This document shows positions 1-64,000 of a stretch of DNA of 64,000 nt, piece by piece. Positions within the stretch are counted from its first letter, which is position 1. Each line of letters begins with the position of its first letter. The stretch lies in IMG/VR virus record IMGVR_UViG_3300045988_046609, one strand, 5' to 3'. Source of the DNA: a virus. Under the pieces are notes generated by a model. That model did no database searches, was not told where the DNA came from, and saw nothing but the letters and a program-made list of their open reading frames with translations. The position numbers and the translations under genes are program-made.

Positions 1-1
1 T

Positions 2-994
2 GATATGAATACTGGACAATGGTTAGGAAATGTGTTTAATGAAACTATAGACGAACCTACGTTAAGCTCATATCCTTCTATCGCATTAAATATTGCTAGA
101 AACAATGCTCAGGATTCTGAAGTAGTTAAGAATGTAGTTAAACCTAAATCCAATAGATATAATAGTAAGTCGTTTATATATGCTCCATCCCCATGGACCG
201 ATGGTACAGGTACATACCTTATGTCATTCAGTACTAAACCTAGAAAAGACGAAAGAGATTTCTTATCTATTGATTATCCCGTTTACGGAAAGAGAAATAC
301 TGTATTATATGTCAAAATAGGTAGACTTGAAGTATACGATAAAGAGAAAGGTAAAAAACTAGGATAGGCTGGACAGACAATATACGCTGCTGTACCTAGA
401 TTAGGAATACAGTCTGGATCAAATACAGTAAATGAGTATTATAAAGACGCTTATTCTCTATCTGACTTTGATGAAAATAATATAAGCGTGTTATCCTACA
501 AGTATTTAAATGACTTCTTTAATGATCAATCTAAATATAAGATGTGGGTTAAAGGAGTAGACAGCAAAAATATAGATATATCACTTATACCAAGCCAATA
601 TTTCAATGAATAGTTCAATGCTCATGGATTAGACAGATTAACAGAAGATGTAGATCTATCAGAGAATTCTGCTGATAACATTATCAGTCAAGAAGTAAAT
701 GACGAGAAGCCTACTCAACAGAGTGAGAAACCTAAATCTAAAGCAATGGAAACTAAAGAGTTAGATAGAGATATAGCAGCAGAAGCAGGTTTGTTAGATA
801 AAGGTAATTTAATGACTAAAGTAAACCAACAATTACTAATGACAGAAGCAATGATGGAAGCAGTTCCTTATGAAGATCCTAATGCTGGAGCAGAATCATC
901 TGGTGAAGATATATCAGACATGTTTACTTCTGAAGATGATCTTAATGAGGATAATTTCTCAGACGATGCTTATAATAACTGTAAAGGTAAATAA
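2..994 (+). CDS. 3' portion of a late-module protein (start lies upstream of the window); TAG-recoded
   Basis: Frame 2 is open from the window edge to TAA at 992-994. The only in-frame stops are TAG at 365-367 and 611-613. It joins track ORFs 5-367 and 746-994. Acidic C-terminus. No family recognised. Confidence 0.6.
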
Positions 995-996
995 TT

Positions 997-3900
997 ATGG
1001 CAAAAGGAATATGTCCAAACTTAAGTGATCCGCAGATTAAAGCGGAGTTTGATGAAATGGTAGCTGCTCTTGGTGAAAAACAAGCATATGCTATCTGGGA
1101 TATGAATAATGGTTATAGTTTAGATAAGGCTCCGAACGGGGAGCCTTCTGTACTATTCGAAACTCTGTTAGAACATAATAACTAGAATAGAGTAAATGCA
1201 TTATAGGCTAAAGCTAAAGTATATACTAATAGTTTTAAAGCTTGGTTTGGTGACTGGGTCAATCCAAATGCAAAAGATGTATCCAAAGTAGTGGATAAGA
1301 ATGGTGAACCTTTGGTAGTATATCATTACTCAGAGCAATAGATAGAGGAATTTAAAGAAAGTTTTCCGGAAAACTATTTCGCTAAACATAAAGGAGGTAC
1401 AGATAGGGCTATCTTTTTTACAGATAATTCAAATCCAAAAGGTTCTTTTCTTGCAGATAGACCTTATAATAATCCAGTCTATCTGTCTTTAAAAGATGTT
1501 AGAGAAAAACATGGCACTAAGGATAATCTAAGAGAATCTGGAGAAGGTTTTGTGGATACTGTTAATAATGCTTTAGCAGATGAAAGAGACGGAGCCATAT
1601 TTAAAGAATTTGATGACAATCAACTTTAGAATCAAAATGTATTTGTAGCTTTATCTCCTAGATTAATTAAATCTATAGACAATAGTGGATCGTTCAATCC
1701 AAGGTCTGCGAATATATTTGATAAACAAGACTCTCCACTTCAACAACAGTCTATGTCTCAGATAGATGAAGCTATGAAGAGATTTAGAGCTGAACGATAC
1801 GATTTTGATAAGACATTAGATACGTTAAGACAACTAATAACTAATGCTGTACAAGCACGTATTAAGTCTATTCAGAATCGTAAGATAGCTAACAAGACTG
1901 CTTTATTAGTTCCTTTAGAGCAATAGCTATCTGCCCTCAAGAATCCGAATATCGACTCATTACAGACCATAGTATACTGTTTATCGGATATAAAGAGAAC
2001 TATGACTCGTCCAGTTAATGCCATACTTACTGCTCAAAAGAATCTTAGAGAAGGTAGGGATAGTGGATTTAGTAATCTAGCACTAATACAACTTCAATAG
2101 GATTATTTTGGTATGTATAATAACGTGCTAGAGGAAATTGCTAGAAATGTATTTGATTCTGACATTTATAAAGACATACTTGGAGCATAGAGTTTCGATC
2201 AGATGAAGACTATGATATCCAATATGCGTACTCAATTTGCAGCAGCTAGACAAGGACTTATTGAACTTACTACGGATTTAGCATAGAAGACTATGTTAAA
2301 GTATGGTATTAAAGATGAACAAAGTAGAACAGAATTGGAATAGTATGTAGGAGAGGATCTTATTACTACTGAAAATGATGTTAGTTCTCTAATGAGATGG
2401 ATAGGGTCTGGAGATAAGATGAACGATAAGGCTGCTAGAGTTATGTTCGATATGATAGCAAACACTAATAATAAGACTCGTTTCGCCACTCATAAGTTCG
2501 GTAATAAACTATTACGTTTACAGAAACAGATATCTCTGGGAGATCAAATGAGATTGTTCGAGTATGATTCGGATGGTAAAAAGACTGGTTACTTCATTAG
2601 AGATAGAAAGTATGGAGAGTTTCTTAATAATCTTGAGAAAGAACGTAAACGCTTAAAGACTAAATATAATGTTCCAGAAGGATAGAATATGCCTTTGGAG
2701 AAAGAAGCTAGAACTGCTTTCAATAAGGAGATGAATGACTGGTTGAGTAAACATTGCGAACGTAGATATACTAAGAAATATTATGATGCATTTAATTCAC
2801 TTAGTCAAGAAGCCAGAGATGCTCGAGACGCAATACAATTTAAGATATACAAACTACTGGATGATGTAAGAGATAGTAGAGGAAAAGTACATCTTGAAAA
2901 TCTAGACGCTAAACAATGGGCACAATATGAGAACTATAACATATAGAAGAAGCAGTTGATGTCCATGTACTATGAAGACGGTACTCCTAAAACTGATTTA
3001 GATAAGCAGGTAGCAGAAGAACTTACTGAATTAAACAAGATGCTTCATGAGGGAATGCATTATGTTACCAATGAATAGAAGTTCAACGAAGCTAAACGTG
3101 AAGCAAAGGAAAATCTTACTCCAGAACAGTATGAAGCATGGAAGAAGAGATATACCAGAGTATAGATTAGTGATAAATTCTATAAACAACTATCTTAGAT
3201 AGAGAAGAAAGAATACGGAGATAGGTACATTGAGTTAAAGAAGATAAGAGAAGAGCTTACTAAACCGTATAGAAATGAGTATACTGGAGGTATTGATGTA
3301 CAGTATATGTCATCTACTCTACTGCATACTTTAAATAGTTTGGATAGAGAAATGCGTAAAGAGAGAAAGAACGCTCGTAAATCCAAATCTAAGAAAGAAG
3401 AAGAGTCTATAGAGGGACTTAAATTCGAAGACATTGCAGAATCAGTGCCTACTGAACAATATAAAAGAGATAAGTAGGCAGCTGTAAACAGAGGTATAGA
3501 GTTCTATGAACTATGGGAAAATCAGCATCATATCAAATACTACATAGGTGAGAAAGAAGTAATAGTTCCAAAATGGTACTATACTAAGATAGTTCCAAAG
3601 GATGAAAGACTTATAAACTATGAAGCACCTACTAGAGAGTTTAGTGAAATAGATCCTAATTCAGAGTATTTCAATAGTAAATTCGATGTAAATATTGACG
3701 AGTACTATCAACCTAAAGAATCTCTTTACAAGAATAAAGAGTATGATAATTTATTTAAAGTAAAGAAGGATAAGAACGGTAATGAAGTAGCTACTAGAAA
3801 TATACCTCTGTGGAACTTATATAAAGAGTTACTCAATGGTATGGAAACATCTAATGATAAACTTACTTTCTTGACCAGAAATAATCCATATAAGTTACCA

Positions 3901-5703
3901 CAAATGAGTGGTAGTATGTATCAATATGCTAAAGGAGATGGTATTATAAAAGGATTCTTACAATATACCAGACAAGGTATAGTAAAAGACGTAGATGATG
4001 TAGGTTACGTTGATGCTCCTACAAGTAGACCAGATGGATCTGCTTAGAGAATGATTCCTACTTATTATATAAACAAGTTAGACGATCCTAATAAGATTAC
4101 AAATGACTTAGTTGGTTCTGTTATAGCTTACTTCAAGATGGCTGAAAACTTCAAGAATAAGACAGAGATACAACCAGACCTAGAAGTAATAAAGATGTAG
4201 ATGGCTAATCGTGTATATACTGGAAAACCTATAGGATTAGATGCTCTCAAAAGAAAGATATTTAAGCAGAGTGATAAGAAAGTAGGTGCTGATACTAATA
4301 CTTATAAGTTTATAAGTAGGTTTATGGATATGCAATTATATGGAGAAGAATCTAAATCTATACTTAAGAAATTTGCAGAGGATAGTAAGATAGGTAAATT
4401 CTTTGGATTAGCAGGTAAAGAAGTAAACTTCTCTAAAGTAATCCACAGTATTAAGAACTATGGTCAATTACTTGGATTAGGTCTCAACTTAGCTGTTGGA
4501 GCTACAGGTATGGCTACAGCTTTTTTGGCTCAGCTAGGTATGGCCGCTAATGGTAGATATTTCGATTTTTCTTCTTTTTCCAAGGCATATTTCAATATGG
4601 TAAGTAACTTGTTTGGTATAGTATAGTATGCAAAAGATACTACCACTAACAACAAGTATGTGGCATTGATGCAGAGATTCGAAATAGGCACAGAATTCTA
4701 GAATGCTTTTAGAAACTCTAATAGAATTGGTATAATAAACACGATAAGTAGGAACTGGGCGTTCGGAATTTTTTCATTTTCTGATTTTGTAATCAAAGGT
4801 ACTATACTAAATTCGATTATGAATAACTATAGATACTACAATGGAAGATTCTATAATAGTCAATAGTTCAATTAGTTATTCTCTAACAAAGAAGATGCAA
4901 AAAACATCTGGAGGACTCTATAGAGTACTTATGATATAATTGAAATAGAAAATGGAAATATTGTAATTAGAGATAAAGCATAGGCTAAAGCTTTTGCTGA
5001 AGTATAGAATGAAATTAGTAATAGTGCTAGATCTCTTTCTGCTACAGCTGATGGGCAATTAACAGAAGAACAGAAAGCACAATTCGCTTCTAACGCTTTT
5101 GGTTCTCTTATAATGATGTTTCGTAATTATATACCGAATATTATTAGTGAAAGAATCACTATGAAAAAATAGTATGACTATAATTTAGGTATGGAACGTG
5201 AAGCTTTATTAAGAACTATAGGTAGAGTAGTACCTATGTTAATAAAGGATTGGAATAGTCGTAAACAACTAGATGCATCTGATATAGGAAATATTAGACA
5301 ATTTAGTTATGAAATGACTATGATTGCTTTATTATCATTTGTAGTTAAACCTTTATTAGTTGAAGTTGCTGATGATGATCGAGACAATTGGGTTAAAAAC
5401 TTCTTAGCTCTTCTAGTAACTAGAACTGGATTTGAGTACGGTAACCAATATAATCCTCTAGACTTACTTAATACTATTACTTCAGTAAGTTCTATATTCG
5501 ACATTATGAACCCATTCACTAATCTTATATCACTTAGTGAAATGTGGGAAATTGCTGTTAATAATAAGAAAATTAAGTATGGAGCTTATAAGGGCGACAC
5601 AAAATTAGAAAGATGGTTATGGAAAATGACTCCATTTAAGAATGTCAAAGAAATTCAAGATCCCGCAATCAAACGAAAATATTACGAACAATTATACAAA
5701 TAA
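997..5703 (+). CDS. giant late-module protein (about 1568 codons), TAG-recoded; function unknown, virion or ejected-protein candidate
   Basis: ATG at 997 lies 2 nt after the preceding TAA. I read frame 1 codon by codon to TAA at 5701-5703 and every internal stop is TAG. It links track ORFs 997-1185, 2392-2685, 2689-2946, 3841-4047, 4201-4626 and 5191-5703. There is a Gly/Ala-rich hydrophobic segment near 4480-4560. It is the last gene of the plus-strand module. Confidence 0.7.
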
Positions 5704-5707
5704 AAAT

Positions 5708-5733
5708 AAAGGCTACTATTTCTAGTAGCCTTT
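5708..5733. terminator. bidirectional intrinsic terminator between convergent gene blocks
   Basis: Perfect 11-bp stem AAAGGCTACTA / TAGTAGCCTTT with loop TTTC. Flanked by an A-run (5702-5706) and T-rich sequence (5731-5740). Confidence 0.7.
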
Positions 5734-5755
5734 ATCGTTTGAAGTGCCTTGGAGG

Positions 5756-6259
5756 TTAGCACTCTTCTGACATGTCTTCGAAGGGATCTTCGATAACATC
5801 ACCAAAAGGTATGACGGATTTTACTTCATGAAATTCATTAGTAAACAACACATTTGGTAGGTTAGTATGAATACCATTGAATAACTCAAGTGTTTTACTC
5901 ATTTCAGATTTACTTAGTTCTGCAGGTCCACCGCTGATTAGTATATCTCTACGAGTTTTAATTTCTTTAGGTAAAGTAAATACAGCTATTTCATACCATT
6001 GGTCATTTATTCGAATCTGACGTAGACTATGAAAATACTTATTCTTTCTTAGCTCGTATTGAAGATTTAACAATGCTTTTATTGTTGTTTCTCTATACAT
6101 CACAAATAAGTTATCACAGAAATAAGGTTCATCTGGATAATCTGTATATACATTTACAAGATTTTCGTTTACTAACTTCTTATTGTCTATCACTAAGTGC
6201 AACAAACAAGCTGTTGCTTCATTTAAGTTCTTCAGTTCCATTTCCTTCGTAATATTCAC
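5756..6259 (-). CDS. hypothetical protein
   Basis: 167-aa track ORF with ATG start and TAA stop. It is the last gene of the minus-strand block and overlaps the end of the upstream gene. Confidence 0.65.
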   Translation of the reverse strand: MNITKEMELKNLNEATACLLHLVIDNKKLVNENLVNVYTDYPDEPYFCDNLFVMYRETTIKALLNLQYELRKNKYFHSLRQIRINDQWYEIAVFTLPKEIKTRRDILISGGPAELSKSEMSKTLELFNGIHTNLPNVLFTNEFHEVKSVIPFGDVIEDPFEDMSEEC

Positions 6260-7193
6260 GAGTATGGTCCCAATTTCCCGTTTGATAGTGATATGAAATT
6301 TCTGTTAAAGCATTTGCTATTAGGTCTTTGCGGTCCAATAACTCTTTTTCATTTAACATATTAAATACTCTTACTCCGTTATTACCATTGCTTTGAATTG
6401 CAATAATGTATGCTTCTAAATCAAATTCCTCTATATTATATCCTAGATCAGACATATACCATGTAAGAGCTAAAATATAGAATGCAATTTGTCTATAGTA
6501 GTCATATTCTTCTACAGAATGCTTAAAATTATAAACATCTGCTGTAGTTTTTAAGTCTATAAGGATTATCTTCTTATTAACAAAATCAATTTTAACTCTA
6601 TCTAATAAGGACTTACAAGATACTCCTTGTTTTGTTGCTTCCCAGTTTATATGAAACTCATTATTACAGTCCCAACCAGGATTATTTGTAAGTAAATCTT
6701 TTGCTTTTTTATGATTATTAATATTCTCTTCTATTCGTTTAAGCATATTTAAATCAGCAAATGATATTACTGTAAATGTTTGATCTTTATCTAAAAATTC
6801 AATATACTCTGCAAACTTGAGTTGTAACTCTTTTGCTTTCTTTAACATGGCATCTTTAGACATATTATTGCCAGAGTATGCAGATTTATATGCATCTAGT
6901 AATTTATCTTCTTCTAATAATTCTGTAGAATGAAAATAACGTTCACAAAATGCAATCTGCTGTGCTGTTTTAGGCTTCTCATAGTCAATAATCATATAAT
7001 TATGCCAGAATTCATCTGGCTGAAGTAAGTACATGTGTATCATAGTACCTTTTTCAAGATACTTTCCACTTATACCTTCTTCTTTACCGTCAAGCATATC
7101 CTTGAGGTAACGTGGTCCTTTTTTCAAGAACCACCCTATTGCTGAATTTGATATTCGCGTGTTATCTTCATAATACGGAATTTCTATTTTCAT
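6219..7193 (-). CDS. PD-(D/E)XK-type exonuclease (recombination nuclease candidate)
   Basis: 324 aa. The motif block ...ILIDLKTT...EEYDYYRQIAFY resembles the D-x(n)-(D/E)xK ... QxxxY core of RecB/Cas4-like phage exonucleases. Confidence 0.6.
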   Translation of the reverse strand: MKIEIPYYEDNTRISNSAIGWFLKKGPRYLKDMLDGKEEGISGKYLEKGTMIHMYLLQPDEFWHNYMIIDYEKPKTAQQIAFCERYFHSTELLEEDKLLDAYKSAYSGNNMSKDAMLKKAKELQLKFAEYIEFLDKDQTFTVISFADLNMLKRIEENINNHKKAKDLLTNNPGWDCNNEFHINWEATKQGVSCKSLLDRVKIDFVNKKIILIDLKTTADVYNFKHSVEEYDYYRQIAFYILALTWYMSDLGYNIEEFDLEAYIIAIQSNGNNGVRVFNMLNEKELLDRKDLIANALTEISYHYQTGNWDHTREYYEGNGTEELK

Positions 7194-8065
7194 GCTGCTT
7201 CTTCTAATTCTACTTTAGGAGTATCTTCTTCCTCATCATAATCACTACAGAAACTTCCAGAAGTATCCCATTCATTATTGTCTTCTCCTAGAGCTTCTAT
7301 AAACTCTTTCTGCATATCAAGAAAAGTATTACACTCTTCTAGAGTAAGAGGTTTATTTCCATTTAGTTTAAAGTAGTCTCTTATAACAAGTTTTAAGTAC
7401 TCTATAAATTCAGTTTTTAATGTAATTTCTTCTTGTGTCATAAAATCTAATGTTACTATATTTAAATCCTTTTTAAAGTTATAACTATTATCTAATATAG
7501 AACAGTTATATTTTCTGTGATTTTTATTAGATACTCCTTCATGCCAATGTCCAAATAAATGAATTTTGGCTTTACCAAAAGTATAATGACCTAATGCATT
7601 ATTGTAATTAGGATTATCATGAGTAATTAGTATATCACATTTTGGTATCTTATTATATAGTTCATTATCTTGCAATTCAAATGCCCACCTTCCTTGCTGA
7701 AACAAAATAGGGTTTATCCATGGTGTTCCGTAGAAACTAATTCCTTTATAAGTATAAGACTCATCAATAAGCATTTCTACTTTATCATTAGTTATAGCTC
7801 TCATAAGTGCTTTAACTACTTCCCATGTTCCTTCAATATACATTCTTTCAAGATAGAAATCATGATTTCCAGGTACTATTATTACTTTATTGCACGGTAA
7901 ATTATTTATCCATTTAATAAAGTCTTCAGTAAACCATTTATCAGATTCTTTTATATCTCTCTGAATATTTAAAGGAACTATATCACCACAAATGCACAAT
8001 ACATCGCACTTAGGAATCTCATTATATAGATTCCCGTGTATATCACTAATTCCACATATTTTCAT
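7190..8065 (-). CDS. calcineurin-like metallophosphoesterase
   Basis: Motifs GISDIHGN, CGDIV, PGNHD and GHWHEG appear in canonical order. Confidence 0.8.
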   Translation of the reverse strand: MKICGISDIHGNLYNEIPKCDVLCICGDIVPLNIQRDIKESDKWFTEDFIKWINNLPCNKVIIVPGNHDFYLERMYIEGTWEVVKALMRAITNDKVEMLIDESYTYKGISFYGTPWINPILFQQGRWAFELQDNELYNKIPKCDILITHDNPNYNNALGHYTFGKAKIHLFGHWHEGVSNKNHRKYNCSILDNSYNFKKDLNIVTLDFMTQEEITLKTEFIEYLKLVIRDYFKLNGNKPLTLEECNTFLDMQKEFIEALGEDNNEWDTSGSFCSDYDEEEDTPKVELEEAA

Positions 8066-8116
8066 ATTGTAAGAATTTAGTAAGTTTATAAATAAGTATT
8101 GAATAAAATAGTATCA

Positions 8117-8965
8117 TTAGGATAGATCTTCAATTATTTCATCCTCATTAGAAATATTAGTTCCTGTTCTTATTACTCCATTTAAGCTAAGATTCATATC
8201 TTTAGCTAATTCATCTAATGGAATATCTTCGAAGAGAACAACTTCATCTAAGAATGCTGAAATATTATCAAATGATTTAACTTCCATATGCTCGACAATG
8301 AAGTTCACGACTTCATCTATATTCTTTATTCCTTTATCTTCTGCCATACAGCGTACAAATGCAGAATTAGAGTTTGCTTTGTATTCTTTAAAATAACGAA
8401 CACGTGAACAACGATCAAAGAAGTTATCGTCTATCTGATCTGTTTTGTTACAGGTCATCAATACTAGTTTTTTAGATGTAGCTTCCACACCGTCTAAGAA
8501 TCCTAATAGATCCTTAGTTTCCCACCAATAAGTGTTTTTTTCAATCTCATCAAACATAACTGCTACAGGAGTAGTAAAATGTTTAAAGAAACTAGTAAGT
8601 TTATTAGCAGGGTAGTCGTTTGCGACTATGATAATAGGTAAATTACTTTCTAGGGCAATACGTTTAGAGAGCATTGTTTTGCCTGTACCTTTAGTACCTG
8701 CAAGTAATATACCGGTTGTCTTTCCAGAATTATCAGAATTAAAATAACTTAATACACGTTTGATAAATTTATTATCTTCTTCTAGTTTGTATAATTTCTT
8801 TGGCATGTTCAAATCACCATTTTCTTTGAGATAAGATCTACCTTGCATTCTATCATACTCTAGATCGTATACTTTGTTACTTATGAGTTCATAAGAAATA
8901 CCTTCTAACTTAGGTTTAACTGTAATCTCATTTCCGATCTTAATAAATTCTGCCATAATATTCAT
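8117..8965 (-). CDS. AAA+ family ATPase
   Basis: Walker A LLAGTKGTGKT. Walker B VAVMFDEIE. Downstream TCN sensor-like motif. Confidence 0.8.
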   Translation of the reverse strand: MNIMAEFIKIGNEITVKPKLEGISYELISNKVYDLEYDRMQGRSYLKENGDLNMPKKLYKLEEDNKFIKRVLSYFNSDNSGKTTGILLAGTKGTGKTMLSKRIALESNLPIIIVANDYPANKLTSFFKHFTTPVAVMFDEIEKNTYWWETKDLLGFLDGVEATSKKLVLMTCNKTDQIDDNFFDRCSRVRYFKEYKANSNSAFVRCMAEDKGIKNIDEVVNFIVEHMEVKSFDNISAFLDEVVLFEDIPLDELAKDMNLSLNGVIRTGTNISNEDEIIEDLS

Positions 8966-8968
8966 TTT

Positions 8969-9361
8969 TTATGTTTTCAACTTGCTGATTAACTCATCAA
9001 CTTGTTTCTGTGTATGTACCACATAAAACGCTGTATTAGGTTCATGTGTGTACAAATAGTAGTTAAATAACTTTTCACGCAAAGCCCATGTATCATTTGG
9101 ATAGCCTTTGCATTCAATAATAAACTTATCACCTACAAAATCAGGTTTATAAGTTATTGCCCTATATTTCTTATCACCAAAAGTAAAAGCTGGAAGCAGT
9201 TCGTATCGTTGAGTTTCATACTCAGCTTTAATATTTGACTCTTCCAGCTTCTTATATGTATATGTCTCAAGTTTGCTTTTAAACCTAATACCATTATACT
9301 CATTTGGTGTTGCATTGCGAATTTTGCTTTCGCTAGGCTTATTTCTTTTCCTCTACGTCAT
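8969..9361 (-). CDS. DUF1064-like PD-(D/E)XK endonuclease (Holliday-junction-resolvase-like) with TAG at codon 3
   Basis: Not in the ORF track. Hand translation gives ATG ACG TAG AGG..., i.e. M-T-TAG-RKRNKPSESKIRNATPNEYNGIRFKSKLETYTYKKLEE...YRAITYKPDFVGDKFIIECKGYPNDTWALREKLF...SKLKT-TAA. There is no Met codon after the TAG. The xYxPDF...ExKG core is typical of DUF1064. Confidence 0.65.
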
Positions 9362-9412
9362 TAGTAATATTAGATTTTCTGGAAATAGTTTTCCTTTCTG
9401 CGGTGAACCATA

Positions 9413-10387
9413 TCATTTGTTAATATTTTTAGTTAACCAATTTTTTACTTTTTCAAATCCATTAGCTTTAATAGCATCAGATATATCCTTTGCCTTAAAT
9501 TTCTTATGGATTAACATACCTTCTAAGCCTGTTTTTTGACTCATTTTACGAAGATATTTTACTCCAGCTCTGTCACGATCAAATAATATAATAATGCGCT
9601 TAAAACGCTTCTTAAGTCTATCTAATACCTTTTCAGGTATAAAGGTTGATTCTGAAGACGGAGATATTGCTGGTATTCCCATTTCGTATAAACACATGAC
9701 GTCTTTCATACTCTTTGTAATAATGAGTATATCTCCAGTCTTAGGTAACTGTTTATAACCTTGAATATCTAATTCAGTTAGGTTATTACGCCATTTTGTA
9801 TATTTGTCGGCTAAAGGTTTATATATCTTAAAATGATTATAAACTTTATATGCATACATTGGATTATCTTCTTTGTAAACGCTTTTTACTATGCCGTTGC
9901 ATAGGTAGTACTTTATACTACTTACTCCAAACTTCTTTAAAGTATCTACCGTAATATTAAACTGCTTCCAGTAATTGATGTCAGTATCAGTGAAATTCTG
10001 ACGTACTACACCAATTACTGTTTCAGTTGACGGTATATATTGCTTAGAGCTAACTAATTGCGTATCTTTAGTAATTTTAAGTTTCTGAATAATATCCTTA
10101 AGTATATCATTATAATTTGTTAATCCAGTATAAATACTTACAAATTTAATAACGTTACCGCATTCTCCAGTTCCATGATCTTTAAACATTAACTGTTTAC
10201 TAGTTCTACTATAGAAACATCCAAATGATGGGTTTCTATCTTTACGAAACGGACTATTGTAAATCATCCCTACTTTAAAATTACCTATATACGCAGCATA
10301 TATATCATACTCCGTTACTTTAGAAAGTATATAATCTAAAGTAATATTATCATCATCGTTTATTATTTTCGTTGTATCGTAAGTCAT
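9413..10387 (-). CDS. DNA primase (zinc-finger plus TOPRIM, DnaG-like)
   Basis: N-terminal SPFRKDRNPSFGCF...HGTGECG zinc-finger-like motif. TOPRIM-like ILIITKSMKDVM and IIILFDRDRAG. The start is set at the second ATG (10387) because the track start (10411) lies inside the tRNA-like acceptor stem. TGA stop. Confidence 0.8.
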   Translation of the reverse strand: MTYDTTKIINDDDNITLDYILSKVTEYDIYAAYIGNFKVGMIYNSPFRKDRNPSFGCFYSRTSKQLMFKDHGTGECGNVIKFVSIYTGLTNYNDILKDIIQKLKITKDTQLVSSKQYIPSTETVIGVVRQNFTDTDINYWKQFNITVDTLKKFGVSSIKYYLCNGIVKSVYKEDNPMYAYKVYNHFKIYKPLADKYTKWRNNLTELDIQGYKQLPKTGDILIITKSMKDVMCLYEMGIPAISPSSESTFIPEKVLDRLKKRFKRIIILFDRDRAGVKYLRKMSQKTGLEGMLIHKKFKAKDISDAIKANGFEKVKNWLTKNINK

Positions 10388-10402
10388 ATGATATATTTTT
10401 AG

Positions 10403-10489
10403 TAGGAGCATAGAGATTCGAACTCTATAATAAATAAGAAATATATCTTTTTCTTATTTATACCATATTTCTGAATATCAGAAACTCCT
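10403..10489 (-). ncRNA. tRNA-like element with a 12-bp hairpin in place of the anticodon arm
   Basis: Minus-strand read: AGGAGT(T)...(T)GCTCCT acceptor-like stem. T arm TAGAG-TTCGAAT-CTCTA. Central perfect 12-bp stem ATAAATAAGAAA / TTTCTTATTTAT with an 8-nt loop. No canonical D arm. 87 nt in total. Confidence 0.4.
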
Positions 10490-10493
10490 ATTT

Positions 10494-10558
10494 AAAAACG
10501 TAGGTTGTGCACTATTGTGTGTCACTCATTTTTTCATAGTGCGGTGCACTAACCTACG
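10494..10558 (-). terminator. intrinsic terminator downstream of the SSB-like gene
   Basis: Minus strand: CGTAGGTT...AACCTACG 8-bp outer stem with inner CACTAT/ATAGTG pairing, followed by TTTTT. Confidence 0.6.
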
Positions 10559-10606
10559 TATTCCTAGCTTATGCTCTAGGTAGCTACTGTTATTTTATTT
10601 TCTTCT

Positions 10607-11209
10607 TTAAAAAGGAAGATCACCTGTTGGATCAAAAGATGTTTCCATTAGAGGATTAGTATCCTTAGTTTCTACATCTGCTATTACAGGTTTAGTAAAT
10701 TGGTCTATACTCAATTCTGCAATTTTACTCTTTTCTCCTTCAGGAAGATTCATTGGTTCAATAAAAGTAAACTTACAATAATTAGGCAATGTAGTATATC
10801 CCTTTTTATTATATACTATCTTTACTCTAAGTAAAATATTCTTGTTTGCTGCATTTAGCATCATAGCAACCCAATCAACAAAGTCTTTATAAGAAGAACC
10901 AGCAAATACTAGTGCCTCTTTAGGATAGAAACATTCAAGAATTTGCATAATTCTTTTAACTTGTTTACTACCTCTAGTTTGACATTCCTCATCAGACTCT
11001 CCAGGTTTCTTAGTAGATTCCCATTCTGTATGAGTTAAATCTTGTCCTTCTTTAGTAAATTTTACTTCAAGAAAGATATTTCCGTTAATAGACTTGTCAA
11101 CTTTTGCTCCTACAAGCTGTACGTCTTCATGAATACCTGCTTCTAAGTATTTACTTTTTAAAACGTCTGTAGTCTCTATTTTGTTTGCTAATTCTGTGCT
11201 ATAAATCAT
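10607..11209 (-). CDS. single-stranded-DNA-binding-protein-like
   Basis: 200 aa. The C-terminus ...DPTGDLPF resembles the acidic D-(D/L)-PF tip of SSB tails. The gene lies between the primase and a RecA-like ATPase. The OB fold was not verified. Confidence 0.45.
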   Translation of the reverse strand: MIYSTELANKIETTDVLKSKYLEAGIHEDVQLVGAKVDKSINGNIFLEVKFTKEGQDLTHTEWESTKKPGESDEECQTRGSKQVKRIMQILECFYPKEALVFAGSSYKDFVDWVAMMLNAANKNILLRVKIVYNKKGYTTLPNYCKFTFIEPMNLPEGEKSKIAELSIDQFTKPVIADVETKDTNPLMETSFDPTGDLPF

Positions 11210-11223
11210 AACTTAATCATTTT

Positions 11224-11964
11224 TTATTCAGGTAAATAAATTTTGTCCCAATAAGTAGTAATTACATTATCTGCATCACTTTCTGCTACTACTATATTCT
11301 TTCCTCTTAGATGAGGTGCTCTTGCTTCTCTTACAGAATTATCTCCTCCTTCAAAAGAAATATGAGTTTCATTCTTCTTTCTATATACATAGCCTACTGC
11401 ATCCGCTTCACCACATATAATATTTGCAAGTTTACCTACTAAATCAAGAGACATTTCAGATAATTCTTCTCCTTCTTTATTAATCATCTTATCTTTTAAG
11501 TGACCAATTAAGATTAAATTATCGCATAGTTCTTTAAACATATCTATTACTTTTCTTACAGCTTGTTGTAAATATAAGTAACCAGATCCATTTGGCAGTG
11601 TTCTAACATCAGAACCAGTATAACCTTTCCCCATTGGAGTAGCCTTATACAATTGTACTGCAAAACTCATGCACATTTCTTCTAATCTAGAAGCATTATC
11701 TATAGTAATATACTTATAAGGTTTCTTACCTGTTTGTTTAATTTCTTCTTTAATAGCACTAGCTATATCTCCTAAATCCTTTACGGATCTAGCTTGTACA
11801 GCTAATGCTTCCAAAAACTCTGATCCTCCTTCTAAGTCTATAATTAGATTGTTGTCTAATCTAGATACTAAAGTAGTTTTACCAGCTTTTGGTTTGCCAA
11901 ATAGTATTAAAAATCTAGGATTTTCTACCTTGGCTTTTATCTTTTCTTTTGGTAATACAATCAT
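11224..11964 (-). CDS. RecA-like ATPase (AAA_24 / Sak4-like)
   Basis: Walker A GKPKAGKTT and Walker B-like NLILIGH. Size and context are typical of phage Sak4-type annealing ATPases. Confidence 0.6.
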   Translation of the reverse strand: MIVLPKEKIKAKVENPRFLILFGKPKAGKTTLVSRLDNNLIIDLEGGSEFLEALAVQARSVKDLGDIASAIKEEIKQTGKKPYKYITIDNASRLEEMCMSFAVQLYKATPMGKGYTGSDVRTLPNGSGYLYLQQAVRKVIDMFKELCDNLILIGHLKDKMINKEGEELSEMSLDLVGKLANIICGEADAVGYVYRKKNETHISFEGGDNSVREARAPHLRGKNIVVAESDADNVITTYWDKIYLPE

Positions 11965-11987
11965 AAAGCTTATTTATGTTATATTCC

Positions 11988-12017
11988 TCTGATAAGTTTC
12001 TGATAAGTTTCTGATAT
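11988..12017. repeat. tandem 11-bp repeats TCTGATAAGTT (2.7 copies)
   Basis: The sequence is tctgataagtt tctgataagtt tctgatat. TGATAA cores at 11990, 12001 and 12012, 24-53 nt upstream of the ATG at 11964. Confidence 0.8.
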
Positions 12018-12034
12018 ATGGAATAATTATTTTA

Positions 12035-12550
12035 TTAGAATAAACCACGATTTTTAATCTTAATCGTGATATTGATAATAGTTTTCTTAGTTTTAGGTTT
12101 CAAATGGTTTAATGAACCTGGCATGATTGGAATAATATCGTATCCAATCTGTACGAAATTATCGAAGATCTTAATAGGAGTACCAAATTCGTCTTCAAAG
12201 TCATAATCTTTCTCAAACGGATAGTTTTCTTTAGCAAATATATCAAGAGCATTAATTGCTTTAAAGAATTCTTTCTCAAGATCGAAATTAATAGTATCTT
12301 CGTTCCAACACTTAAACGGGCAGTTAGCACATTCTTTAGGAAGCCAGCTAACTTTATGAGTATTGCTCAACCCAAGAGTAATAATATCTCCTGCAGATGC
12401 ATACTCTACACCATTATTAGAATATGGATAATCAAATTTACTATCTACTGTCAACCAAGGGTAGGCAGTGATTACTCGTTTCAACAAATTATCTTTATAA
12501 ATTTTTGCAGTATCTTCTTTCTTCGGTAATGTAATTGTATATGTTTTCAT
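12035..12550 (-). CDS. hypothetical protein
   Basis: Track ORF 12035-12625 trimmed to the first ATG (MKTYTITLPKK...). The track start is a TTG inside the helicase gene. TAA stop. Confidence 0.6.
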   Translation of the reverse strand: MKTYTITLPKKEDTAKIYKDNLLKRVITAYPWLTVDSKFDYPYSNNGVEYASAGDIITLGLSNTHKVSWLPKECANCPFKCWNEDTINFDLEKEFFKAINALDIFAKENYPFEKDYDFEDEFGTPIKIFDNFVQIGYDIIPIMPGSLNHLKPKTKKTIINITIKIKNRGLF

Positions 12551-12566
12551 AATTTTCAGCCTTTTT

Positions 12567-13553
12567 TTAATTGTTATTACTAAACGAAAATTTCTTTGCT
12601 GGTTCTTCGTCTCGTACTGTTTCAATTAAATTATTGTATTTTAGATCGTTATCAAACTCTAATATTGAACATTCGCCTGCATCTCTGTTTTTTAGTATAT
12701 GCAGATAGACTTTGTTCTTAACTAGTAAACGATTCGGTCCATATTGTTGTATATTGAGTAGTTCTGGTCTATGAATACAAATAACATAATCAGAAGCATG
12801 AAATATTGTATCAGCAGAAGAAATATCGCTACGCATTGGATAATGCATAGAAGGATTGTTAATTCTATCAGGAGCTTCAATGTTTCGGTTCATCTGTGAT
12901 AACTGAATTATAGTAGTATTAGGGTATTTTTTTACCTTAATAAATAGTTTCTGTAAATCCGAAATCACTTGCAAGGCAGAAGCTTGACCTTCAACAAGTA
13001 ATGTATGATCTAATATGATCACAAATCTCTTGCCTTTAGCCTTATTCTCATAGAAGTAATCTATAGTAGAAGCTATATTGTCAACTGTTCCCGGTGTATC
13101 TACATAATATATCGGATATGACTTTATTTGTTGAGTTGTTTCTTCAACATTCTCTAATAATTCATCTGTAAGACTATTATTAGCGCTATATAGCTCAGCA
13201 GTAGTTTGCCTTAACTTACTGCTTATTTTTCTACCTACTTGCCTAGAACTTAGCATCTCAAAAGAGAAGTTAAGTACTATAACATCCTGATCAGAATTGA
13301 GATCTATTAAATCGTTTTCTAACGTATTCACAAATGAAGACTTTCCACTACCAGATATACCTACTATAGTATAAATAGTATTGGGTTCAATTCCTCCCAT
13401 ACATTGAGTATTGAACTTCTTCCACCTTGTCTTAAGAGATTCAATCTCATGATTTTTTCTCTTCTTTATATATTCTACTGTCTCTATAGCTGCAGAAGAT
13501 ATATGACGAAATGTAAGTGTATTAGTAGATATCTGTTCCATAATTATTTTCAA
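12567..13553 (-). CDS. DnaB-like replicative helicase (RecA-fold C-terminal domain type)
   Basis: Walker A GISGSGKSSF, Walker B FVIILDHTLL, and the QLSQMNR region. Confidence 0.7.
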   Translation of the reverse strand: MKIIMEQISTNTLTFRHISSAAIETVEYIKKRKNHEIESLKTRWKKFNTQCMGGIEPNTIYTIVGISGSGKSSFVNTLENDLIDLNSDQDVIVLNFSFEMLSSRQVGRKISSKLRQTTAELYSANNSLTDELLENVEETTQQIKSYPIYYVDTPGTVDNIASTIDYFYENKAKGKRFVIILDHTLLVEGQASALQVISDLQKLFIKVKKYPNTTIIQLSQMNRNIEAPDRINNPSMHYPMRSDISSADTIFHASDYVICIHRPELLNIQQYGPNRLLVKNKVYLHILKNRDAGECSILEFDNDLKYNNLIETVRDEEPAKKFSFSNNN

Positions 13554-14088
13554 TTAATGGTTGTTCTACTTTCATTTGCTCTTCATAGGTTTCCCACTCA
13601 TGTTGAGTGAGCCATTTCCACATAGTTTTCATATAACCTATTTTTCCAGTAAGCATTTTATTCTCTATCTCAAATTTAAGACAGTTGCATATATGCTGAT
13701 GCATAGCTTTACTTTTGCCTACTATACGATTATATTCTTTCCTACATTTGTTTACATTAGCTCTTAAGAACCCTTTAGTTCCGTCAGGTCTTATAACATA
13801 AACTGGAAATAGGTCATAAAATTCATCAAACATAGATTTATCTTCTTTTAGAAGTTCAATTAATTTTGATGTTTTACTTATGACTTGGCTACTATCAGAT
13901 TTTGTGATAGTTATTAAACCTTGATTTTCTAACTCTTGTATTTCTTCTTCATTAACTAGGCTGAGAAGTCTCTGAATGTCTTGATTGATGGTTTGATTAT
14001 CATTCAATACAAGCGTTAGGAATACTAACTGATTAATAGATAAATTTTCAATCCGTTCAAGGATTGAGGTGTCTATTTCTAAAATCAT
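13522..14088 (-). CDS. hypothetical replication-module protein
   Basis: 188-aa ORF between the polymerase and the helicase. No motif recognised. Confidence 0.6.
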   Translation of the reverse strand: MILEIDTSILERIENLSINQLVFLTLVLNDNQTINQDIQRLLSLVNEEEIQELENQGLITITKSDSSQVISKTSKLIELLKEDKSMFDEFYDLFPVYVIRPDGTKGFLRANVNKCRKEYNRIVGKSKAMHQHICNCLKFEIENKMLTGKIGYMKTMWKWLTQHEWETYEEQMKVEQPLIENNYGTDIY

Positions 14089-14146
14089 ATTCTCATATTT
14101 TTTACATGAGCTATGTTTTTTCTGAAATATATTTGATAAGTCTTTG

Positions 14147-16096
14147 TTAATCCCATAGACTCATTTGTAACGGTTTTAATTCACGGATTATTTTATAGGC
14201 TTCCATAATATAGTACCTATAATTAATCTTTCTCTCTTCAATTGGTTTATCATCTAAGTAATTTAATAAAGTAACACCAGACGCAGTAAGCATATTCTGA
14301 TACTGTTTTTCTGTAGGACATGGAATACTTATATCAAAACGATTAGTATCTTTTTCCTTCCATTTCCATAGATAAGCACCATTAGTACTTGCATAGAAAC
14401 GATTAGTCCTTTGTTGTTCTTTATTATTATACTCAATATGCCATTGTTTACCAGTTTTTTCAGCCATTAGAAAATCTCTAATATCTTGGCAACCTTTTAT
14501 AGTTTCTTCTACTGGTACTCCGTTCTTAAAAAAGTTTATTACTGCTTTCGGTATGATCTTCGGAGTTAAACCTTTCCCTAATTTCACAGTAGTAATAAAC
14601 ATACCCTTTTCTTTTACTTTATCATCTTCAGTAATAGCAAAGTAGTCATTTATAGCACATTGATACATAGCCTTAAAACGTTCCTCTTCTAAAGTAAGTT
14701 TAGTAAGTTGTTCCCATTCTCTACATACTTTGTTTACACTAACATATACAGATTTTTTAAGTAATACAAACAAACCGTCTGTATTAGCTTGGATGATTCG
14801 GCATCCTAATTGGGTTAGTTTTTCAGCTAGCATTAACAATAGAAGCTGACCGTTAATTCGGATTTTCATAACAGCTTCTGGACTATAACAGAAATTATGT
14901 GGATTCTGTAAGTTACCTGATAATCCATTGAGAGCAAGCTTTAAGGTTTCGTTTTTAACCTTATTGCCATTGTGTTTAGCTTCGATACGCTCATCTTTAA
15001 TTTGCTTATATACTTCTAAGAACTCAGGTCCTAAATGTTTAGGATAGAACCCATATTCTATTAGCATACTTGGATATAGTGATGCAACATCTATATCAAT
15101 GAGCATTTCATCTTCTTTTGGTATAACTATTTCAGGATCATTTACTGAATGAATTCCTCCAACTCCTACAGAATATCTTAGTCCTTCAAATATGAATTTA
15201 TTTTCATATCCTTTTCTTCCTGGAGATACTATTTGACTTTTCATATCATCTAGTACTCCTTGAAGTATCGGACTGTCATACTTAATAAATGGTAGTATTA
15301 CCTTATTTAATGGTATTACATCCATTGGAGATCTTAAATCTTTAATATCATACCAGGTTTGACCTGTTTTTTCAAGATATTTCTGTGTTAAAATCTTCAT
15401 TCCAATGTTTACTCCGTCTTTACTAAGTACTCTTACTCCGTATTCATCTTCAATAGCTAACCTTAAATCTACATCTTTTTTACATCTATTGAGTAATTCC
15501 TCAGTAGAATTAACATCATTAATATTATATTCAATCATTGAATCTATCTGATTTTCAGGTAAATCTGCCTGCCAATCTGCAACAAATTCTTGTACATTTT
15601 TGTATTGCATTGTTACTTGAATCTCTTTCAAACCTACTCTTAACTTATTACTATAAAGCATAGTAAGAATATCAAACGAATCAAAACAGATCATATATTT
15701 CCACTTACTCCATGCTCTAATATCATCTTCGCTAGAAGTAGTAATTACTTTACTTAAATTAAATATAGATCTACATATATCTCTATATCCTTTGTATTTC
15801 ATTATAATATAATAATCTATTATGTAATTTATAATAGGATTATCGTAATGAAGATTATTATAACCACAAAATAATTTATCAGTATTTAACTGAATTTTCG
15901 TAGTATATAAATCTCCGAAAGTATAATCTGTATCAACGGTATGAAAGAAATTAACTAATTCATCTAATTGATTTCTTCTGCAAGATATTTCAAATTTATG
16001 CAACTCACCTGTTTCTGTATTTTTTACAGTACAATGGAAAACATTGGGGAATACCTCAATATCATATACATAAACAATCTTATCTCGTATAATCAT
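14147..16096 (-). CDS. family B DNA polymerase
   Basis: Exo I VYDIEVF, Exo II NNLHYDNPII and Exo III YNINDVNST. Polymerase motif A DVASLYPS, motif B KLALNGLSG and motif C ANTDGLF. Confidence 0.9.
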   Translation of the reverse strand: MIIRDKIVYVYDIEVFPNVFHCTVKNTETGELHKFEISCRRNQLDELVNFFHTVDTDYTFGDLYTTKIQLNTDKLFCGYNNLHYDNPIINYIIDYYIIMKYKGYRDICRSIFNLSKVITTSSEDDIRAWSKWKYMICFDSFDILTMLYSNKLRVGLKEIQVTMQYKNVQEFVADWQADLPENQIDSMIEYNINDVNSTEELLNRCKKDVDLRLAIEDEYGVRVLSKDGVNIGMKILTQKYLEKTGQTWYDIKDLRSPMDVIPLNKVILPFIKYDSPILQGVLDDMKSQIVSPGRKGYENKFIFEGLRYSVGVGGIHSVNDPEIVIPKEDEMLIDIDVASLYPSMLIEYGFYPKHLGPEFLEVYKQIKDERIEAKHNGNKVKNETLKLALNGLSGNLQNPHNFCYSPEAVMKIRINGQLLLLMLAEKLTQLGCRIIQANTDGLFVLLKKSVYVSVNKVCREWEQLTKLTLEEERFKAMYQCAINDYFAITEDDKVKEKGMFITTVKLGKGLTPKIIPKAVINFFKNGVPVEETIKGCQDIRDFLMAEKTGKQWHIEYNNKEQQRTNRFYASTNGAYLWKWKEKDTNRFDISIPCPTEKQYQNMLTASGVTLLNYLDDKPIEERKINYRYYIMEAYKIIRELKPLQMSLWD

Positions 16097-16116
16097 AATA
16101 TAATAATGTTAGTTTG

Positions 16117-16234
16117 TTCCCTATTTCGGATTTGAACCGACGACCTCCCCTAACATATACGAATATATAGTAATACGAATATTACATCAATATATACGAA
16201 TTACAGGATGCTCTACCACTGAGCTACTAGGGAT
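16117..16234 (-). ncRNA. tRNA-like gene with a roughly 51-nt AT-rich insertion at the anticodon position
   Basis: Minus strand: acceptor TCCCTA(G)/(A)TAGGGA. Textbook D arm GCTC-AGTGGTA-GAGC. Variable loop AGGTC. T arm (G)TCGG-TTCAAAT-CCGA(A). Between a weak TCCT/AGGG stem lies a 51-nt insert carrying three copies of ATTCGTAT. No assignable anticodon. Confidence 0.5.
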
Positions 16235-16242
16235 CCATGAAA

Positions 16243-16854
16243 TTATGCTGCAAGCAATTTTGACTTAGTATAATATATAATATTATTATCTTTACTATCC
16301 TGGATTCTAATACCAGTTACATCATCATTGTCTGCATATTTTTTAGCTATTTTCATAGCTTTATTTTTAGCGTCTTCACGAGAAGATGCTTTAAAATAGT
16401 CTGTCAAAAAATCATAATCTCTTTGTGGATTATCTTCTGACTTTTTCTGTACTACATACTGAAATGTACGTATATCAGCTTTTTCTTTTATTGATAATTC
16501 AGCAGCAGTATATCCTTTCTGAATCTTTTTATTAACAAATTCAGAAATATGTTTGCGCTCTTTAAGCAATTGTTCTCGTAATCCTTGCTTAATTTTAATG
16601 CGCTCCTTTATCTGTTCTTTAGTTAACGTAACAGGTTTTGGTTTTTCAAATAATTTGTTCTTTACAATACGTGTAAATTTACGTTTTTCCTTACTAGTAT
16701 ACTTGTTAGTAGGATCATATCCTGCTTCTTTAAGTATTTGTTTAATGCGTTCTTTCTTAGAAAGCTTAGCATTTTTATTCTCATTACGAGATTCTGTTGC
16801 TATTTTTGTTGTATATTCTGCTTGACGCTTATCTATATAAATAACTTTTTCCAT
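16243..16854 (-). CDS. hypothetical lysine-rich protein
   Basis: 203-aa ORF with ATG start and TAA stop. K/E-rich. Confidence 0.65.
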   Translation of the reverse strand: MEKVIYIDKRQAEYTTKIATESRNENKNAKLSKKERIKQILKEAGYDPTNKYTSKEKRKFTRIVKNKLFEKPKPVTLTKEQIKERIKIKQGLREQLLKERKHISEFVNKKIQKGYTAAELSIKEKADIRTFQYVVQKKSEDNPQRDYDFLTDYFKASSREDAKNKAMKIAKKYADNDDVTGIRIQDSKDNNIIYYTKSKLLAA

Positions 16855-16868
16855 AATCTTGATAATTT

Positions 16869-17072
16869 TTATTCTTTATTACTTGTTAAGTAAAATCCTT
16901 GTATTTTCTTAGGAGACTTAACGTTACTATTCTCTTTGTACTTTATAGTTACATAATTATAACCTAATATAATATGTTCTATATCTGTACAAGTATTAAG
17001 AGCATCGTTTACACGATGCTCAAAATGCTTATTAGTTTCAAATAAACCTTTTCTAATATATTTAGCTTTCAT
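16869..17072 (-). CDS. hypothetical protein
   Basis: 67-aa ORF, tightly packed against its neighbours (ATGA-type overlap). Confidence 0.55.
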   Translation of the reverse strand: MKAKYIRKGLFETNKHFEHRVNDALNTCTDIEHIILGYNYVTIKYKENSNVKSPKKIQGFYLTSNKE

Positions 17073-17581
17073 TATGCAACTAAGGCTATAGGAGCAGATT
17101 CAATATTTAGTTCTGCACTATTATTGAAATCTTCAAGTTCCTTATTAAGTTTATTAATTTCTAATTGTAATTTATTTTTTAAGTTTGTTATATATGCAGA
17201 AGTTAGTTCTTCTGTAATATTCAATCCTTTCTTACTCTTAGCTCGTTTGATCTTAGGATCGATAGTACGTACTTTAGTAAGATGAAATAGTTGTTCAGAT
17301 TTCTCACTTAGTGAGAAAATAGTAAAATAGTTATTACTAGTAGGAAGCTCTGAAAACTTTTTATATCCCATATTAATACATTGCAGATATAGCTTCATTA
17401 GAATGCGTTCTTCTGCCATTTCTTCAATTTTTGTTAAAAGCACCTTCAAATCAAAATTGCGAGTTGCTTCTTTAGATATAACATTTTCATTTTTAATAAT
17501 ATTCCAGTACTTAGTAATTTCTTTACTTAACTCGTCACGACGAGTTTTTGCATATTTAGATGTAATTGATTTCATATTCAA
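17072..17581 (-). CDS. hypothetical protein (coiled-coil-like)
   Basis: 169-aa ORF with ATG start and TAA stop. Confidence 0.65.
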   Translation of the reverse strand: MNMKSITSKYAKTRRDELSKEITKYWNIIKNENVISKEATRNFDLKVLLTKIEEMAEERILMKLYLQCINMGYKKFSELPTSNNYFTIFSLSEKSEQLFHLTKVRTIDPKIKRAKSKKGLNITEELTSAYITNLKNKLQLEINKLNKELEDFNNSAELNIESAPIALVA

Positions 17582-17630
17582 GTGATTTGTTTTTTAAGTT
17601 AATACTTGACCGAAATCGTTTACTAGTTTG

Positions 17631-17697
17631 TCATGCATAACAGATTCAAACTGCTGTCTCTATTAAATAGCGCTCTAATCAACTAAGCTAATGCATG
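17631..17697 (-). ncRNA. tRNA-like element with a truncated (11-nt) anticodon arm
   Basis: Minus strand: perfect 7-bp acceptor CATGCAT/ATGCATG. D arm GCTT-AGTTGATTA-GAGC. T arm AGCAG-TTTGAAT-CTGTT. The anticodon arm is reduced to CTATTTAATAG. 67 nt in total. Confidence 0.5.
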
Positions 17698-17782
17698 AGA
17701 ATTAAAAACTACCCAATTCAGCAGTTTTTATAAAAAAAGTACCCAATTCAGTACTTAGAAATGTTTAATCATTAGGTCCAAT

Positions 17783-18361
17783 TCAACCTTTTCTGATTTT
17801 AACAATTTTGTTATTTAGCTTTCCGATGATCGGTAATATCCGTCCACCACCGAGATCTACACCTACGCCAATCTCAACATCACCGTCAAGACTGTACTCG
17901 TGTTTATACTGTTCACGTTGTTCTTCTGCATATTTTTTTGCATTTTCCTGATTGATATATTTAGAATGTAGTTCCCCGTCTGAACAATTCCTCATACTAT
18001 CAAACAAAATATCTACTACACAGTCGAAGTCGCGTTCTTTTACAGCTTTATCAAGAATACTTTTAGTAATTCCGTCAAAAGCAACATCATTTCTGGATCC
18101 ATTAGATCCAGTAATTGCGTCTGCTATACGAATTGATGCATCTATAATACTTACCGATTCATAAGAATTACAGCATCTTTGCCACCAAATTGGTCCACGT
18201 CCATAATAAAAATAGACGGTTCCATTCTCTTTAATTTGAACCTTTTTAGGAGTTTCAATTACAGCTCCGTTCCGAATCTGAACTTTGCTGAGAATTGTTG
18301 GCTCTGAGCAAATAAGTATTCGCAGAAGCTCTACTCTTATAGGAGAAATTCTGCTATTCAT
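17783..18361 (-). CDS. hypothetical protein
   Basis: 192-aa ORF with TGA stop. Visibly more GC-rich than its neighbours. Confidence 0.65.
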   Translation of the reverse strand: MNSRISPIRVELLRILICSEPTILSKVQIRNGAVIETPKKVQIKENGTVYFYYGRGPIWWQRCCNSYESVSIIDASIRIADAITGSNGSRNDVAFDGITKSILDKAVKERDFDCVVDILFDSMRNCSDGELHSKYINQENAKKYAEEQREQYKHEYSLDGDVEIGVGVDLGGGRILPIIGKLNNKIVKIRKG

Positions 18362-18368
18362 AACTTAC

Positions 18369-19016
18369 TTATCCCTGGGCTTGTTCGATAGTTACGTTTA
18401 CTTCTACCTGATCTTCGTTAGTGATCCCACACTGCCGTAAGTACTCTACTTGAGCACGATCCTGTTGGTCCATAATGTTCCGGACAGTTTCTGCAAGTTG
18501 CATGTTTTTACGGGCTTGTTCCTCATAGAAATTCAGAATAGATGAGTTATGCATCTTTAAGCATGTATTCAACTGCGGAAGTTCAGAAGGACCAAAGAAA
18601 ATAGGTCTTGTAGGATTTGTTGGATCGTTCGGCTTGGTTAATGTTGCAATACAGGCCATTACACTTTCCCGGGTTGCTTTCTGGAAATTCGGTTCAGCAA
18701 GATCAAATACCAGTGATGGATCCTGAGACTTCGGATTCAGAATTACCTTTGGATGACCGTCAAAGTCCTTTTCACAAAGTTCAATACCTGTAATATCAAT
18801 AGGCTTGACTATGAAAATCCGGACATCCTTCCGTAATGTGTTCTTGTCATTCTGAACATCTTCTTTCCATTTCAGATCTGGGTTGTGTGATACAATTGTA
18901 TAGATCTGGCTACTAAAGTATTCTCCATACTTTTTACAAACTTGCCGATATCGAGCCATAATAGAAGCTAACTCCGTGTTAGGAGTAACCATTTGTATTT
19001 TACTATTTTGTTCCAT
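18369..19016 (-). CDS. hypothetical protein
   Basis: 215-aa ORF with ATG start and TAA stop. More GC-rich than the block average. Confidence 0.65.
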   Translation of the reverse strand: MEQNSKIQMVTPNTELASIMARYRQVCKKYGEYFSSQIYTIVSHNPDLKWKEDVQNDKNTLRKDVRIFIVKPIDITGIELCEKDFDGHPKVILNPKSQDPSLVFDLAEPNFQKATRESVMACIATLTKPNDPTNPTRPIFFGPSELPQLNTCLKMHNSSILNFYEEQARKNMQLAETVRNIMDQQDRAQVEYLRQCGITNEDQVEVNVTIEQAQG

Positions 19017-21144
19017 AAAAAATGTTCCCTTCTTGATTCCGTACTTGATATACCAATACGGATCATTTTTAGTTTTTAAGTTAATAATAAGTTAATGCTC
19101 TCCACTGTTCGATTATTTTATAGTATTACAATAATGGTAATAGTGAATTCAATCACATAATCTACTAAGTATATTTGATAATAAATGTTAATTTATTCGA
19201 AAATATCTTTTGATAAATTCTCTGATAAATTTTCTGATAATATGCTTTAACGTCCCGTTTCGACGGTTAAGATTCAATTTTTTCGATGCTTAACGCACCC
19301 CTCACCGTTATTTTATATCGCTATTAGTTGCAATATAAAAGACACAGATCATCGACTAAGTAAGTCTACCTGGTATTTCCGTATTATCGAAATTCATAGA
19401 ATTACGGTCGTTTATCTAACGTTACCAACTCATGAGCTCATTGCTTAAAGCATGACCCACTCATACCATGCATAGGATTTGTTGTTTATAACTGCGCGAA
19501 CACGAGGATTTCCACCTCTCATCGTCTCCTTGTTGCTTGATTGTTATTACGATCAAGTTAAATACTTCGTCCTTTAATCTACCGAGACAGGGTGATAGAC
19601 GACAGGTTATTAACGAATCAGCGTTCTCTTTACGTATATATTTGCGATATATACTTTATGAGTTTCTAATGTCAGCGATAACGGTTGGCAGTCTGGGGGT
19701 GACTTATACTCCATACGGTCTGTCTTACAAATGACAATTTGCTACTTCTGTACTATCATTGGACTTCCCCAATTTCTATGTGACTCATAGCCTTCCTACA
19801 CTATGCAGTCTGATTAATAATATTAATTTATTCCCTTAGAACAGATTTAACTAGGCCGGTTCTATTCGGCATTAACTTTCAGATGCAGTAAAGTAACATC
19901 ATCTGTTCACAATCTTACCTCTCTGGTTCCAGGGTTCTAAGCTGGAGCAGCTTGGCTCTTACTTATTAATTTATTGTTTTTGACTACTACTAATATCTCC
20001 TACTCTGGAATGAGTGTGATAATCTAGTAATACACCTTTTACATATCTTGAAAGGTATAAGCTCTGCTGTTTTTAGAAGGAGTTCCAAAGCTTCTCCTTA
20101 GTATTATTTTATGTCATAATCGTACTTGCTAAAGGTACGTGACAACTAGAATCAGGGTTATTGCGCCCTCAAACCGCTTAGACATCTTTGTCTATTCATT
20201 CCTCATTCAATTATACTCACACGAACGAATAAGCACGTGAGTCACTTTAGACTTGAAAGACGGTATCAATCTCATATACCTCATCCCTTATACGTAAATT
20301 CTTTTGCGGCACGCTAGTTACGGTAGCGCACAGGATTGGCTCCTGCTCCCTGGTAATCAGTCGGATCATGGATCTGCACGTAGCTTCACTCCCCGGATCA
20401 TTGCATGTCCAGCCTTCATATCTTTACTTTGTATAAGTATGTACCATAACACGGTTATCCTTACATTAGTATCAGTAATTACTCCCTTTATATTATGAAC
20501 CAGTTATCATAAAAACACTAGAGTTAGCCTATTTTTCCAATCAGGACGTATAATTACGCTTTTGTATAAAGCGAGGTTGGAGCCCGCTTGTTGCGTTAGT
20601 CAGCCATAATATTATTCAATAATCCTTTTCCAAGGGATTATTCAAGAGCCCTTTGCTCTTGTTTCAGCATCGTGTTCATATTCCTTCTTGAGTCACATCT
20701 TGATTGACGCATACGAATATAGAGATTTCGTTCTCTTTTTGAGGATTAAGGACTTTATCTTTTACAGTTTTATTTGTTTATTGCTGCGATTCAGTCTCCT
20801 CTTGTTTGAATTAATTTGTAACTAGGGTATCTTCTTGTTGCTCCTATATTACGGGTTCTTCACTCTTAATATCACCAGACGGTTCTCATATTAACAGCGC
20901 AGGCTATTCACCCTCTCCTGCTTTCTTATACCTTTTTCACCAGCATAAGTTATTATCCTACCTTTTGAGTATCTTACGGTGTTAGCCGCTACGAAGCATC
21001 TCATAACTACTTCTTACATATTCTCGGATTCTGTCTTTTTCGGGCTATGTATAAATGAATACAAACTCCCTGACGCAGTAGTACTTAAAAACTTCCTTCT
21101 GTGACTGCCGGAGTGATTTACGCTATAGTTTTACTCCTCTCGAA
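19017..21144. other. 2.1-kb ORF-free, GC-enriched segment; candidate large structured non-coding RNA region
   Basis: No minus-strand ORF of 60 aa or more, and only two short plus-strand ORFs. Hand-counted GC was 42-48 percent in two 60-nt samples, against 32-35 percent in two coding samples. Many local hairpins. Confidence 0.4.
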
Positions 21145-21609
21145 CTATGATATAATTATAGTATTTATATAGCGGTTATTATCATTAACTTTTTCCGCTG
21201 AGGGTTTATCTTCCCCTACACTAAGTTGCTCCGGTTTTATACAGAAAATTTCTCCTGAAGATAAGTTAATATTTGCAACTATTTTCTTACCTCTGCATAT
21301 ATCTACTATGCCGTTTTTTATATCATTACTACTGATATAATCAACTGGATCCATTTGTCCTGGGTCAAAACCGTCCAAGCGAACACAAATCTCACTTACA
21401 GACGAACGTAAGTACTGCTCTACGAATAAGATATTCTCGCAACTAGCTTTAGCTTGTACCTGAATTAAGTTAGTACTTTGTCCTTGCACAATAAAGTAGT
21501 TTGATTGGTCTATTACGAAATCTAAATTTCGTCTAGCTTCTTTAATGTTACGTATGATACGCGATAGACGTGCCATACTATTTAACATAATGTAATTTTT
21601 CTTATTCAT
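21145..21609 (-). CDS. hypothetical protein (ends in TAG)
   Basis: Track ORF trimmed to the ATG at 21609. The stop is TAG at 21145-21147, with an in-frame TAA 8 codons further on. Confidence 0.6.
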   Translation of the reverse strand: MNKKNYIMLNSMARLSRIIRNIKEARRNLDFVIDQSNYFIVQGQSTNLIQVQAKASCENILFVEQYLRSSVSEICVRLDGFDPGQMDPVDYISSNDIKNGIVDICRGKKIVANINLSSGEIFCIKPEQLSVGEDKPSAEKVNDNNRYINTIIIS

Positions 21610-21611
21610 CA

Positions 21612-22001
21612 CTATTGTTTTTTGGTAAAAGGAGAAAGTGGTTTTACATCCTCTGGTAGGTTAGCTATACTACTTACCTTTGGAAATCCTGTATTTACTT
21701 CTTTTACTTTGGTCCTGTATTTAACTATAGGTTTTACTTCTCCTGTAGTTGTTACATTTACAATTGCGTCCGTTGTTCCATTTACGGATACTTCGTGGGT
21801 ATTAATATCTACTGATACATTAATCGTATCTATACCCGCGGACTTTTTCTCTTCTGTTTTAGAATGTGTCATAGACATTAATTCTAAATATGAAGGAATA
21901 ACAGGCTGAGCCTGTACTACTTCAGTAGTATTTACTAAATTCCAGCCAATATAAATACTCGCAAAGAATATTAGTACTACTGATACGATTCTACTATTCA
22001 T
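21612..22001 (-). CDS. hypothetical secreted or membrane-anchored protein (ends in TAG-TGA)
   Basis: 129 aa with an N-terminal hydrophobic segment. The stop is TAG, followed immediately by TGA. Confidence 0.6.
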   Translation of the reverse strand: MNSRIVSVVLIFFASIYIGWNLVNTTEVVQAQPVIPSYLELMSMTHSKTEEKKSAGIDTINVSVDINTHEVSVNGTTDAIVNVTTTGEVKPIVKYRTKVKEVNTGFPKVSSIANLPEDVKPLSPFTKKQ

Positions 22002-22055
22002 TTTGATGATGATTTAGTGAATAACTTTCTAAAGGTAATAATTTGTTTCCAAATT

Positions 22056-23594
22056 TTAAGGATCTGGCTTAGCTTTTTTTTCAACCTTATCCTCTTTTGA
22101 AGGAAACTCTCCTGTAGTAGGAGTAATTATGCCTTCTTCGTATTCTGCAAGACGATCCATAGGATCACGATACAGATTGATAATCTGGCCTATCTTCATA
22201 CGAACTTCATCTTTAGATGGATGCTGTCCTTCTGGAAAATAGTTCTGACTTACTAGATCAAACTGCTTTTTTGCAAGTTTGAGTGCTTCTTGTTGTTCAC
22301 TGTAGTCTTTATCTCCCGGTTTAGATGTTACACCGGCAGAAATAGTATTGAATAAATCATCAATATACTTTCTACCAACATTTCCAATTACTGCTTGAAG
22401 TGCTTTATCGTCAGTTGCCTTCAGATTTTCATCACTCTTAAGTTTGTAACGGAAGTTTTCTTGCAACAGTACTTTTAAAGTACTTGCAATCTGTTCTTCA
22501 CTCCAGCCACATGGTGCCATATGCTTATGTAGTAAGGAATGAGCGGAGACCGGAGAACCCTGTGCAGCAGTATATAAATATACTGTACGTCCAAGACCAT
22601 TCATTAGTGGAACACTGTTGATAATATGGAAGATCTCTTCAATCCACTCTGCTACAGTGCGATTGTCAAGTTCAATCTTCTTTTCTGCATTATCTTCTTT
22701 GTTGATACAGTATACACGATACCATTCAACTGTGTTAACAATATTAGTTGCAATATTGCGATCTTTACGCATAAGATGATCTAGGACAGCAGCTAATTCT
22801 TCAAGAGAATTGATGTCCTTAGGATCAAGCGAAATAGGTTTTGTAGGAGCCTCAGCTTTGTTTTCCTTCAACTCATCAGGAATTTTAGTATCTGGAGAAT
22901 TGAAATCAATTGCTAATTGACCTTCATTCTCTTTTCCCGGAAGTGCTTTAGGTTCAGCTAAAGTAATGCCAAGAGAATCTGCAATATCCTGCAATCGGAA
23001 GATCTGTTCAGCAGGTAGTTTACACACAAACTCACCGGCAGCAGATCGTTCTGCAAATTCATTCTTGATATCAATCATTCCAAGCAACCATACTGCGTCG
23101 ATAGATCGAGCTGTATTTGCATATGATTCTGGACTTTGGTTCTTATACTCTTCATTATTAATGAATCGTTGATAACCAACATACGCAAGCATTGCTTTCG
23201 CATCAGCAGAAGAGCGATTAGATCCAATAGGGATTCCATTTCCTATTGCAGGGATTTTACCAACTTTTTCTTCCACTTCTGGAATTATTGTAGGAATCTT
23301 TGGACTCTTCTTTCCTTTATCAGCCGTTTGTTGGGTAGGCTTCTTTTCTTCCTTTTTCTCCTCCTTCTTAGTTTCTTTCTTAGAAACTTCCTGACTCTTT
23401 TCTTGTTTAGAGTTTGCTGCAGGTTTTGGAGCAGATTTCTTCTCCTGGGTTGCTGAAGTATTATCAGCTACTTGCTGAGTATCCTCAGCTTTACTGTTCT
23501 CTGATTTAGCATCAGCTGATTTTTTGTCAGCTAGACTTACTTTTGTTGCAACTTTTGCTGCATTTCCTCCTTTATTATTCTTTGGTTTTGACAT
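22056..23594 (-). CDS. hypothetical protein with K/E/S-rich disordered N-terminus
   Basis: 512-aa ORF. Roughly the first 110 aa are low-complexity lysine/glutamate-rich sequence. Confidence 0.7.
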   Translation of the reverse strand: MSKPKNNKGGNAAKVATKVSLADKKSADAKSENSKAEDTQQVADNTSATQEKKSAPKPAANSKQEKSQEVSKKETKKEEKKEEKKPTQQTADKGKKSPKIPTIIPEVEEKVGKIPAIGNGIPIGSNRSSADAKAMLAYVGYQRFINNEEYKNQSPESYANTARSIDAVWLLGMIDIKNEFAERSAAGEFVCKLPAEQIFRLQDIADSLGITLAEPKALPGKENEGQLAIDFNSPDTKIPDELKENKAEAPTKPISLDPKDINSLEELAAVLDHLMRKDRNIATNIVNTVEWYRVYCINKEDNAEKKIELDNRTVAEWIEEIFHIINSVPLMNGLGRTVYLYTAAQGSPVSAHSLLHKHMAPCGWSEEQIASTLKVLLQENFRYKLKSDENLKATDDKALQAVIGNVGRKYIDDLFNTISAGVTSKPGDKDYSEQQEALKLAKKQFDLVSQNYFPEGQHPSKDEVRMKIGQIINLYRDPMDRLAEYEEGIITPTTGEFPSKEDKVEKKAKPDP

Positions 23595-23653
23595 TTTGAT
23601 AATGCTTTAAATTGTTAGTAAATAAGTTAATTTTAATAGTGTTTTTAGAGAGG

Positions 23654-24028
23654 TCAACTATCATCCTCTATGTCAGGTGAATCTCGTCCCTTAGTGATAT
23701 GATTGCTAACTAATATGTCTGACATAAACGGTTCAGTAAATAATGCAATGTAACTCACAGCTCCTGGACGGCTAGTAGAACCTTCTGTCACTGTTACTAC
23801 GCACTGTGTGCATGCATCATTTCCGTTGTCAACAATATCAATTAGCTGAGTAATAGAAGCTGTTATTCCTGTCTTTTTAGACTGTTTTACAGCTTCTTTA
23901 CTCAACATACCTACTAATAGACCAGCCATAATGGCAGACATAAATATCCACCACATTTTTGTACTACGAAAAATTCGAGTACAAACAAATGCTACTATAA
24001 GTAACACAATAATCCATGCTGCTGTCAT
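23654..24028 (-). CDS. membrane protein (two N-terminal TM helices) downstream of the sigma factor
   Basis: 124 aa. Hydrophobic segments AAWIIVLLIVAFVC and WWIFMSAIMAGLLVGML. Confidence 0.6.
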   Translation of the reverse strand: MTAAWIIVLLIVAFVCTRIFRSTKMWWIFMSAIMAGLLVGMLSKEAVKQSKKTGITASITQLIDIVDNGNDACTQCVVTVTEGSTSRPGAVSYIALFTEPFMSDILVSNHITKGRDSPDIEDDS

Positions 24029-24039
24029 AATTAGTAAAT

Positions 24040-24606
24040 TTAGTTGTTGTTTAACAATTGTTTTAATTTATCTCTAGCTTTATTAAGCTGAGATTTTACT
24101 TGAGACTCAGAAAGTCCCAATTGTTCAGAGATTTCTTTGTAAGACAAACCTTGAACAGTTCGTAGTTCAATTATATTTCTGTACTTAAAACGAAGTCGCG
24201 ACAAGGCACTATCTAGAGCATCACTTGTCTCTGCAAAGACATAATCGTCTTCTGGAGAGTAACTGGCCTGGTTACTCAATTGCAAAGAGTTGGCATCGTC
24301 GTCAATCCAATAGTTCGCTTTTTCTTTTTTCATACGTCTGATATAATCAATACTACTATTTATAGCTATAGTTTTTAACCACATTTCAAATGAAATATTG
24401 TTAACATAACTATCTAGCTTACTAAAGGCTTTAATAAATGTAACAGATAATAAATCATCTGCTACATCTCTATTCTTTACTATATTGTATATAGTAAGAT
24501 ATATAGTTCTTTCAAATCTATTATAAAGCCTTGTGAAGGCAGATTGTTTGCCTTCTCTCGCCTGTTTGATCAGTTCAAAAATCTGTTGTTTTTCTAAATC
24601 TGTCAT
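24040..24606 (-). CDS. ECF-type sigma-70 family RNA polymerase sigma factor
   Basis: Region 2-like block ...RDVADDLLSVTFIKAFSKL...WLKTIAINSSIDYIRR. Region 4 helix-turn-helix LSYKEISEQLGLSESQVKSQLNKARDKL. Confidence 0.8.
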   Translation of the reverse strand: MTDLEKQQIFELIKQAREGKQSAFTRLYNRFERTIYLTIYNIVKNRDVADDLLSVTFIKAFSKLDSYVNNISFEMWLKTIAINSSIDYIRRMKKEKANYWIDDDANSLQLSNQASYSPEDDYVFAETSDALDSALSRLRFKYRNIIELRTVQGLSYKEISEQLGLSESQVKSQLNKARDKLKQLLNNN

Positions 24607-24690
24607 AATTACGGGCTCTAGTAGATATAAGTTTGATAAAAACTTGTATCTATTTCTTAGTGAATATAGGGCTAATCAAAGCCCTATATC

Positions 24691-25074
24691 CTAGAATGGT
24701 ACACCTACAATCCAGCGGCAGTACCAATTTATATAGCTCTGATAGAATTGCTTATAAGAATCCCATATACACTCCATGAATTCTCTTTTTAAATCAGGAG
24801 ATAGAGTATCAGGTGATATCTTATTAATCATTCCACAAACTATTCTTATTCTCACGTCTAAAGTAGATTTTTTTTCACAGTTTATTTTACATAATACATT
24901 AGTATCAAACCAATATATTATATGATTAATTGGTTTAGTATCTCTGAAAGTTTTGTTCTTAACTTCTTTATCTCCAAGGTTAAGAAAAATTCTCCAGCTT
25001 TCTCTCCAATTAAACTTTTTGTACTGTATTCCCCAAGGAGTATATGCTCGATTAGTTAAACTATATGCGACCAT
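24691..25074 (-). CDS. hypothetical protein (ends in TAG)
   Basis: 127-aa ORF. TAG stop at 24691-24693, with an in-frame TGA 4 codons later. Confidence 0.6.
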   Translation of the reverse strand: MVAYSLTNRAYTPWGIQYKKFNWRESWRIFLNLGDKEVKNKTFRDTKPINHIIYWFDTNVLCKINCEKKSTLDVRIRIVCGMINKISPDTLSPDLKREFMECIWDSYKQFYQSYINWYCRWIVGVPF

Positions 25075-25519
25075 GTTTCCTTAGTTTATTGATAATCTGT
25101 AACACAATAACGTGAGCTTGTGGTATAGACCATTCTGTTTTACTTACGATATACATTTTAGTTGCCCATATTCCTTTACCAGGAGTACGAGCATCTTCAA
25201 TGTATCTTTGTGTGAAATCCTCAAATTGTTCATCGGTTATATCTGGTATTTTAACTCCACGAGTTGATTTACGACGAGAGGGTAGATCACAAACCTCTGA
25301 GTATTCATATTCAAAGAATATGAATTTATCAGGTTCTGTTAATACTGCTTGAATCTCATAAGATTCTTCAGTAACCACATGAAATAATCCTTTTTGAATA
25401 AGGTCATTCATTACTAACGCATTTGGTATACGTAGCATTGGAGCTTCACCAATAACATTTGCGAGAAGTTCAAAATCTTCTCCTATGATACGGTAAATTC
25501 CAGGATGATTTAGTTTCAT
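25061..25519 (-). CDS. hypothetical protein (ends in TAG)
   Basis: 152-aa ORF. TAG stop at 25061-25063, with an in-frame TAA 2 codons later. Confidence 0.6.
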   Translation of the reverse strand: MKLNHPGIYRIIGEDFELLANVIGEAPMLRIPNALVMNDLIQKGLFHVVTEESYEIQAVLTEPDKFIFFEYEYSEVCDLPSRRKSTRGVKIPDITDEQFEDFTQRYIEDARTPGKGIWATKMYIVSKTEWSIPQAHVIVLQIINKLRKHGRI

Positions 25520-25701
25520 AGTTTATTCAATTCTTTTCTAAAGTTATCTACTACACCTGCTACTTCATATTGTTTAAGTTCAGGATATAATTTCATAATC
25601 TTGGCAATTGCCTCGATGTCTGAGCGGCAAGAGTTTAATAATTTGATAAACTCTGTTTTTTCATGTTTGGATTCAAACCAAGCAAAATATCTTATCTGCA
25701 T
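25516..25701 (-). CDS. hypothetical protein
   Basis: 61-aa ORF that overlaps its neighbours by 4-10 nt. Confidence 0.5.
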   Translation of the reverse strand: MQIRYFAWFESKHEKTEFIKLLNSCRSDIEAIAKIMKLYPELKQYEVAGVVDNFRKELNKL

Positions 25702-25970
25702 GCTTCTATGTATTCTTTGATTTTATCATCTAATACCTTCCATTTATTTAAATCAATATCTGTTGCATCTACTAAATAGTATATTGCACAAGTTGATCTA
25801 AATACACCACGAATGTAGTTTATTCCCTCTTTATAATGATATTTATTCTTATAAATTCTGGGAACATTTGCATGTAGACGAGTTATTAACTCTGTCTTCA
25901 TCTTCAGTTCAGTTGCAGCTTTCTCCCAAGATTCTGGTAGATTAGCTCTAATAAAGTTCATTAATCCCAT
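25692..25970 (-). CDS. hypothetical protein
   Basis: 92-aa ORF with ATG start and TAA stop. Confidence 0.55.
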   Translation of the reverse strand: MGLMNFIRANLPESWEKAATELKMKTELITRLHANVPRIYKNKYHYKEGINYIRGVFRSTCAIYYLVDATDIDLNKWKVLDDKIKEYIEACR

Positions 25971-26006
25971 TTCAAATTAATTTATTGATTAAACTTAATT
26001 TATTTG

Positions 26007-26065
26007 TAGCATTAGAGGGATTTGAACCCTCTACAGCTCTTACGTCTGATCTAGCCTGATATGCT
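26007..26065 (-). ncRNA. tRNA-like minihelix (acceptor plus T arm) with an irregular body
   Basis: Minus strand: AGCAT/ATGCT 5-bp stem stacked on the T arm TAGAGGG-TTCAAAT-CCCTCTA (7 bp), giving 12 stacked bp as in tRNA. The intervening 27 nt form the hairpin CAG(G)CT...AGCTG. No D arm or anticodon arm. Confidence 0.35.
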
Positions 26066-26445
26066 TAACCTCACTAATTTTTAAAGTAGACTTAACTACC
26101 GGCTAGTTACAACCGGGCTTTTTACGACATTAGCTTAGCCGTTCAGATTACTTCACGCTACTAAGCGTGTATAATCCATTACATAACTTGTATTGCCAGT
26201 TATCTGCTTATTGACCTATTCTACTTCACATTGTTGCAATCAAAACCACAATACCCCGAATCTACCGTTCTAAGATTTAAGAACTTGGCACACGGTAGAA
26301 CACGATCAAATACCCTAGTTCTTTTCCTTAGTATTGCTTTGAAGCTCTAGGTGAGCGTGGAGTATGAGGGAGTCGTCTTATTTATACATTTTTATTAACC
26401 TTTCTCCACATAAATCGTTTAACTGTTTAAACTAAAATTAATACT

Positions 26446-27051
26446 ATGCAAAAGTATAAATTACATAGAAGTTTAATTACTGTTATATGTGATCAATGCG
26501 GTAAAGAATATCTTAAACCTTTATCTGAGTATAAAAGAAATAAAGAATTAGGACGTCATAGTTTTTGTTCTAGATCTTGTTCTTGTAAATATAATTGTGT
26601 TCATTCATCTAATAAAATGCTAGAATATTCTAGATCAGAAAAAAATAAACAACGTTTAAGGTCTCTAAATGAAATAAAACGCTTAAAACGTCCAGAAGCA
26701 GTATTTTCATATTGCCTACGAAACTGTAGAAAACGATATAAGGAGTGTACTATTACATTAGAAGACTTACAAGAACAATGGAATAAACAAAAAGGTATAT
26801 GTCCTTATTCTGGAATATCTTTATTAGTTCCTACATATAAGAAAAATCATAATAATCCAATATATAGTGCATCAGTTGATAGAATTGATAGTACTAAAGG
26901 TTATATTCCTGGTAATATTCAATTTGTATCTACATGCATTAATTATATGAAGAATACTATGTCTGATGAAGAAACAAGGTTTATGTGTAAATGTATTGCA
27001 GAATATTTCTATTCTGAAGGGACTATTTCATCATCTGTCATTACTGCTTAA
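26446..27051 (+). CDS. free-standing HNH endonuclease, antisense to the surrounding block
   Basis: 201 aa. N-terminal CDQC...CSRSC Cys cluster. C-terminal SVDRIDSTKGYIPGNIQFVSTCINYMKN (HNH-type D-R-I-D...N...N). Standard code, TAA stop. Confidence 0.7.
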   Translation: MQKYKLHRSLITVICDQCGKEYLKPLSEYKRNKELGRHSFCSRSCSCKYNCVHSSNKMLEYSRSEKNKQRLRSLNEIKRLKRPEAVFSYCLRNCRKRYKECTITLEDLQEQWNKQKGICPYSGISLLVPTYKKNHNNPIYSASVDRIDSTKGYIPGNIQFVSTCINYMKNTMSDEETRFMCKCIAEYFYSEGTISSSVITA

Positions 27052-27298
27052 GATGTCGGACGCTCTAGCTGGTTATTAAGGAAACTATATTCCTCCAGTA
27101 GTCTCTGCACTTTTATAGAGTGTACTCTATACTTAGCTCAAGATTAGCATGAATAAAGCTAGTTTTGAGCTTTATTTTTAGCTTTCCTTGAATTCATCCG
27201 ATTATTCAATATACATTTCTGTATAAGGGGTCCGAATTTCACAAACCCTCGTCTTACAACTGATTCATAGACCTAACAGTCAATTGTGACTATGTAGG

Positions 27299-27328
27299 CG
27301 ACCAAACCTACATAGCCTTTGGTCTTTT
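27299..27328 (+). terminator. terminator-like hairpin (GACCAAA/TTTGGTC plus TTTT) with a competing upstream stem
   Basis: GACCAAA (27300-27306) pairs with TTTGGTC (27318-27324), followed by TTTT. The alternative 9-bp stem CTATGTAGG (27290-27298) / CCTACATAG (27307-27315) would hold GACCAAA in its loop. Confidence 0.4.
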
Positions 27329-27731
27329 AAATTATTTTACTTATAAGTTTTGATAACTGATCATTTATAGACTAGTACAGAAGTATTACTACTCAACATT
27401 TGCTATAATGTTTGCCGATTTGATATCATAAGAATGCTATTTGCATAATATACTCTTTGAGTATAGATTCAATACTATATATTGCGCAATTATTATAATA
27501 CATCCTCACGATCTTAGGCACTTGATCAGTGGCACGTTTTCTAGTCCAACTCCAGTATTGAATAGTTCTCACTATCGTACATTTGTTTGTTTCCTGTCAA
27601 TTCAGGATGAAGCTGCTTATTGTAGATACCGATGTACATGGATCTCACCATTTGCTTTCAATCTTCTTCGGATTCTCTATAGAATTAATATCTCTATTAT
27701 TCAAGTATCTTTCCTGGACCTTGTGTGGCTA

Positions 27732-28196
27732 TTATCTTCCGACGATTGCATCGTCATAACGCCAACTGTATCTTGCTTCCGGATACTGGTTGTCGAGTGC
27801 ATTACAGGTTTCCTCATACCATTTGTCGTTTTCACGCAATGCTTTTACTGCAATGTTTTTGGCTTCTGTTGCCTGTTTCTGGAACTCAGTAGTAGACAGA
27901 GTTGCATTTCCGGATTTGAGATCTTCTACCAGAGCAGTATACTTCTTTAAGTATTCTACTTTGATATTTGCCTCTTTCTTTGTCTTTTTCATAGACAATA
28001 CCATACGCTTGTGCGTATAATCAGCCTTGTTTACAATTGAAATTAACTCTTTCGTTAACTGCTCTTTCTTTGCTTCTGCAACTTTTTTTGCAGCTGCTTC
28101 TGCAATTTCAGCAGTTACTACTGCACCATTTTTGATAACATCCTCGATGTTTTCAGTAGACAGAATATCTGCTACTTTTACTTCTTCTTTTGCCAT
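27732..28196 (-). CDS. hypothetical protein (alanine/lysine-rich helical)
   Basis: 154-aa ORF with ATG start and TAA stop. Confidence 0.65.
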   Translation of the reverse strand: MAKEEVKVADILSTENIEDVIKNGAVVTAEIAEAAAKKVAEAKKEQLTKELISIVNKADYTHKRMVLSMKKTKKEANIKVEYLKKYTALVEDLKSGNATLSTTEFQKQATEAKNIAVKALRENDKWYEETCNALDNQYPEARYSWRYDDAIVGR

Positions 28197-28435
28197 TTCT
28201 TGATAATGTTTAAAGATTGATACTATTATTAATTAACACTAAGTTTTAAATTAAAAAAAGAACTGTTCTGCATATTTGTATACCTTATTTTGCAGATAAC
28301 CCCTATCCTTCTTCTATCCTATTAGGATTGCCGTTGTATAGCCATTGTACTCTAGTTCTTACGAACTTCCATTAGGGTTCTGGTATATTTACAGTTCTTT
28401 TGGGTTGATTAGAATCCACCATACTAACAATTTAA

Positions 28436-28618
28436 TTAGTAGTATATAACAGCGGGCAGAGGCTCTGGCGGAACCTCTTGCTTGTTATTCGTTGTCATTC
28501 TGAGTTTACACTCAAGATCACATTCACTACAGTTGATAATATTATCTTGTGTAGGACATTCGTTAGAAATCGAATTTGAAGTTTTCATGATCATCTCGAC
28601 CAAATAAGTGTTTGACAA
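28436..28618 (-). CDS. possible small Cys-rich protein
   Basis: 60-aa ORF containing CPTQDNIINCSECDLEC. It overlaps the 3' end of the upstream gene by 56 nt, so it is uncertain. Confidence 0.3.
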   Translation of the reverse strand: MSNTYLVEMIMKTSNSISNECPTQDNIINCSECDLECKLRMTTNNKQEVPPEPLPAVIYY

Positions 28619-28970
28619 TCATAGGCTTACATATTCTTACAAATTCTTTTGCTGTATCTTTGTCTTTGAATTCCAAAGAAGTACCGACATAGGCAAAAGC
28701 AGCGCCAAGCGCACTGCTAGAATCCAAACGGAGCAAACCGGAAGGTTTTCTGTTATCTGTACAATTCCAACCCCATACGTAATATCTTACCTCTCTTGGA
28801 TCCATTGTTGTAGGTTTCCAGCCTTCATTTAAAGCTTTTGCAATGGTTTCTAACTTGATGAAATTCCTAGTTTCATCTGTTAATTTGTAGCTTTTATAAT
28901 TAGCTACAGGACGAAGACCTAGTATTTTACATGCGTCTTCATAAGGTTTTTCTTTACTTAATTTAATCAT
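28563..28970 (-). CDS. hypothetical protein
   Basis: 135-aa ORF with ATG start and TAA stop. Confidence 0.65.
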   Translation of the reverse strand: MIKLSKEKPYEDACKILGLRPVANYKSYKLTDETRNFIKLETIAKALNEGWKPTTMDPREVRYYVWGWNCTDNRKPSGLLRLDSSSALGAAFAYVGTSLEFKDKDTAKEFVRICKPMIVKHLFGRDDHENFKFDF

Positions 28971-29065
28971 GCCTTTTTGCGATTATAAGGTTCCATTTTC
29001 TTATGCTTAGGACGTTTTTTATATTCCGTCTTAGTTTTTACTTCTTTCTCCTTATCTTTTCCCAT
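28967..29065 (-). CDS. possible 32-aa basic peptide
   Basis: Sequence MGKDKEKEVKTKTEYKKRPKHKKMEPYNRKKA. The ATG lies 1 nt after the upstream stop (29067-29069), and its TGA overlaps the next ATG (ATGA). Confidence 0.4.
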   Translation of the reverse strand: MGKDKEKEVKTKTEYKKRPKHKKMEPYNRKKA

Positions 29066-29066
29066 A

Positions 29067-29552
29067 TTAAACAAGTTCTACTACGTCGTTGATTTCTTTT
29101 ATATACTTACCTATATTCTCTAGATGAAAATCTTTTAGAACATTTATTACAACTGATTTGTTAGTTTTTACTCCTACTCCTTTTACTAAGTAAGTTATGA
29201 CTTCTTTATGATCAGTTCTAAACGTACTGTCATTTACAAAATACTTGATAAACTCAAGTTTAAAGTCTTCAACAGTATGAAACAATATTGGATCTCCAAC
29301 TGTTTCATGTATCTTATTACAGAAGGATATCAATTTGTTTTTAAATGTATTTACGCCTTTAAATGTGTTATCATCTATATTAGGCATCATTAACTTAAGT
29401 AAATCAGTTTCATCGTATGTCTCTACATTAAGAGCATTTGCTCCTTCAGCATCTGTATTAGTACACACAGTAGATATGATATCTTTAATCAAATCTTCTT
29501 CATGTTTATTACTTCGGTAATTACCGTTGATTAAAATTAATACTGCTTTCAT
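29067..29552 (-). CDS. hypothetical protein
   Basis: 161-aa ORF. Confidence 0.65.
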   Translation of the reverse strand: MKAVLILINGNYRSNKHEEDLIKDIISTVCTNTDAEGANALNVETYDETDLLKLMMPNIDDNTFKGVNTFKNKLISFCNKIHETVGDPILFHTVEDFKLEFIKYFVNDSTFRTDHKEVITYLVKGVGVKTNKSVVINVLKDFHLENIGKYIKEINDVVELV

Positions 29553-29554
29553 AA

Positions 29555-29800
29555 TTATTGATTAATTATTGTTATTTCTATCTCATATTCATCTAACTGA
29601 TTTTTAATTTCATCAGTAGATAATTCTGAGTTAATTTCAAAGTGTGGATTTAACTCCACTGTTACACCTGGTTTGCTTCTAGCTATAGGTTTAGCTATGC
29701 TTATAGGCATTCCTAGTATGCTTTTTAATCCTAATAGGATTGCCAGAAATTGGTCACTATGCTGTGTTACAGAAGTGACATACCTCTTGTTTTTATTCAT
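29555..29800 (-). CDS. hypothetical protein
   Basis: 81-aa ORF, preceded by the conserved TTATTAACTAACAATTTAAAGC leader. Confidence 0.6.
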   Translation of the reverse strand: MNKNKRYVTSVTQHSDQFLAILLGLKSILGMPISIAKPIARSKPGVTVELNPHFEINSELSTDEIKNQLDEYEIEITIINQ

Positions 29801-30296
29801 TTTACATAGGCTTTAAATTGTTAGTTAATAAAATTGATGACGTTACTCTAGGGTATTCTAGAGTAAGAAACACATCTGTTAACGAATGATTCAAGTTATA
29901 ATACCATAACTTTGAGACTAATACTAAAATGATTTCAAATGCACTTAACGCTTTGTGTTAATAAAGAAAATCAAATTTTAACATTACTTGTTAGAGTTTT
30001 ATTCTATGACTCTCATATGTTTTAGGATTACTCCAGAGTACATACAGAAATAGCTGTCAAACTAAATCTTAGAACTCACCTGATTTTTACGTCCGCACGA
30101 TCGTAAGCACAAATACGAGTATTTCTATACTTATCTTATCGTATTTAGTACAGTATAGATATGCACTTACTTACGCCCCACAGGCTTGTCATCTTCTGAA
30201 GACTAACCTATTCTCACGAACCAGTTAGCTATAAATTCACATTTAACTATTAATCTTAATAAATCTTTGTTAAATACTACTATGCATATACTTTCT

Positions 30297-30746
30297 CTAA
30301 CGCTTTAGAGAATCACGAGGATTCTTCACAGAATCTGTTGGGGTAATTATATCACGTTGAATAACTGCGCCTTTAAGTATATCTTTAAAATGAGATTTGT
30401 TTGATTCATATATGGTAACTATGTCTCTATTAGACAATGATGTACCATGAGTCATCAAAATATCAATTAAGATTGCATCTGGCATTGCTAAAAATATACT
30501 ATCAATGCGCATTCCCTCTTTTACGTCTTCTCTAAATTTGAGAACTTCCTGTATAGTTAATACAGGTTCTACTGCTTTCACAGTATCAATGCAAACTGAT
30601 TCGTCTTCTGACGTAACAATTTTAGCAATAGGTTCATGACACATAAACACTATTACTCCAGTAGCGATTACAGCTGCAATAGCTACTAATAACCACCAAA
30701 ATCCCTTTGATGATTTTCTTAATACTGGATATTGATTATCTTCCAT
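30297..30746 (-). CDS. membrane-anchored hypothetical protein (ends in TAG)
   Basis: 149 aa with TM segment WWLLVAIAAVIATGVIVFM. TAG stop at 30297-30299, with an in-frame TAA 9 codons later. Confidence 0.6.
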   Translation of the reverse strand: MEDNQYPVLRKSSKGFWWLLVAIAAVIATGVIVFMCHEPIAKIVTSEDESVCIDTVKAVEPVLTIQEVLKFREDVKEGMRIDSIFLAMPDAILIDILMTHGTSLSNRDIVTIYESNKSHFKDILKGAVIQRDIITPTDSVKNPRDSLKR

Positions 30747-30932
30747 TTAACCCTCCGTTTCTTCGTACAATGATTGAACAACTTGGATACTTTCAGTTAC
30801 TACAAATATTCTGTCTGAAGAACCTATTTCGGTATTTCCGTCACATACTTCTGCATAACAGAATCCGTCACTAGCAATGAGAATTTCTTCTCCTGTCTCT
30901 TTGTCATGTACAATAAAACTTTTCTTTTTCAT
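30747..30932 (-). CDS. hypothetical protein
   Basis: 61-aa ORF abutting the next gene, preceded by the conserved leader. Confidence 0.55.
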   Translation of the reverse strand: MKKKSFIVHDKETGEEILIASDGFCYAEVCDGNTEIGSSDRIFVVTESIQVVQSLYEETEG

Positions 30933-30958
30933 TTTGATAATGTTTTAATAGTTAATAA

Positions 30959-31258
30959 TTATTTAATAGTATCACCAACAAAGTATACATTCATATATAA
31001 GTAATCTGTAACGTATACTTTATATTCTTGATCAGTAATTGGATTTACTAAACGAAATACATAATCAGTTTCACTTTCTTGAAATTTATCTGAGACTATA
31101 TAACGTTTATACCGCATTTGCAAATCCACAAAGTTATATGGATCTTTAGGAACATATTCTTTAAACATATAACAAATAATTATAATAGTTATAGATACTA
31201 TTAATAATTTACTTATTCTGTTAAGAATATCAAAGTGACTTTTTACGCGTACTACCAT
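30959..31258 (-). CDS. hypothetical membrane protein
   Basis: 99 aa with N-terminal TM segment LLIVSITIIIICYMF. Confidence 0.55.
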   Translation of the reverse strand: MVVRVKSHFDILNRISKLLIVSITIIIICYMFKEYVPKDPYNFVDLQMRYKRYIVSDKFQESETDYVFRLVNPITDQEYKVYVTDYLYMNVYFVGDTIK

Positions 31259-31336
31259 ATTATTTATTTATTTCTTTCCATAACATAATACATTCATACA
31301 CTACAACTACTACTACTACAATAGTAGCTGCAATAG

Positions 31337-31618
31337 TTATTGTTGCGAACCACATTTATCACAGATTTCATTATAGATATCTTCCCAGAATTTAAAACCT
31401 TCTTTAGTATACATCCAAGGAAATGAGCATATTAGTATTCTACTTATTGGTCTAATACTAAATAACCTAATCGCATTATCATTATAATTTGTAGTAATTT
31501 CTCTCTTAATAATTAAGTTAGAGATATAAGAGGATAATGCATTATTTCTAATTAATGTAATTAATAGTAAATAAGGCATATTGACCACAATAAGATGTCT
31601 TTTACTGTTTTTCTTCAT
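31337..31618 (-). CDS. hypothetical protein
   Basis: 93-aa ORF. Confidence 0.5.
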   Translation of the reverse strand: MKKNSKRHLIVVNMPYLLLITLIRNNALSSYISNLIIKREITTNYNDNAIRLFSIRPISRILICSFPWMYTKEGFKFWEDIYNEICDKCGSQQ

Positions 31619-31997
31619 ATATACTTTGATTATTGATTAATACTCTTAAATAATTTAAATACATTAGCTTCACATGCAAACTAGGAAGGTTTGTTTTTTA
31701 ACATGTTACTAGACTCTATCACCACGATGAGGTTGTATTTATTGATAGAGAATACTACTACAATACCTTATTAGTATTAGGTTTTACATGTAGTAGTTAG
31801 ATACGTGACATCGTATATAATATTTTAATTAGTAATCAAATAAAATAAAGTAAGCGCATTAATATAATAACTAGGTATATAAAGATATATTAGATATCTC
31901 ATTTGAAAAAGTTATTATAAGCTATGCTAAGAGCTATCTTGGAGATCTCGTTTTCTCTTACTTTGGTTGCATTAAAGTTAGCAGTCTTTCTAAACTG

Positions 31998-32183
31998 CTA
32001 ATTACATTTGTCTGCATTTTTCATTAATATTAGTATGATATACCAGATGGATATCATTAACGAGAAGATCAGTAAATATTTACCGAAAGTTCCGAGTTTG
32101 TGACTATCTGCAATTAAATTTGCAGTAATCTCGGCACAGAAAAAGTTATAAACCATGCCAACATAGAGTATAATTCTATTCAT
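31998..32183 (-). CDS. small hydrophobic protein
   Basis: 61 aa with two hydrophobic segments. Confidence 0.45.
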   Translation of the reverse strand: MNRIILYVGMVYNFFCAEITANLIADSHKLGTFGKYLLIFSLMISIWYIILILMKNADKCN

Positions 32184-32540
32184 CTTATAATAAATTATTG
32201 ATTAATATTATTACTTATCACGCTTTATTAAGCAACTACGCAGATAGTACATGACGTGAGCTCGGTTCGGCTCGTAATTATGTATTTATCTGCGCATACA
32301 TAATATTGCCACGATGTCCTTTTAGGGCGCGGACTAGCCTGCCATATGGAATTTCAAATGAAATGCAAATTAAGCCTTTTAAAGTCTTGCTTAGGACTAT
32401 GATGTTGAGCATTCTTCACTTCGGTGGGCTTGCTCAATCCCACGCCACAACTTACACTGGTTTTCACAGACGTGTGGTGTTTTCAAATTATGGATACATG
32501 ACTTGTAAGTTTAAAGTATATGCGCTTACAACTATTTTGG

Positions 32541-32756
32541 TTAGACATTATTTATAGATTTTTCAAAAGATAAATCTTCTTTAGTTCTAATAAGGCTGTT
32601 TAATACATTAATACAATGTTCTGTAATGTCTTTATTGTTACATGTTGTAGATATTTCATACTCTACACTATGTATATCTATCAGTATTCCTGCACTTATT
32701 TCAAATGCAGCATTACTCATTAAACTGATGAGATTATTCACTTCGGTTGTATTCAT
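32541..32756 (-). CDS. hypothetical protein
   Basis: 71-aa ORF. Confidence 0.5.
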   Translation of the reverse strand: MNTTEVNNLISLMSNAAFEISAGILIDIHSVEYEISTTCNNKDITEHCINVLNSLIRTKEDLSFEKSINNV

Positions 32757-32823
32757 ATACTTGATATATATTATGATTAAAATTCGACTATCTTAATCTA
32801 TTGCTTTCAATGTTATGGTCGGA

Positions 32824-32843
32824 ATGAGGGGTTACCCCCTCAT
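32824..32843 (-). terminator. GC-rich hairpin just after the stop of the first minus-strand gene
   Basis: ATGAGGGG-TTA-CCCCCTCAT, 5 nt from the stop at 32848-32850. There is no clear U-tract, so terminator function is uncertain. Confidence 0.4.
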
Positions 32844-32847
32844 ATCC

Positions 32848-33579
32848 TTAACGACGTCTACGGTGTGGTTTAGTTTGTTCTTCTTCGAACTCATTTGTTA
32901 GCAATTCATCTCCGCCAGTTTGGTCATTTTCTTTAGGCACATTTGCAACTGATTTCTTTTCCTCTAGCTTTAATTGCATTGCACACGGTACAATCATTTT
33001 ACCGCTACCAGCTTGAGTTTCAAGTCCGTTGGTATAGGCTCTAGCCGCCTTACGAACTACATTTTCCGTAGGCGTGTCGACTCCATTTGCGTCAGTTTTG
33101 CAGATAGATGTTACCCAAATAGATCGGAAAACTTTACGTTTTAACGGATCGTTCGGAAGCACTTCATCTCCTGTCTGGGCTATTATCCAATCGCCCTCCT
33201 TTACTCCGTCCCCGTCTTTTGTGTACCGTCTAAAGTACGGTTCGGGTGTTTCTTGCTCAAATCTGTTAAGATTAATTGTTGGAAAGATAGGTTTTTCGCC
33301 TTTCTTTTCCCGTTCTTCATTTTTATCTAATAAAGATAAAAATACATCACAAATTTGTGAAGTGTTAGGGAACAAAATAGTTCTAAAGGGCGATATATTA
33401 GATTTATTAGCTATTTCACTAATATCTCCTCCCTCAAAAATTAGTTTGTTTAGGTCCTCTTCACTCATTGCATTACTTTCCGTATTAATAGGATTCGCAG
33501 TTATTAAAAAACAGTATGCAACGTCGTTAAAACCGTCTTTAATTTCGTACTCTGTCATTGATGTAATTTGACACTTCAT
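32848..33579 (-). CDS. hypothetical protein (first gene of the minus-strand block)
   Basis: Track ORF trimmed to the first ATG (MKCQITSMTEYE...). Acidic and basic C-terminal tail ...EEEQTKPHRRRR. More GC-rich than its neighbours. Confidence 0.6.
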   Translation of the reverse strand: MKCQITSMTEYEIKDGFNDVAYCFLITANPINTESNAMSEEDLNKLIFEGGDISEIANKSNISPFRTILFPNTSQICDVFLSLLDKNEEREKKGEKPIFPTINLNRFEQETPEPYFRRYTKDGDGVKEGDWIIAQTGDEVLPNDPLKRKVFRSIWVTSICKTDANGVDTPTENVVRKAARAYTNGLETQAGSGKMIVPCAMQLKLEEKKSVANVPKENDQTGGDELLTNEFEEEQTKPHRRRR

Positions 33580-33740
33580 TTTTGATATTTTAGATACCGA
33601 AAACACAGCCGTACCAACGTGGCACGTGTGGGGGTATCTCCTCCGTATCCATATATCGGGGAGTGATTTGGGTGCAGGTTATCACACGCACAACCTCTCC
33701 CCAAATTTTTTATCGCCAAAAAAAATTTTATATATTTTTT

Positions 33741-33800
33741 TGTTAAATAGTGTTAAATTTCTGTAGTTAAATAGCCCTAAATGTTGTTAATAAATGTTAA
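33741..33800. promoter_or_regulatory. array of five (T)GTTAA repeats in the divergent intergenic region
   Basis: TGTTAA at 33741, 33751, 33785 and 33795, plus AGTTAA at 33765. Spacings are multiples of 5-10 bp. The array lies about 140-200 nt upstream of the first plus-strand gene. Confidence 0.5.
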
Positions 33801-33937
33801 AGAAAAGGGAACCAAACCTAGTATATGAGCGTTATTATGGGGGTAAGGGGGCATAAACAGATAGTATACTCTTAAGTAAGTAGTAATATAATACTTATTT
33901 TAACAGATATAATCCCTTACTTTAGATAATACATACT

Positions 33938-34246
33938 ATGACAGAAGGATTAAAGAATGACTTTAAGGACGGTAAATTAAGATGGGATCTTCTACCGTTA
34001 GAAGAGATAGAAGACATTGTTAAAGTATATACTGAAGGAGCTAAGAAATACTCTGATAATAGTTGGCAGAATTTAGATAACGGCTACCAACGTTATAAAG
34101 CTGCTTTACTTAGGCATTTACTAGAGTATGAGAAAGGTAATAAAATAGATGAAGATACTGGTTGCCAACATCTAGCACAAGTAGCATGGAATGCTGTAGC
34201 TTTACTTTGGTTAGACAAACACGGAAAAGGTAAAACAATAGAATGA
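33938..34246 (+). CDS. small DUF5664-like protein (dATP/dGTP diphosphohydrolase N-terminal-domain-like)
   Basis: 102 aa. KLRWDLLP...VYTEGAKKYSDNSW...HLAQVAWNAVALL matches my recollection of this phage family. Not verified. Confidence 0.45.
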   Translation: MTEGLKNDFKDGKLRWDLLPLEEIEDIVKVYTEGAKKYSDNSWQNLDNGYQRYKAALLRHLLEYEKGNKIDEDTGCQHLAQVAWNAVALLWLDKHGKGKTIE

Positions 34247-34527
34247 ATACAAAAGTAACTAGAAAACAAATAGAAGAAGCTAGAAATTACTTATTTAACA
34301 TTAATACACAATTAGGTATGACACTATACGATCCAGAATTAGCAGAGATAATCAAGAATAGAGAAGTAGTAGAAATTCAAGGTAAAAGATACCATATAGA
34401 GAGTTCTCCTCTAGGTACTTGTGATGGTTGTTGCTTTATGGGTAAGCAATGCCCACAGAGAGCTGTAACATATTGTACTTCAAACGGAGGAAATATTATA
34501 GTAGAAGCAGAACCAAATAAGAAATAA
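34243..34527 (+). CDS. hypothetical Cys-rich protein
   Basis: 94 aa, containing CDGCCFMGKQCPQRAVTYC. Confidence 0.6.
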   Translation: MNTKVTRKQIEEARNYLFNINTQLGMTLYDPELAEIIKNREVVEIQGKRYHIESSPLGTCDGCCFMGKQCPQRAVTYCTSNGGNIIVEAEPNKK

Positions 34528-34559
34528 TACGTTATAGTTAGAAACTAAGTAAAAAGAAT

Positions 34560-34910
34560 ATGGAAGATAAAGTACTAGAAACAGTAGTTAATGGAATAGG
34601 ATGGGGAATGTTGAAAGATGTTTTAATTAAACCTCTTCCACCTACCATGGTTACTAAAGAGTTTACAGAACAAATACCTAATGGTAAAGTAGATGAGAAT
34701 GGATTTAACGAGTATGATACTAAGACTGAGACTAAGGAAGTAGAATCTGATTGGGCTACAGGTATTGTACTACAGATTCCTTCACACTTAACAGATGTTA
34801 AATTTAAGGTTGGTGATACAGTTGCTTATAATAAGAAGTTTGCAATGTATTTTGATCTGGTAAAAGATACCCAATTAGTGAAACCTTATGACATTATTGC
34901 CGTTAAGTAA
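34560..34910 (+). CDS. GroES-like co-chaperonin candidate
   Basis: 116 aa. The pattern VLIKPLP...TGIVLQIP...VKVGDTVAY...YDIIAV resembles Cpn10/gp31 beta-barrel signature spacing. Confidence 0.45.
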   Translation: MEDKVLETVVNGIGWGMLKDVLIKPLPPTMVTKEFTEQIPNGKVDENGFNEYDTKTETKEVESDWATGIVLQIPSHLTDVKFKVGDTVAYNKKFAMYFDLVKDTQLVKPYDIIAVK

Positions 34911-34962
34911 TATAAATTAAGTTTTCATAAAGATAAAAAATTAGTTCGTTTGCAACATTACT

Positions 34963-34995
34963 AGAAGGCTCGACTTAGGTTGGGCTTTCTTTTTA
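34963..34995 (+). terminator. intrinsic terminator
   Basis: 9-bp stem AGAAGGCTC / GGGCTTTCT (two G-U pairs) with a 10-nt loop, followed by TTTTT. Confidence 0.6.
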
Positions 34996-35008
34996 TATAT
35001 TAATTAAT

Positions 35009-35035
35009 TGTTAACAAATGTTAAAAGCTATTAAC
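35009..35035. promoter_or_regulatory. three (T)GTTAA/ATTAAC repeats at 10-bp phasing
   Basis: TGTTAA at 35009 and 35019, and ATTAAC at 35030. These lie directly after the terminator and before the next plus-strand genes. Confidence 0.45.
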
Positions 35036-35150
35036 AATTATTCACAACTAACGTTTTATAGGCATATGGAAAAATTAATAGTAATGGGTCTCTGCTTTTC
35101 CATGATATGGCTTGCCGTATGGGGGCTCAGTGATAAAAATAAGAAATAAT

Positions 35151-35531
35151 ATGGAATATACATTTAAGAAAGATTTCGGCTTTTTCAAAGCAAACGATGT
35201 ACTTACTTGGAATGAAGATATTGATGCCTTTACTATGGATGTAGAGGAGGGTAATAGTTTTAGATCTGCAATGATTGATGAACGTACTGTTGAAGATCTG
35301 CGTTTGGAAGGTTTACTAGCAGCTAATGCTGAACCTGAAAATGATAAGATCAACACTACTGTTGAATTCATTGATTCTTTACTTAAACAATACGAAGATG
35401 ATTACAAAGAAGTAACACAGAAGTATAAAGAAGGTAAAGTTCAACCGTGTGTTAAAGTAGAAGCTGAAACAGTTTATTTTAACCTTACTAAGGTATTAAA
35501 TAAGATTAAAGAGGAATTGACGAATGAATAA
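35151..35531 (+). CDS. hypothetical protein
   Basis: Track ORF 35112-35531 trimmed to the first ATG (MEYTFKKDF...). A possible 27-aa TM peptide ORF (35066-35149) lies just upstream. Confidence 0.6.
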   Translation: MEYTFKKDFGFFKANDVLTWNEDIDAFTMDVEEGNSFRSAMIDERTVEDLRLEGLLAANAEPENDKINTTVEFIDSLLKQYEDDYKEVTQKYKEGKVQPCVKVEAETVYFNLTKVLNKIKEELTNE

Positions 35532-35916
35532 ATTGGTTAAGAAAGTATCTAAAACCGATTTGTATAAAGAATTCTTAAAAAGCCTTAATGGTGTATTAGA
35601 CCTTACTAATAGGGAGTTAGAATTATTAGCTACGTTTATAGACTTAGATATTAATACTCCTAAACTCCCTAATATTAGTAAGAATGTAATAAGTGCTGAA
35701 AATAGGAAGTACATTAAGCGTACTCTAGGTATTACTCCTGATAATTTAAGTAGATACATAGCTAAATTCAAGAGTTAGGGTATACTAGTAAAAGGCGAAA
35801 TAGAAGACGAGGTAAAAGTAAATAAAGTATTAATACCTGAGATAATCGGTGATAGAGTACAAATTACAATCATATTAAGATTAAATAAAGATGAAAATGA
35901 GATCATTCCTGCTTGA
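35524..35916 (+). CDS. HTH-like small protein; TAG at 35776-35778 is either read through or is its stop
   Basis: Frame 1 continues past TAG for 45 protein-like codons (GILVKGEIEDEVKVNKVLIPE...) to TGA at 35914-35916. If TAG is a stop here, the gene ends at 35778. Confidence 0.5.
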
Positions 35917-36277
35917 GGCAGGAACAATAATAGCATGGAAGAAGTATCCGTATATCAAGAAACTGTGGAATAAGATTAGAGGTAAACAGCTACCGTTTAA
36001 CATGTTTACTATAGTACCTAGTCGAACAGAGTTGCTTACCTCGGATGATATGAAAGATATAGAAATATATGAACCTATACGTAAGTATAATAAACAAGAA
36101 CAATCTAAGATAAGCGTCCTTGCTAAGGACACTTTATATAGTAGCGATTGGGTAGATGTAGCATCACTAATAAATATAGTAAGACCTAACACGTTATTAG
36201 GACCTATTACATTAGCTACATGTAAATATTATAAGAAAGTAGAGTGGAATGAGAAATTAGACGAGTATATATACTAA
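35891..36277 (+). CDS. hypothetical protein
   Basis: 128-aa ORF with TAA stop. Confidence 0.6.
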   Translation: MKMRSFLLEAGTIIAWKKYPYIKKLWNKIRGKQLPFNMFTIVPSRTELLTSDDMKDIEIYEPIRKYNKQEQSKISVLAKDTLYSSDWVDVASLINIVRPNTLLGPITLATCKYYKKVEWNEKLDEYIY

Positions 36278-36455
36278 ATTAAGTAACAAGTATAACATTC
36301 CATATCAAGTTATTGAAGTGATATGTAATAGCCCGTTTAAATTTACTAATCAGATCATAACAGATTTAGATCCTAAACCGGTAATGTTTGCTTACTTAGG
36401 GAAGATCAAGATAAAGAAGAGATATGAAGAAGACGCCAAAAATAGACATGTATGA
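36249..36455 (+). CDS. possible small protein with TAG at codon 4
   Basis: Hand-translated frame 0: MRN-TAG-TSIYTKLSNKYNIPYQVIEVICNSPFKFTNQIITDLDPKPVMFAYLGKIKIKKRYEEDAKNRHV-TGA. It fills an otherwise uncovered gap. Confidence 0.4.
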
Positions 36456-36858
36456 TCCTCAGATATACCCTAGAAGACTATACGTAGCGGTAGAAGTTGA
36501 AAACTTACAGGAGCATTTCAAGTTATTAAGTACAGATGGTAAAGTTGAATTTACTGATGAGGAGGCTAAAGTAGACTTCCATTGTAGTAAATATGCAATG
36601 GTAACTCGTTCTGTAATAAACAAGGAAGATGGCAAATATGGTGTATTAATTCAAGTACCTGATTTAGATGAGATGCAACAGTCTGATATATCACACGAGG
36701 CAGTACATGCTGCAGACTATATATATCAAGAACTAGGGATGTATACAGAAGATTTCAAGGATGGTAACGAAGGTTATGCTTACTTAGTAGGATGGATAGC
36801 TGGTTGTGTTAGTAAGAGTATAATTAAAGCAAAACAAAATGACAATAGAAGAGAGTAA
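36424..36858 (+). CDS. hypothetical protein with HExxH-like motif (HEAVH)
   Basis: 144 aa, containing SDISHEAVHAADY. A metallopeptidase assignment is tentative. Confidence 0.5.
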   Translation: MKKTPKIDMYDPQIYPRRLYVAVEVENLQEHFKLLSTDGKVEFTDEEAKVDFHCSKYAMVTRSVINKEDGKYGVLIQVPDLDEMQQSDISHEAVHAADYIYQELGMYTEDFKDGNEGYAYLVGWIAGCVSKSIIKAKQNDNRRE

Positions 36859-37243
36859 GGCGATGTGGAACATCGAGAAGAGTAATGTTGACCAAGTTAA
36901 CTTTACTAAAGGGATGAAGGCTTTATATAAAGCCGTGGATAAAGTTATCGAAAATGGTATTATTACTTATGAAGACTTCACTAACGATACTATTGATGAA
37001 CTTACTACCTTAATGGTGCAAGAAGGTAAAGGAGAGATTGGTGCTATGGATAGAGCAGAACAATTAGATCTAATGTGTAAGCGTTTAACTGAGAAATATG
37101 AAGAAAAATATAACACCAGAGAGCTTGGAACAGGAATTACAGAACTTTCAACAGATAGTGCAGAAGTATCAGACCCTGAAAAACTACACGAATCCGAATG
37201 TATCACTGAGGAGAGCGTTAGCGATAATACAGAGATTAAATAA
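36839..37243 (+). CDS. hypothetical acidic protein
   Basis: 134-aa ORF. Confidence 0.55.
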   Translation: MTIEESKAMWNIEKSNVDQVNFTKGMKALYKAVDKVIENGIITYEDFTNDTIDELTTLMVQEGKGEIGAMDRAEQLDLMCKRLTEKYEEKYNTRELGTGITELSTDSAEVSDPEKLHESECITEESVSDNTEIK

Positions 37244-37276
37244 AGAAAAATATTTAGGTTATAGAATTGATTGATT

Positions 37277-37648
37277 ATGGTAAAATATTGCGCAAAAGTA
37301 AATAAGGCTAATATCTACAAAGTAGATTTTGAGAAAGAAGAGTTCGAGTCTGTTGGTTACTTCAGTGATATTGACTATCGTTATATTATACCAGAAGATG
37401 GTCTCTTAGAGATAACTGATAAGAATGGTAATAAGAAATCTATTGAAGTAAAACAGTATGACATGATACTTAAGATGTATAGTACTACTGGTGACTATGA
37501 CGATAAAGAGTTTATAGTGATAGATAATCCAGAATTGAAAGACTATTATCGTAGAAGAATTGAGAGACTGGAAGCTGATAGAAAAGCGAGAGAAGTAGCA
37601 ATGAATGAGAAATGTTGTTGTGATGGTGAACCTGTAGGAGCAGTATAA
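37277..37648 (+). CDS. hypothetical protein
   Basis: Track ORF trimmed to the first ATG (MVKYCAKV...). Confidence 0.6.
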   Translation: MVKYCAKVNKANIYKVDFEKEEFESVGYFSDIDYRYIIPEDGLLEITDKNGNKKSIEVKQYDMILKMYSTTGDYDDKEFIVIDNPELKDYYRRRIERLEADRKAREVAMNEKCCCDGEPVGAV

Positions 37649-37953
37649 TGGAAAAGATACTAGTAAATAGATATGGAGAAGCTATTAGTTTTAACACTGA
37701 TCTAAATGCTATTACTCCAATGTTAGCCAACATTGATTGCCATATATACAAAGCTGAAACAGACGGGCAAGTAATTACTTCGGATGAAGTAATAGACATT
37801 AAAAAAGGAGAATTCGCTCTTGTTTGTGTATGCTGGAATAATGGTAAGAATGTTGTAAAGGCCATTGTAATATCAGATCCGGCAGCCATACACGACTTAG
37901 GAGAATGGTACGAATTTGAATTAAATAAGTATAAGTCAAATGAATCTCGTTGA
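37648..37953 (+). CDS. hypothetical protein
   Basis: 101-aa ORF with an ATGA-type overlap with the previous gene. Confidence 0.6.
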   Translation: MEKILVNRYGEAISFNTDLNAITPMLANIDCHIYKAETDGQVITSDEVIDIKKGEFALVCVCWNNGKNVVKAIVISDPAAIHDLGEWYEFELNKYKSNESR

Positions 37954-38473
37954 TATAGTAGGAGGTAAGGTTGTAATACACCCAGATCTGTATTTCATAC
38001 CAGCATTCAAAAGACTATACGAACATGATACTTCGGAAGACAAAGTTCATCAAGAGCTTGTTATTACTTATATAGTACTTATGCACAAATGGAGTAGTCC
38101 ATATAAGAAGAGTATGGATGCTCATACTAGAGAAATAAGGCTCAAAGAACAAGTATTTGAAGATCCAAGCTATGAACTTACTGAGGAAGAAAAGGTAGCT
38201 GAACAAGAGTACATAGATTGGCAAAATACTAGAATACTAAAGATGCTAGACGCTCAAATGAACAAATTAGACTCAGTCACTAAGTGGTATGAAGAGTCAT
38301 TAGATGATTGTTTGGATGAGAAGAAGATCAAAGATCTACTAGCTGGAATGGGTTCTACAGCTAATACTATTAAGAGTATAGAAGCATTAAAATCTATGGT
38401 TCAAGCTGAGGAATTAACTATGGGTAAAGTAAAGGGAGATGCCAAGGTTAATCCTTATGAGTTGGCAGGATAA
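37940..38473 (+). CDS. hypothetical protein (small terminase subunit candidate by position only)
   Basis: 177-aa helical ORF, the last sizeable gene before the tRNA cluster and TerL. No motif evidence. Confidence 0.5.
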   Translation: MNLVDIVGGKVVIHPDLYFIPAFKRLYEHDTSEDKVHQELVITYIVLMHKWSSPYKKSMDAHTREIRLKEQVFEDPSYELTEEEKVAEQEYIDWQNTRILKMLDAQMNKLDSVTKWYEESLDDCLDEKKIKDLLAGMGSTANTIKSIEALKSMVQAEELTMGKVKGDAKVNPYELAG

Positions 38474-38719
38474 TACAGTTAAAGACAACCAAAATTAAAC
38501 AATACGTTTATTATAATATAATTTTTGAATAAAATGAAAAAGCAAGTAAATATTGTAATTGATATGAATAAAACCCAAGAAGAAGTATGGCAGCAGATGG
38601 AAGAAGCATATGCAGTTTTACATAAACTTGGTCAAAGAAAACCTTGGTATAGGAGACTGTTCTCTTGGTTTTGATATTTAAAAGTCTGACAGGGACAGAC
38701 ATTAAATATTCCCTGGCAC

Positions 38720-38822
38720 GGGAGAGTGGCGGAATGGTATACGGCAGTAGATTGACGGAAGCGCCCTAAAGTCGTCATTAACAAAGCTCTTGGGTTTGAA
38801 AGTTCGAGTCTTTCCTCTCCCA
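38720..38822 (+). ncRNA. 103-nt tRNA-like gene (type-II-like) with an oversized anticodon region
   Basis: Acceptor GGGAGAG/CTCTCCC with discriminator A. Leu-like D region TGGCGGAATGGTATAC. T arm GAAAG-TTCGAGT-CTTTC. The only good central stem, TGACG/CGTCA, encloses a 15-nt loop (GAAGCGCCCTAAAGT) that contains CTA. The anticodon cannot be assigned. Confidence 0.45.
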
Positions 38823-38830
38823 CTTAATAT

Positions 38831-38905
38831 TCCCCTATGGTGTAATGGTAACACTCGGAGCTCTAACCTCCGTATTGCCCGTTCGAGTCGAGGCTGGGGG
38901 GACCA
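38831..38905 (+). tRNA. amber suppressor tRNA, anticodon CUA (Gln-like body)
   Basis: Acceptor TCCCCTA/TGGGGGG (two G-U pairs). U8. D arm GTGT-AATGGTA-ACAC. Anticodon stem CGGAG/CTCCG. Loop CTCTAAC with CTA at 38863-38865, U33 and A37. T loop TTCGAGT, with a T stem GCCCG/CG(A)GGC carrying a 1-nt bulge. Encoded ACCA end. Confidence 0.85.
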
Positions 38906-39080
38906 ATAAGGGTAAGTTTGCAGCGGCTGTGAGTAGATCCGAACTTCTGAAAGATGATAAGAAGACTCTCTACTTACCTTTAACTTATTTATTAAAGAGG
39001 TCAATTCACGGTTTGGGTAATGCGCAAGATATCTGAGGCGTTGGCATTTTATCTTACGAACCTCCTTACTCTACATTATC

Positions 39081-39362
39081 ATGAGAAAGTTTGAAATATG
39101 GACAGGGTATTATTCTGTAGATGGTTATTCACCATGCGAACCCGAGTTACACGCTGTGATTGAGGCGTTGGATTTTAAGTCAGCTTGCATGAAATATGAA
39201 CTACGGAGTAGACTTGATAGTATCTAGTTGCAAGAAAAATAGGGTTATGTGTGCAAGCAGTCATATGTGGACTTCTATAACCCGGATACACAAACAAACA
39301 GTTGGATTGGTAAGTACTATCCATCGAAAGAAGAAGCGCAAAAATCGTTTGAAAAACAGTGA
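39081..39362 (+). CDS. small protein between the tRNA genes, with two in-frame TAG codons
   Basis: Hand translation: MRKFEIWTGYYSVDGYSPCEPELHAVIEALDFKSACMKYELRSRLDSI-TAG-LQEK-TAG-GYVCKQSYVDFYNPDTQTNSWIGKYYPSKEEAQKSFEKQ-TGA. Confidence 0.5.
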
Positions 39363-39491
39363 AGTATGGCGCGCATACAACGTAACTTCCTAAGTCACTA
39401 GCTATGTAAGGAATCTCATAGTTAACACAGCTCATGATGGACCTAATCGTAAGTAGACAAGTTTGACAGAGTTCTTGTATAAACTGTAGTA

Positions 39492-39564
39492 CTGTGGGAT
39501 GGAGCAGTTGGTAGCTCGTTAGGCTCATAACCTAAAGGTCGTTGGTTCAAGTCCAACTCCCGCA
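39492..39564 (+). tRNA. tRNA with anticodon CAU (elongator Met, or Ile2 if lysidine-modified)
   Basis: Acceptor TGTGGGA/TCCCGCA. D arm GAGC-AGTTGGTA-GCTC. Anticodon stem TTAGG/CCTAA with loop CTCATAA. Variable loop AGGTC. T arm GTTGG-TTCAAGT-CCAAC. It lacks the three G-C pairs typical of an initiator anticodon stem. Confidence 0.85.
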
Positions 39565-39580
39565 ACTTAAGAAGAAATAA

Positions 39581-41633
39581 TATGGTAGATTTCAACAAAT
39601 AGATAAAAAATAGCGATAAGTTTAGAGAACCAGCCTTGTAGTTTATAGCTACAGGGCATTATTGTTCATATCCGATTGGAACAACAGAATATTTCCAATA
39701 TTGGGATGAGCAAAAACGTAGATGTATCGACGGTTATACTTCTGATGATGGTGATTTCATCAGCGGGTATAACTATTTTTATTTAAACTTTTGTCCTATA
39801 TCAAGAATTGTAAATGAAACAATACTTAATAGCGATGGTAGTTATACTGTAAAACGAAAGAATAAAGTAACATTTCCAGACTTTTGGGATTATGATTACT
39901 ACTTTTTTACTGCATTTAATGATGCAGAAGACCAAGGAAAACACATGTGTGTACTAAAATCACGTAGAAAAGGTTTTAGTTATAAAGGTGGTGCAATGTT
40001 ATGTCGTAATTACTATTTAGTACCTAACTCAAAATCATTTGTATATGCTGCTAATAAGCAATACTTAACAGAAGATGGTATTCTTACTAAGGCATGGGAC
40101 TATATGGACTTTATAGATAAGAATACTGCATGGGGTAAGAAGAGGTCGGTTAACACATAGATGCGCAAACGTGCTGGATTTTTTAGTAAAGACGAATATG
40201 GTAATGTAGTAGAATTAGGATATAAATCAGAAATAATTGGAGTTACTTTAAAGGATAATCCTAGTTCGATTCGTGGTAAGAAAGCAAACTTAATACTATT
40301 TGAAGAAGGTGGTAGTATGAGCGAGCTATCTGCAGCTTGGCAAATTGCAAGACCTTCTGTTGAAGTAGATGGTGTAGCATTTGCATCTATGCTTATATGG
40401 GGTACTGGTGGTGATGAAGATAGCAAATTCTCAACACTAAAGGACATGTTCTATAATCCAGAAGGCTATAACTGTATAGGATTCGATAATATATGGGATG
40501 AAACTGCTACTAGTAAATAGTGTGGATTCTTTGTCCCACAATATACTAATATGGATTTAAGAGATAAAAGTGGTAATCGTTTATATATGGACGAAGATGG
40601 AAATACTTTATATAAACCAGCCCTATAGTACATATTAGATGAAAGAAAAAAAGTAATAGAAAATGCTACAAATTCTACAGCTATTGATAGATATGTTGCA
40701 GAACGACCAATAACTCCAGCAGAAGCAATGCTTGAATTTAATGGTAATATATTCCCTAAAAAAGAACTACAAGAACAACTAGCTAGAATAAGGACTAATA
40801 AAAGTCTAAGTAATCACAAACAGGTTGGTGATTTAGTTTGGGAAAAAGATGGCACTTTAAAATGGGTTATTAAAAAACATGGAGACATAACTCATTATCC
40901 TTTAAAGAAGGACGATGATCCAACCGGTTCTATTGTTATATGGGAACATCCTGTAAAGGACGCTCCGTAGGGCTTATACATATTAGGAGTCGATCCATAT
41001 GACCACGACTAGTCTGGTACTAATTCACTAGGTTCTACTTTTGTATACAAACGTTTCTAGAGTTTCGAAAACTATTATGATATTATTGTTGCTGAGTATA
41101 CTGGCCGCCCATCTACAGCTGAAGAGTATTATGAAAATTTACGCAAGTTAGCCGTATATTATAATGGCAGAATCATGTACGAGAATGAGCGCAAAGGCTT
41201 GTTCCCTTATTTTACTGCTAAGCATTGCGACTATTTGCTGGCTGACCAACCCGATATTATTTCCGATGTAGTTGGTAATTCCAAAGTACAAAGAAAAAAA
41301 GGTTGCCACATGAATAAATAGATCAAACAATGGGGAGAAGGCTTGATTAAGGACTGGTTAAATGAAGAATAGGCTCCTGGTAAAAAGAACCTGCACAACA
41401 TATTGTCAGAGCCGCTATTAGAAGAGCTTATAAGCTATAATGATACAGGAAACTTTGATAGAGTCATGGCGTTGATGCAGGTGATGATTTATAGAGAGTA
41501 GCTCTATAATGTGAAGGTTAAAGAGAAGAAAAAAGAGAATAAAAATAGAGTACTATTTGAAGGCCCTATTTTTACTCAAGAATGGTATCGTGACGACGAT
41601 ACTATTGATAATATAAAAGCATATATGTTTTAA
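39581..41633 (+). CDS. terL: terminase large subunit, TAG-recoded, with a +1 frame break at a T6 run (39775-39780)
   Basis: The N-terminal 66 codons are in frame 2 (...EYFQYWDEQKRRCIDGYTSDDGDFISGYNYF). The rest is in frame 0 (YLNFCPISRIV...). ATPase motifs VLKSRRKGFSYKG and LILFEE. Nuclease motif LGVDPYDHD. At least 10 in-frame TAG codons. TAA stop at 41631-41633. Confidence 0.85.
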
Positions 41634-41635
41634 CT

Positions 41636-44152
41636 ATGAAAAATATCAATCAATTTCCACTATAGAAACTACCTATGTCTAAAAAGACAGAAGACTGGAA
41701 GAAAAGTTGTGTAGACTATATAATTGGTAAAAGTCAAGGTGGTTCTAGAAATGGTAACAATAGAACTCGTAAAGAAGAGATGTAGACATACTATGATTTG
41801 TATAATAGTATATACAATGAAAAAGATTTAAAGTATGTTACAAACCCATTTAAACAATAGGACGGGTTTCCAGCTATGGCTTAGGATTATAATATAATCA
41901 AACCCAAGATAGACCTGTTACTTGGAGAAGAGACTAAAAGACCATTTAATTTCAAAGTAGTTCGTACTAGTGAAATAGCTACTAGTGAAATGCAAGATAA
42001 AGCTAAACAAATGTTGATAGACTATATTCAGGCTACTATTATGAGTAAATTAGGGCCAGAAGAACAAGCTAGATATCAACAAGCTTTAGAGTCTGGAGAG
42101 ATTATGCCTCCAGAATAGATACAAAAGTATATGAGTAAAGACTATAAGGATATTGCCGAAATAACTGCATACCATAGTCTAAATTATTTAAAGAATAAGT
42201 TAAATATTACTCATGAGTTCTTCAAAGGTTGGAAAGATGCCTTAATAGGAGGAGAAGAAATCTATTATGTAGGTATATTAAATGGAGAACCTTGTTTAGA
42301 ACGAATCAATCCTCTGTATTTTGATTATGATACTGAAACATCAGATCTAGAATTTATTCATGATGCACAGTGGTGTGTCTATGAAATGAAACTATCTGTT
42401 ACTGACATATACGATAGATATTATGATAAATTGTCTGAAAAACAATTAAACGAGCTTCTAGATCTCATGAGTGACTCAGCAAAAGGAGGAGTTAATCCTG
42501 AGGTACGTAAAACTTCATTAGATTATCCTCATATTAAAACCCACACCATTAATGGTTTTAGTACTAATCCTTTTGAGGACGGGAGTAACATAAGCGTATG
42601 GCATACATGTTGGCAAGGTTTTAAGAAAATAGGTTTCGTTACTATAACTGATCCAGAAACTGGAGAGCCTGTAGAATATGTAGTAGATGAGACTTACAAT
42701 GTTACTGGTATGGAGTTAAATGTAGAATGGAAATGGATTATAGAGACATATGAAGGATATAGAGCTGGAGAAGATCTATACTTCGGTATGCAACCTATAG
42801 AGTACCAATTCGTATCTGCTGATAATCCTAATGCTTAGAGATTACCATATACTGGGGTAATATATAATAATACTAATAGTAAACCTAGATCTTTGGTAAG
42901 CATGATGAAACCATTACAGTATATGTATATTGTACTATGGTACCGTCTAGAATTAGCGATGGCTAGAGATAAAGGCAAAGTAGTGAATATGGATATTACT
43001 CAGATACCAAAGTCTATGAATATAGATGTATCCAAATGGATGCATTATTTGTCAGCTCTAGGGGTTAATTTTATTAATCCGTATGAAGAAGGTTGGGACA
43101 TACCGGGTAGGGAAGGTGGTAAGCCTGCTCAATTTAATCAGATTACAGCATTAGATCTTACTATGGCTAATACTATTAATTAGTACATTATGTTAATGGA
43201 TAAGATAGAATCTATGTTATCTGAAATATCTGGAGTAAGTAAGCAAAGGGAAGGTAGTATATCCTCTAATGAATTGGTAGGCAATGTAGAAAGATCTGTA
43301 GTATAGTCTGCTCATATTACTGAACCATGGTTCTGGACTCATGATCAAGTAAAGAGATAGGCTATTAGTATGCTTTTAAACACTTCTAAATGGGCTTGGA
43401 AAGACAATAAAACAAATCTATAGTATATACTAGATGATGCTACCAGAGCCTTTATAACATTGTCAGACAGCTTCTTCTATGAAGATTATGACGTATTTGT
43501 TGAAGATACTACTAAAAATCAACAACAAATAGATGCACTTAAGAATCTCATGCAACCAGCTATGCAAAATGGAGCTAGCTTACTTGATATCACAGAGATC
43601 ATTACTATGGATAATGTGGCTATGATCAAAAATAAGCTTGAAGAAATTGAACAGAAGAGAATGGAACAACAGCAAGCTATGGAACAAGCGCAAGCCGAAC
43701 GTGAACAATAGATGTTGCAGATGCAGAATGAGGTTAAAGAAGAAGAACTTATGCTTAAAGAAGCTGAAATGGATCTCAAGAAATATGAAATTGATTCTAA
43801 CAATGCAACTAAGATTACTGTAGCCCAATTGAACGCTTATAGAGGTGCAGAGAATATGGACCAGAATGGAAATGGAATACCAGATACTATGGAAATTGCA
43901 GCTCAGGCATTAGCAGAAAGAAAGCAAGCATCTGATGAAGCTTCTAAACAATTTGAATTCAACAATAAGGTAAGAGAACAACAATTGAAGAAGGAGATAG
44001 AGGATAAGAAGATTGAACTTGAAAAACAGAAATTGCAAGCTCAAAAAGATATCCAAAAACAAAAAGATGATGCAGCTCTTGAAAGAGAAAGAATTAAAGC
44101 TAGAACGGCATTGAAAAATAAAACTAATGCAGAAGCAGCGAGAGGTAAATAA
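41636..44152 (+). CDS. portal protein, TAG-recoded
   Basis: A single frame-2 reading of 838 sense codons joins track ORFs 42131-42838, 42893-43183, 43460-43711 and 43712-44152 through TAG only. It lies immediately downstream of TerL. Coiled-coil K/E/Q-rich C-terminus. Confidence 0.75.
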
Positions 44153-44179
44153 TTATGGCAGTAGTAGGAGAGAAGTAAT

Positions 44180-44488
44180 ATGAAATTAATATATAATAAT
44201 ATTATACCTTTTAAAGGGTTTAAGGCAATGAATTTATTTGGTTTGTGTTTTGTACGCAAAGGTATGAAAATGTCTGAAAAAGATATTAATCATGAAAGTA
44301 TACATACAGCACAGATGAAAGAATTGTTATATATACCTTTCTATCTGATTTACTTTTGTGAATGGCTGGTAAGATTATTTATGAAGGGTAATGCTTATAG
44401 AAATATAAGCTTTGAGAAAGAAGCTTACAATAACGAAAAGGATTTAACATATTTAAATAGGAGGAAACATTATGGCATGTGGAGGTAA
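44180..44488 (+). CDS. small protein with HExxH motif (HESIH)
   Basis: 102 aa with no TAG, containing INHESIHTAQ. A zinc-peptidase-like function is tentative. Confidence 0.55.
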   Translation: MKLIYNNIIPFKGFKAMNLFGLCFVRKGMKMSEKDINHESIHTAQMKELLYIPFYLIYFCEWLVRLFMKGNAYRNISFEKEAYNNEKDLTYLNRRKHYGMWR

Positions 44489-44537
44489 AAGTCAGGCTCT
44501 AAAAAGGGCAAAGGTGGAAAGAAATAATTGAAAGATT

Positions 44538-46088
44538 ATGAATCGAGAAGCATTTAAATAGAGAATGCAGAGCTTAAAGTCTTACCGGGAGCAAAATCCC
44601 GGTAAAGGTTATTTGGATTGGAAAGCTTCATTACCAGATAATTTACAAGATGAGAGTAGCTATAATCTGTAGAGAGCATATGAACTTGGATATGAACCAG
44701 AGTATGTTGAAGAAGATAGATCTTATCATTTACCAACTAGAGATCAAGAAACAGGAGAAATACTTAAGAAACCTTGGCATCCTACATTCTTAATAGGATT
44801 ACTAGAAGATGCTAAATTAGGTTATTATCCGTAGATTATAAAGGGTACTACATATACTACTACATGGGAAGGTAATGAAAATCCTATTTATAAGTATGAG
44901 GATGGTGGTGAAGTACCTCCAACCAATAAACCTACTATAATTGAACCTATACCGTATAAAGGTAAGTTATACAAAGATAGATATGGGCGTAAGTATACTG
45001 AAGATCAGTTAGCTGATTATTATGATAATAGTAGTGATGAGATTGATAGATTTACCGGTAAACCATTCATCAGAGGTTTGAAACCGATAGTAGATCTTGA
45101 AGATGCCGCAAATGTAACTCCTATTGGTGATGCCATATCTATATATGATACTTATGAAGCTTTAAGAAATAAAGACTGGTCTGGTGCAGGTTTAGCAGCA
45201 ATGGGTCTAATTCCTTTTATGCCAATGACTGTTAAACAATTTAGAAGTTCATACAAAGGTATAACTCCTAAGGTAAAGAGACCTATTCCTAAAGTAAACA
45301 GAGCGGCAGAACAGTTAGAAAAGGATAGAATAATAGAAGCTGCTCGTAGAGAGTAGTATCTTAAACCTAAAGCCAGAAACGAAGGATATAAAGTAGTCGA
45401 AAGATTGCAAGATGATCCAGATTATTTCAATAGAGCTATGTAGGTTCGTAAACAATTCGGTGATAACTATGTGCGGACTTATGCAGATTTAATATCTACA
45501 TATAATACTGATCCTAGTAAATTACCTCAGGTAGAACTTACTAATAATCTTCCTAATGCTAGAGCTTAGACGGGTGCTACTACCAGTGCTGCAAATAGAC
45601 ATATGGCTGGAGGAGAATTCCCTAGAATGGAGGAATTCAATTATAGAATAGATCCGACTAAAACAGATTTATCAGGTAATGTAACAGAACATGAATGGAA
45701 TCATTTAGTAGATTATCTTACAAATAAAACTCCAGGAGCATCTGGAAATAGTAATTTATTCTATAAGATGAGTGAGGATATCAGTAACGATAAGATAGAT
45801 AAACATTTTGAATACTATATGAGACCAACTGAATAGAAGGCTTATATGAATCAAATTAGAGAATATCTATTTAACAGTGGCAAAATTAACAGAAGAGGCG
45901 ATAAGGTTGATGCTAAATTGCTTCAATAGACTTTAGATACTTTAAAGGATACTGATACTTATGGATCAGCAGTGAGAGCTAGTAAATAGTTTAAGAATAT
46001 TAATAAGTACACTAAGTGGTTTAACTCTATACCATTATTAGGTTTAGGTACTGCTGTAGTATATAAAGGAACTGAGTAGAATGAATGA
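44538..46088 (+). CDS. virion-module protein, TAG-recoded (about 516 codons)
   Basis: The frame-0 reading from ATG 44538 joins track ORFs 45078-45356 and 45603-45836 through TAG only. TGA stop at 46086-46088. Confidence 0.65.
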
Positions 46089-46314
46089 TATAAGAGATAT
46101 GGTAGGGATAATGCCACAGTATCCGATACCTAATTATAAAGATGGTGGGGTACATATCAAAAAGAAGAATAGAGGCAAGTTTAATGCTTTAAAGAAACGT
46201 ACCGGTAAAAGTACGGAAGAACTTACGCACAGTAAGAACCCACTAACTAGGAAGAGAGCTATCTTTGCTTAGAACGCTAAGAAATGGAAACACAAAGGAA
46301 GAAAGAGAAAATAA
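46081..46314 (+). CDS. small basic protein, one in-frame TAG
   Basis: Track ORF 46081-46272 continues past TAG (46270) as NAKKWKHKGRKRK to TAA at 46312-46314. Confidence 0.55.
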
Positions 46315-46332
46315 ATCTAATTATATATAATT

Positions 46333-47511
46333 ATGGAAAAAGAAACATTAAACGGTTTTGAAATATTTGAAGATTTCATGCCGGGAGCTAATGTATTTAC
46401 TAAGACAGAAATCAAGCAACCTGGCGAAGATACTGAGGTAGATGATACTAAGGTAGATGAAGATGCTGTAACAGAAGAGTTAACTGACGAAGAACTGGAA
46501 GGATTACGCAATCCTAAAAAGGATAAGAAAGATGATAATTCGTCTAAAGAGGATGAAGAGCAGGACACGCCTGTTAAAAAGAAAACCGGAAAGGATAAAG
46601 AAGTTGAAGAAGATGATGATTCAACTAGAGAAGACGAAGGAAGTACAAAGACTGAAGAAACTGATGATGACACTAATGCAGTAAGTGCATTCTTTGGAGT
46701 AATGGCAGAAAAAATGGGCTGGGATCTCGATGAAGAAGAGGAAATTCCTTCTACTCCTGAGGAACTCGTTGACTATTTTCAATCAGTAATTGAAGAGAAT
46801 TCAGTACCTCAATATGCTAGTGAAGAAGTAGAGGCACTGGATAATTTTGTTAAGAACGGTGGTAATCTTAGAGACTATTTCGAAATTGATGGCGAACTTG
46901 ATCTTGAAGAAATTAGTATTGAAGAAGACGAAACAAATCAAAAACTTGTATTAAAAGAATTCTTGAAGGAAAAAGGTTTTAATAGCAAACAAATAGAGAA
47001 AAAATTGACTAAGTACGAGGATGCAGGTTTACTTGAGGATGAAGCTGAGGATGCCTTGGAAGCCTTGAAAGAGATAAGAGAACAGAAGAAACAACAGCTA
47101 TTGAAAGATCAAGAAAACCAAGCTAAGGCGGCTCAGAAGCGTCAACAGGAATACTTTTAGAACGTTGTCAACGAAATAAAAGGCATGGATAATATACGCG
47201 GTATTAAGATACCTGAAAAAGATAAAAAGGTATTACTAGAGTATATATTTAAACCTGACGCTGACGGTATGACCAGATTTCAAAAAGATTGGTCTAAGAG
47301 CGTAAAGAACTTACTTGAGTCTGCTTACTTTACTATGAAGGGAGACACATTGTTAAAAGCTGCTAAAAGTGAAGGTTCTAATAATGCTATTAGTAAATTC
47401 AAAAACAGTTTAAGTAAAACAGGAGTAAGTAGGAAGACTAAAAAACAGGAAATCTCTAATGAAGATACTACTTTATGGAGTTCCTTTGCACGACAATTAC
47501 GTGTAGATTAA
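46333..47511 (+). CDS. acidic coiled-coil protein, scaffolding-protein candidate; one in-frame TAG
   Basis: Frame 1 joins track ORFs 46333-47160 and 47185-47511 through TAG at 47158. Highly D/E/K-rich. Located upstream of the capsid gene. Confidence 0.55.
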
Positions 47512-47533
47512 TAATAACTAATTAAATTAGTTC

Positions 47534-48109
47534 ATGAAAGAGAAAGAAGTCTGGAAAGATATTCCAGGATATCCTGATTACTAGATTAGTAGTCTTGGTA
47601 GAGTAAAGTCTCTATAGCATACTGTGTTTCATTCACCTTCTAGAAGATTTCCAAATGGTAGGTAGGTAACGTATAAAGAAAAAATTTTAGTTCCAGCTAT
47701 AGAAGGAGGAGGTTATTGCTTTGTAGTCTTATATAAAGATAAAGTAAAAAGAAGTTATAGAATACACAGATTGGTTGCATAGATGTTTTTAAATAATCCA
47801 AATAATTATGATTAGGTTAATCATAAAGATGAAGACAAATTAAATAACTGTGTAGATAATCTAGAATGGTGTGATGCTAAGTATAATGTTAATTATGGCA
47901 CTGGAAAATATAGGAAAACTTTAAGTAGACGTATTCCAGTATTACAATTTACACTTGACGGAGTATTCATAAGAGAACACGATAGTGCTACTGAAGCGGC
48001 ATACTCTTTAGGATTAAAATAGTTTTATGCTAGAGACATTCTTAGAGCATGTAGTGGACGATATAAAACAGTAAAAAATTTTATTTGGAAATTTAAAAAT
48101 AATAACTAA
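47534..48109 (+). CDS. HNH homing endonuclease (NUMOD4-like N-terminus plus HNH_3-like core), itself TAG-recoded
   Basis: Hand translation: MKEKEVWKDIPGYPDY-TAG-ISSLGRVKSL-TAG-HTV...YRIHRLVA-TAG-MFLNNPNNYD-TAG-VNHKDEDKLNNCVDNLEWCD... Seven in-frame TAG codons counted. TAA stop. Confidence 0.75.
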
Positions 48110-48114
48110 AATAT

Positions 48115-49584
48115 ATGGATAACAATATATTAAATAATTTGGTTTTGTACAAAGGCAAGTGGTTCAGTGATCTGATTGATACTGCTAAAATTTCAGCAGC
48201 TTCACAATAGAATCCGTATCAGGTTGCTACCGTATTGTCTTATGTATTTGGTACTAAAGATAATGGTTACAACACTTCTTTGGATATGCTCACTGGCGGT
48301 CTTGGTAATGTAATGACCATTGATCAGCCTAGTTGGGAGTGGAATGTAATGATTGATGCTGATAGAGCAGTAACAATTAGAGATGCTAAATGGAATGGTG
48401 CAGCTATCACAGATTCTTCTACAGCTGGTTTGGGTAATACTCCAATCATGTTGTGGTTAGAAGATAATTGGTTCGGACCTACCGCTGTATTGGAATTTGA
48501 TAACAAGGACTTCCAAGTACGCGTTGCAGGTGCTCCTTACCAAGATGGTAATCTGTGGGTTTATACCTGTTATATTGCAGACGGCCAGCCTACTTCTTAT
48601 ATTCCTGCTGAATACCTGAAACCTGGTTGCCAAGTGTCACGTCTAGCTTCTGCTGTAGAAGAATATAGTGAAGAAGGTGATATCCTGAACTATAATACTG
48701 CATTTAAGATGCGTAATTATTTAACTACAATTCGTATCAATTATGATATTACTGGTTCAGCTTATTCTACAGTAATGGCTATTGCATTGCAGGATCCTAA
48801 GACAGGTAAGAAATCTTATCTGTGGGCAGACTACCAAGAATGGGTTGCTATGAGAGAGTGGTATAAGAGATGTGAAAGAATGTTGGTTTACATGAAGAAC
48901 AATGTAAACAAAGATGGTACTTGTAATCTGAAAGGTACTAACGGGCGTCCTGTATTTATGGGTGCTGGTTTGTTGGAACAGATTGCTCCGTCTAACAAAC
49001 GTTACTATACTAGACTTACTGCAGAATTGTTAGAAGACTTCTTATTTGATCTGTCATATAATGTACTTGGTACTAATGAACGTAAGTTTGTTGCATTGAC
49101 CGGTGAGATGGGTATGAGAGAATTTGATAGAATTCTGAAAGAAAAGATGGTTAACATGAATCTTATTGACACAGTATTTGTTACAGGTTCTGGCGATAAT
49201 CTTACTTTTGGTGGTCAGTTTAAGACTTACAAAATGACTAATGGTATTGAATTGACTCTGAAGTACTTCCCGTTGTATGATGATGTTACTTATAGTCGTC
49301 AATTACATCCTGTTACGTTGAAACCTCTAGAATCATATCGTATGACATTCTTAGATCTTGGTAGACGTGATGGTGAGGCTAACATCGTAAAAGTAGTTCG
49401 TAAAGATCGCGAGTTTGTTACTTGGTATACTGGTGGTGCAGTTGCTCCGTCTGGTTATGCAAATTCTAAGAATACTCTGAGATCTAATGGTAAGGATGGT
49501 TATACTGTATTCTTCCTTGGAGAGATGGGTATTATGATTAGAGATCCCCGCGCATGTGGCGAGCTCATAATGGAAGCTGAATAA
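48115..49584 (+). CDS. major capsid protein candidate (about 489 codons), one in-frame TAG
   Basis: ATG 48115 in frame 1, with a TAG at 48208-48210, then track ORF 48235-49584. The call rests on size, position after the scaffold-like gene, and few TAG codons. Followed by a strong hairpin. Confidence 0.7.
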
Positions 49585-49657
49585 ATTGTTGATAACTAAC
49601 CACAGCATAAATTAAATTCTTACGTTATAGTAGTATAAACTAAAAAATTATACTACT

Positions 49658-50278
49658 ATGACAAGAATTTATAAAATAACAGATAATACTAATAATAAGA
49701 TTTATATAGGACAGACATTTAGAGATCTTAAAAAAAAGATTTAGTGACCATAAGAGTCATGCTATTAAATCTGAAAGACCTAACGATTTAAATTGTTTAT
49801 TGTATCAAGCTATGCGAGAGCATGGTACTGCTAATTTTAGTATTGATTTATTAGAAGAAGTAGATGGTACTAGATATGAAGGAGACAAGAGAGAGGCATT
49901 CTGGATAGCTGAATTGGACGCTATGAATCCCGAAAAGGATATAATAAGGATAAAGGTGGTCATACAATATCAGAAGCATGCCGTAGAGCTAGAATAAAAC
50001 AATTAACTGGTTCCAAGTTAGAAGGAAAACAATTAGAAATAGTTAGAGATAATGGGAAGAAAATGTCTAAGAAAGTATGTCAGTACAATGTTAATACTGG
50101 TGAACTAATCGCAGAATATCCAAGTATAATAGGAGCTAGTAGAGATACAGGATGTGATAGAAGAACTATTCAAAGGCAATTAAATGGAGAAGCAAATATC
50201 GGAACTCCACATTCTATAGGAAATCTTAAGTATATCTGGAAATATAAAGAACAACTAACTGAACAATCTAATATTTAA
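49658..50278 (+). pseudogene. GIY-YIG homing endonuclease disrupted by two homopolymer frameshifts
   Basis: N-terminus IYKITDNTNNKIYIGQT in frame 2 breaks at an A8 run (49730-49737). The middle part RFSDHKSH...AFWIAELDAMNPEK is in frame 0. There is a second break at an A4 run (49933-49936). The C-terminus GYNKDKGGH...ASRDTGCDRRTIQRQLNG is back in frame 2. Confidence 0.7.
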
Positions 50279-50282
50279 TATT

Positions 50283-51035
50283 ATGGAAATAATCGTTAGA
50301 ATAATTAAATCAAATCCTTGGATAGGGATTACAAAATGGCCTACATGTTATGATCATGTAAGCTCATACTGGACTAGATCCGGTAATTTATATACAGGTT
50401 TAACTGCAGAAGATGCAGCTAGATTAGAAAAAGAATTAGGTTTTGCAGAAGGTCATTTGGCACCTAATAGTAACTATTGGGATACTTTTGCCATTAAGAT
50501 CGGCAAAAAAGATGTATTACTTGATACTGATAAACCTGAAGATGAACTAAAATATCTGTTCCTTAAAGGGCATAAGAGAGTGGCAAATGGGTTGAATAAA
50601 ATAACACCTGCTACTGATTATGTTATTATTAACAAGAACAGTGAAGCTGAAGAAGCTAATAAGATCAATAAGATCAAACGTGAAGCATATAGAGAAATGG
50701 ATAAGATGTCCATTGAAGACATGCGTAAGTGTTTAAGACTTTATGGAATTAGAACTGAAAACATGTCTAATGAGCTTATTGAAGCTAAATTGACAGAACA
50801 GATTGAAAAAGATCCTAGATCTTACATACTTAAATGGGTAGAAAACCCAAACAAAGAAATAAACTTTGTAATTGAAGAAGCTATTGCAAAGAATATCATT
50901 AGAAAGAATAGGGCTCAATATTACTTTGGTACAGATCTGATTGGTAATGGTTTGGAAGATGTAATAGCTTATTTGAAAGATAAGAAGAATAATGATATTA
51001 AGATGGCAATCTTAAATGAAATTAAGTCTAAATAA
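50283..51035 (+). CDS. hypothetical virion-module protein (no TAG)
   Basis: 250-aa ORF with TAA stop. Confidence 0.7.
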   Translation: MEIIVRIIKSNPWIGITKWPTCYDHVSSYWTRSGNLYTGLTAEDAARLEKELGFAEGHLAPNSNYWDTFAIKIGKKDVLLDTDKPEDELKYLFLKGHKRVANGLNKITPATDYVIINKNSEAEEANKINKIKREAYREMDKMSIEDMRKCLRLYGIRTENMSNELIEAKLTEQIEKDPRSYILKWVENPNKEINFVIEEAIAKNIIRKNRAQYYFGTDLIGNGLEDVIAYLKDKKNNDIKMAILNEIKSK

Positions 51036-51733
51036 TGAATAACCGTACTGCACATATTTAGTTTAAAGTTATCCTAGATAAGAATGCTTAGGGAGTTGCC
51101 TTTGGGGGAGCTCCTGCATTCCTACCTTAGGAGATAGATTTATTTCTTAACTAGGCTTAGGACGATGTAATAAGCAACAAAATAAGCGGCAACAACGTAC
51201 TAAAGTTAGGTTTTGAAGGATCATTACAGAGAATATCTGAATTAGATAAGCTCATACGTACAGATGAAAATATAATAATGCAGAAGAATGTATATAATGA
51301 ATTTGTATTAGATAATGTACATGCTGATGGAAATAGAGTAACGATATGGGCGGTAACACTAAAGTATGGCAATAATTTTGCTAACTGCATGATTGTTGAT
51401 CATAATACTGCACTGTTATTCAAACAGACTTATAATAATATACCTTGGGTAGAAGTACCAGTAGTAGTATTGGAAGATAATAAAATGTTACTGTACGTTG
51501 ATCCAATATTAATGCAGCAGACAGATTATGCTCCCTCTAACAATAAATATGCAGTAAATATTACTTACATAAAGAAACCTACTCAATTTGACTATACTAA
51601 TCTAGACGGTGAATTAGATTTACCTGATGATGTAATGTCAGAAGTAATAAATAGAGCTGTAGTGTTAGCATTAGAAAATATTGAATCTCAAAGAACCTCT
51701 AGTAAATTACAGTTAAACCAATTATCTGAATAA
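51035..51733 (+). CDS. virion-module protein, TAG-recoded (232 codons)
   Basis: The ATG overlaps the previous TAA. Frame 2 contains five early TAG codons and then track ORF 51278-51733. Confidence 0.6.
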
Positions 51734-51735
51734 TT

Positions 51736-52401
51736 ATGACAGAAAGAGAATTTCAAGTAGCATTTGAAAGGTAGTTGAGTACTATAGTTCCTGGTTACAA
51801 TCTAAAGGTAAAGTTACCTTCAGATACTATATTCTTCTATATCAATAAAGCTAAAGATGAATACGTAAAACAGGTATATAGAGTATTCCAACAGAATCAA
51901 GAACTATCTGATAAGTTACGTACATTAGTATAGACAAATACGTATAATTCTTTGGACTTTAAAGTACAAGATAACAAATGGATAGTACAATATCCCAATA
52001 ACTATTTATTCAGTTTAGGAGAAGAAGTTTAGATTAAAATACTTGACAATAAATGTCCTAACTTAGTAACTAAAACTAGAGATGTCATTGAAGCCACTAT
52101 TGAAACGGTAGATCGAATACTGGAAAACAGTCTTTCGGAATATCACTTACATCATAATTAGGCCAGACCAGTTAGATTGCAAACAGAAAACAATATTGTA
52201 TTGTATACTGACGGTAATTATGCTATTCACAAATATACCCTCACTTTTCTAAGGTCTGCAAAAAATATAGGTTAGAATTTAACCAAAGAGTACACAGAAT
52301 TACCTGAACATACTCATTAGGAAATTGTAGATGCGGCTGTAAATATGTATATAGCACAAGCTGCTTCAACACAAAGATCAGAGAAATCTGATGAACAATA
52401 A
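51736..52401 (+). CDS. virion-module protein, TAG-recoded (221 codons)
   Basis: Not in the track. Hand-read in frame 1 from ATG 51736 to TAA at 52399-52401, with six in-frame TAG codons and no other stops. Confidence 0.6.
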
Positions 52402-52498
52402 TGCGTTCATGAACGTGGAAATCTGAAATAAGGAAAGTAGAACATGAACTAAGTTTACATGAGCGCGCATTTATGTTAAACTAAAAATAAATTTTAAA

Positions 52499-53470
52499 AT
52501 GATTCAACACGTAAATACCGTTTTAATCGGTAAAAATCTTCCATCAGCTTATACTACTGCTGATGCACTTTCTGCAGGTGATGTTGCTCTGTTTGACCAG
52601 AATAGAGCTATTATCAAAACAGCTGCTGACGCAGCTAAAGCTACTTCTTTGTATATAGGTGTAGCTCAGAATAAAGTAAAAGTTACTATGCCTGACGGTA
52701 GTGTGGCTGATAAGGCTAATATTAAATTTGGTAATGAAATTCAGAAGAATTCTAATCCAAGTGCAGTTATTGGAGAATATGTAGCTCCGGTTTAGGACAA
52801 GATTGTTATTACTCTTACCGATGCTACTATCATTGCAGGTCACAGATATGTACTGAGAATAGTATATAAAGACATGTATGAAGCTCCGGGTCAGTTTACA
52901 CATACTTATGAAGTATTTGCTGCTAACACTACTGCTGCTGACTTAGCTGATGCTATCGTTAAAAAGATTAATAAACATGCTAACCGTAGAGTTAATGCGT
53001 CTGCATCTACTGCAGTTATTACTTTAACTGCAATGGAAAAAGATGACAATAACGGTGTATATTCATTGAATGAATATTCTGTAGTAGATATGGAAGCTAG
53101 TTTGTATGTTACTATTCCTGGTGCTATTTTGAGTAACCAGCCTGATGCTATTCCTGGTGCTACGATCGTTAAAACTCCTGGTAATCCTGGTAAAGGTTAC
53201 TGGAAACAAGTACGTGATGCTGAGGTGCGCTATATGGGTTACCAAGGTCATGTGTTTACTGGGGCTTATCCTGAAGTAGTACAAGATAGAATGGTAGAGC
53301 AAGATGCTACTTACGATTACATTACTGTAGAAAACGATAATAAGTATTTGAGTAACGATAATCAATACATCAAAACCACTCCGCTTACTACTGAACTGTA
53401 TGTTAAGCATTCAACTGATTTTGCTACTTCTATTGTAGCAAAAGGTATCGAAAACTTCATCGCTGCCTAA
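52499..53470 (+). CDS. abundant-structural-protein candidate (323 codons), one in-frame TAG
   Basis: Frame 2 joins track ORFs 52499-52795 and 52874-53470 through TAG at 52793. Followed by a terminator. Confidence 0.65.
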
Positions 53471-53492
53471 TAATTAACATTTTACTAAACGA

Positions 53493-53536
53493 AAGTGGGG
53501 CGGGTTGGATTATTCCTTCCCACTCCACTTTTTTAT
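53493..53536 (+). terminator. intrinsic terminator
   Basis: Imperfect GC-rich hairpin AAGTGGGGCGGG...CCCACTCCACTT, followed by TTTTTT. Confidence 0.6.
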
Positions 53537-53539
53537 TTT

Positions 53540-54163
53540 ATGATTATGAATAAAATAGTTAATGTAAACTTTAAAAACGATACTATGACTTTTGAAGTAT
53601 ATAGCACTATATCTATAGTAAATACTAATGACATAGTTCTATATGTTGACGAATGTTTAAATATCGCTAATATTTACTGTGATAGTCCAGATAATCATGA
53701 TTATGTATTGAATTACACTAATTGTGAGTTCACTCTGAAAGAAATCGTAAGAGATGGAGAAGAGAAGGAAGTAACTACATAGTATGCATATGAGATATCT
53801 GCTACATCAGATATTATATCTAAGTTTGATACTAATATTAAGTACATTAAAATGTTTTGTACTACAGAGAGATACGCAAATGACTATGCAGATGGAGTGT
53901 ACTATAATCCTAATATACTTTATAATGCTGAAATAAGAGTATTACACAATTATTGTAGCACCTGTTTAGATGATAGACAAATGCAAACTATAATGTTAAT
54001 AGTCTTTAAAAGACAGCTTCTAGAATAGGCTATTGCTACTTCTCATAATAAAGAGGCTTTGCAGTTTTACTTAGAATTAAGTAAGTTATTAGACGTTAAT
54101 ATAGACAGTAATGTAGCTAGCACTCCTTGTAATAAATGTATTAACGGAGTATGTAAATTATAA
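53540..54163 (+). CDS. virion-module protein, TAG-recoded
   Basis: Frame 2 from ATG 53540 (MIMNKIVNV...) runs through TAG at 53780 and one further TAG to TAA at 54161-54163. Cys-rich C-terminus. Confidence 0.6.
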
Positions 54164-54170
54164 AAATATT

Positions 54171-54383
54171 ATGTGCACATGTAATGAATTAAAATAGTTC
54201 TTATATGTTGCTCTAGACTTCTAGGGTAACATCGTAGTAATATCAGATTATGCTAGTTATCCTAATGTAGAAGTTGATCCAAAAGATAACTAGATTACTT
54301 TTGATGAACCAGATGTTAAAGACTTTATTAAACCAGATACAAAATTAATTTTTTAGAATGGAATACACAAAATTATTAGGTAA
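54171..54383 (+). CDS. possible small protein with four in-frame TAG codons
   Basis: Frame 0 reads MCTCNELK-TAG-FLYVALDF-TAG-GNIVVISDY... and ends at TAA, overlapping the tail-fibre start by 26 nt. Weak support. Confidence 0.3.
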
Positions 54384-57300
54384 AGTTACTCTTACTTGTG
54401 ACGGTAAGCATGATTCTTCTAAAGAATATGATAGATTATGTTTAGTCTATGACGAACAATATAGGTCTTTCATATCTATAAAAGAAGTACCAAGTAATAT
54501 AAGTTTGACTAACGAATCATATTGGCAACCTATAAGTGTAGTATATGCTGATGGTGAGGATATAAAAGTAGATGATGATCTTAGTCTTAAATTTGCTGAT
54601 AAAGAGTATAATCCTAGCAAATATAGTGGATTAGGTAGAAAAATTCTACGAAAAAGAATAGTTAATAACAAAAATATACTGCTACAAACTGATTTTGATA
54701 GTAGTGATACTATATATGTAATTCAATACGAATTTGATTTACAAGGTAAAACTATCACTATACCAAACAATAGTATATTGTTATTCGAAGGAGGTAAGTT
54801 CGTAAACGGTGACGTAGTATTAAATGATACTATGATATTACCATAGGGCATTGACGTAGCAGAACATATAGAAGGAAATATTACAGGTACCTATAAAGAC
54901 GGATAGATATACTACGATTCAGTTAAGGATAGTTTAATAGCAGTAGTAAATAATAACAAGATAGATCTTTCTACGCCTAATATTACTAATGAGTATACCA
55001 AATTTACTTGGATTAAATATTCTCCTTCCCAATATGGAGACTAGATGACAGATCAGCCGGAAGAAGACTCACAGTATATTGGTATTGCTTCCAATAAAGA
55101 AACCGAAGAACCAAGTAATAATCCATTAGATTACGTGTGGGCTAAATTTGTAGGTCCATAGGGTGCGCAAGGTTTAAGGGGAGAAAGAGGATTTCAAGGT
55201 CCTCAAGGAGAACAAGGGCCTCCTGGTAAAGATGGATTAGATGGAAAACCAGGGCAATCTGTGAAACCAAATTGGAATACATGGGTGTTTAAGCAAGCAG
55301 AATTGCAGCCATCTAAACCTACTTTTGTTACCCCTACTCCTGGAGTATCTGGTATTGACGGTTGGTTTGATGGTCCTAGCGCTGAAGGTAAATGGTGGAT
55401 GTCTATGGGTTTAGTAGATGGTAGTACAAATACTGTAGCCACTTGGTCTGACCCTGTATAGTGTACAGCTGAAGACGGTAAAACTAATACCTATATGGAT
55501 TTCAAATATTCTAAGAGTGTATCCATAAATATAATACCAGCATTAAATAAAACTAGTAGAAATCCTGTTGGTTGGGAAGATACTCCACCTACATTAGCTC
55601 CAGGTGAGTTTATGTGGATGATCAATGCTCTTATAGATGAGAACAATGAGTTAGTCAAGGAATGGTAGGGTCCGATAAGAATAACTGGTGAACAAGGGCC
55701 ACAAGGTGAACCTGGATAGGGAGAACCTGGAGATACTTATAACACGGTGTTCGCATATAAATCTAGTGTAGAAAAACCAGAGAAACCAGTAGGAGGAGAA
55801 TGGGATGCTGACACTAATACCATAGTATATCCAGAAGGTTGGTCTAGTAATGACGAAGAATTAACTCCACCTGTGTGGATGTCCAATAAAGTGTTTACAT
55901 CCAATCCTAATATACAAGGGGAATGGTCAGAACCTATAAAGATATCTGGGCAAGATGGTGCAGCTGGAACTGATGGTAATTCGGTAGAATTTATTTATAC
56001 TCGTACAACTGATTCGGGAGTAGGTGATGCTCCTGAAACTCCTGTAGGAGAAGATGTAGATGATTTTATTCCTCTTAATTGGACAGATAATCCTAAGGGA
56101 GTAACTTCTATATTAAAAGCAGAATGGGTTAGTACCAGAAGTAAAAAGGATAATAAATGGGGAGAATTTAGCACCCCTGCATTATGGTCTAAGTGGGGAG
56201 AGAACGGATAGGACGGAGATGGAGTTCAATATATATTCTATAGAACTGCTACGAATAATGATCCTGATAATCCTACTCCAAATAATACTAATTCAGACGC
56301 ATATCAAGAAACTGGAGACTTCGAAGGTATTGAATATATACCAGGAGATGGTTGGACTGATAACCCACAAGGAGTTACTAAAGAACTATAGTATGAATGG
56401 GTATGTCAAAGAAAATTTAGAGGGGGACGATGGAGAGCTTACACAGGACCTTCATTATGGGCTAAATATGGTAAAGATGGTTTAGACGGACTAGGTAGTA
56501 TCGTATTAGACTTGGACAATGAAGTTCAATCGGTAGCTACAGATAACTTAGGGGCTGTAATATCTGGATTACCGGTTACTACCAAATTGACTATGTATTA
56601 TGGTACTACCGAACTGAATCTTAGTTCTTTAAGTGTACGTCAAGTAAATGGAATTACAGCTACAGCAGATAGAAAGACTGGTATAATAACAGTGAGTGCT
56701 ATAACTCCTTCAGCTCCTACTAATATTCGTATACCTATTGATGCTTCGTGCGTATGGAACAATGAGTTAATAGAAAGAACTACTTATCTTACTATTAATA
56801 AAATTAAACCAGGTGCAGATGGTCAGGATGCAATATTATATTCTTTAGTGCCTTCTGTAGATGCTATGCACGTAGACAAAAAAGGAGTAGCTGATGTTAA
56901 GTTTATTAGCTGTGGGATTAAGAAGACCCAAGGAAAAGTTACTACTATGCTCACTTCTGTTCCTGCTGGATTCCAATTTAAATACGTGATAGACGAAGAC
57001 TTAGCTGAGAACTATACTATAGATTAGAATTTATCTGTTACTTCTATAGATAAAAAAGTAACATTCCTACTTACTAGTGGAGAAACTCTAGTAGATAAAG
57101 AGACTGTATTCAAAATAAGTGATGGTAAGGATGGAGTTGATGGTGTAGGAGGATTAGTAACAGACTTTGACAATGATATGTAGTCTGTTGCTTGTGATTC
57201 TAAAGGTAATGTGATTTCTGGATTGCCATTAACTACTACAGTAAGCATGTACTACGGCACTACTAAGTTAGTATTAGATAGTTTAGCTGTAGGATCCGTA

Positions 57301-59721
57301 GAAGGAATAACTGCTAGTGCAAATGCATCAACAGGGGTAATTACAGTAACAAGCATATCTTCTACTACCGGAGATGTTATAAGAATTCCTGTAAATGTTA
57401 AAGCTTCTAATGAAGGTACTCAATATGTTAGAGATGTAATATTTACTATAAATAAGATAAGACCAGGAGCAGATGGAGAGAATGCAAAAGTATATTCTTT
57501 ATTACCTTCAGTAAACGCTATTCATAGATTTAAAGATGATAGTAATGAAGTAAACTCTGTTTGGTGTGATCTTCAATTAATAGAAGGAGATACTATTAAA
57601 ACTCTAAATACTACTCCAACTGGATATAAATTCACATACAAAGTAGATAATGGAGGTGAAGCTAATTATTCAATAGGTAGTGTAGTAGCCAGTAGTTCCA
57701 TTACAGCTCAGGTGACATTTACTTTATACGATGAGAGATCAGGCAATAGAGTAACAGTGGATACAGAAACTATATACGTTATTAGAGATGGTAAGGATGG
57801 TGAAGACGGACAACCTGGAACTGTTCCAAATTGGAAGACTTACGTATATAAGTAGTCAAACACTAAACCAGATAAACCTACTTTTAGAGTTCCTCAACCC
57901 GAAGGATTAGACGGTTGGGTTGACTTTCCAGATTCTTCTACGGGACAATGGTGGCAATGTATAGGTTTAGTATACGGAGAAACCAATAGTGTTCATGTTT
58001 GGGGAGAGGTAGTTCCATTAAATGGTAAAGATGGAGTAGCTCAAGACGGTAAGTATACTGAATTTAGATTCAAAGCTGTGACTACAGGTTATTCTCCTGG
58101 TACTCCTTAGTAGGTCCGTAATCCGGCAGGATGGAATACTACAGTACCTTCTGTGGATGAGAGTATAGAAACGCTATGGATGATAATGGCTGTTATAACT
58201 CCTAATGATACATTGGAATCTAGTTGGAGTACTCCTGTAAGAATAAGTGGTGAAACAGGGTAGGACGGAGAACCGGGAGCAACATTATACACTTGGATAA
58301 AATATTCAGATAACGAACCTACTTCTGACGCTGACATATATGACACACCTAATAGATATACTAAATATATTGGTATAGCATATAATAAGACCAGTCCTGT
58401 AGAAAGTACAGATTATGAAGTCTATGAATGGACTAAGTGGGTAGGAGCTGATGGTAATAAAGGTAGGATAATATATCCAGTAGGTACTTACAGTGACAGT
58501 AAGACATATACCTGTACTGATGAAAAGGCACCATATGTGTTCTTTAATGATGAGTACTATGTGATGAACAAAAACGGTAATTGGTTAGGTACTAGCACTG
58601 GAAAGACTCCAGAACAAGATTGGAACACCAATGGCAGTAATGCTACATGGATCTTAATGGATAAATACGAAGCCTTGTTCACTAAAATATTAATTGCGGA
58701 TGGTGGCAGCATGGGTAAATTTATATTCAATGGAGATTACATGTTTAGCCAAGAAGGAGTTGACGGTGGAGGAAATGCTACTAGTAATTATTAGAATTTT
58801 ACTAACAATATTGTTAATTTTACTAACCATTTCACCATGCCCTCAGATTCCAACTGGGTAGATGAAGTATCAATAGAGACATATAAAGTAACTGTACGTA
58901 ATGCTGTTGTATCTATGATGTGGGGAGTTAATACAGATATAGTTAGTACTACTAAATAGACACCTGAATTTAAAATAAAAGTTAAAGGAGTAAAAACTTA
59001 TCCTTCGGCAACTGTACAATTACAATATAAATATATTAAGAATGGTAATCTAAAGTACATACAAATGCCTATAACTAGTTCTACAGTAGAATATACTTTA
59101 CCGGCTAGTGAAGCCGGCAGTGGAGGAGACTATACTACATCTATAGAGATAGCACAGTTTGGTACTGGATCTTTAAGCGTATCGTTTGAATTTTATATAA
59201 GTAGTGTATTTATTCCTAATTTCATGGTAAATGCTGTCACTGGATAGGTAGATATGAATAAAGGAGTAATAAGAATGAGAAGTGCCGAGGCATATGATAA
59301 GTTATACTACTCATAGCTAACTGGTAGCACATCAGTATATAGACCTGATATTACATCTAATAAACAGCTAATGATAATAGATGATATTGGAGCTACTGAT
59401 TATACCATATCGTTACCTTTTAATGATGCTTATGAAGGTATGTCAATATATATATTTTATACTTCTACTACTGGTGCTGGCAACTACGCACTGAGAATAG
59501 TAACTGAAAACTCTCAGAGTGATTTACCTGGAGGAGTAGGTAAATTCCTATATAACGGTTCATTAAGTTTAAGTATAATAACATTAACTCCTAATAAGTT
59601 TGTATAGCTTAAATACACCAACATGGCTTCTGGATATGTAATGTCTGGTAGTACCGTTGTTCCATTTAATTGCCCTGCTTGGATGGTTGAAAATGGGTCT
59701 GATTTCTAGAGACAAATATAA
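54358..59721 (+). CDS. giant tail fibre/spike protein (about 1787 codons), heavily TAG-recoded, with collagen-like and duplicated domains
   Basis: The frame-1 reading joins track ORFs 54358-54846, 55261-55461, 55747-56211, 56512-57027, 57211-57855, 58537-58794, 59065-59247 and 59371-59607 through TAG only. G-X-Y run GAQGLRGERGFQGPQGEQGPPGKDGLDGKPGQ near 55165-55260. TAA stop at 59719-59721. Confidence 0.75.
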
Positions 59722-59723
59722 TT

Positions 59724-59990
59724 ATGAATGATCTAAATAATTACGTAAATAATAAACTATTATACTCTGTAAAGTATAATAACAGAGACGTAGTATCTGC
59801 TATATGCTCTAATGAGTTATAGTTTCTACTTACTAAAGTAGAATTTGTTCAAGATAGATAGATGCTAGAATCTATGATCTGTGGAATTAATAGACAGATA
59901 GATAAAGATATACCTTTAAAGTTAGTTAAAGTGTGTAACATAATAAATTGTAAAGACTGTAATTATTGCAGGACCTGTTGCTCAAATTAA
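59724..59990 (+). CDS. small Cys-rich protein, two in-frame TAG codons
   Basis: Hand-read in frame 0. The C-terminus is ...VCNIINCKDCNYCRTCCSN-TAA. Confidence 0.45.
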
Positions 59991-60024
59991 CGTTCAGTAT
60001 TATTATTAACTAAATATGTAAATT

Positions 60025-60315
60025 ATGAAAATAGATTTTAAAAATATAGTTATTAGAGATATTGAGGGTAATGAAGAGAATATAGACATGTCAAAAGAGT
60101 TAGGTAAAATTCTTTATAGATCTGCTATAAGTAAAGAAGGATTAGAACTAGCTAAGGACATTTATGACAATGGTGAAGTAGAACTTGACAAAGATGCTGC
60201 AATTTCTATAAAAGGTGTAGTATCTAACGGCTTCTTAGCCATAGTTCAAGAATCTGTAATACCTATGTTAGATGAAATTATAAATTCTGAAAACAATGAC
60301 CAACAAGCTGAGTGA
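60025..60315 (+). CDS. hypothetical protein
   Basis: 96-aa ORF, preceded by TTATTAACTAA. Confidence 0.6.
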   Translation: MKIDFKNIVIRDIEGNEENIDMSKELGKILYRSAISKEGLELAKDIYDNGEVELDKDAAISIKGVVSNGFLAIVQESVIPMLDEIINSENNDQQAE

Positions 60316-60487
60316 ATACAGTGATAGGGAATTGTTAGAAGCAATATATACTATGCTACAATATGTAATAGTAAGAGTAAATGAAATTGATAATGATGAT
60401 AAACAATTTGGAATGAATCTTGCTGCAGATTTACTTGGTAGTATAGTATATGATGCTCAACCTAGAACTACGAGATATGCAAATTAA
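60296..60487 (+). CDS. hypothetical protein
   Basis: 63-aa ORF with TAA stop. Confidence 0.5.
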   Translation: MTNKLSEYSDRELLEAIYTMLQYVIVRVNEIDNDDKQFGMNLAADLLGSIVYDAQPRTTRYAN

Positions 60488-60713
60488 ATGGTTAAAAGAA
60501 AGTAATAGAATGAAGCACCTGAAGTACGCAATACTACCAGGTGCTCTGTTCACTATATTATTTGTAGCCGGTTTGGCTACAGGTATGGAGTTTAAAGATA
60601 AACAACACGGTGGTAAATGGGATTGGTTAGACTGGATAGCTACTATGATAGGTGGTGTTATTGGTCAAGCAATCCAAGTAGGTATAATATTATCATTGAA
60701 GTTATGCATATAA
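60477..60713 (+). CDS. holin-like small membrane protein
   Basis: Two hydrophobic helices, AILPGALFTILFVAGLATG and IATMIGGVIGQAIQVGIILSL. The start at ATG 60477 overlaps the previous stop. Confidence 0.5.
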   Translation: MQIKWLKESNRMKHLKYAILPGALFTILFVAGLATGMEFKDKQHGGKWDWLDWIATMIGGVIGQAIQVGIILSLKLCI

Positions 60714-61165
60714 TATCAGAAAGAATAGCTAAAAGAAGTACATATACTATAAGTAATATGTATATAGATGGCGTTAAATTCTGCAATGTTCTTGAAGATA
60801 CAGATAGAGGACTTACACAAGATACTCCGCTAGAGGATATATAGAAGATTAAAGTATATGGTAAGACTGCGATACCTACTGGTACATATAAAGTTACTTT
60901 AGATGTTGTGTCTCCTAAATTTAGTAAATATAAACAATATAAATTCTGTAATGGAAAATTACCTAGATTATTAGATGTACCTGGTTTCAATGGTATTTTA
61001 ATTCACATAGGTAACACAGAGGCGGATACAGATGGATGTTTATTGGTAGGAAAAAATAACGTAGTTAGTAAAGTAACGGAAAGTACTGTAACATTTAAAG
61101 CATTATATGCTAAGATGCAAGAAGCAGTAGAAAACGGAGAAGAAATTACTATTACTATTAAGTAA
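60704..61165 (+). CDS. DUF5675-like protein, one in-frame TAG
   Basis: MYIDGVKFCNVLEDTDRG...GKTAIPTGTYKVTL...LLDVPGFNGILIHIGNTEADTDGCLLVG matches my recollection of DUF5675. Frame 2 joins 60617-60844 and 60908-61165 through TAG at 60842. Confidence 0.55.
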
Positions 61166-61182
61166 CACAAAGGCGGATACAG

Positions 61183-61635
61183 ATGAAAACAATTTTATAT
61201 AATCCTATATTTATTAACCCACAGGCTTATTACGTATTTCCAAGTCTGAATGGTCAGTTAGTGGAATAGAAAGATACTGCCATTGAACCTGCTAAGTATT
61301 CCGGAATAATAGAAGTAAAGGTAATTGCTAATGGAGATAGTAAGCTTATTAGGTATTATTCTAATACTAATAAGATAGATCTATCAGAGTTCAAAGATTC
61401 TTGGATTAGAATAAATTTATATACAGATTTAGGAGCTGTGGTGTTGGGGGAATGGAAACTATAGATATCAACTCCAGTACCTCCTGAAGTGAATTACACA
61501 GTATTCCCAACAATTGACTTGCAAGAGGTCCCTCAGGATGAGATAGACAAGCGTAACCTTGTTCCTCGCAAGAGTGTAAATGAGAGTGAAACTTTGATGA
61601 AATGCCAGCACTATACACAGTTAAAAAATAGTTAA
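61183..61635 (+). CDS. hypothetical protein, two in-frame TAG codons
   Basis: Hand-read in frame 1 from ATG 61183 to TAA at 61633-61635. Confidence 0.5.
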
Positions 61636-61647
61636 TAAGCACAGAAA

Positions 61648-62985
61648 ATGGTAAGATTTGTAAACTTTAGAGCAACAGATATTTAGCCTAATCCAGATGA
61701 AGTAATGTATTGGGTAGATCTGGCTACTGATCCTCTAGGTGGTAGTATTAAAACTTGGAATGCGGAAGGGTATTGGGAAACTCTTCGAGTATTAGAAGGT
61801 ACACTGCCAGAATTTGAAGAGAAAATTAAAAAATATGTACAATAGCAATTAGAATCATACGAAAAACGCGTAGATGAGAAGATTAAGATTATTGAGGGTC
61901 AAATAGCTATTGTAGATCAAGATATAGAATCATTAAAACAAGGTAAACAAGATAAGCTAGTAGCCGGTACTGGTATCAATATATCTGATAATGTAATATC
62001 TTGCATAGTAGACTTAACTTTATATAAGGTAGTACTTGAATTACCTACTGAAGATATTGATCCTACTAAAATATATTTGGTATTAGATGAAGACGGAGAG
62101 GAAGGTAATATATGGAAAGAGTACATATATGTGAATAATCATTGGGAATTGATGGGAGAATATCAAGCCCCTATAGATTTGTCTCCATATCTTACTAAAG
62201 AAGAGGCTAAAAATACTTACGCAACCAGAGCACAATTATCAAATACCAATAGAATTATAGGTATTACTGGTGATGGAAATCTACCAGATCTATCAGATAC
62301 TAATTATATTAGTAATTCTAAAGATTTAATAAATAATATTAAGGTTCTAGATAGATAGATCGCAGATGGTAGACACGAAGAAGTATGGGAAGTACTGTAT
62401 AATCAATTTACAGTAATTTCAGGATTTTCAGTTTCTCCCACTATAATCGAAAAAGGAGTTTCTACTTCTATTAAAATGGCTGGTAGATTCTTATTTAACA
62501 ATGAACCTTTTATTCCATAGAGTGTAACTCTTAAAAGAGATTCTGTAGTTATACATAATACTCCAATAGATAATCTTAATGGCATCACAGATAATCTTGA
62601 TACTACTAGTGATAGTGTTGTCTATAGAGTAGATATAATAAGTAATGAAGTACAAAAATCAGCTACTGCAACAGTTCGTGCATACTACCCTATGTTTTTT
62701 GGTCATTCTCCAAAAACCAGTTTAACTTCTACAGATATAACGGGCTTTACTAAGTAGCCTATCAAGAGTTCACCAAATGGAACACATTCTATGAATGTAA
62801 ATCAAGGTGATTACGTGTGGTTATGCATACCATCTAATTTTAATATATCTAAAGTGACATCTTCTGGATTTGGAGTTCCCATGGAAAATCCTATTTCAGT
62901 AACTGTAGATAGCAAGGGTACATATAAATGTTATCGTACAAGTGGGTAGCTTAATGCTGGAACGTTTGATTTTACAATTGGATAA
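61648..62985 (+). CDS. tail-fibre-like protein (445 codons), TAG-recoded
   Basis: Hand-read in frame 1 from ATG 61648 to TAA at 62983-62985, with only TAG stops inside. Includes track ORF 62077-62358. Short coiled-coil segment. Confidence 0.6.
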
Positions 62986-62999
62986 GAATAAAATATATT

Positions 63000-64000
63000 A
63001 TGGCAAACATTAAAATATATGGTACCCTGGTTAATGATACTACAGATCCTAAGATAGTCAATACCGATCAAACTTGGGATAAAGATTTATAGAAGTACCA
63101 ATCTGATATTAACCAGAGTACGAATAGCTTAAAAACAGAACTCGATGAAGAGATTGCTAGAGCTACTCAAGCAGAAAGAGACATATAGAATAGTGTGTCT
63201 GCAGAAACAGCAAGAGCTCAACAGGCAGAAGCAGATAATCTTGAAAAAATAAATAATGAAATAGCAAGAGCTAAATAGGCTGAAGAGACTAATGCTAAAG
63301 CTATTAAAGATGAATCAGATAGAGCTAAAGCTGCTGAGTCAAAGAATACTGATGCTATTAATACAGAAATAAGTAGAGCACAAACTGCAGAGAATCAAAT
63401 AATTGGTTCTGTATATTCCTTAGATAGTTATGTTAAAGAATCTATTACAGAATTAAAAGAATCAATTGGTAGTGATAGTGGTCTTTCTGATAGAATAGAT
63501 GAAGTTGAGGCTGCATACAAAGCCGCAGATAATGCTTTAGGACAAAGAGTCACTGATGAAATTACTAGAGCTACTAATGCAGAAAATGCCAATACTAATA
63601 AAATTACTGCTGAGAAGAATCGTAATGACGCACAAGACACTTTAATAACTAATCTACAAGATAGTAAAGTAGCATCAGTAGAACTGATCTAGGATTAGTA
63701 GAATAGCTTGCATTACACATTAATGGTAGATTCTGTCAATGCTGGAGAAATTAGTATACCTAAAGATAGATTCCTTAAAGAAGTTGTATATGATGCGGAT
63801 ACTACTAGTTTAGTATTCACTTTTGTAGCAGAAGATGGAGATTCTATAGTAAGGGTAAACATAGGGGATTTAGTAGATGTATATACTGCTGGAGATGGGT
63901 TACAACTTGCTGCATCTAACAAATTTAATGTAGTTATAGACTCTACATCAGATTCATATTTAACTGTAGGCCCTAATGGAGTAAAATTAATAGGTGTAGC
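63000..64000 (+). CDS. tail-fibre protein with ARAxxAE heptad-like repeats, TAG-recoded; 3' end outside the window
   Basis: Frame 0 from ATG 63000. Repeats include EIARATQAERD, ETARAQQAEAD, EIARAK-TAG-AEET and ISRAQTAENQ. There is a cluster of three TAG codons at about 63688-63702. Confidence 0.65.

What the first reader, a model, noticed from the sequence alone, without database searches (positions are those of the whole stretch)
8969..9361. A lone TAG at codon 3 of a DUF1064-like nuclease gene, which has no other possible ATG start
The gene reads ATG ACG TAG AGG AAA ... (ATG at 9361-9359, TAG at 9355-9353). A 127-codon DUF1064-like body follows and contains no Met codon, which is why the ORF track misses it. 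The conserved core begins only about 19 codons after the TAG.

Neighbouring genes in this block use TAG as a stop. Under the standard code this is therefore a 2-codon start-stop mini-ORF placed in front of a start-less gene.

Possible explanations:
- Suppressor-dependent expression, so the gene is made only once tRNA(CUA) is present.
- Termination followed by reinitiation.
- A rare ATT start at 9322-9320.

The ORF is also in the same frame as the upstream primase gene, which ends in TGA at 9415-9413, 17 codons before the ATG.
Basis: seen in the sequence. Interest (0 to 1): 0.65.

Follow-up and report, generated by a model that had tools for sequence, protein, structure and literature searches.

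The report
Amber-gated nuclease gene in crAss-like phage
In a gut crAss-like phage that reads TAG as glutamine late in infection, one predicted DNA-junction-cutting nuclease gene among the early replication genes carries a conserved TAG just after its start, so it can probably be made only once the phage's suppressor tRNA is present.

Summary
On the minus strand, ATG (9361-9359), ACG and TAG (9355-9353) precede a 127-codon DUF1064 nuclease body with no Met codon.

The window is crAss-like phage cr56_1 (Suoliviridae, Loutivirinae; 99.3% identity). RefSeq already annotates this CDS as a "Holliday junction resolvase" read through the TAG.

The phage is TAG-recoded:
- It encodes a tRNA(CUA) at 38830-38905.
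- 29% of Gln-type codons in its late genes are TAG.
- None of 164 Gln-type codons in 19 other replication-block genes is TAG.

The TAG is not a strain mutation. Of 49 distinct related genes, 47 carry at least one TAG at codons 2-9, in at least a dozen different tail contexts. The site shifts between lineages. The body is under purifying selection (dN/dS about 0.1-0.3). No other replication-block gene in 54 related loci has a genuine internal TAG.

I rejected a frameshift, an ATT start, reinitiation and a pseudogene.

Best reading: translation depends on the suppressor, and so is delayed or dampened, for a probably toxic nuclease that sits inside an otherwise standard-code operon. This is a new instance of a known principle. 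It is not universal, because Oafivirinae and cr4_1 lack it. Timing and enzyme activity are untested.

The parts
8969..9361 (-). DUF1064 / PD-(D/E)XK nuclease gene. It has 130 sense codons if TAG is read as Gln, then a TAA stop. RefSeq annotates it in cr56_1 as 'Holliday junction resolvase' (YP_010112291.1).
   Evidence: Homologues are 125-138 aa and share the same short N-terminal tail. dN/dS is 0.1-0.3.
9359..9361 (-). ATG start codon of the nuclease gene.
   Evidence: Homologues begin at the equivalent Met, followed by a short K/R-rich tail.
9353..9355 (-). In-frame TAG (amber) at codon 3. This is the proposed suppressor-dependent gate.
   Evidence: Of 49 distinct related genes, 47 have at least one TAG at codons 2-9.
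9317..9352 (-). K/R-rich N-terminal tail (RKRNKPSESKIR). It is predicted to be disordered and lies between the TAG and the conserved core.
   Evidence: AlphaFold pLDDT is below 50 for body residues 1-13. Tail sequence is variable among relatives.
9107..9268 (-). Nuclease active-site span: E29 (9268-9266), D71 of the PDF motif (9142-9140), E80 (9115-9113) and K82 (9109-9107). Numbering is for the 127-residue body.
   Evidence: These columns are invariant in a 31-sequence alignment. Coordinates were verified. The weak sequence alignment to T7 endonuclease I covers this motif.
9413..10411 (-). Upstream DNA primase gene, ending in TGA at 9415-9413. A 51-nt spacer separates it from the nuclease ATG.
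   Evidence: No terminator or notable RNA structure was found in the spacer.
8117..8965 (-). Downstream AAA ATPase gene. Its ATG (8965-8963) lies 3 nt after the nuclease TAA, so translational coupling is possible.
38830..38905 (+). Phage tRNA with a CUA anticodon (amber suppressor). It lies directly upstream of the TAG-rich late gene block that starts at 39582.
   Evidence: ARAGORN. Rfam tRNA model, 33.1 bits against a gathering score of 29.
39582..62985 (+). Late (structural) gene block with many in-frame TAG codons. Together with 5-5703 (+), it shows that the phage uses TAG as a sense codon.
   Evidence: 111 TAG against 270 CAA/CAG, so 29% of Gln-type codons.

Best explanation
**What it is**
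- The gene at 8969-9361 (-) is a functional DUF1064 nuclease gene of the PD-(D/E)XK type. It is annotated by homology as a Holliday junction resolvase.
- It starts at ATG 9361.
- Its third codon, TAG, is read as glutamine by the phage's own tRNA(CUA), as in the roughly 110 TAG codons of the late genes.

**How it probably works**
- The gene sits in the replication operon, which is otherwise strictly compatible with the standard code.
- Ribosomes that start on it before the suppressor is available stop after Met-Thr.
- Full-length nuclease is made only once tRNA(CUA) has accumulated, and at a level limited by competition with release factor 1.
- The amber codon therefore acts as a gene-specific delay or leak-damper for a DNA-branch-cutting enzyme. 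Such an enzyme is probably harmful early, during recombination-dependent replication, and needed late, to debranch DNA before packaging.
- Placing the TAG right after the start avoids making truncated nuclease fragments.

**Shown here:** the gene structure, conservation of the TAG, purifying selection on the body, the recoded state of the phage, and avoidance of TAG in the other replication genes.

**Inferred:** Gln identity for this particular codon, late timing of suppressor activity, the toxicity and packaging rationale, and that the pattern is adaptive rather than merely tolerated.
For: **Gene structure**
- Homologues are 125-138 aa. They consist of Met, a short K/R-rich tail, then the (K)VRNATPNEY core. 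This fixes the start at ATG 9361.

**Conservation of the TAG**
- Database proteins read MTQ, MMQ or MQ, but in the DNA of L001-L007 that Q is TAG.
- All 54 loci available at that stage (68-100% identical, plus one at 44%) carry a TAG in the tail, except L030, L031 and L052.
- Five more divergent relatives carry TAG at codons 2-6, one of them twice.
- Named genomes cr52_1, cr60_1, cr113_1, cr53_1 and cr115_1 also carry it.
- In 49 distinct genes the tail holds 50 TAG against 24 CAA/CAG. The core holds 1 TAG against 136 CAA/CAG. Fisher p = 8e-29, with the caveat that the sequences are related.

**The TAG site moves while a TAG is kept**
- MEQKKK#GKVK has CAR-Gln at the upstream site and TAG at the downstream one.
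- MKR#REKKQGKVR has the reverse.

**The body is a working gene**
- dN/dS is 0.07-0.31, while dS reaches about 1 or saturates.
- Catalytic residues E, D, E and K are invariant.

**The phage is recoded, but its early genes are not**
- tRNA(CUA) is present.
- TAG makes up 29% of Gln-type codons in late genes and 0 of 164 in 19 other replication-block genes.
- No genuine internal TAG occurs in 16 other replication-block gene families across 54 loci. The apparent exceptions lie upstream of starts or at exon and insertion junctions.

**TAG aligns with true Gln codons**
- KK#GKV aligns with KKQGKV.
- HT#KQ aligns with the window's HTQKQ.

**Literature**
- TAG read as Gln was shown by metaproteomics in crAss-like phages (PMC9523058).
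- A late code switch has been proposed as a translation timer. That work includes a homing endonuclease inside an early gene that is gated by an in-frame stop (10.1101/2021.08.26.457843).
- Phage junction resolvases are toxic when cloned and are linked to packaging (PMC3485210).
Against: - The feature is not universal. The TAG-recoded phages cr131_1, cr272_1, cr124_1 (Oafivirinae), Dulem virus 42, cr4_1 and L030/L031 have no TAG in this gene. The gate is therefore dispensable.
- Some Buchavirus genomes have 1-2 extra TAGs in the core. That fits a gene merely tolerated under the late code as well as it fits a designed 5' gate.
- The K-rich tail offers many AAG-to-TAG and CAG-to-TAG one-step mutations, so mutational opportunity is high.
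- There are no expression data. It is unknown when the tRNA(CUA) is made or how efficiently it suppresses.
- Nuclease and resolvase activity are untested. Foldseek matches to solved PD-(D/E)XK nucleases are weak (E at least 0.2), and so are the sequence matches to T7 endonuclease I (E 0.4-0.9).
- The sequences are phylogenetically related, so the p-values overstate independence.
Confidence: 0.7

Rival explanations
1. Tolerated, non-adaptive recoding. The TAG is read as Gln by the suppressor exactly as above, but it has no regulatory purpose. The nuclease is needed only late, so CAG-to-TAG or AAG-to-TAG changes in a poorly constrained tail drift to fixation, as they do in late genes.
For: - Several TAG-recoded lineages lack the TAG.
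- Buchavirus copri, hominis and coli also carry TAGs inside the core.
- The tail is disordered and variable.
- The K/R-rich tail is one mutation away from TAG at many codons.
Against: - Under drift at the late-gene frequency (29% TAG), about 40% of tails would carry a TAG. The observed figure is 47 of 49.
- Core Gln sites would also be about 29% TAG. The observed figure is 1 of 137 in the same set.
- The TAG is kept while synonymous sites saturate.
- Its position turns over reciprocally with CAR-Gln. That points to selection for having at least one TAG near the 5' end.
Confidence: 0.22
2. The TAG is a true stop. ATG-ACG-TAG is a start-stop mini-ORF, and the nuclease is made by reinitiation or from a non-canonical start downstream, for example ATT at 9322-9320. 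This would give an N-terminally shorter protein independent of the suppressor.
For: - The tail upstream of the core is disordered and might be dispensable.
- ATT lies two codons before the conserved NATPNEY motif.
Against: - No ATG, GTG or TTG occurs in frame between the TAG and 9082, which is past the catalytic E-x-K.
- The ATT codon is GTA or GTT in relatives, so no alternative start is conserved.
- In relatives the TAG lies anywhere from 5 to 15 codons before the core, sometimes twice. There is no fixed geometry for reinitiation.
- The K/R-rich tail downstream of the TAG keeps its reading frame and character in all relatives.
Confidence: 0.05
3. The gene is broken or misread. One version is a pseudogene or sequencing error. 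The other is that the true start is the ATG at 9416-9414, which overlaps the primase TGA as ATGA and reads MIWFTAERKTISRKSNITNDVEEKK*, joined to the body by a +1 frameshift near 9340.
For: - The ATGA overlap is a classic coupling arrangement.
- That frame stays open across the TAG until TAA near 9341-9339.
Against: - None of 527 homologues has such an N-terminal extension. All are about 125-138 aa.
- The upstream sequence differs completely in relatives that keep the ATG and TAG.
- The identical ATG ACG TAG appears in independent assemblies (L001-L005, L008-L010, NC_055890).
- The body is under purifying selection.
Confidence: 0.02

Closest known systems
Stop-codon recoding as a translational timer in TAG- or TGA-recoded gut phages (Borges et al. 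2021/2022, 10.1101/2021.08.26.457843; Peters et al. 2022, PMC9523058)
   Same: - A phage-encoded suppressor tRNA.
- Early genes compatible with the standard code.
- In-frame stops that block translation until the code switch.
- The paper even describes a homing endonuclease inside an early gene of Agate phages that is gated by in-frame TGA.
   Different: - That work states that the replication machinery of crAss-like phages is in standard code. It names the preferentially recoded families as the lysis amidase, the spanin, the tail tube and one unknown family.
- Here a single replication-module nuclease is the exception.
- It typically has one TAG placed at codons 2-9 rather than many spread along the gene.
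- The TAG is conserved across a subfamily.
Synthetic 'leak dampener': an amber codon placed immediately after the start codon of toxic genes, plus an inducible suppressor tRNA (NAR 2021, e25; PMC7969014)
   Same: The design is the same: a TAG right after the ATG of a toxic gene, with expression only when the suppressor tRNA is co-induced. This is a coherent feed-forward loop, and output is reduced by competition with RF1.
   Different: - That system was engineered in E. coli.
- Here the arrangement is natural, evolved in a phage, and conserved across many genomes.
- Whether the tRNA and the gene share an inducing signal is unknown.
Phage Holliday junction resolvases: T7 endonuclease I and T4 endonuclease VII (structure-specific nucleases that debranch DNA before packaging), and SPP1 G44P (a toxic resolvase of the RusA family; PMC3485210)
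   Same: - A small phage nuclease in the replication and recombination module.
- A PD-(D/E)XK motif, as in T7 endonuclease I.
- Toxicity and a late, packaging-linked role are the rationale for delaying it.
- From my own knowledge, not checked here: translation of T4 gene 49 from early transcripts is also held back, by an RNA hairpin.
   Different: - Similarity to T7 endonuclease I is only weak (E 0.4-0.9; PF05367 co-hits in some homologues).
- No DUF1064 protein has been characterised in the papers I could search.
- G44P belongs to a different family, RusA.
- The delay mechanism here would be an amber codon, not RNA structure or promoters.
Classical amber mutants of phages grown on suppressor hosts
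   Same: Expression of one gene depends on an amber-suppressor tRNA.
   Different: Here the amber codon is the conserved wild-type state, and the phage itself supplies the suppressor.

Membership tests
TAG-to-Gln recoded (code 15) crAss-like phage gene | The genome encodes a tRNA with a CUA anticodon. | tested here: met
   tRNA(CUA) at 38830-38905. Found by ARAGORN and by the Rfam tRNA model at 33.1 bits against a gathering score of 29.
TAG-to-Gln recoded (code 15) crAss-like phage gene | Reading TAG as sense restores long late-gene ORFs, while early genes remain compatible with the standard code. | tested here: met
   - Late genes have 111 TAG against 270 CAA/CAG.
- Nineteen other replication-block genes have 0 TAG against 164 CAA/CAG.
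- The window is 99.3% identical to cr56_1 (Crassvirales, Suoliviridae).
TAG-to-Gln recoded (code 15) crAss-like phage gene | TAG positions align with Gln in homologues. | tested here: met
   - KK#GKV aligns with KKQGKV, where the Q is a real CAA.
- HT#KQVDE in cr52_1, cr60_1 and cr113_1 aligns with the window's HTQKQVDE.
- For codon 3 itself the alignment is in a variable tail, so Gln is inferred there.
TAG-to-Gln recoded (code 15) crAss-like phage gene | Direct protein evidence that TAG is translated as Gln in this phage or this gene. | not testable with these tools
   Metaproteomic proof exists only for other crAss-like phages (PMC9523058).
DUF1064 (PF06356), PD-(D/E)XK nuclease superfamily | Significant match to the family profile. 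| tested here: met
   - Pfam PF06356: E 2.4e-10, 41.2 bits against a cut-off of 24.7.
- PHROG 190, 'Holliday junction resolvase': E 1.2e-14.
DUF1064 (PF06356), PD-(D/E)XK nuclease superfamily | The catalytic E ... (P)D ... (D/E)xK motif is intact. | tested here: met
   E29, D71 (in PDF), E80 and K82 are invariant in 31 homologues. Coordinates were verified.
DUF1064 (PF06356), PD-(D/E)XK nuclease superfamily | The restriction-endonuclease-like alpha/beta fold. | tested here: inconclusive
   - The AlphaFold model has pLDDT 86.
- The top Foldseek PDB matches are all PD-(D/E)XK nucleases (PvuRts1I, I-Bth0305I, Cas4, VRR-NUC, TnsA), but with E at least 0.2 and TM 0.3-0.46.
Holliday junction resolvase (functional class) | Structure-specific cleavage of four-way DNA junctions. 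| not testable with these tools
   - The evidence is annotation by homology only.
- No characterised DUF1064 member was found in the searchable literature.
- Sequence similarity to T7 endonuclease I is weak.
Start-stop mini-ORF with termination-reinitiation, or a non-canonical start | A usable restart codon that is conserved downstream of the stop and upstream of the functional domain. | tested here: not met
   - No ATG, GTG or TTG occurs before 9082.
- ATT 9322 is GTA or GTT in relatives.
- The distance from the TAG to the core varies from 5 to 15 codons.
Programmed ribosomal frameshift gene | The upstream frame encodes a conserved N-terminal segment that is joined to the body at a conserved slippery site. 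| tested here: not met
   No homologue has an N-terminal extension. The upstream sequence is not conserved among relatives.

The most novel reading that the evidence does not exclude
The 5'-proximal amber codon is a selected, natural single-codon 'leak dampener'.

- It lets a toxic junction-cutting nuclease stay inside the early replication operon while its translation is slaved to the phage's code switch. In effect it is an AND gate of early transcription and late tRNA(CUA).
- The premature stop leaves about 390 nt of untranslated mRNA directly before a gene that starts 3 nt after the nuclease stop. It may therefore also throttle the downstream recombination genes (AAA ATPase, Mre11-like phosphoesterase, RecE/Cas4-like exonuclease) through translational coupling or polarity, until the suppressor appears.
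- This would be the first documented case of gene-specific regulation by an amber codon within an otherwise standard-code module. It would give a direct in vivo read-out of when the code switch happens.
Probability: 0.35. Interest if true: 0.65.

Novelty: new member of a known kind. Interest (0 to 1): 0.5.

Why it matters
Why phages recode stop codons is still argued, mostly from genome-wide trends: late genes are recoded and early genes are not.

This locus is a clean, minimal, gene-level example:
- One amber codon, at the extreme 5' end of one gene.
- It lies inside a module that otherwise strictly avoids TAG.
- It is maintained across a whole subfamily even though its exact position moves.

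That makes the "recoding as a timer" hypothesis directly testable with one reporter fusion or one point mutant. It identifies a predicted junction nuclease as a function that these phages keep off early. It mirrors an engineered synthetic-biology device.

There is also a practical point. Standard-code gene callers lose this gene entirely. Whole-genome code-15 calling hides the fact that it differs from its neighbours.

Tried and rejected
1. **+1 frameshift from the ATG at 9416-9414.** This ATG overlaps the primase TGA as ATGA. It was my own early lead. I rejected it because homologues have no N-terminal extension and the upstream sequence is not conserved.

2. **-1 shift from the small ORF MVHRRKENYFQKI\* (ATG 9411).** This cannot bypass the TAG, because that ORF ends upstream of it.

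3. **Readthrough from the primase.** It would need TGA and TAG to be read through in succession, and the in-frame relation is absent in relatives.

4. **ATT 9322 start or reinitiation.** Rejected as above.

5. **Regulatory RNA structure around the start, as in T4 gene 49.** The fold is no more stable than shuffled sequence (z = -0.43).

6. **Promoter or terminator between the primase and the nuclease.** Nothing beyond shuffle expectation was found. The scan is sigma-70 type and may not apply to Bacteroidota or to phage RNA polymerase.

7. **Apparent internal TAGs in other replication genes of relatives.** On inspection these lie upstream of the start codon, or at junctions where the gene is split by an inserted element.

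8. **My recollection that SPP1 G44P is a DUF1064 protein.** This was wrong. It belongs to the RusA family.

9. **Structural confirmation of a T7 endonuclease I-like fold.** Only weak matches were found.

10. **Literature search for a prior description of this specific feature.** None was found in the held library.

Full report
**1. The observation**

On the minus strand the sequence reads ATG (9361-9359), ACG, TAG (9355-9353), AGG AAA AGA AAT AAG and so on. A 127-codon open frame follows, ending at TAA 8971-8969.
- The frame after the TAG has no ATG.
- Its first canonical start is TTG at 9082, downstream of the catalytic motif. This is why the ORF list shows only a 37-aa fragment.
- The body is a significant match to Pfam DUF1064 (E 2.4e-10) and to PHROG 190, 'Holliday junction resolvase' (E 1.2e-14).

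Two details need correcting.
- The adjacent genes end in TAA or TGA. Likely TAG stops, each backed by an in-frame TAA or TGA 1-9 codons later, are found only 12-21 kb further along the strand.
- The conserved core begins 13-16 codons after the TAG, not 19.

**2. What the window is**

The region is 99.3% identical to crAss-like phage cr56_1 (NC_055890.1; Crassvirales, Suoliviridae, Loutivirinae, Buchavirus faecalis).
- RefSeq annotates exactly this ATG-to-TAA span as 'Holliday junction resolvase' (YP_010112291.1). The public record therefore already translates through the TAG.
- The window encodes a tRNA with anticodon CUA at 38830-38905 (ARAGORN; Rfam tRNA at 33.1 bits). It lies immediately upstream of the plus-strand late block.
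- In the late genes, 111 of 381 Gln-type codons (29%) are TAG.
- In 19 other genes of the minus-strand replication block (4,836 codons), the figure is 0 of 164.
- This is the known two-regime layout of TAG-to-Gln recoded crAss-like phages. TAG read as Gln has been shown by metaproteomics in such phages (PMC9523058).

**3. Where the gene starts**

I first suspected a different structure. An ATG at 9416-9414 overlaps the primase TGA (ATGA) and opens a 25-codon frame that crosses the TAG. The body would then be reached by a +1 shift.

Homologues rule this out. 527 relatives were found, and the 120 best listed are almost all 116-138 aa (one outlier of 174 aa). They consist of Met, a short K/R-rich tail, and then the conserved (K)VRNATPNEY core. 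The start is therefore ATG 9361.

**4. Is the TAG a local mutation? No.**

- Database proteins read MTQ, MMQ or MQ at the N-terminus. In the underlying DNA of L001-L007 that 'Q' is TAG, including loci with unrelated upstream genes.
- All 54 loci available at that stage (core 68-100% identical, plus L052 at 44%) have a TAG in the tail, except L030, L031 and L052.
- Five more divergent relatives have ATG AAG AGA TAG; ATG TAG AAG AAT TAG; ATG AAA AAA TAG; and ATG AGA AGA AAA AAA TAG.
- Named genomes cr52_1, cr60_1, cr113_1, cr53_1 (Loutivirinae) and cr115_1 (Uncouvirinae) have it as well.
- In 49 distinct gene sequences, 47 have at least one tail TAG, at codons 2-9.
- The tail holds 50 TAG against 24 CAA/CAG. 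The core holds 1 TAG against 136 CAA/CAG (Fisher p = 8e-29; the sequences are related, so this overstates independence).
- The site moves. MEQKKK#GKVK has CAR-Gln upstream and TAG downstream, while MKR#REKKQGKVR has the reverse. At least one TAG is maintained while its position turns over.
- The body evolves under purifying selection (dN/dS 0.07-0.31), with synonymous divergence up to saturation.
- The E, D, E and K catalytic residues are invariant.
- The gene is therefore functional, and the protein downstream of the TAG is what is being selected.

**5. Specificity to this gene**

Across 54 related loci, none of the 16 other replication-block gene families has a genuine internal TAG. The few apparent cases lie upstream of the real start or at junctions where a gene is interrupted by an inserted element. 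All relatives examined are TAG-recoded, because their adjacent giant late genes carry 20-40 TAGs.

**6. Limits of the pattern**

- The TAG-recoded Oafivirinae (cr131_1, cr272_1, cr124_1), Dulem virus 42, and cr4_1 and L030/L031 have no TAG in this gene.
- cr6_1 (Bearivirinae) has one inside the core instead.
- The non-recoded cr1_1, cr118_1 and cr50_1 have none.
- Buchavirus copri, hominis and coli carry one or two further TAGs in the core. One of these aligns with a true Gln codon of the window gene.
- The feature is therefore characteristic of a clade, dispensable, and not always restricted to the tail.

**7. Alternatives**

- *Reinitiation or ATT start.* There is no canonical restart codon before the active site. 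The ATT is GTA or GTT in relatives. The distance from the TAG to the core varies from 5 to 15 codons.
- *RNA structure at the start.* None beyond shuffled controls.
- *Promoter or terminator in the 51-nt spacer.* None detected, so co-transcription with the primase is likely. This is an inference.
- *Pseudogene or sequencing error.* Excluded by identical sequence in independent assemblies and by purifying selection.

**8. Mechanism proposed**

- Early in infection the host reads TAG as stop. The strict avoidance of TAG in all other replication genes, and the probable TAG stops elsewhere in the block, argue that this regime really applies to this operon.
- Ribosomes initiating at ATG 9361 then release Met-Thr.
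- When the phage tRNA(CUA) becomes available, TAG is read as Gln and the full 130-aa nuclease is made. Its level is limited by competition with RF1.
- Branch-cutting nucleases are toxic when cloned and are linked to DNA packaging (PMC3485210). Holding this one back while replication and recombination intermediates are needed is a plausible benefit.
- The 5' position avoids truncated products. The tail is predicted to be disordered, so a Gln there costs nothing.
- The next gene starts 3 nt after the nuclease stop. Effects on the downstream recombination genes are possible but speculative.

**9. Comparison with what is known**

- The principle, that stop-codon recoding delays translation until a code switch, was proposed by Borges et al. 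Their work includes a homing endonuclease inside an early gene.
- They describe the crAss-like replication machinery as standard-code and do not mention this gene.
- I found no paper describing it.
- The arrangement is the natural counterpart of an engineered 'leak dampener', in which an amber codon is inserted right after the start codon of toxic genes and read by an inducible suppressor tRNA (PMC7969014).
- DUF1064 is a predicted PD-(D/E)XK nuclease family related to T7 endonuclease I (PMC1189080). Here the sequence and fold matches to solved nucleases are weak. 'Resolvase' therefore remains an annotation.

**10. Verdict**

This is a new, well-supported instance of a known kind of regulation. 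The fact that the TAG is read through is already implicit in the public annotation. The conserved, gene-specific, 5'-proximal amber codon in a standard-code module appears not to have been described, and it is directly testable.

Noticed in passing
window 38720-38822 (+): A second tRNA-like sequence lies directly upstream of the tRNA(CUA). It matches the Rfam tRNA model (35.1 bits against a gathering score of 29), but only with a roughly 32-nt insertion in the anticodon region. Default ARAGORN misses it. With introns allowed, ARAGORN proposes a different, doubtful 'Phe(aaa)' model. It could be an intron-containing or a decayed tRNA.
   Followed up: partly
window 21118-21609, 21609-22001, 24676-25074, 25052-25519, 30270-30746 (all minus strand): Five minus-strand genes have a TAG 1-9 codons before an in-frame TAA or TGA and no other TAG. 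They look like genuine TAG stops with a tandem backup stop. After the code switch, readthrough would then add only a few residues.
   Followed up: partly
window 36249-36455 (+) and 35524-35916 (+): In the TAG-poor plus-strand block upstream of the tRNA genes (33938-38473), a 68-codon ORF has TAG at codon 4 (MRN*TSIY...) and a 130-codon ORF has one at codon 85. The first may be another gene with an amber codon near its start. I did not check whether it is a real gene or whether the TAG is conserved.
   Followed up: no
L064, L066, L030, L018 and L031 (related loci); cr6_1 locus L055: In relatives, several replication genes (AAA_24/Sak4-like, DnaB helicase, DNA polymerase, AAA ATPase) are split by inserted LAGLIDADG, GIY-YIG or HNH endonuclease genes. 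A TAG marks the end of the upstream fragment in some of them.
   Followed up: partly
window about 19020-21115: A stretch of about 2 kb inside the minus-strand block has no ORF of 60 aa or more and no RefSeq feature (record 12585-14738). There is no Rfam match at E up to 0.1, and only weak two-copy repeats.
   Followed up: partly
window 9339-9416 (minus strand): A 25-codon ORF (MIWFTAERKTISRKSNITNDVEEKK*) starts at an ATG overlapping the primase TGA (ATGA) and spans the nuclease start region. It is not conserved in relatives and is probably fortuitous.
   Followed up: yes
L070 (cr52_1), L071 (cr60_1), L054 (cr113_1), L055 (cr6_1): In these genomes the same nuclease gene carries extra TAGs inside the conserved core (KI#ADYE, HT#KQVDE, YTY#KLKE). 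HT#KQ aligns with a CAA or CAG glutamine codon in the window. This is direct alignment support for TAG being read as Gln in this gene family.
   Followed up: yes

Follow-up and report, generated by a model that had tools for sequence, protein, structure and literature searches.

Four intergenic loci of a crAss-like phage carry tRNA-derived 'top-half' modules. In each, acceptor and T stems stack into a helix of about 12 bp with a T loop, and the elbow is usually completed by a D arm or by a linker containing GG. The window, i.e., the whole stretch of 64,000 nucleotides analyzed here, belongs to phage cr56_1 (Buchavirus, Suoliviridae). The Suoliviridae are a common crAss-like phage family of the human gut. 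From the structure, conservation, covariation, position and origin of the modules, we infer cleavage by RNase P and RNase Z, and on balance we favor a role as tRNA-derived processing signals for these enzymes, by analogy with plant mitochondrial t-elements. If this is true, long phage transcripts are cut into separate messages at the element sites in front of DNA-replication genes. Our literature search retrieved no prior description of the elements, which are located as follows:

10403..10490, minus strand: tRNA-like element 1, primase slot (fold and conservation)
16117..16233, minus strand: tRNA-like element 2, PolB slot (33.8 bits with RF00005, fold and conservation)
17631..17697, minus strand: tRNA-like element 3, gp23 slot (fold and homology to tRNA-Arg(UCU))
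26007..26065, minus strand: tRNA-like element 4, between the tmRNA coding piece and the gp12 ATG at 25970 (fold and covariation)

As the initial annotation had claimed, the acceptor/T-arm stack and a canonical T loop are present at all four minus-strand loci, and a working anticodon arm at none. In element 1, the acceptor stem TAGGAGT/GCTCCTA (10490-10484/10409-10403) is joined to a T arm (10428-10410) with the 6-bp stem ATAGAG/CTCTAT and the loop TTCGAAT. A 6-bp hairpin fills the D position, a 12-bp hairpin replaces the anticodon arm, and the single-stranded linker CAUGG is conserved; the minimum free energy is -24.9 kcal/mol (z -4.5). Element 2 combines the acceptor TCCCTAG/ATAGGGA, with two G·A mismatches where acceptor and T stem meet in the window's copy, with a textbook D arm and the T loop TTCAAAT. 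Its anticodon loop is replaced by an AT-rich hairpin of about 51 nt with the tip GUAAUA-UUCG-UAUUAC. Element 3 (acceptor CATGCAT/ATGCATG, T loop TTTGAAT) also has a D arm, with G18 and A19 in the D loop and U56 in the T loop, and the 11-nt stub CTAT-TTA-ATAG (4 bp/3 nt) in place of the anticodon arm. In element 4, a 5-bp acceptor (AGCAT/ATGCT) and a 7-bp T stem (TAGAGGG/CCCTCTA) form the 12-bp stack, the T loop is TTCAAAT, and the linker is 27 nt long and includes GG.

To put numbers on chance, we searched for mismatch-free 12-bp acceptor+T stacks enclosing the loop TT[CT][GA]ANN. The window holds five of these strict stacks, namely two true tRNAs and loci 1, 3 and 4, compared with a mean of 0.445 (sd 0.63) in 200 dinucleotide shuffles, where three were reached once. 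The shuffling check suggested in the initial annotation thus speaks for a genuine signal. With one mismatch allowed, the search yielded 18 stacks against approximately 12 expected and had no power at this setting. ARAGORN called none of the four loci in the window. The Rfam tRNA model (RF00005, threshold 29 bits), also proposed at the outset, recovered only locus 2 of the four; loci 1, 3 and 4 lie below any Rfam threshold. With a covariance model trained on PolB-slot elements, loci 2, 3, 4 and 1 were all within the window's top 7 matches (38.9 bits for element 3). The four loci are members of one structural class by this ranking.

The four slots are occupied by a tRNA or a tRNA-like cassette in more than 100 related phages from five subfamilies (Loutivirinae, Uncouvirinae, Bearivirinae, Boorivirinae and Oafivirinae). 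In some relatives the occupants are true tRNAs for Arg, Leu, Met or Lys; what is conserved is the slot, not the identity of its occupant. Overall, 97-98% of the acceptor and T helices are paired, with compensatory changes in most pairs, so that both the conservation and the covariation that the initial annotation had named as checks are present. The PolB slot has a T arm and an acceptor 3' strand at 121 of 121 loci examined; some phages have a true tRNA-Met or tRNA-Arg there, others an anticodon-less form. Here, 97.8% of the cells are paired and 11 of 12 pairs have changed on both sides; the covariation score is 0.858 versus 0.27 in shuffles, and pairing drops to at most 49% when the register is slid. 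PolB of the one Intestiviridae phage examined lacks such an element. For the window type of element 1, 11 relatives gave 96.7% paired cells over four helices, with eight pairs changed on both sides. All acceptor, D and T helices are paired (100%) in the 15 distinct gp23-slot sequences, and 12 of 18 pairs have changed on both sides. Element 4 covaries as well (AGCAT/ATGCT to GGTAT/ATACC; TAGAGGG/CCCTCTA to TGAAGGG/CCCTTCA).

Conservation extends to single nucleotides. In the elbow, U8-A9-G10 and the T-loop nucleotides G53, U54, U55 and A58 are invariant, and positions 19 and 56 covary, GA occurring with UUUGA and GG with UUCGA. The trailer past the discriminator is always C-(A/T)-A-A; C74, followed by A/T and then A, was found in 31/31 PolB-slot and 21/21 gp23-slot distinct forms, and the true tRNAs in these slots share it. 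Forms of 58 nt do without an anticodon arm, the smallest (41-47 nt) consist of the acceptor, a 10-11-nt GG linker and the T arm, and one slot form is a minihelix.

These patterns bear on whether the elements are merely functionless tRNA pseudogenes that have eroded to various degrees in intergenic tRNA 'landing pads'. A tRNA origin is well supported by the true tRNAs in the same slots. In addition, element 3 is a truncated tRNA-Arg(UCU), clearly homologous to the intact gene of sister genera, and in four relatives (L119-L122) the tRNA-Met is split by an insertion carrying a PD-(D/E)XK endonuclease ORF, which is one route to destruction of the anticodon loop. As a full explanation, however, decay is rejected, because compensatory evolution continues past the truncation: the truncated element-3 lineage contains the T stems AGCAG/CTGTT, GGCAG/CTGTC, GGAGG/CCTTC and GGGAG/CTCTC, and its acceptor changed from CATGCAT to CATGTAT together with ATGCATG to ATACATG. 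Moreover, the primase slot (109 loci, 59 distinct upstream sequences) always has the top half, yet ARAGORN calls a tRNA in 0/59, and none of the examined representatives of the five subfamilies has a canonical tRNA there. The invariant elbow and T loop and the complete occupancy of the PolB slot likewise oppose neutral decay, which was already strongly disfavored and which we regard as improbable. The initial annotation had argued that loss of the anticodon arm with retention of the top half is not chance decay; slot conservation, heavy covariation and the 41-47-nt forms bear this out, while its proposal of decayed tRNA genes holds for the origin.

A signal at the DNA level, i.e., a promoter, replication or recombination element, is the least credible reading. 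It would accommodate the lack of identifiable promoters in these intergenic regions, where we searched for them, and the swapping of cassettes points to recombination at the conserved GGTTCGAATCC core. Covariation, however, keeps G-U pairs and the strand-specific U8, G18G19, T-loop consensus and A58, which are sensible only in coding-strand RNA, and every element lies on the sense strand of its downstream gene.

The position of the elements was only partly as described before. They precede the starts of primase (10387), PolB (16096) and gp12 (25970), but the gene after element 3 most likely starts at a conserved ATG at 17575 (55-nt leader) rather than at the TTG at 17581. The downstream genes constitute the replication module, although the label 'early' given to them is not established. 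Element 2 starts 9 nt past the stop codon (16243-16245) of the preceding ORF, and 20 nt separate its end from the PolB ATG. This leaves no room for a promoter or terminator and places element 2 inside a polycistronic RNA; we infer that replication-module transcripts include the elements. Among 31 parsed distinct forms of the PolB slot, the discriminator is 15-22 nt from the ATG. Loci 1 and 3 are flanked by additional structures:

10494..10559, minus strand: terminator-like long hairpin ACGTAGGTT...AACCTACGT followed by a U-run (-23.1 kcal/mol, z -4.75)
10388..10402, minus strand: 15-nt leader CUAAAAAUAUAUCAU between element 1 and the primase ATG, with conserved C-W-A-A trailer
17703..17785, minus strand: three hairpins in tandem immediately before element 3; they share the conserved loop UGAAUUGGG, and U-runs follow two of them

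The first hairpin ends approximately 3 nt before element 1 and is kept in relatives with an interior of varying size. The tandem hairpins may be terminators, promoter elements or protein-binding sites.

Locus 4 lies in front of an ORF, as noted initially, but not only so: it directly follows the coding piece of a two-piece tmRNA.

26117..26257, minus strand: coding piece of the two-piece (permuted) tmRNA, 5' GGGGUAU, tag ORF 26197-26153 (GNTSYVMDYTRLVA, then stop)
26358..27284, minus strand: tmRNA acceptor piece with split T loop, exon 1 about 27284-27243 and exon 2 about 26376-26358 (CCCTC ATACTCC A), borders approximate
26999-27254, minus strand: Rfam match to the group I intron that separates the two exons of the acceptor piece
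26446-27051, plus strand: endonuclease ORF in the intron, antisense to the tmRNA

G3 of the coding piece pairs with U70 of the acceptor piece, of which L005 and L006 have intron-less homologues. The element-4 cassette differs between the window and NC_055890, and in cr53_1 it stays with the tmRNA though the downstream gene differs. Element 4 marks an RNA boundary, following a non-coding RNA that needs release.

Punctuation by RNase P and RNase Z is plausible and fits this anatomy best. The host enzymes would recognize the retained tRNA features; the lost anticodon arm would be needed by neither. RNase P would act at the element's 5' end. The upstream RNA set free in this way would be the gp25 mRNA at locus 2, the tmRNA coding piece at locus 4 and, at loci 1 and 3, an mRNA with a protective hairpin at its end. 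RNase Z, cutting past the discriminator, would leave a short, unstructured 5'-monophosphate leader, beginning C-(A/U)-A-A, of 15-55 nt before the start codon. No CCA is encoded in the phage's own tRNA-Met, which leads us to expect endonucleolytic 3' processing here. In evolutionary terms, real tRNA genes in the slots would have lost decoding through truncation, loop expansion or anticodon-arm insertion while keeping the processing role. The minimal forms appear to keep only what the two enzymes need, which counts for the processing model. Several observations count against it. At loci 1 and 3, the elements lie only 3-9 nt past terminator-like hairpins with U-runs, and efficient termination there would let little read-through RNA reach them. 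Furthermore, phages that share about 99% identity elsewhere have exchanged cassettes, and this turnover would seem faster than a plain processing signal needs. The G·A mismatches in the window's element 2 and the conservation of some middle domains in their own right also weigh against the model.

The same hairpins would suit a fold that stays on the mRNA as a cis-acting 5'-UTR structure, with RNase P trimming its 5' side or transcription starting just upstream, so that the elements could be the extreme 5' end of new transcripts. Such a structure could hide a paired 5' monophosphate from 5'-end-dependent RNases, or enhance or regulate translation initiation; the leaders after the elements contain no Shine-Dalgarno sequence. 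The constant distance to the ATG within each slot agrees with this idea, as does A/U instead of C after C74, i.e., no encoded CCA. We nevertheless consider it unlikely: the true tRNAs in the slots share the trailer and need 3' release to function, the RNA before locus 4 needs a defined 3' end, and a start-codon spacing that varies from 15 to 55 nt among the slots is unexpected for a ribosome-docking structure.

A further possibility, which we hold only tentatively, is that the released element is itself the product: a stable small RNA on a tRNA-top-half scaffold, with the middle domain as payload (acting, for example, as a decoy or sponge against host defence or a tRNA-binding protein, or as a regulator). 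The top half would provide for processing and stability, much as engineered 'tRNA scaffolds' do, and the position before genes would be merely convenient for transcription. The exchange of hypervariable middle domains as cassettes between near-identical phages points this way, with at least five types in the PolB slot at a PolB identity of at least 92%. Structure and conservation within some middle domains hint at an additional function; examples are a 12-bp hairpin that shows compensatory changes, the UUCG-tipped hairpin of the PolB slot (compensatory change in L076) and the 12-nt loop CAAAAUGUAAGU. A fifth element precedes a tRNA, not an ORF:

38720..38822, plus strand: anticodon-defective tRNA-like element with a 32-nt insert (35.1 bits with RF00005)

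This element, which ARAGORN does not call, lies 9 nt upstream of a suppressor tRNA(CUA) (38830-38905) and is kept in cr60_1 with a compensatory T-stem change. Many occupants, however, are payload-free (10-nt linkers, 58-nt forms, the minihelix) and others are ordinary tRNAs, so that what all occupants share is the top half and where it lies. The tight slot-specific start-codon spacing and the invariant trailer would also stay unexplained, and no target was identified for any insert.

The processing-signal model can be compared with several known systems. The elements share with tRNAs (RF00005) and tRNA pseudogenes the acceptor stem, T arm, elbow, often the D arm, and an evolutionary origin; they differ from tRNAs in lacking the 5-bp/7-nt anticodon arm and from pseudogenes in that their helices are still under compensatory selection. 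In mitochondrial tRNA punctuation and in bacterial tRNA-mRNA co-transcripts, such as the E. coli tufB operon and secG-leuU, a tRNA shape likewise acts as the endonucleolytic separator in polycistronic RNA, and several relatives' slots hold a functional tRNA. The separators there are working tRNAs, whereas most phage elements have lost the anticodon arm, leaving only separation or some other structural role. The tRNA-like ends of MALAT1 and NEAT1 (mascRNA and MENβ) and the TMERs of MHV68, a viral precedent for tRNA-like elements, are also small (about 58 nt), non-decoding tRNA-like RNAs at which RNase P or RNase Z cleavage defines the end of a neighboring functional RNA. In contrast to the phage elements, these are eukaryotic nuclear RNAs, TMERs are also Pol III promoters, and mascRNA (described in 10.64898/2026.01.19.700226) keeps a small anticodon-like stem.

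The tRNA-like domains of tmRNA and YrlA, which occur in phages and are RNase P substrates, also mimic no more of a tRNA than its acceptor, T arm and D loop and have no anticodon (PMC4201824). That of tmRNA has G3·U70 and is aminoacylated, whereas the four loci lack G3·U70; in YrlA, a bacterial and phage Y RNA, the 'acceptor' end is closed and opens into the Ro-binding stem, i.e., the opposite topology (PMC4201824). Polycistronic mRNAs, pre-tmRNA and phage RNAs are among the substrates of bacterial RNase P (PMC11143913). Plant mitochondrial t-elements, at which RNase P/RNase Z cleavage of mRNA ends has been proposed and partly shown (Forner et al., 2007; PMC1920247), belong to an organelle genome with protein-only RNase P, are few and scattered, and show no rapid cassette turnover; the phage elements occupy syntenic slots across a virus family, and processing, mapped experimentally in the plant system, is predicted for them. 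Both, however, have a conserved T arm (GGTTCRANYCC in t-elements) within a non-canonical cloverleaf and adjoin mRNA 5' or 3' ends, and in both, canonical tRNAs serve the same role at other genes (PMC1920247).

Bases 9000-18000 of the window were 99.3% identical to the genome of phage cr56_1 (NC_055890.1; Crassvirales, Suoliviridae, Loutivirinae, Buchavirus faecalis), whose RefSeq record carries no annotation at any of the four tRNA-like loci. All four are located on the minus strand within the replication module, upstream of the genes for primase and family B DNA polymerase (PolB) and of small hypothetical genes, and they occupy the only long intergenic gaps of the replication gene block besides a 2.1-kb ORF-less region. 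The latter (19017-21144, minus strand) contains no ORF in any frame, TAG or TGA readthrough included, gave no Rfam match, appeared relatively G+C-rich by eye, and corresponds to an identical annotation gap in all relatives; it may encode a large non-coding RNA. The initial annotation had described the four loci as tRNA-like elements with defective anticodon arms, and direct reading of the sequence confirmed all of its structural statements:

10403-10490, minus strand: locus 1, before the primase gene; acceptor TAGGAGT/GCTCCTA, TTCGAAT loop on a 6-bp T stem, D and anticodon arms replaced by a 6-bp and a 12-bp hairpin, respectively
16117-16233, minus strand: locus 2, before the PolB gene; textbook D arm and T arm, AT-rich hairpin of ~51 nt where the anticodon loop would be
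17631-17697, minus strand: locus 3, before gp23; perfect acceptor, D arm, and T arm, anticodon arm shrunk to the 4-bp/3-nt stub CTAT-TTA-ATAG
26007-26065, minus strand: locus 4, beside a tmRNA piece; 5-bp acceptor and 7-bp T stem forming a 12-bp stack, 27-nt linker replacing the anticodon arm

The loci have the canonical tRNA acceptor/T stack with a 7-nt T loop (T54 T55 C56 R57 A58), the ~12-13 bp being divided as 7+6 in locus 1 and 5+7 in locus 4. The T loop of locus 3 has U56, which is compensated by A19. All four loci lack a canonical anticodon arm (5-bp stem, 7-nt loop exposing the anticodon). The minimum-free-energy fold of locus 1 is a four-way junction (-24.9 kcal/mol, z = -4.5). ARAGORN made no tRNA call at any of the loci, and Rfam returned no match at loci 1, 3, and 4, even at E<=10. 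Only locus 2 was detected, by RF00005 with 33.8 bits (gathering threshold 29) and a 56-nt insertion in the alignment. Thus, the standard tools miss this class, and their silence is not evidence against it. The tRNA-like domain of a tmRNA was rejected as the identity of the elements, as none has G3·U70; pair 3:70 is G-C, C-G, U-A, and C-G in loci 1 to 4. Group I introns were likewise dismissed as an explanation of the inserts, which at 27-56 nt are far too short and in which Rfam finds no intron.

The initial annotation had asked whether such hairpins are equally frequent in shuffled AT-rich sequence. They are not. The window contains five mismatch-free 12-bp acceptor/T stacks with a TT[CT][GA]ANN loop, namely two real tRNAs and loci 1, 3, and 4, compared with a mean of 0.445 in 200 dinucleotide shuffles, and three were reached in one of the 200. 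The mismatch-free search was used because allowing one mismatch left the test powerless (18 observed vs ~12 in shuffles).

For comparison with related phages, we used RefSeq relatives and two IMG/VR locus sets retrieved via PolB. The intergenic sites of the elements (slots) were occupied in every locus examined (121, 109, and 115). In the PolB slot, a T arm and an acceptor 3' strand precede the ATG by a short distance in 121 of 121 loci having a PolB start, and the discriminator lies 15-22 nt from the ATG (31 distinct parseable forms). The occupants of this slot are diverse even where PolB identity is at least 92%:

window type, with AT-rich insert
forms of 58-59 nt, with the anticodon arm wholly absent and an RF00005 score still at 44-45 bits
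type with an unrelated 70-nt insert
types with an "anticodon" loop of 3-4 nt or 12 nt
genuine tRNA-Met(CAU) or tRNA-Arg(UCU), in more distant genera

In the primase slot, ARAGORN found no canonical tRNA (109 loci, 59 distinct upstream sequences). The acceptor/T stack was present in all groups except for one cassette type, as we call the exchangeable slot occupants, which the scanner missed owing to a bulged T-stem base; linker length varies between 10 and 104 nt. Uncouvirinae, Bearivirinae, Boorivirinae, and Oafivirinae likewise have occupied slots, whereas in the one Intestiviridae phage examined PolB directly abuts the preceding gene. Within the range of phages tested, the feature is thus typical of Suoliviridae.

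The helices covary clearly. In the PolB slot, the 12 acceptor and T pairs were 97.8% paired, with changes on both sides in 11 of 12 pairs (19 distinct forms; two tRNA-Met rows misaligned by MAFFT were left out). The covariation score was 0.858 vs 0.27 after shuffling, and a slid register gave at most 49% pairing. In the gp23 slot, the acceptor, D, and T helices were 100% paired, and 12 of 18 pairs had changed on both sides (15 distinct sequences). The window-type cassette of the primase slot has kept all four helices (96.7% paired, eight pairs changed on both sides). Conservation and covariation in relatives, whose absence would have counted as a refutation according to the initial annotation, are thus both present. 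If the elements were tRNA pseudogenes in neutral decay, neither a pairing of 97-98% with many both-side changes nor filled slots in all loci examined would be expected, and this explanation is contradicted. A role at the DNA level is unlikely in view of the G-U pairs and the strand-specific tRNA features. With a covariance model built from PolB-slot elements alone, the best seven matches in the whole window were locus 2, locus 3, the tRNA-Met, an element at 38716-38831, locus 4, a false terminase match, and locus 1. We conclude that loci 1-4 belong to one structural class. The extra match (40217-40296, plus strand) lies inside the TAG-recoded terminase coding region, pairs poorly, and was discarded as a chance match.

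The comparison also revealed the origin of locus 3. The occupant of the gp23 slot in cr4_1 and in many IMG/VR genomes is an intact tRNA-Arg(UCU), which shares with locus 3 an unusual G18-A19 D loop, a UUUGA T loop, and the downstream leader ACUAGUAGACG; G18-A19 together with UUUGA represents a 19:56 tertiary covariation. Because D loop, T loop, and leader are shared, locus 3 is a truncated descendant of this tRNA. After truncation, the T stem of its lineage changed among AGCAG/CTGTT, GGCAG/CTGTC, GGAGG/CCTTC, and GGGAG/CTCTC, and the acceptor from CATGCAT/ATGCATG to CATGTAT/ATACATG; the stub varies in sequence while its hairpin persists. Such compensatory changes in T stem and acceptor point to selection on structure rather than decay. 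The earlier proposal of decayed tRNA genes consequently describes where locus 3 came from, namely tRNA-Arg(UCU), but fails as an account of neutral decay. One route to the loss of an anticodon loop is visible in four relatives (L119-L122), in which the PolB-slot tRNA-Met is split in this loop by ~440 nt encoding a PD-(D/E)XK endonuclease. In L119, L121, and L122, the split tRNA lies at about 7472-7995 and the endonuclease has 89 aa (Pfam PF11645, 27.4 bits); Rfam gave no intron match in the insertion of L119. The RefSeq/ARAGORN "tRNA-His" of cr53_1 (17655-17726) and "tRNA-Ser" of cr50_1 (16523-16602) have "anticodon" loops of 3 nt or 6 nt, and the latter lacks a long variable arm. Both are probably mis-annotated, non-decoding tRNA-like elements. 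For annotation, this means that some "tRNA-His" and "tRNA-Ser" calls in the RefSeq records of these genomes probably do not denote decoding tRNAs.

The elements have kept the acceptor/T stack, the T-loop consensus, and U8-A9-G10 with the D arm where one exists. Forms devoid of a D arm retain a short GG-containing linker as a potential source of G18-G19 for the elbow; in locus 1 its CAUGG is invariant, and in its minimal versions it reads AAUGGUUAAU or AUAGGAAAUAU. Downstream of the discriminator, the trailer is remarkably uniform, position 74 being C in every distinct form (31 of 31 and 21 of 21), position 75 A or U, and position 76 A. This C-W-A, in place of C-C-A, is shared across slots, cassette types, and true tRNAs. 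Since the bona fide tRNA-Met of the phage has no encoded CCA, tRNA 3' ends are expected to be generated here by an endonuclease and subsequent CCA addition. A 5'-UTR structure that stays attached to its mRNA is possible but fits poorly, given that true tRNAs occupy the same slots with the same trailer.

The genomic context was analyzed for each locus. Locus 2 is separated by 9 nt from the stop codon of the ORF upstream and by 20 nt from the PolB ATG downstream; unless a promoter resides inside the upstream gene, this spacing places it within a polycistronic RNA. Terminator-like hairpins with U-runs lie a few nucleotides upstream of loci 1 and 3. Three tandem hairpins with the common loop UGAAUUGGG, two of them followed by U-runs, occur at 17703-17785 (minus strand), and the loop motif is absent from the rest of the window. 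The hairpins are kept in relatives ahead of the gp23-slot element, in cr4_1 ahead of its intact tRNA-Arg. A TGAATKGGG hairpin-loop motif was considered as a module-wide promoter and rejected, because it is not enriched in the window and occurs only in the region upstream of locus 3. In cr4_1 (12980-13298) and cr53_1 (10934-11242), the terminator-like hairpin before the primase-slot element encloses a structured-looking, G+C-rich insert of ~150 nt, which may be an independent structured RNA. The sigma-70 promoter scan, with a consensus unsuited to Bacteroidales, showed no enrichment of promoter-like sites (88 vs 93.5 in shuffles) and allowed no promoter to be placed; the loop limit of the accompanying terminator scan misses the long hairpin. 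Bacteroides-type -7/-33 motifs upstream of the elements gave no consistent match by eye.

A two-piece (circularly permuted) tmRNA has its coding piece directly upstream of locus 4:

26117-26257, minus strand: tmRNA coding piece, GGGGUAU..., tag GNTSYVMDYTRLVA followed by a stop, G3·U70 with the acceptor piece
26358-26376 and 27243-27284, minus strand: tmRNA acceptor piece, with a group I intron inserted in the T loop

Rfam places the intron at 26999-27254, and an endonuclease ORF runs on the opposite strand (26446-27051, plus strand). The homologous tmRNA gene was called by ARAGORN in cr52_1 (26966-27346) and matched by Rfam tmRNA_permuted with 50.3 bits in cr53_1 (28626-28861), in both cases without an intron. 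Locus 4 is not the 3' tRNA-like half of this tmRNA, as a covarying 5' strand of its own belongs to it, and the tmRNA uses a different T arm and has its acceptor strand elsewhere. The tmRNA piece of cr53_1 has the same tRNA-like cassette behind it, yet the next ORF is a different gene; thus, the element accompanies the RNA boundary. RAGATH-20 (27510-27607), RAGATH-9 (28256-28412), and a Hatchet self-cleaving ribozyme (30078-30203) were observed on the same strand, upstream of the tmRNA region, making this part of the genome dense in RNA-processing elements.

At 26007-26116, the window has an AGCAT-type cassette with an extra ~50 nt and NC_055890 a type with a 9-10-nt anticodon loop. Given ~99% identity in the replication genes, this difference indicates a very recent cassette exchange. 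A fifth anticodon-defective element, with a 32-nt insert, was noted at 38720-38822 (plus strand), 9 nt upstream of a suppressor tRNA(CUA) (38830-38905, plus strand) that apparently has an encoded ACCA end. Both are kept in cr60_1; the match to NC_055890 breaks off at 38717, and the near-identical reference therefore lacks this cassette at the corresponding position. The suppressor tRNA and an in-frame TAG within the terminase large-subunit region (~40159, plus strand) fit TAG recoding of late genes.

Rapid cassette exchange between phages ~99% identical elsewhere, as well as the conserved structure of some inserts, would be explained if the slots released tRNA-scaffolded small RNAs with a variable payload. 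Such RNAs may act as regulators or, as the initial annotation had proposed, as decoys, but many slot occupants carry no payload. In an elaborate and rather improbable version, the slots would constitute a natural tRNA-scaffold display, in which the nuclease-resistant top half (acceptor/T stack and T loop), processed by RNase P and RNase Z, yields abundant small RNAs whose swapped middle domains are decoys or inhibitors of host or rival-phage factors. Examples of such factors would be tRNA-binding defence nucleases or RNA-guided systems. Hypervariability and cassette swapping would then reflect an arms race, and mRNA punctuation would be a by-product.

Substrate recognition by bacterial RNase P and RNase Z relies on the elbow formed by T loop and D loop, on the acceptor/T stack, and on the surroundings of the discriminator, and does not need the anticodon arm. 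The parts retained in the elements are those used by the two enzymes, and the part lost is the one not needed. RNase P substrates have been reviewed (PMC11143913). The elements are most economically interpreted as processing signals, with cleavage itself inferred from these features. Cleavage by RNase P would free the upstream RNA, either an mRNA with a protective hairpin end or the tmRNA coding piece, and RNase Z would leave the downstream gene with a short, A/U-rich leader carrying a 5'-monophosphate. When metagenomes were scanned for contigs that end where RNase Z is predicted to cut, DNA assemblies alone were returned, and the site was internal in each.

Little is understood of gene expression in crAss-like phages, which are among the most abundant viruses of the human gut. 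If the elements, at their fixed positions ahead of PolB, primase, and further replication genes and behind the tmRNA piece, are processing signals, these phages would organize their transcripts with borrowed host tRNA-maturation enzymes and would offer a bacterial-virus counterpart of mitochondrial tRNA punctuation. The elements, for which Rfam has no family, constitute an RNA class and can be sought in other phages as well. In the full-text literature on crAss-like phages, Suoliviridae, tRNA-like elements, and tmRNA, we found no description of them. The closest described system is the plant mitochondrial t-element (PMC1920247), along with general tRNA punctuation and mascRNA-type ends. As in t-elements, a tRNA-like fold with a conserved T arm is situated at the boundary of an mRNA or another RNA. 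While tRNA-like processing signals are already known, their occurrence in a bacterial virus, the family-wide set of syntenic slots, and the quick turnover of cassettes are new. So is the natural series from full tRNAs down to top halves of 41 nt, which can be used to test the requirements of bacterial RNase P and RNase Z in vivo.

Follow-up and report, generated by a model that had tools for sequence, protein, structure and literature searches.

The segment at 19017-21144 (minus strand) of the 64 kb of viral DNA analysed here, called the window below, is very probably a gene for a structured non-coding RNA of ~2.0-2.1 kb that accompanies the genes of the early/replication block. It forms a chain of covariation-supported multi-helix domains, each of at most ~500 nt, along its whole length of 2128 nt, with supported helices running from ~21137 to 19039. 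We consider it highly likely that the element is a functional structured RNA, and its base pairs point to minus-strand transcription, in line with its flanking genes. Full-length homologs of 2108-2152 nt occur in 8 GenBank phages and on >120 IMG/VR contigs. The RNA family appears to be new, as it is absent from Rfam and from the searchable literature, in which we found no prior description of it. The proposal of an earlier note on this DNA, that the segment encodes a large structured RNA of unclassified kind, is backed by covariation, strand asymmetry, deep conservation and the lack of an Rfam match.

Non-coding nature and sequence constraint

The longest start-to-stop reading frames within 19017-21144 encode 40 aa (minus strand) and 65 aa (plus strand, TTG start), and TAA, TAG and TGA each occur 6-35 times per frame in all six frames, which bears out the earlier description of the segment as ORF-free. 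It is the largest stretch in the window without an ORF of >=80 aa; the runner-up, at the window edge, measures 1642 nt. Recoding of TAG, TGA or TAA, singly or paired, was considered and opens no frame, the longest frame being ~115 aa when a single stop codon is reassigned and 297 aa when one stop codon is kept. Period-3 substitution power is 1.35 in the element, compared with 139 and 152 in the flanking genes; the segment thus has neither the open frame nor the 3-nt periodicity of an alternative-code gene. All 23 Loutivirinae representatives are ORF-free here, and in the second branch of homologs 25 of 27 representatives lack a consistent ORF, the remaining two being chance motif hits. The element contains no conserved small ORF (the best shared one occurs in just 13 of 23 sequences), and the ORFs annotated over it in some records differ between genomes and are not conserved. 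We conclude that 19017-21144 is non-coding.

Sequence constraint is stronger on the element than on the protein genes around it: mean pairwise identity reaches 0.74-0.75 in the element vs 0.65-0.67 in flanking coding DNA, and the element is 82-92% identical at the nucleotide level between genomes whose neighbouring proteins share 39-56% aa identity. The earlier suggestion of a decayed foreign gene is refuted by the lack of codon periodicity, by conservation exceeding that of the flanks, and by the ORF-free state of the relatives. Two outcomes that the earlier note named as refuting its RNA reading were not borne out: there was no support for frameshifted protein remnants, and the element proved conserved among relatives.

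GC content is 36.7% in the element and 33.0% in the window (94th percentile of 2128-nt windows), with local peaks of 42-43% at about 20150-20600 and 24.7% in the AT-rich 3' 243 nt (19017-19259). The GC enrichment reported earlier is real, although modest, and the 42-48% samples on which it was based represent local maxima. The plus strand is pyrimidine-rich, as had been noticed, reflecting an RNA-sense strand with 36.7% A and 20.7% G. Comparison of the element with the rest of the window by blastn returned just chance matches of 15-25 nt (E = 0.4) and no second copy.

Flanking genes

The ORFs on either side of the element are complete, separate genes, not exons, and like the element they lie on the minus strand in a syntenic arrangement. 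Upstream is a 155-aa gene (21145..21612) whose product has no above-threshold hit in PHROG, Pfam or NCBIfam. Immediately downstream, the RNA is succeeded in every Loutivirinae genome examined by a 215-aa gene (18369..19016); in other subfamilies a gene of comparable size is found at this place. The 215-aa protein has 173 homologs, one cluster of which is present on at least 1000 contigs, and matches no family (PHROG, Pfam, NCBIfam) or PDB entry; its AF2 model is unusable (pLDDT 47). The second downstream gene (17783..18361) encodes a 192-aa protein with an AF2 pLDDT of 67.8 and a best Foldseek PDB match at E 0.56; its candidacy as an FtsJ-type methyltransferase was marginal (E 0.3) and was not confirmed by profile search. 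Searches of the neighbouring proteins against PHROGs, Pfam, NCBIfam and PDB and with Foldseek were empty or sub-threshold, and gave no clue to a partner of the RNA.

Consensus fold and covariation

The consensus fold of 23 non-redundant Loutivirinae homologs (alignment A1) contains 400 pairs, with 94.3% of cells paired vs 84.8 +/- 0.2% after shuffling. An independent pair-count tool detects compensatory changes in 167 of these pairs vs 112.6 +/- 4.7 in shuffled alignments, with a score of 0.307 vs 0.143 shuffled and 0.05-0.07 for slid controls. In RNAalifold the element folds at -456 kcal/mol with 403 pairs, 168 of them covarying, whereas column shuffles reach -133 to -146 kcal/mol and 24-38 pairs, and flanking coding controls -286 to -313 kcal/mol and 84-88 pairs; these shuffled, slid and coding controls are not phylogeny-aware (no R-scape). 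A subcluster of the second branch, analysed independently, reaches -753 vs about -500 kcal/mol and 137 covarying pairs vs 35-41, distributed over every 200-column bin. A sequence-only MAFFT alignment of both branches yielded 5 pairs in RNAalifold, an alignment failure that covariance models solved. The three hairpins singled out in the earlier note, at 20121-20139, 20644-20660 and 20311-20327, are all real, corresponding to A1 helices 49, 23 and 40, each with covariation support.

Strand was assigned from the asymmetry of G.U and A.C pairs, which stand at 767:149 in the element, with 26 G.U-dominated pairs vs 0 A.C-dominated, and at 349:49 in the second branch. The asymmetry agrees with the earlier guess of minus-strand transcription. 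By contrast, single-sequence folding of the sense strand (20340-21144) is no better than shuffles (z = -0.41) while the antisense strand scores z = -2.14, and these values count against a sense-strand RNA.

When span is limited, the consensus fold resolves into seven top-level domains of 45-525 nt. Helices spanning >600 nt show almost no covariation, and lifting the span limit adds just 11 kcal/mol; the domain-closing long-range helices produced by unlimited-span folding have no covariation support. A single global fold is therefore not established.

Domains and motifs along the RNA

Beginning from the 5' side, the first supported helix (A1 helix 2) is a hairpin GGAGU...ACUCC at 21110..21137 (minus strand, as for all features that follow) whose 5 bp are nearly invariant in Loutivirinae; its ...AAUCACUCC motif is also seen in part of the second branch, and the 5' end of the RNA is placed at or upstream of this hairpin. 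It is followed by a universal 5' domain (20867..21072), captured by the Loutivirinae-only covariance model R1, in which the motifs GAGAAUAUGU, CUCAAAAGGUAGGAU and UGAGAACCGU are separated by covarying hairpins. A family-wide alignment of 39 sequences over R1 is 94.4% paired vs 74.6% shuffled, with compensatory changes in 20 of 25 pairs and a score of 0.456 vs 0.144. Indels are limited to a few hotspots such as the variable insertion at 20735..20815 (A1 columns about 484-554; gap fraction 0.62-0.81 in the 23-sequence alignment), which this window shares with a few close relatives but which most homologs lack.

A lineage-specific core domain (20355..20566) forms a nested multi-helix junction closed by 20566-20558/20362-20355, its nested helices of 8, 8, 4 and 3 bp containing 2, 4, 2 and 2 covarying pairs, respectively; A1 helix 35, in the same region, has 10 pairs of which 6 covary. 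The core domain includes an 18-nt block, UAACCGUGUUAUGGUACA (20440-20457), that is invariant in 9/9 and 23/23 Loutivirinae sequences; as a query this 18-mer retrieved at least 120 IMG/VR loci, and it is absent from the second branch. The best conserved long block in Loutivirinae (20121..20300; 90-95% column identity in a 9-sequence alignment) holds a GAGGGCGC..UAACCCUGA hairpin and the ACCUUUAGCAAGU hairpin at 20121-20139, and comprises A1 helices 44, 47, 48 and 49, of which 44, 48 and 49 covary.

The universal central domain (19477..19679) is captured by a second Loutivirinae-only covariance model, R2, and its block is recovered by nhmmer too. Its motifs are UGCCAACCG, ACUGUCUC, GGUGGAAAUCC and UUCGYGCAnUAUAAA. 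Alignment A6 of this domain is 92.8% paired vs 75.0%, with compensatory changes in 15 of 22 pairs and a score of 0.445 vs 0.184, figures that must be tempered by the fact that A6, like A4 and A9, was fitted to the model structure and its pair counts are biased towards the model.

Structured RNA reaches into the AT-rich 3' tail, because the hairpin UAUUAC-(loop)-GUAAUA located there (19124..19142; A1 helix 86) covaries, showing compensatory changes in 6/6 pairs with 99.3% of cells paired. The 3'-terminal hairpin CCGUA...UACGG (19039..19061; A1 helix 87; 10 pairs, 100% paired) carries AUCAA in its loop and again just 3' of its stem, ahead of the downstream gene's ribosome-binding site and start codon (ATG, 19016). 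Homologous 3' hairpins with different stems are found in Oafivirinae, Boorivirinae and Bearivirinae, and the hairpin could represent either the 3' end or a processing site of the RNA, or a translational operator. A 21-nt motif, ACC..UAU...AAUACUAUAA, brackets the element (21176-21156, 19138-19118) and was considered as a phage promoter or att-like repeat; we regard it as coincidence, since the window contains just these two copies and the 3' one is non-conserved and lies inside covarying helix 86.

Distribution across crAss-like phages

The window is part of a crAss-like genome, as the earlier note had implied, and in all genomes examined the element occupies one fixed syntenic site. Although the R1 and R2 models were trained on Loutivirinae alone, both domains were found, collinear, in Loutivirinae, Boorivirinae, Bearivirinae, Uncouvirinae and Oafivirinae, that is, in all five delta-group subfamilies, and the two models together provide a sensitive marker of the group. 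R1 recovers every one of the 26 genuine second-branch loci (E 4e-20 to 6e-5) and all 8 loci from further genera and subfamilies; R2 has matches at 16 loci of the second branch (E 4.5e-7 to 6e-4) and at 6 of the 8 further loci, always ~1.1-1.4 kb downstream of the R1 match. The sole outgroup searched with the covariance models, phiCrAss001, gave no match.

The ~1 kb between R1 and R2 is lineage-specific in sequence while overall length is maintained, the next ATG lying 2031-2293 nt from the 5' domain in 11 of 12 genomes from the five subfamilies. Folded de novo, this intervening ~1 kb is structured in both lineages analysed (Loutivirinae and an Oafivirinae subcluster). Among 185,579 species-level cellular genomes there were 7 matches, every one in a MAG bin whose taxonomy is inconsistent, and four lie on ~100 kb contigs; we reject these as cellular homologs and interpret all 7 as mis-binned phage contigs. 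Within the data searched, the element thus appears confined to crAss-like phage contigs.

One transcript, several RNAs or a leader

The constant total length across five subfamilies favours a single unit, and we consider it probable that the element yields one transcript rather than several. The chief competing possibility, to which we give a modest chance, is a cluster of independent smaller structured RNAs, e.g. 4-7 of 130-500 nt. Such a cluster would account for the division of the span-limited fold into seven domains, for the lack of covariation in helices >600 nt, and for the restriction of sequence conservation across subfamilies to two domains. It would leave unexplained why total length and domain order are kept in five subfamilies despite replacement of the intervening sequence, and no part of the element matches a known sRNA, tRNA or ribozyme family. 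Nor do internal signals speak for separate units: a scan for sigma-70-type promoters, which did not cover promoters of Bacteroidota or crAss RNA polymerases, found 11 sites vs 14.4 +/- 3.6 expected, and a scan for intrinsic terminators found none above chance. The same scan fails to bear out a promoter-like TTAAC motif proposed earlier ahead of the downstream gene.

The element might instead act in cis as a giant structured 5' UTR, co-transcribed with the 215-aa and 192-aa genes and controlling their translation, timing or stability, with the 3' hairpin as operator; this we consider rather improbable. The RNA does end right at the ribosome-binding site and ATG, with no predicted terminator between, and the hairpin with duplicated AUCAA precedes the ribosome-binding site in four subfamilies with changing stems. 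The downstream gene is the same throughout Loutivirinae, and a similar-sized gene pair is found there in other subfamilies. A leader would, however, be conserved at 82-90% of nucleotides ahead of a regulated protein conserved at 40-56% of residues, and the universal domains are 0.5-2 kb away from the ribosome-binding site they would serve. To our knowledge, 2 kb of multi-domain structure far exceeds any bacterial or phage leader. Cis control would be compatible with a free-standing RNA gene provided that the 3' hairpin forms a small operator of its own.

Ribozymes, DNA elements and protein genes

The element is very unlikely to be a large ribozyme or an intron-like or mobile RNA, whether a retroelement template, a group II intron that has degenerated and lost its ORF, or a self-cleaving or self-splicing RNA of a new kind. 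Its size, its wealth of GAAA-type loops and its multi-helix junctions do resemble what is typical of large ribozymes, and the same window contains RAGATH RNAs, a hatchet ribozyme and a group I intron. At gathering thresholds Rfam 15, with its models for GOLLD, ROOL, OLE, HEARO, raiA, group I/II introns, RNase P, tmRNA, rRNA, tRNA and others, has no match inside 19017-21144, in agreement with the earlier failure to recognise any group II domain V, tRNA or rRNA likeness. At E<=10 with permissive filters the sole Rfam match is a 19-bit chance hit to a retroviral frameshift site (gathering score 70), and models of group I and II introns, RNase P and other ribozymes remain unmatched. A group II intron in particular is contradicted by the absence of Intron_gpII and group-II-D1D4 matches, by intact flanks that are complete separate genes, and by the lack of an internal ORF. 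No reverse transcriptase or variable-repeat partner was seen, and a DGR template repeat was rejected on finding no near-identical copy elsewhere in the window. The fixed syntenic site and the absence of a second copy in the window give no sign of mobility.

That the segment functions as DNA, be it an origin of replication, a packaging site or an array of protein-binding sites, is scarcely credible. A long non-coding stretch within the replication gene block, with an AT-rich 3' tail bearing short A/T-rich direct repeats such as UUAUCAGAAAAUUUAUCAGAGAAUUUAUCA, might invite such a reading. The G.U/A.C ratio of 767:149 and hundreds of helix-keeping compensatory changes are, however, properties of RNA and not of duplex DNA. 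The segment has no iterons or inverted repeats, its direct repeats are weak, two-copy and not significant, cumulative GC skew is monotonic through the region, and GC content is higher in the element than around it.

A protein gene, whether decayed or read in an altered code, can be dismissed for practical purposes: the genome does encode a suppressor tRNA(CUA), and stop codons are reassigned in crAss-like late genes (PMC7886860), but TAA, TAG and TGA are spread through every frame without codon periodicity, the annotated ORFs differ from genome to genome, and the element outconserves real genes and has held its length far longer than a pseudogene would.

Comparison with large structured RNAs

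The preferred reading, a structured RNA gene in its own right, places the element beside the 'ornate' RNAs. It is longer than ~500 nt, non-coding, phage-encoded and of covariation-supported structure, as they are; it does not share their frequent location next to tRNA islands, the tRNA cluster of the window lying ~18 kb off (38.7-39.6 kb) and a weak tRNA-like match ~2.8 kb off (16117-16233). GOLLD, at a little over 800 nt the largest of three ornate classes, is likewise a phage-encoded, very large structured RNA known from covariation and without an assigned function (PMC12286853). It is composed of a universal and a less conserved part (PMC12286853), much as the element is composed of universal and lineage-specific domains. 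At about 2050-2130 nt the element is ~2.5 times the ~800 nt of GOLLD, it lies between protein genes in a replication block whereas GOLLD is usually found near tRNA islands, and the GOLLD Rfam model does not match it even at E<=10. Recent cryo-EM work has reportedly found GOLLD, ROOL and OLE to form unexpected RNA-only assemblies.

ROOL, too, is large and structured and is found in phages and prophages of gut and rumen ecosystems, with no known protein partner or function (PMC12286853). It is smaller (~580-660 nt) and forms an octameric cage via kissing loops, some of them covariation-supported; its Rfam model does not match the element, and a search of the 23-sequence alignment for covarying palindromic loops, a low-power sequence proxy for self-assembly of the ROOL/GOLLD type, detected none. 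OLE is a large multi-domain RNP scaffold whose dedicated partners are encoded adjacent to it (PMC12286853). It is bacterial, ~600 nt long and membrane-associated, whereas the element is phage-encoded without an Rfam match, and no such partners were identified among the proteins flanking the element.

Possible mechanism and significance

Modelling a mechanism on OLE, GOLLD and ROOL, we suggest that the RNA would act in trans during early or middle infection as a multi-domain scaffold or RNP, its universal domains forming a functional or partner-binding core and its variable domains serving as structural spacers. OLE was chosen as a model because conserved genes without assigned function flank the RNA. 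A trans-acting scaffold or RNP specifically is a tentative assignment, drawn by analogy. We are slightly less hesitant about a single ~2 kb transcript of a new giant RNA class folding into one multi-domain particle with its own activity, which could be catalytic or could form the core of an RNP machine for reprogramming the host's translation, RNA metabolism or defence. If true, this would be the largest functional non-ribosomal RNA known in a bacterial virus, its ~2.05-2.13 kb far exceeding the sizes of GOLLD, ROOL and OLE.

In each of the delta-group genomes examined the element takes up ~2% of the length; since it is also conserved above the adjacent proteins, the RNA is very likely to be important for infection. 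In the dataset of Yutin et al. (PMC7886860) no other crAss-like group has as many genomes as the delta group, which contributes 13-18% of crAss-like reads. The phages that carry the element form a very abundant group of human gut viruses. The RNA offers a target for structure determination and an entry to the early biology of phages that are mostly uncultured.

Recognition of the element would also correct the annotation of hundreds of phage genomes, as public records leave the locus blank or fill it with spurious small ORFs. Yutin et al. (2021) described regions of 'short ORFs of different polarities', mainly in the zeta group, whose predicted proteins are unmatched even between close genomes (PMC7886860). 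The annotation of Dulem virus 42 treats the element, which belongs to the delta group, as a region of this type. Those regions were reported without an RNA interpretation or an analysis of structure or conservation (PMC7886860), whereas the element is among the best conserved DNA of its neighbourhood.

Other large structured RNAs, namely self-splicing group I and II introns, are common in crAss-like genomes of the delta and zeta groups (PMC7886860). Such introns interrupt genes; the element lies between two complete genes and contains no homing-endonuclease or reverse-transcriptase ORF. In the window itself, a group I intron lies 6 kb from the element, and the group I intron, hatchet ribozyme and RAGATH RNAs are located at 27-30 kb.

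Genomic context and coding potential

Sequence matching places the element (19017-21144, minus strand) and its flanks in the delta group of crAss-like phages, with a best match to cr56_1 (Buchavirus, Loutivirinae, Suoliviridae; 91% identity over the element). Upstream lie a sigma-factor-like gene, a 512-aa gene and two small genes, all in the same (minus) sense; downstream are a 215-aa gene, a 192-aa gene and, further on, the DNA polymerase gene. Sequence comparison shows that the element has the properties of an RNA gene of the early/replication block that is long, conserved, structured and phage-specific, and we infer that its product acts as RNA; its existence as one RNA or several, and its transcript boundaries, are likewise predictions. 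As the earlier note had claimed, it is free of sizeable ORFs, and it is the largest such stretch of the window: the longest ORFs are 40 aa (minus) and 65 aa (plus), all six frames contain each of TAA, TAG and TGA 6-35 times, and no one- or two-stop reassignment opened a gene-sized frame, even though a suppressor tRNA(CUA) is encoded in the genome. The GC enrichment described there is present but modest (36.7% versus 33.0% for the window), with 42-43% reached only at peaks, and the 3' tail is AT-rich (24.7%). The window holds no second copy of the element, and the element no internal repeats, iterons or inverted repeats.

Full-length copies (2108-2152 nt, 66-92% identity) are found in eight GenBank crAss-like records of three genera, mostly without annotation in this region. 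An 18-nt block invariant in these copies retrieved at least 120 IMG/VR contigs; among the matches listed, 76 are full-span and 23 are non-redundant at <97% identity. All 23 representatives are ORF-free in the standard, TAG-recoded and TGA-recoded codes, and no conserved small ORF was found in the element. The power ratio for 3-nt substitution periodicity is 1.35, against 139 and 152 in the genes that flank it in these genomes, and mean pairwise identity (0.74-0.75) exceeds that of flanking coding DNA (0.65-0.67). Because the homologs are ORF-free, lack this periodicity and are conserved above the flanking genes, a decayed or recoded gene is excluded, which removes the decayed foreign gene from the candidates listed earlier. 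When positions 17783-23594 are compared with four loci retrieved from other genomes (L002, L005, L006, L007), nucleotide identity of the RNA is 82-90%, and amino-acid identity is only 39-47% for the adjacent 512-aa protein and 40-56% for the 215-aa protein. Conservation of the RNA beyond its neighbouring proteins reflects either extreme purifying selection or a recent exchange of the RNA module between lineages by recombination.

In public records, 'hypothetical protein' CDSs are annotated over the RNA at L002 2898-3335, L005 2900-3337, L129 9249-9731, L223 3206-3712, L225 12095-12280, L230 11861-12022 and L132 about 8640-10650. Mostly antisense or tiny, and unconserved between genomes, these are probably spurious calls, for which an ncRNA feature should be substituted.

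Covariation and strand

RNAalifold, run on the 23-sequence alignment with span <=600 nt, gave -456 kcal/mol for the sense strand of the element, with 403 pairs, 168 pairs with double-sided changes and 5.3% non-canonical cells. Column shuffles gave -133 to -146 kcal/mol, 221-247 pairs, 24-38 double-sided and 8.2-9.5% non-canonical; flanking coding DNA of the same genomes gave -286 to -313 kcal/mol, 306-317, 84-88 and 10-12%, thus scoring lower despite greater divergence than the element. An independent pair-count tool was applied to a separately made alignment of 23 sequences (A1; 400 pairs in 87 helices), with 500 shuffles and slid partners as controls, a null that here and throughout ignores phylogeny. 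Standard pairs fill 94.3% of cells (shuffles 84.8 +/- 0.2%, slid 36-42%), compensatory change affects 167 pairs (112.6 +/- 4.7, 37-43) and 932 cells (304.5 +/- 15.9, 77-111), and the covariation score is 0.307 (0.143 +/- 0.003, 0.048-0.069); none of the 500 shuffles reached the observed value in any measure. In many helices most or all positions covary (e.g. 5/5, 6/6, 6/9, 6/10 pairs), and indels are limited to a few hotspots. The three hairpins singled out in the earlier note are A1 helices 49, 23 and 40, each with compensatory changes, and the first of its three candidates, a large structured RNA of unknown class, is supported by these values and by a scan in which no family in Rfam 15 matched the element.

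Supported helices contain 767 G.U against 149 A.C cells, with 26 G.U-dominated and 0 A.C-dominated pairs, and the independent second-branch set (Oafivirinae-side homologs) contains 349 against 49. Given this excess, together with better alifold energy and covariation count for sense than for antisense, the predicted RNA sense is the window's minus strand, like that of the flanking genes and as first proposed, although single-sequence folding of 20340-21144 does not favour it (sense z = -0.41, antisense z = -2.14).

Distribution across crAss-like phages

A tblastn search with the 512-aa neighbour protein turned up the Oafivirinae genomes cr7_1, cr272_1 and cr131_1 and the lemur-gut Dulem virus 42, all with an ORF-free gap of ~2.0-2.2 kb at the same position. 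The gaps were missed by blastn with the element, and a Loutivirinae alignment profile found two collinear blocks in them (E down to 2e-19 and 2e-11). A branch-specific motif added 83 IMG/VR loci (57 full-span, 27 representatives, mean identity 0.55). Covariance models of the 5' domain (R1, 20867-21072) and central domain (R2, 19477-19679) were trained on Loutivirinae only: R1 matched full-length in 26/26 genuine second-branch loci and in 0/2 chance-motif loci, and R2 matched in 16 of those 26, always ~1.1-1.4 kb downstream of R1. In these cross-subfamily alignments, which are fitted to the model structure, 93.9% of R1 cells are paired versus 76.6% in shuffles (17/25 pairs compensatory; score 0.398 versus 0.135), and 92.8% of R2 cells versus 75.0% (15/22; 0.445 versus 0.184), with slid-control scores <=0.07 and <=0.12.

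If the RNA is ancestral, genomes nearer to Loutivirinae than Oafivirinae should carry it. Sigma-like gene identity to Loutivirinae is 43-57% in other delta genomes versus 25-33% in Oafivirinae, and the expectation was borne out: Boorivirinae (cr10_1, cr50_1, cr1_1), Bearivirinae (cr6_1) and Uncouvirinae (cr118_1, cr114_1) each show a gap of 1.85-2.5 kb at the syntenic position, and R1 matched 8/8 further loci and R2 6/8, collinearly. The family-wide R1 alignment is 94.4% paired versus 74.6% (20/25 pairs compensatory; score 0.456 versus 0.144), and R1 lies 2031-2293 nt from the next ATG in 11/12 genomes. Only the two modelled domains hold sequence motifs common to both branches. The lineage-specific middle is nevertheless structured, and no mere spacer, since an Oafivirinae subcluster analysed alone shows structure along its whole length. 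Current NCBI taxonomy places Oafivirinae in a separate family, Darmviridae, and under that classification the RNA occurs in two families.

A two-anchor motif occurs in only 7 MAG contigs among 185,579 bacterial and archaeal species genomes (L216-L222, labelled Gastranaerophilaceae, Sphaerochaeta, Intestinibacter, Lachnospiraceae, Bacteroidaceae and Segatella copri). Because this taxonomy is inconsistent and 4/7 contigs are ~100 kb, the latter are almost certainly whole genomes of crAss-like phages wrongly placed in bacterial bins; the true host range may show in the Segatella and Bacteroidaceae labels.

The outgroup phiCrAss001 (Steigviridae) showed no comparable gap and no significant R1 or R2 match in 100 kb of its record (1-50,000 and 52,680-102,679, the 2,679 nt between falling inside gene Gp47). 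An unannotated gap of ~905 nt (L232 43286-44190; record 95965-96869) adjoins the gene of the TROVE-domain (Ro60-like) protein Gp96. Ro60 proteins bind Y RNAs, and a Y-RNA-like partner might therefore be encoded in the gap. It was rejected as a relative of the present RNA, with R2 at E 2.6 and 7.5 (non-significant) and no R1 match.

Architecture and candidate function

On the analogy of OLE, GOLLD and ROOL (PMC12286853), we tentatively favour a multi-domain scaffold or ribonucleoprotein that acts in trans and whose functional core would consist of the two universal domains, R1 and R2. In the supported fold, locally closed multi-helix domains of 45-525 nt each succeed one another from ~21137 to ~19039. 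Removing the span limit gained only 11 kcal/mol and added long-range helices with 0-2 covarying pairs each, so a single global fold is left unsupported. A cluster of smaller RNAs, possible but rather unlikely, concerns architecture and is compatible with the other readings.

The AT-rich 3' tail belongs to the structure, since helix 86 (19142-19137/19129-19124) has compensatory changes in 6/6 pairs. The final hairpin (19061-19039, minus) directly precedes the 215-aa gene's ribosome-binding site. It is conserved across four subfamilies, with homologous sites in L129, L130, L131, L223, L224, L226, L227 and L228; stem sequences differ, the loop always contains AUCAA, and a second copy, AUCAA(A/G)AAGG, always follows directly on the 3' side of the stem. 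The hairpin may serve as a translational operator or a protein-binding site, or form the giant RNA's 3' end; that the whole element is a giant cis-acting leader of the downstream genes seems improbable. A 21-nt motif (ACC..UAU...AAUACUAUAA) present in exactly two copies in 64 kb, one per element end (21156-21176 and 19118-19138, minus), was rejected as a meaningful bracket: the 3' copy is unconserved in homologs and lies inside a covarying helix, so the match is taken as a coincidence.

The element is not an intron, since it lies between complete genes, matches no intron model and carries neither an endonuclease nor a reverse-transcriptase ORF; a ribozyme or intron-like element is very doubtful. 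A DGR template is rejected for want of a copy elsewhere in the window, and an origin or packaging site by the RNA-specific signatures and the absence of repeats and GC-skew change. Neither the neighbouring proteins nor a kissing-loop palindrome test gave a clue to mechanism.

No prior description of the RNA was found in the searchable literature, which leaves out most subscription journals; Yutin et al. 2021 reported unexplained regions of short mixed-polarity ORFs, chiefly in zeta-group genomes, and did not interpret them as RNA (PMC7886860). GOLLD (>800 nt), the largest of three 'ornate' classes (PMC12286853), and ROOL (659 nt) are both exceeded about 2.5-3 times in length by the present RNA.

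Other RNAs of the genome

ARAGORN calls a suppressor tRNA (anticodon CUA, labelled 'Pyl') at 38830-38905 (plus). Because of it, other stretches of 1.2-1.6 kb without a standard-code ORF >=80 aa (62359-64000, 2947-4200, 995-2231, 58795-60024, 40971-42130) are probably TAG-recoded late genes and not further RNAs. Two over-long tRNA-like Rfam matches uncalled by ARAGORN (38720-38822, plus, and 16117-16233, minus; 103 and 117 nt, 33-35 bits) could represent tRNAs that are degenerate or contain an intron. Neither ARAGORN nor Rfam found a tmRNA in the window; delta-group relatives have an annotated tmRNA (SsrA) within the sigma-like gene block, a few kb upstream of that gene (L129 4480-4836, L131 4269-4632, L225 6506-6891, L227 6846-7341, L230 6841-7283).

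Structured RNAs are unusually abundant in this genome. Between 26999 and 30203 (minus), ~6-9 kb from the element, Rfam identifies a group I intron (26999-27254, 85 bits), RAGATH-20 (27510-27607, 101.8 bits), RAGATH-9 (28256-28412, 138.7 bits) and a hatchet ribozyme (30078-30203, 92 bits). RAGATH and hatchet motifs were first discovered in metagenomes, and their presence here suggests that delta crAss-like phages are their natural home.
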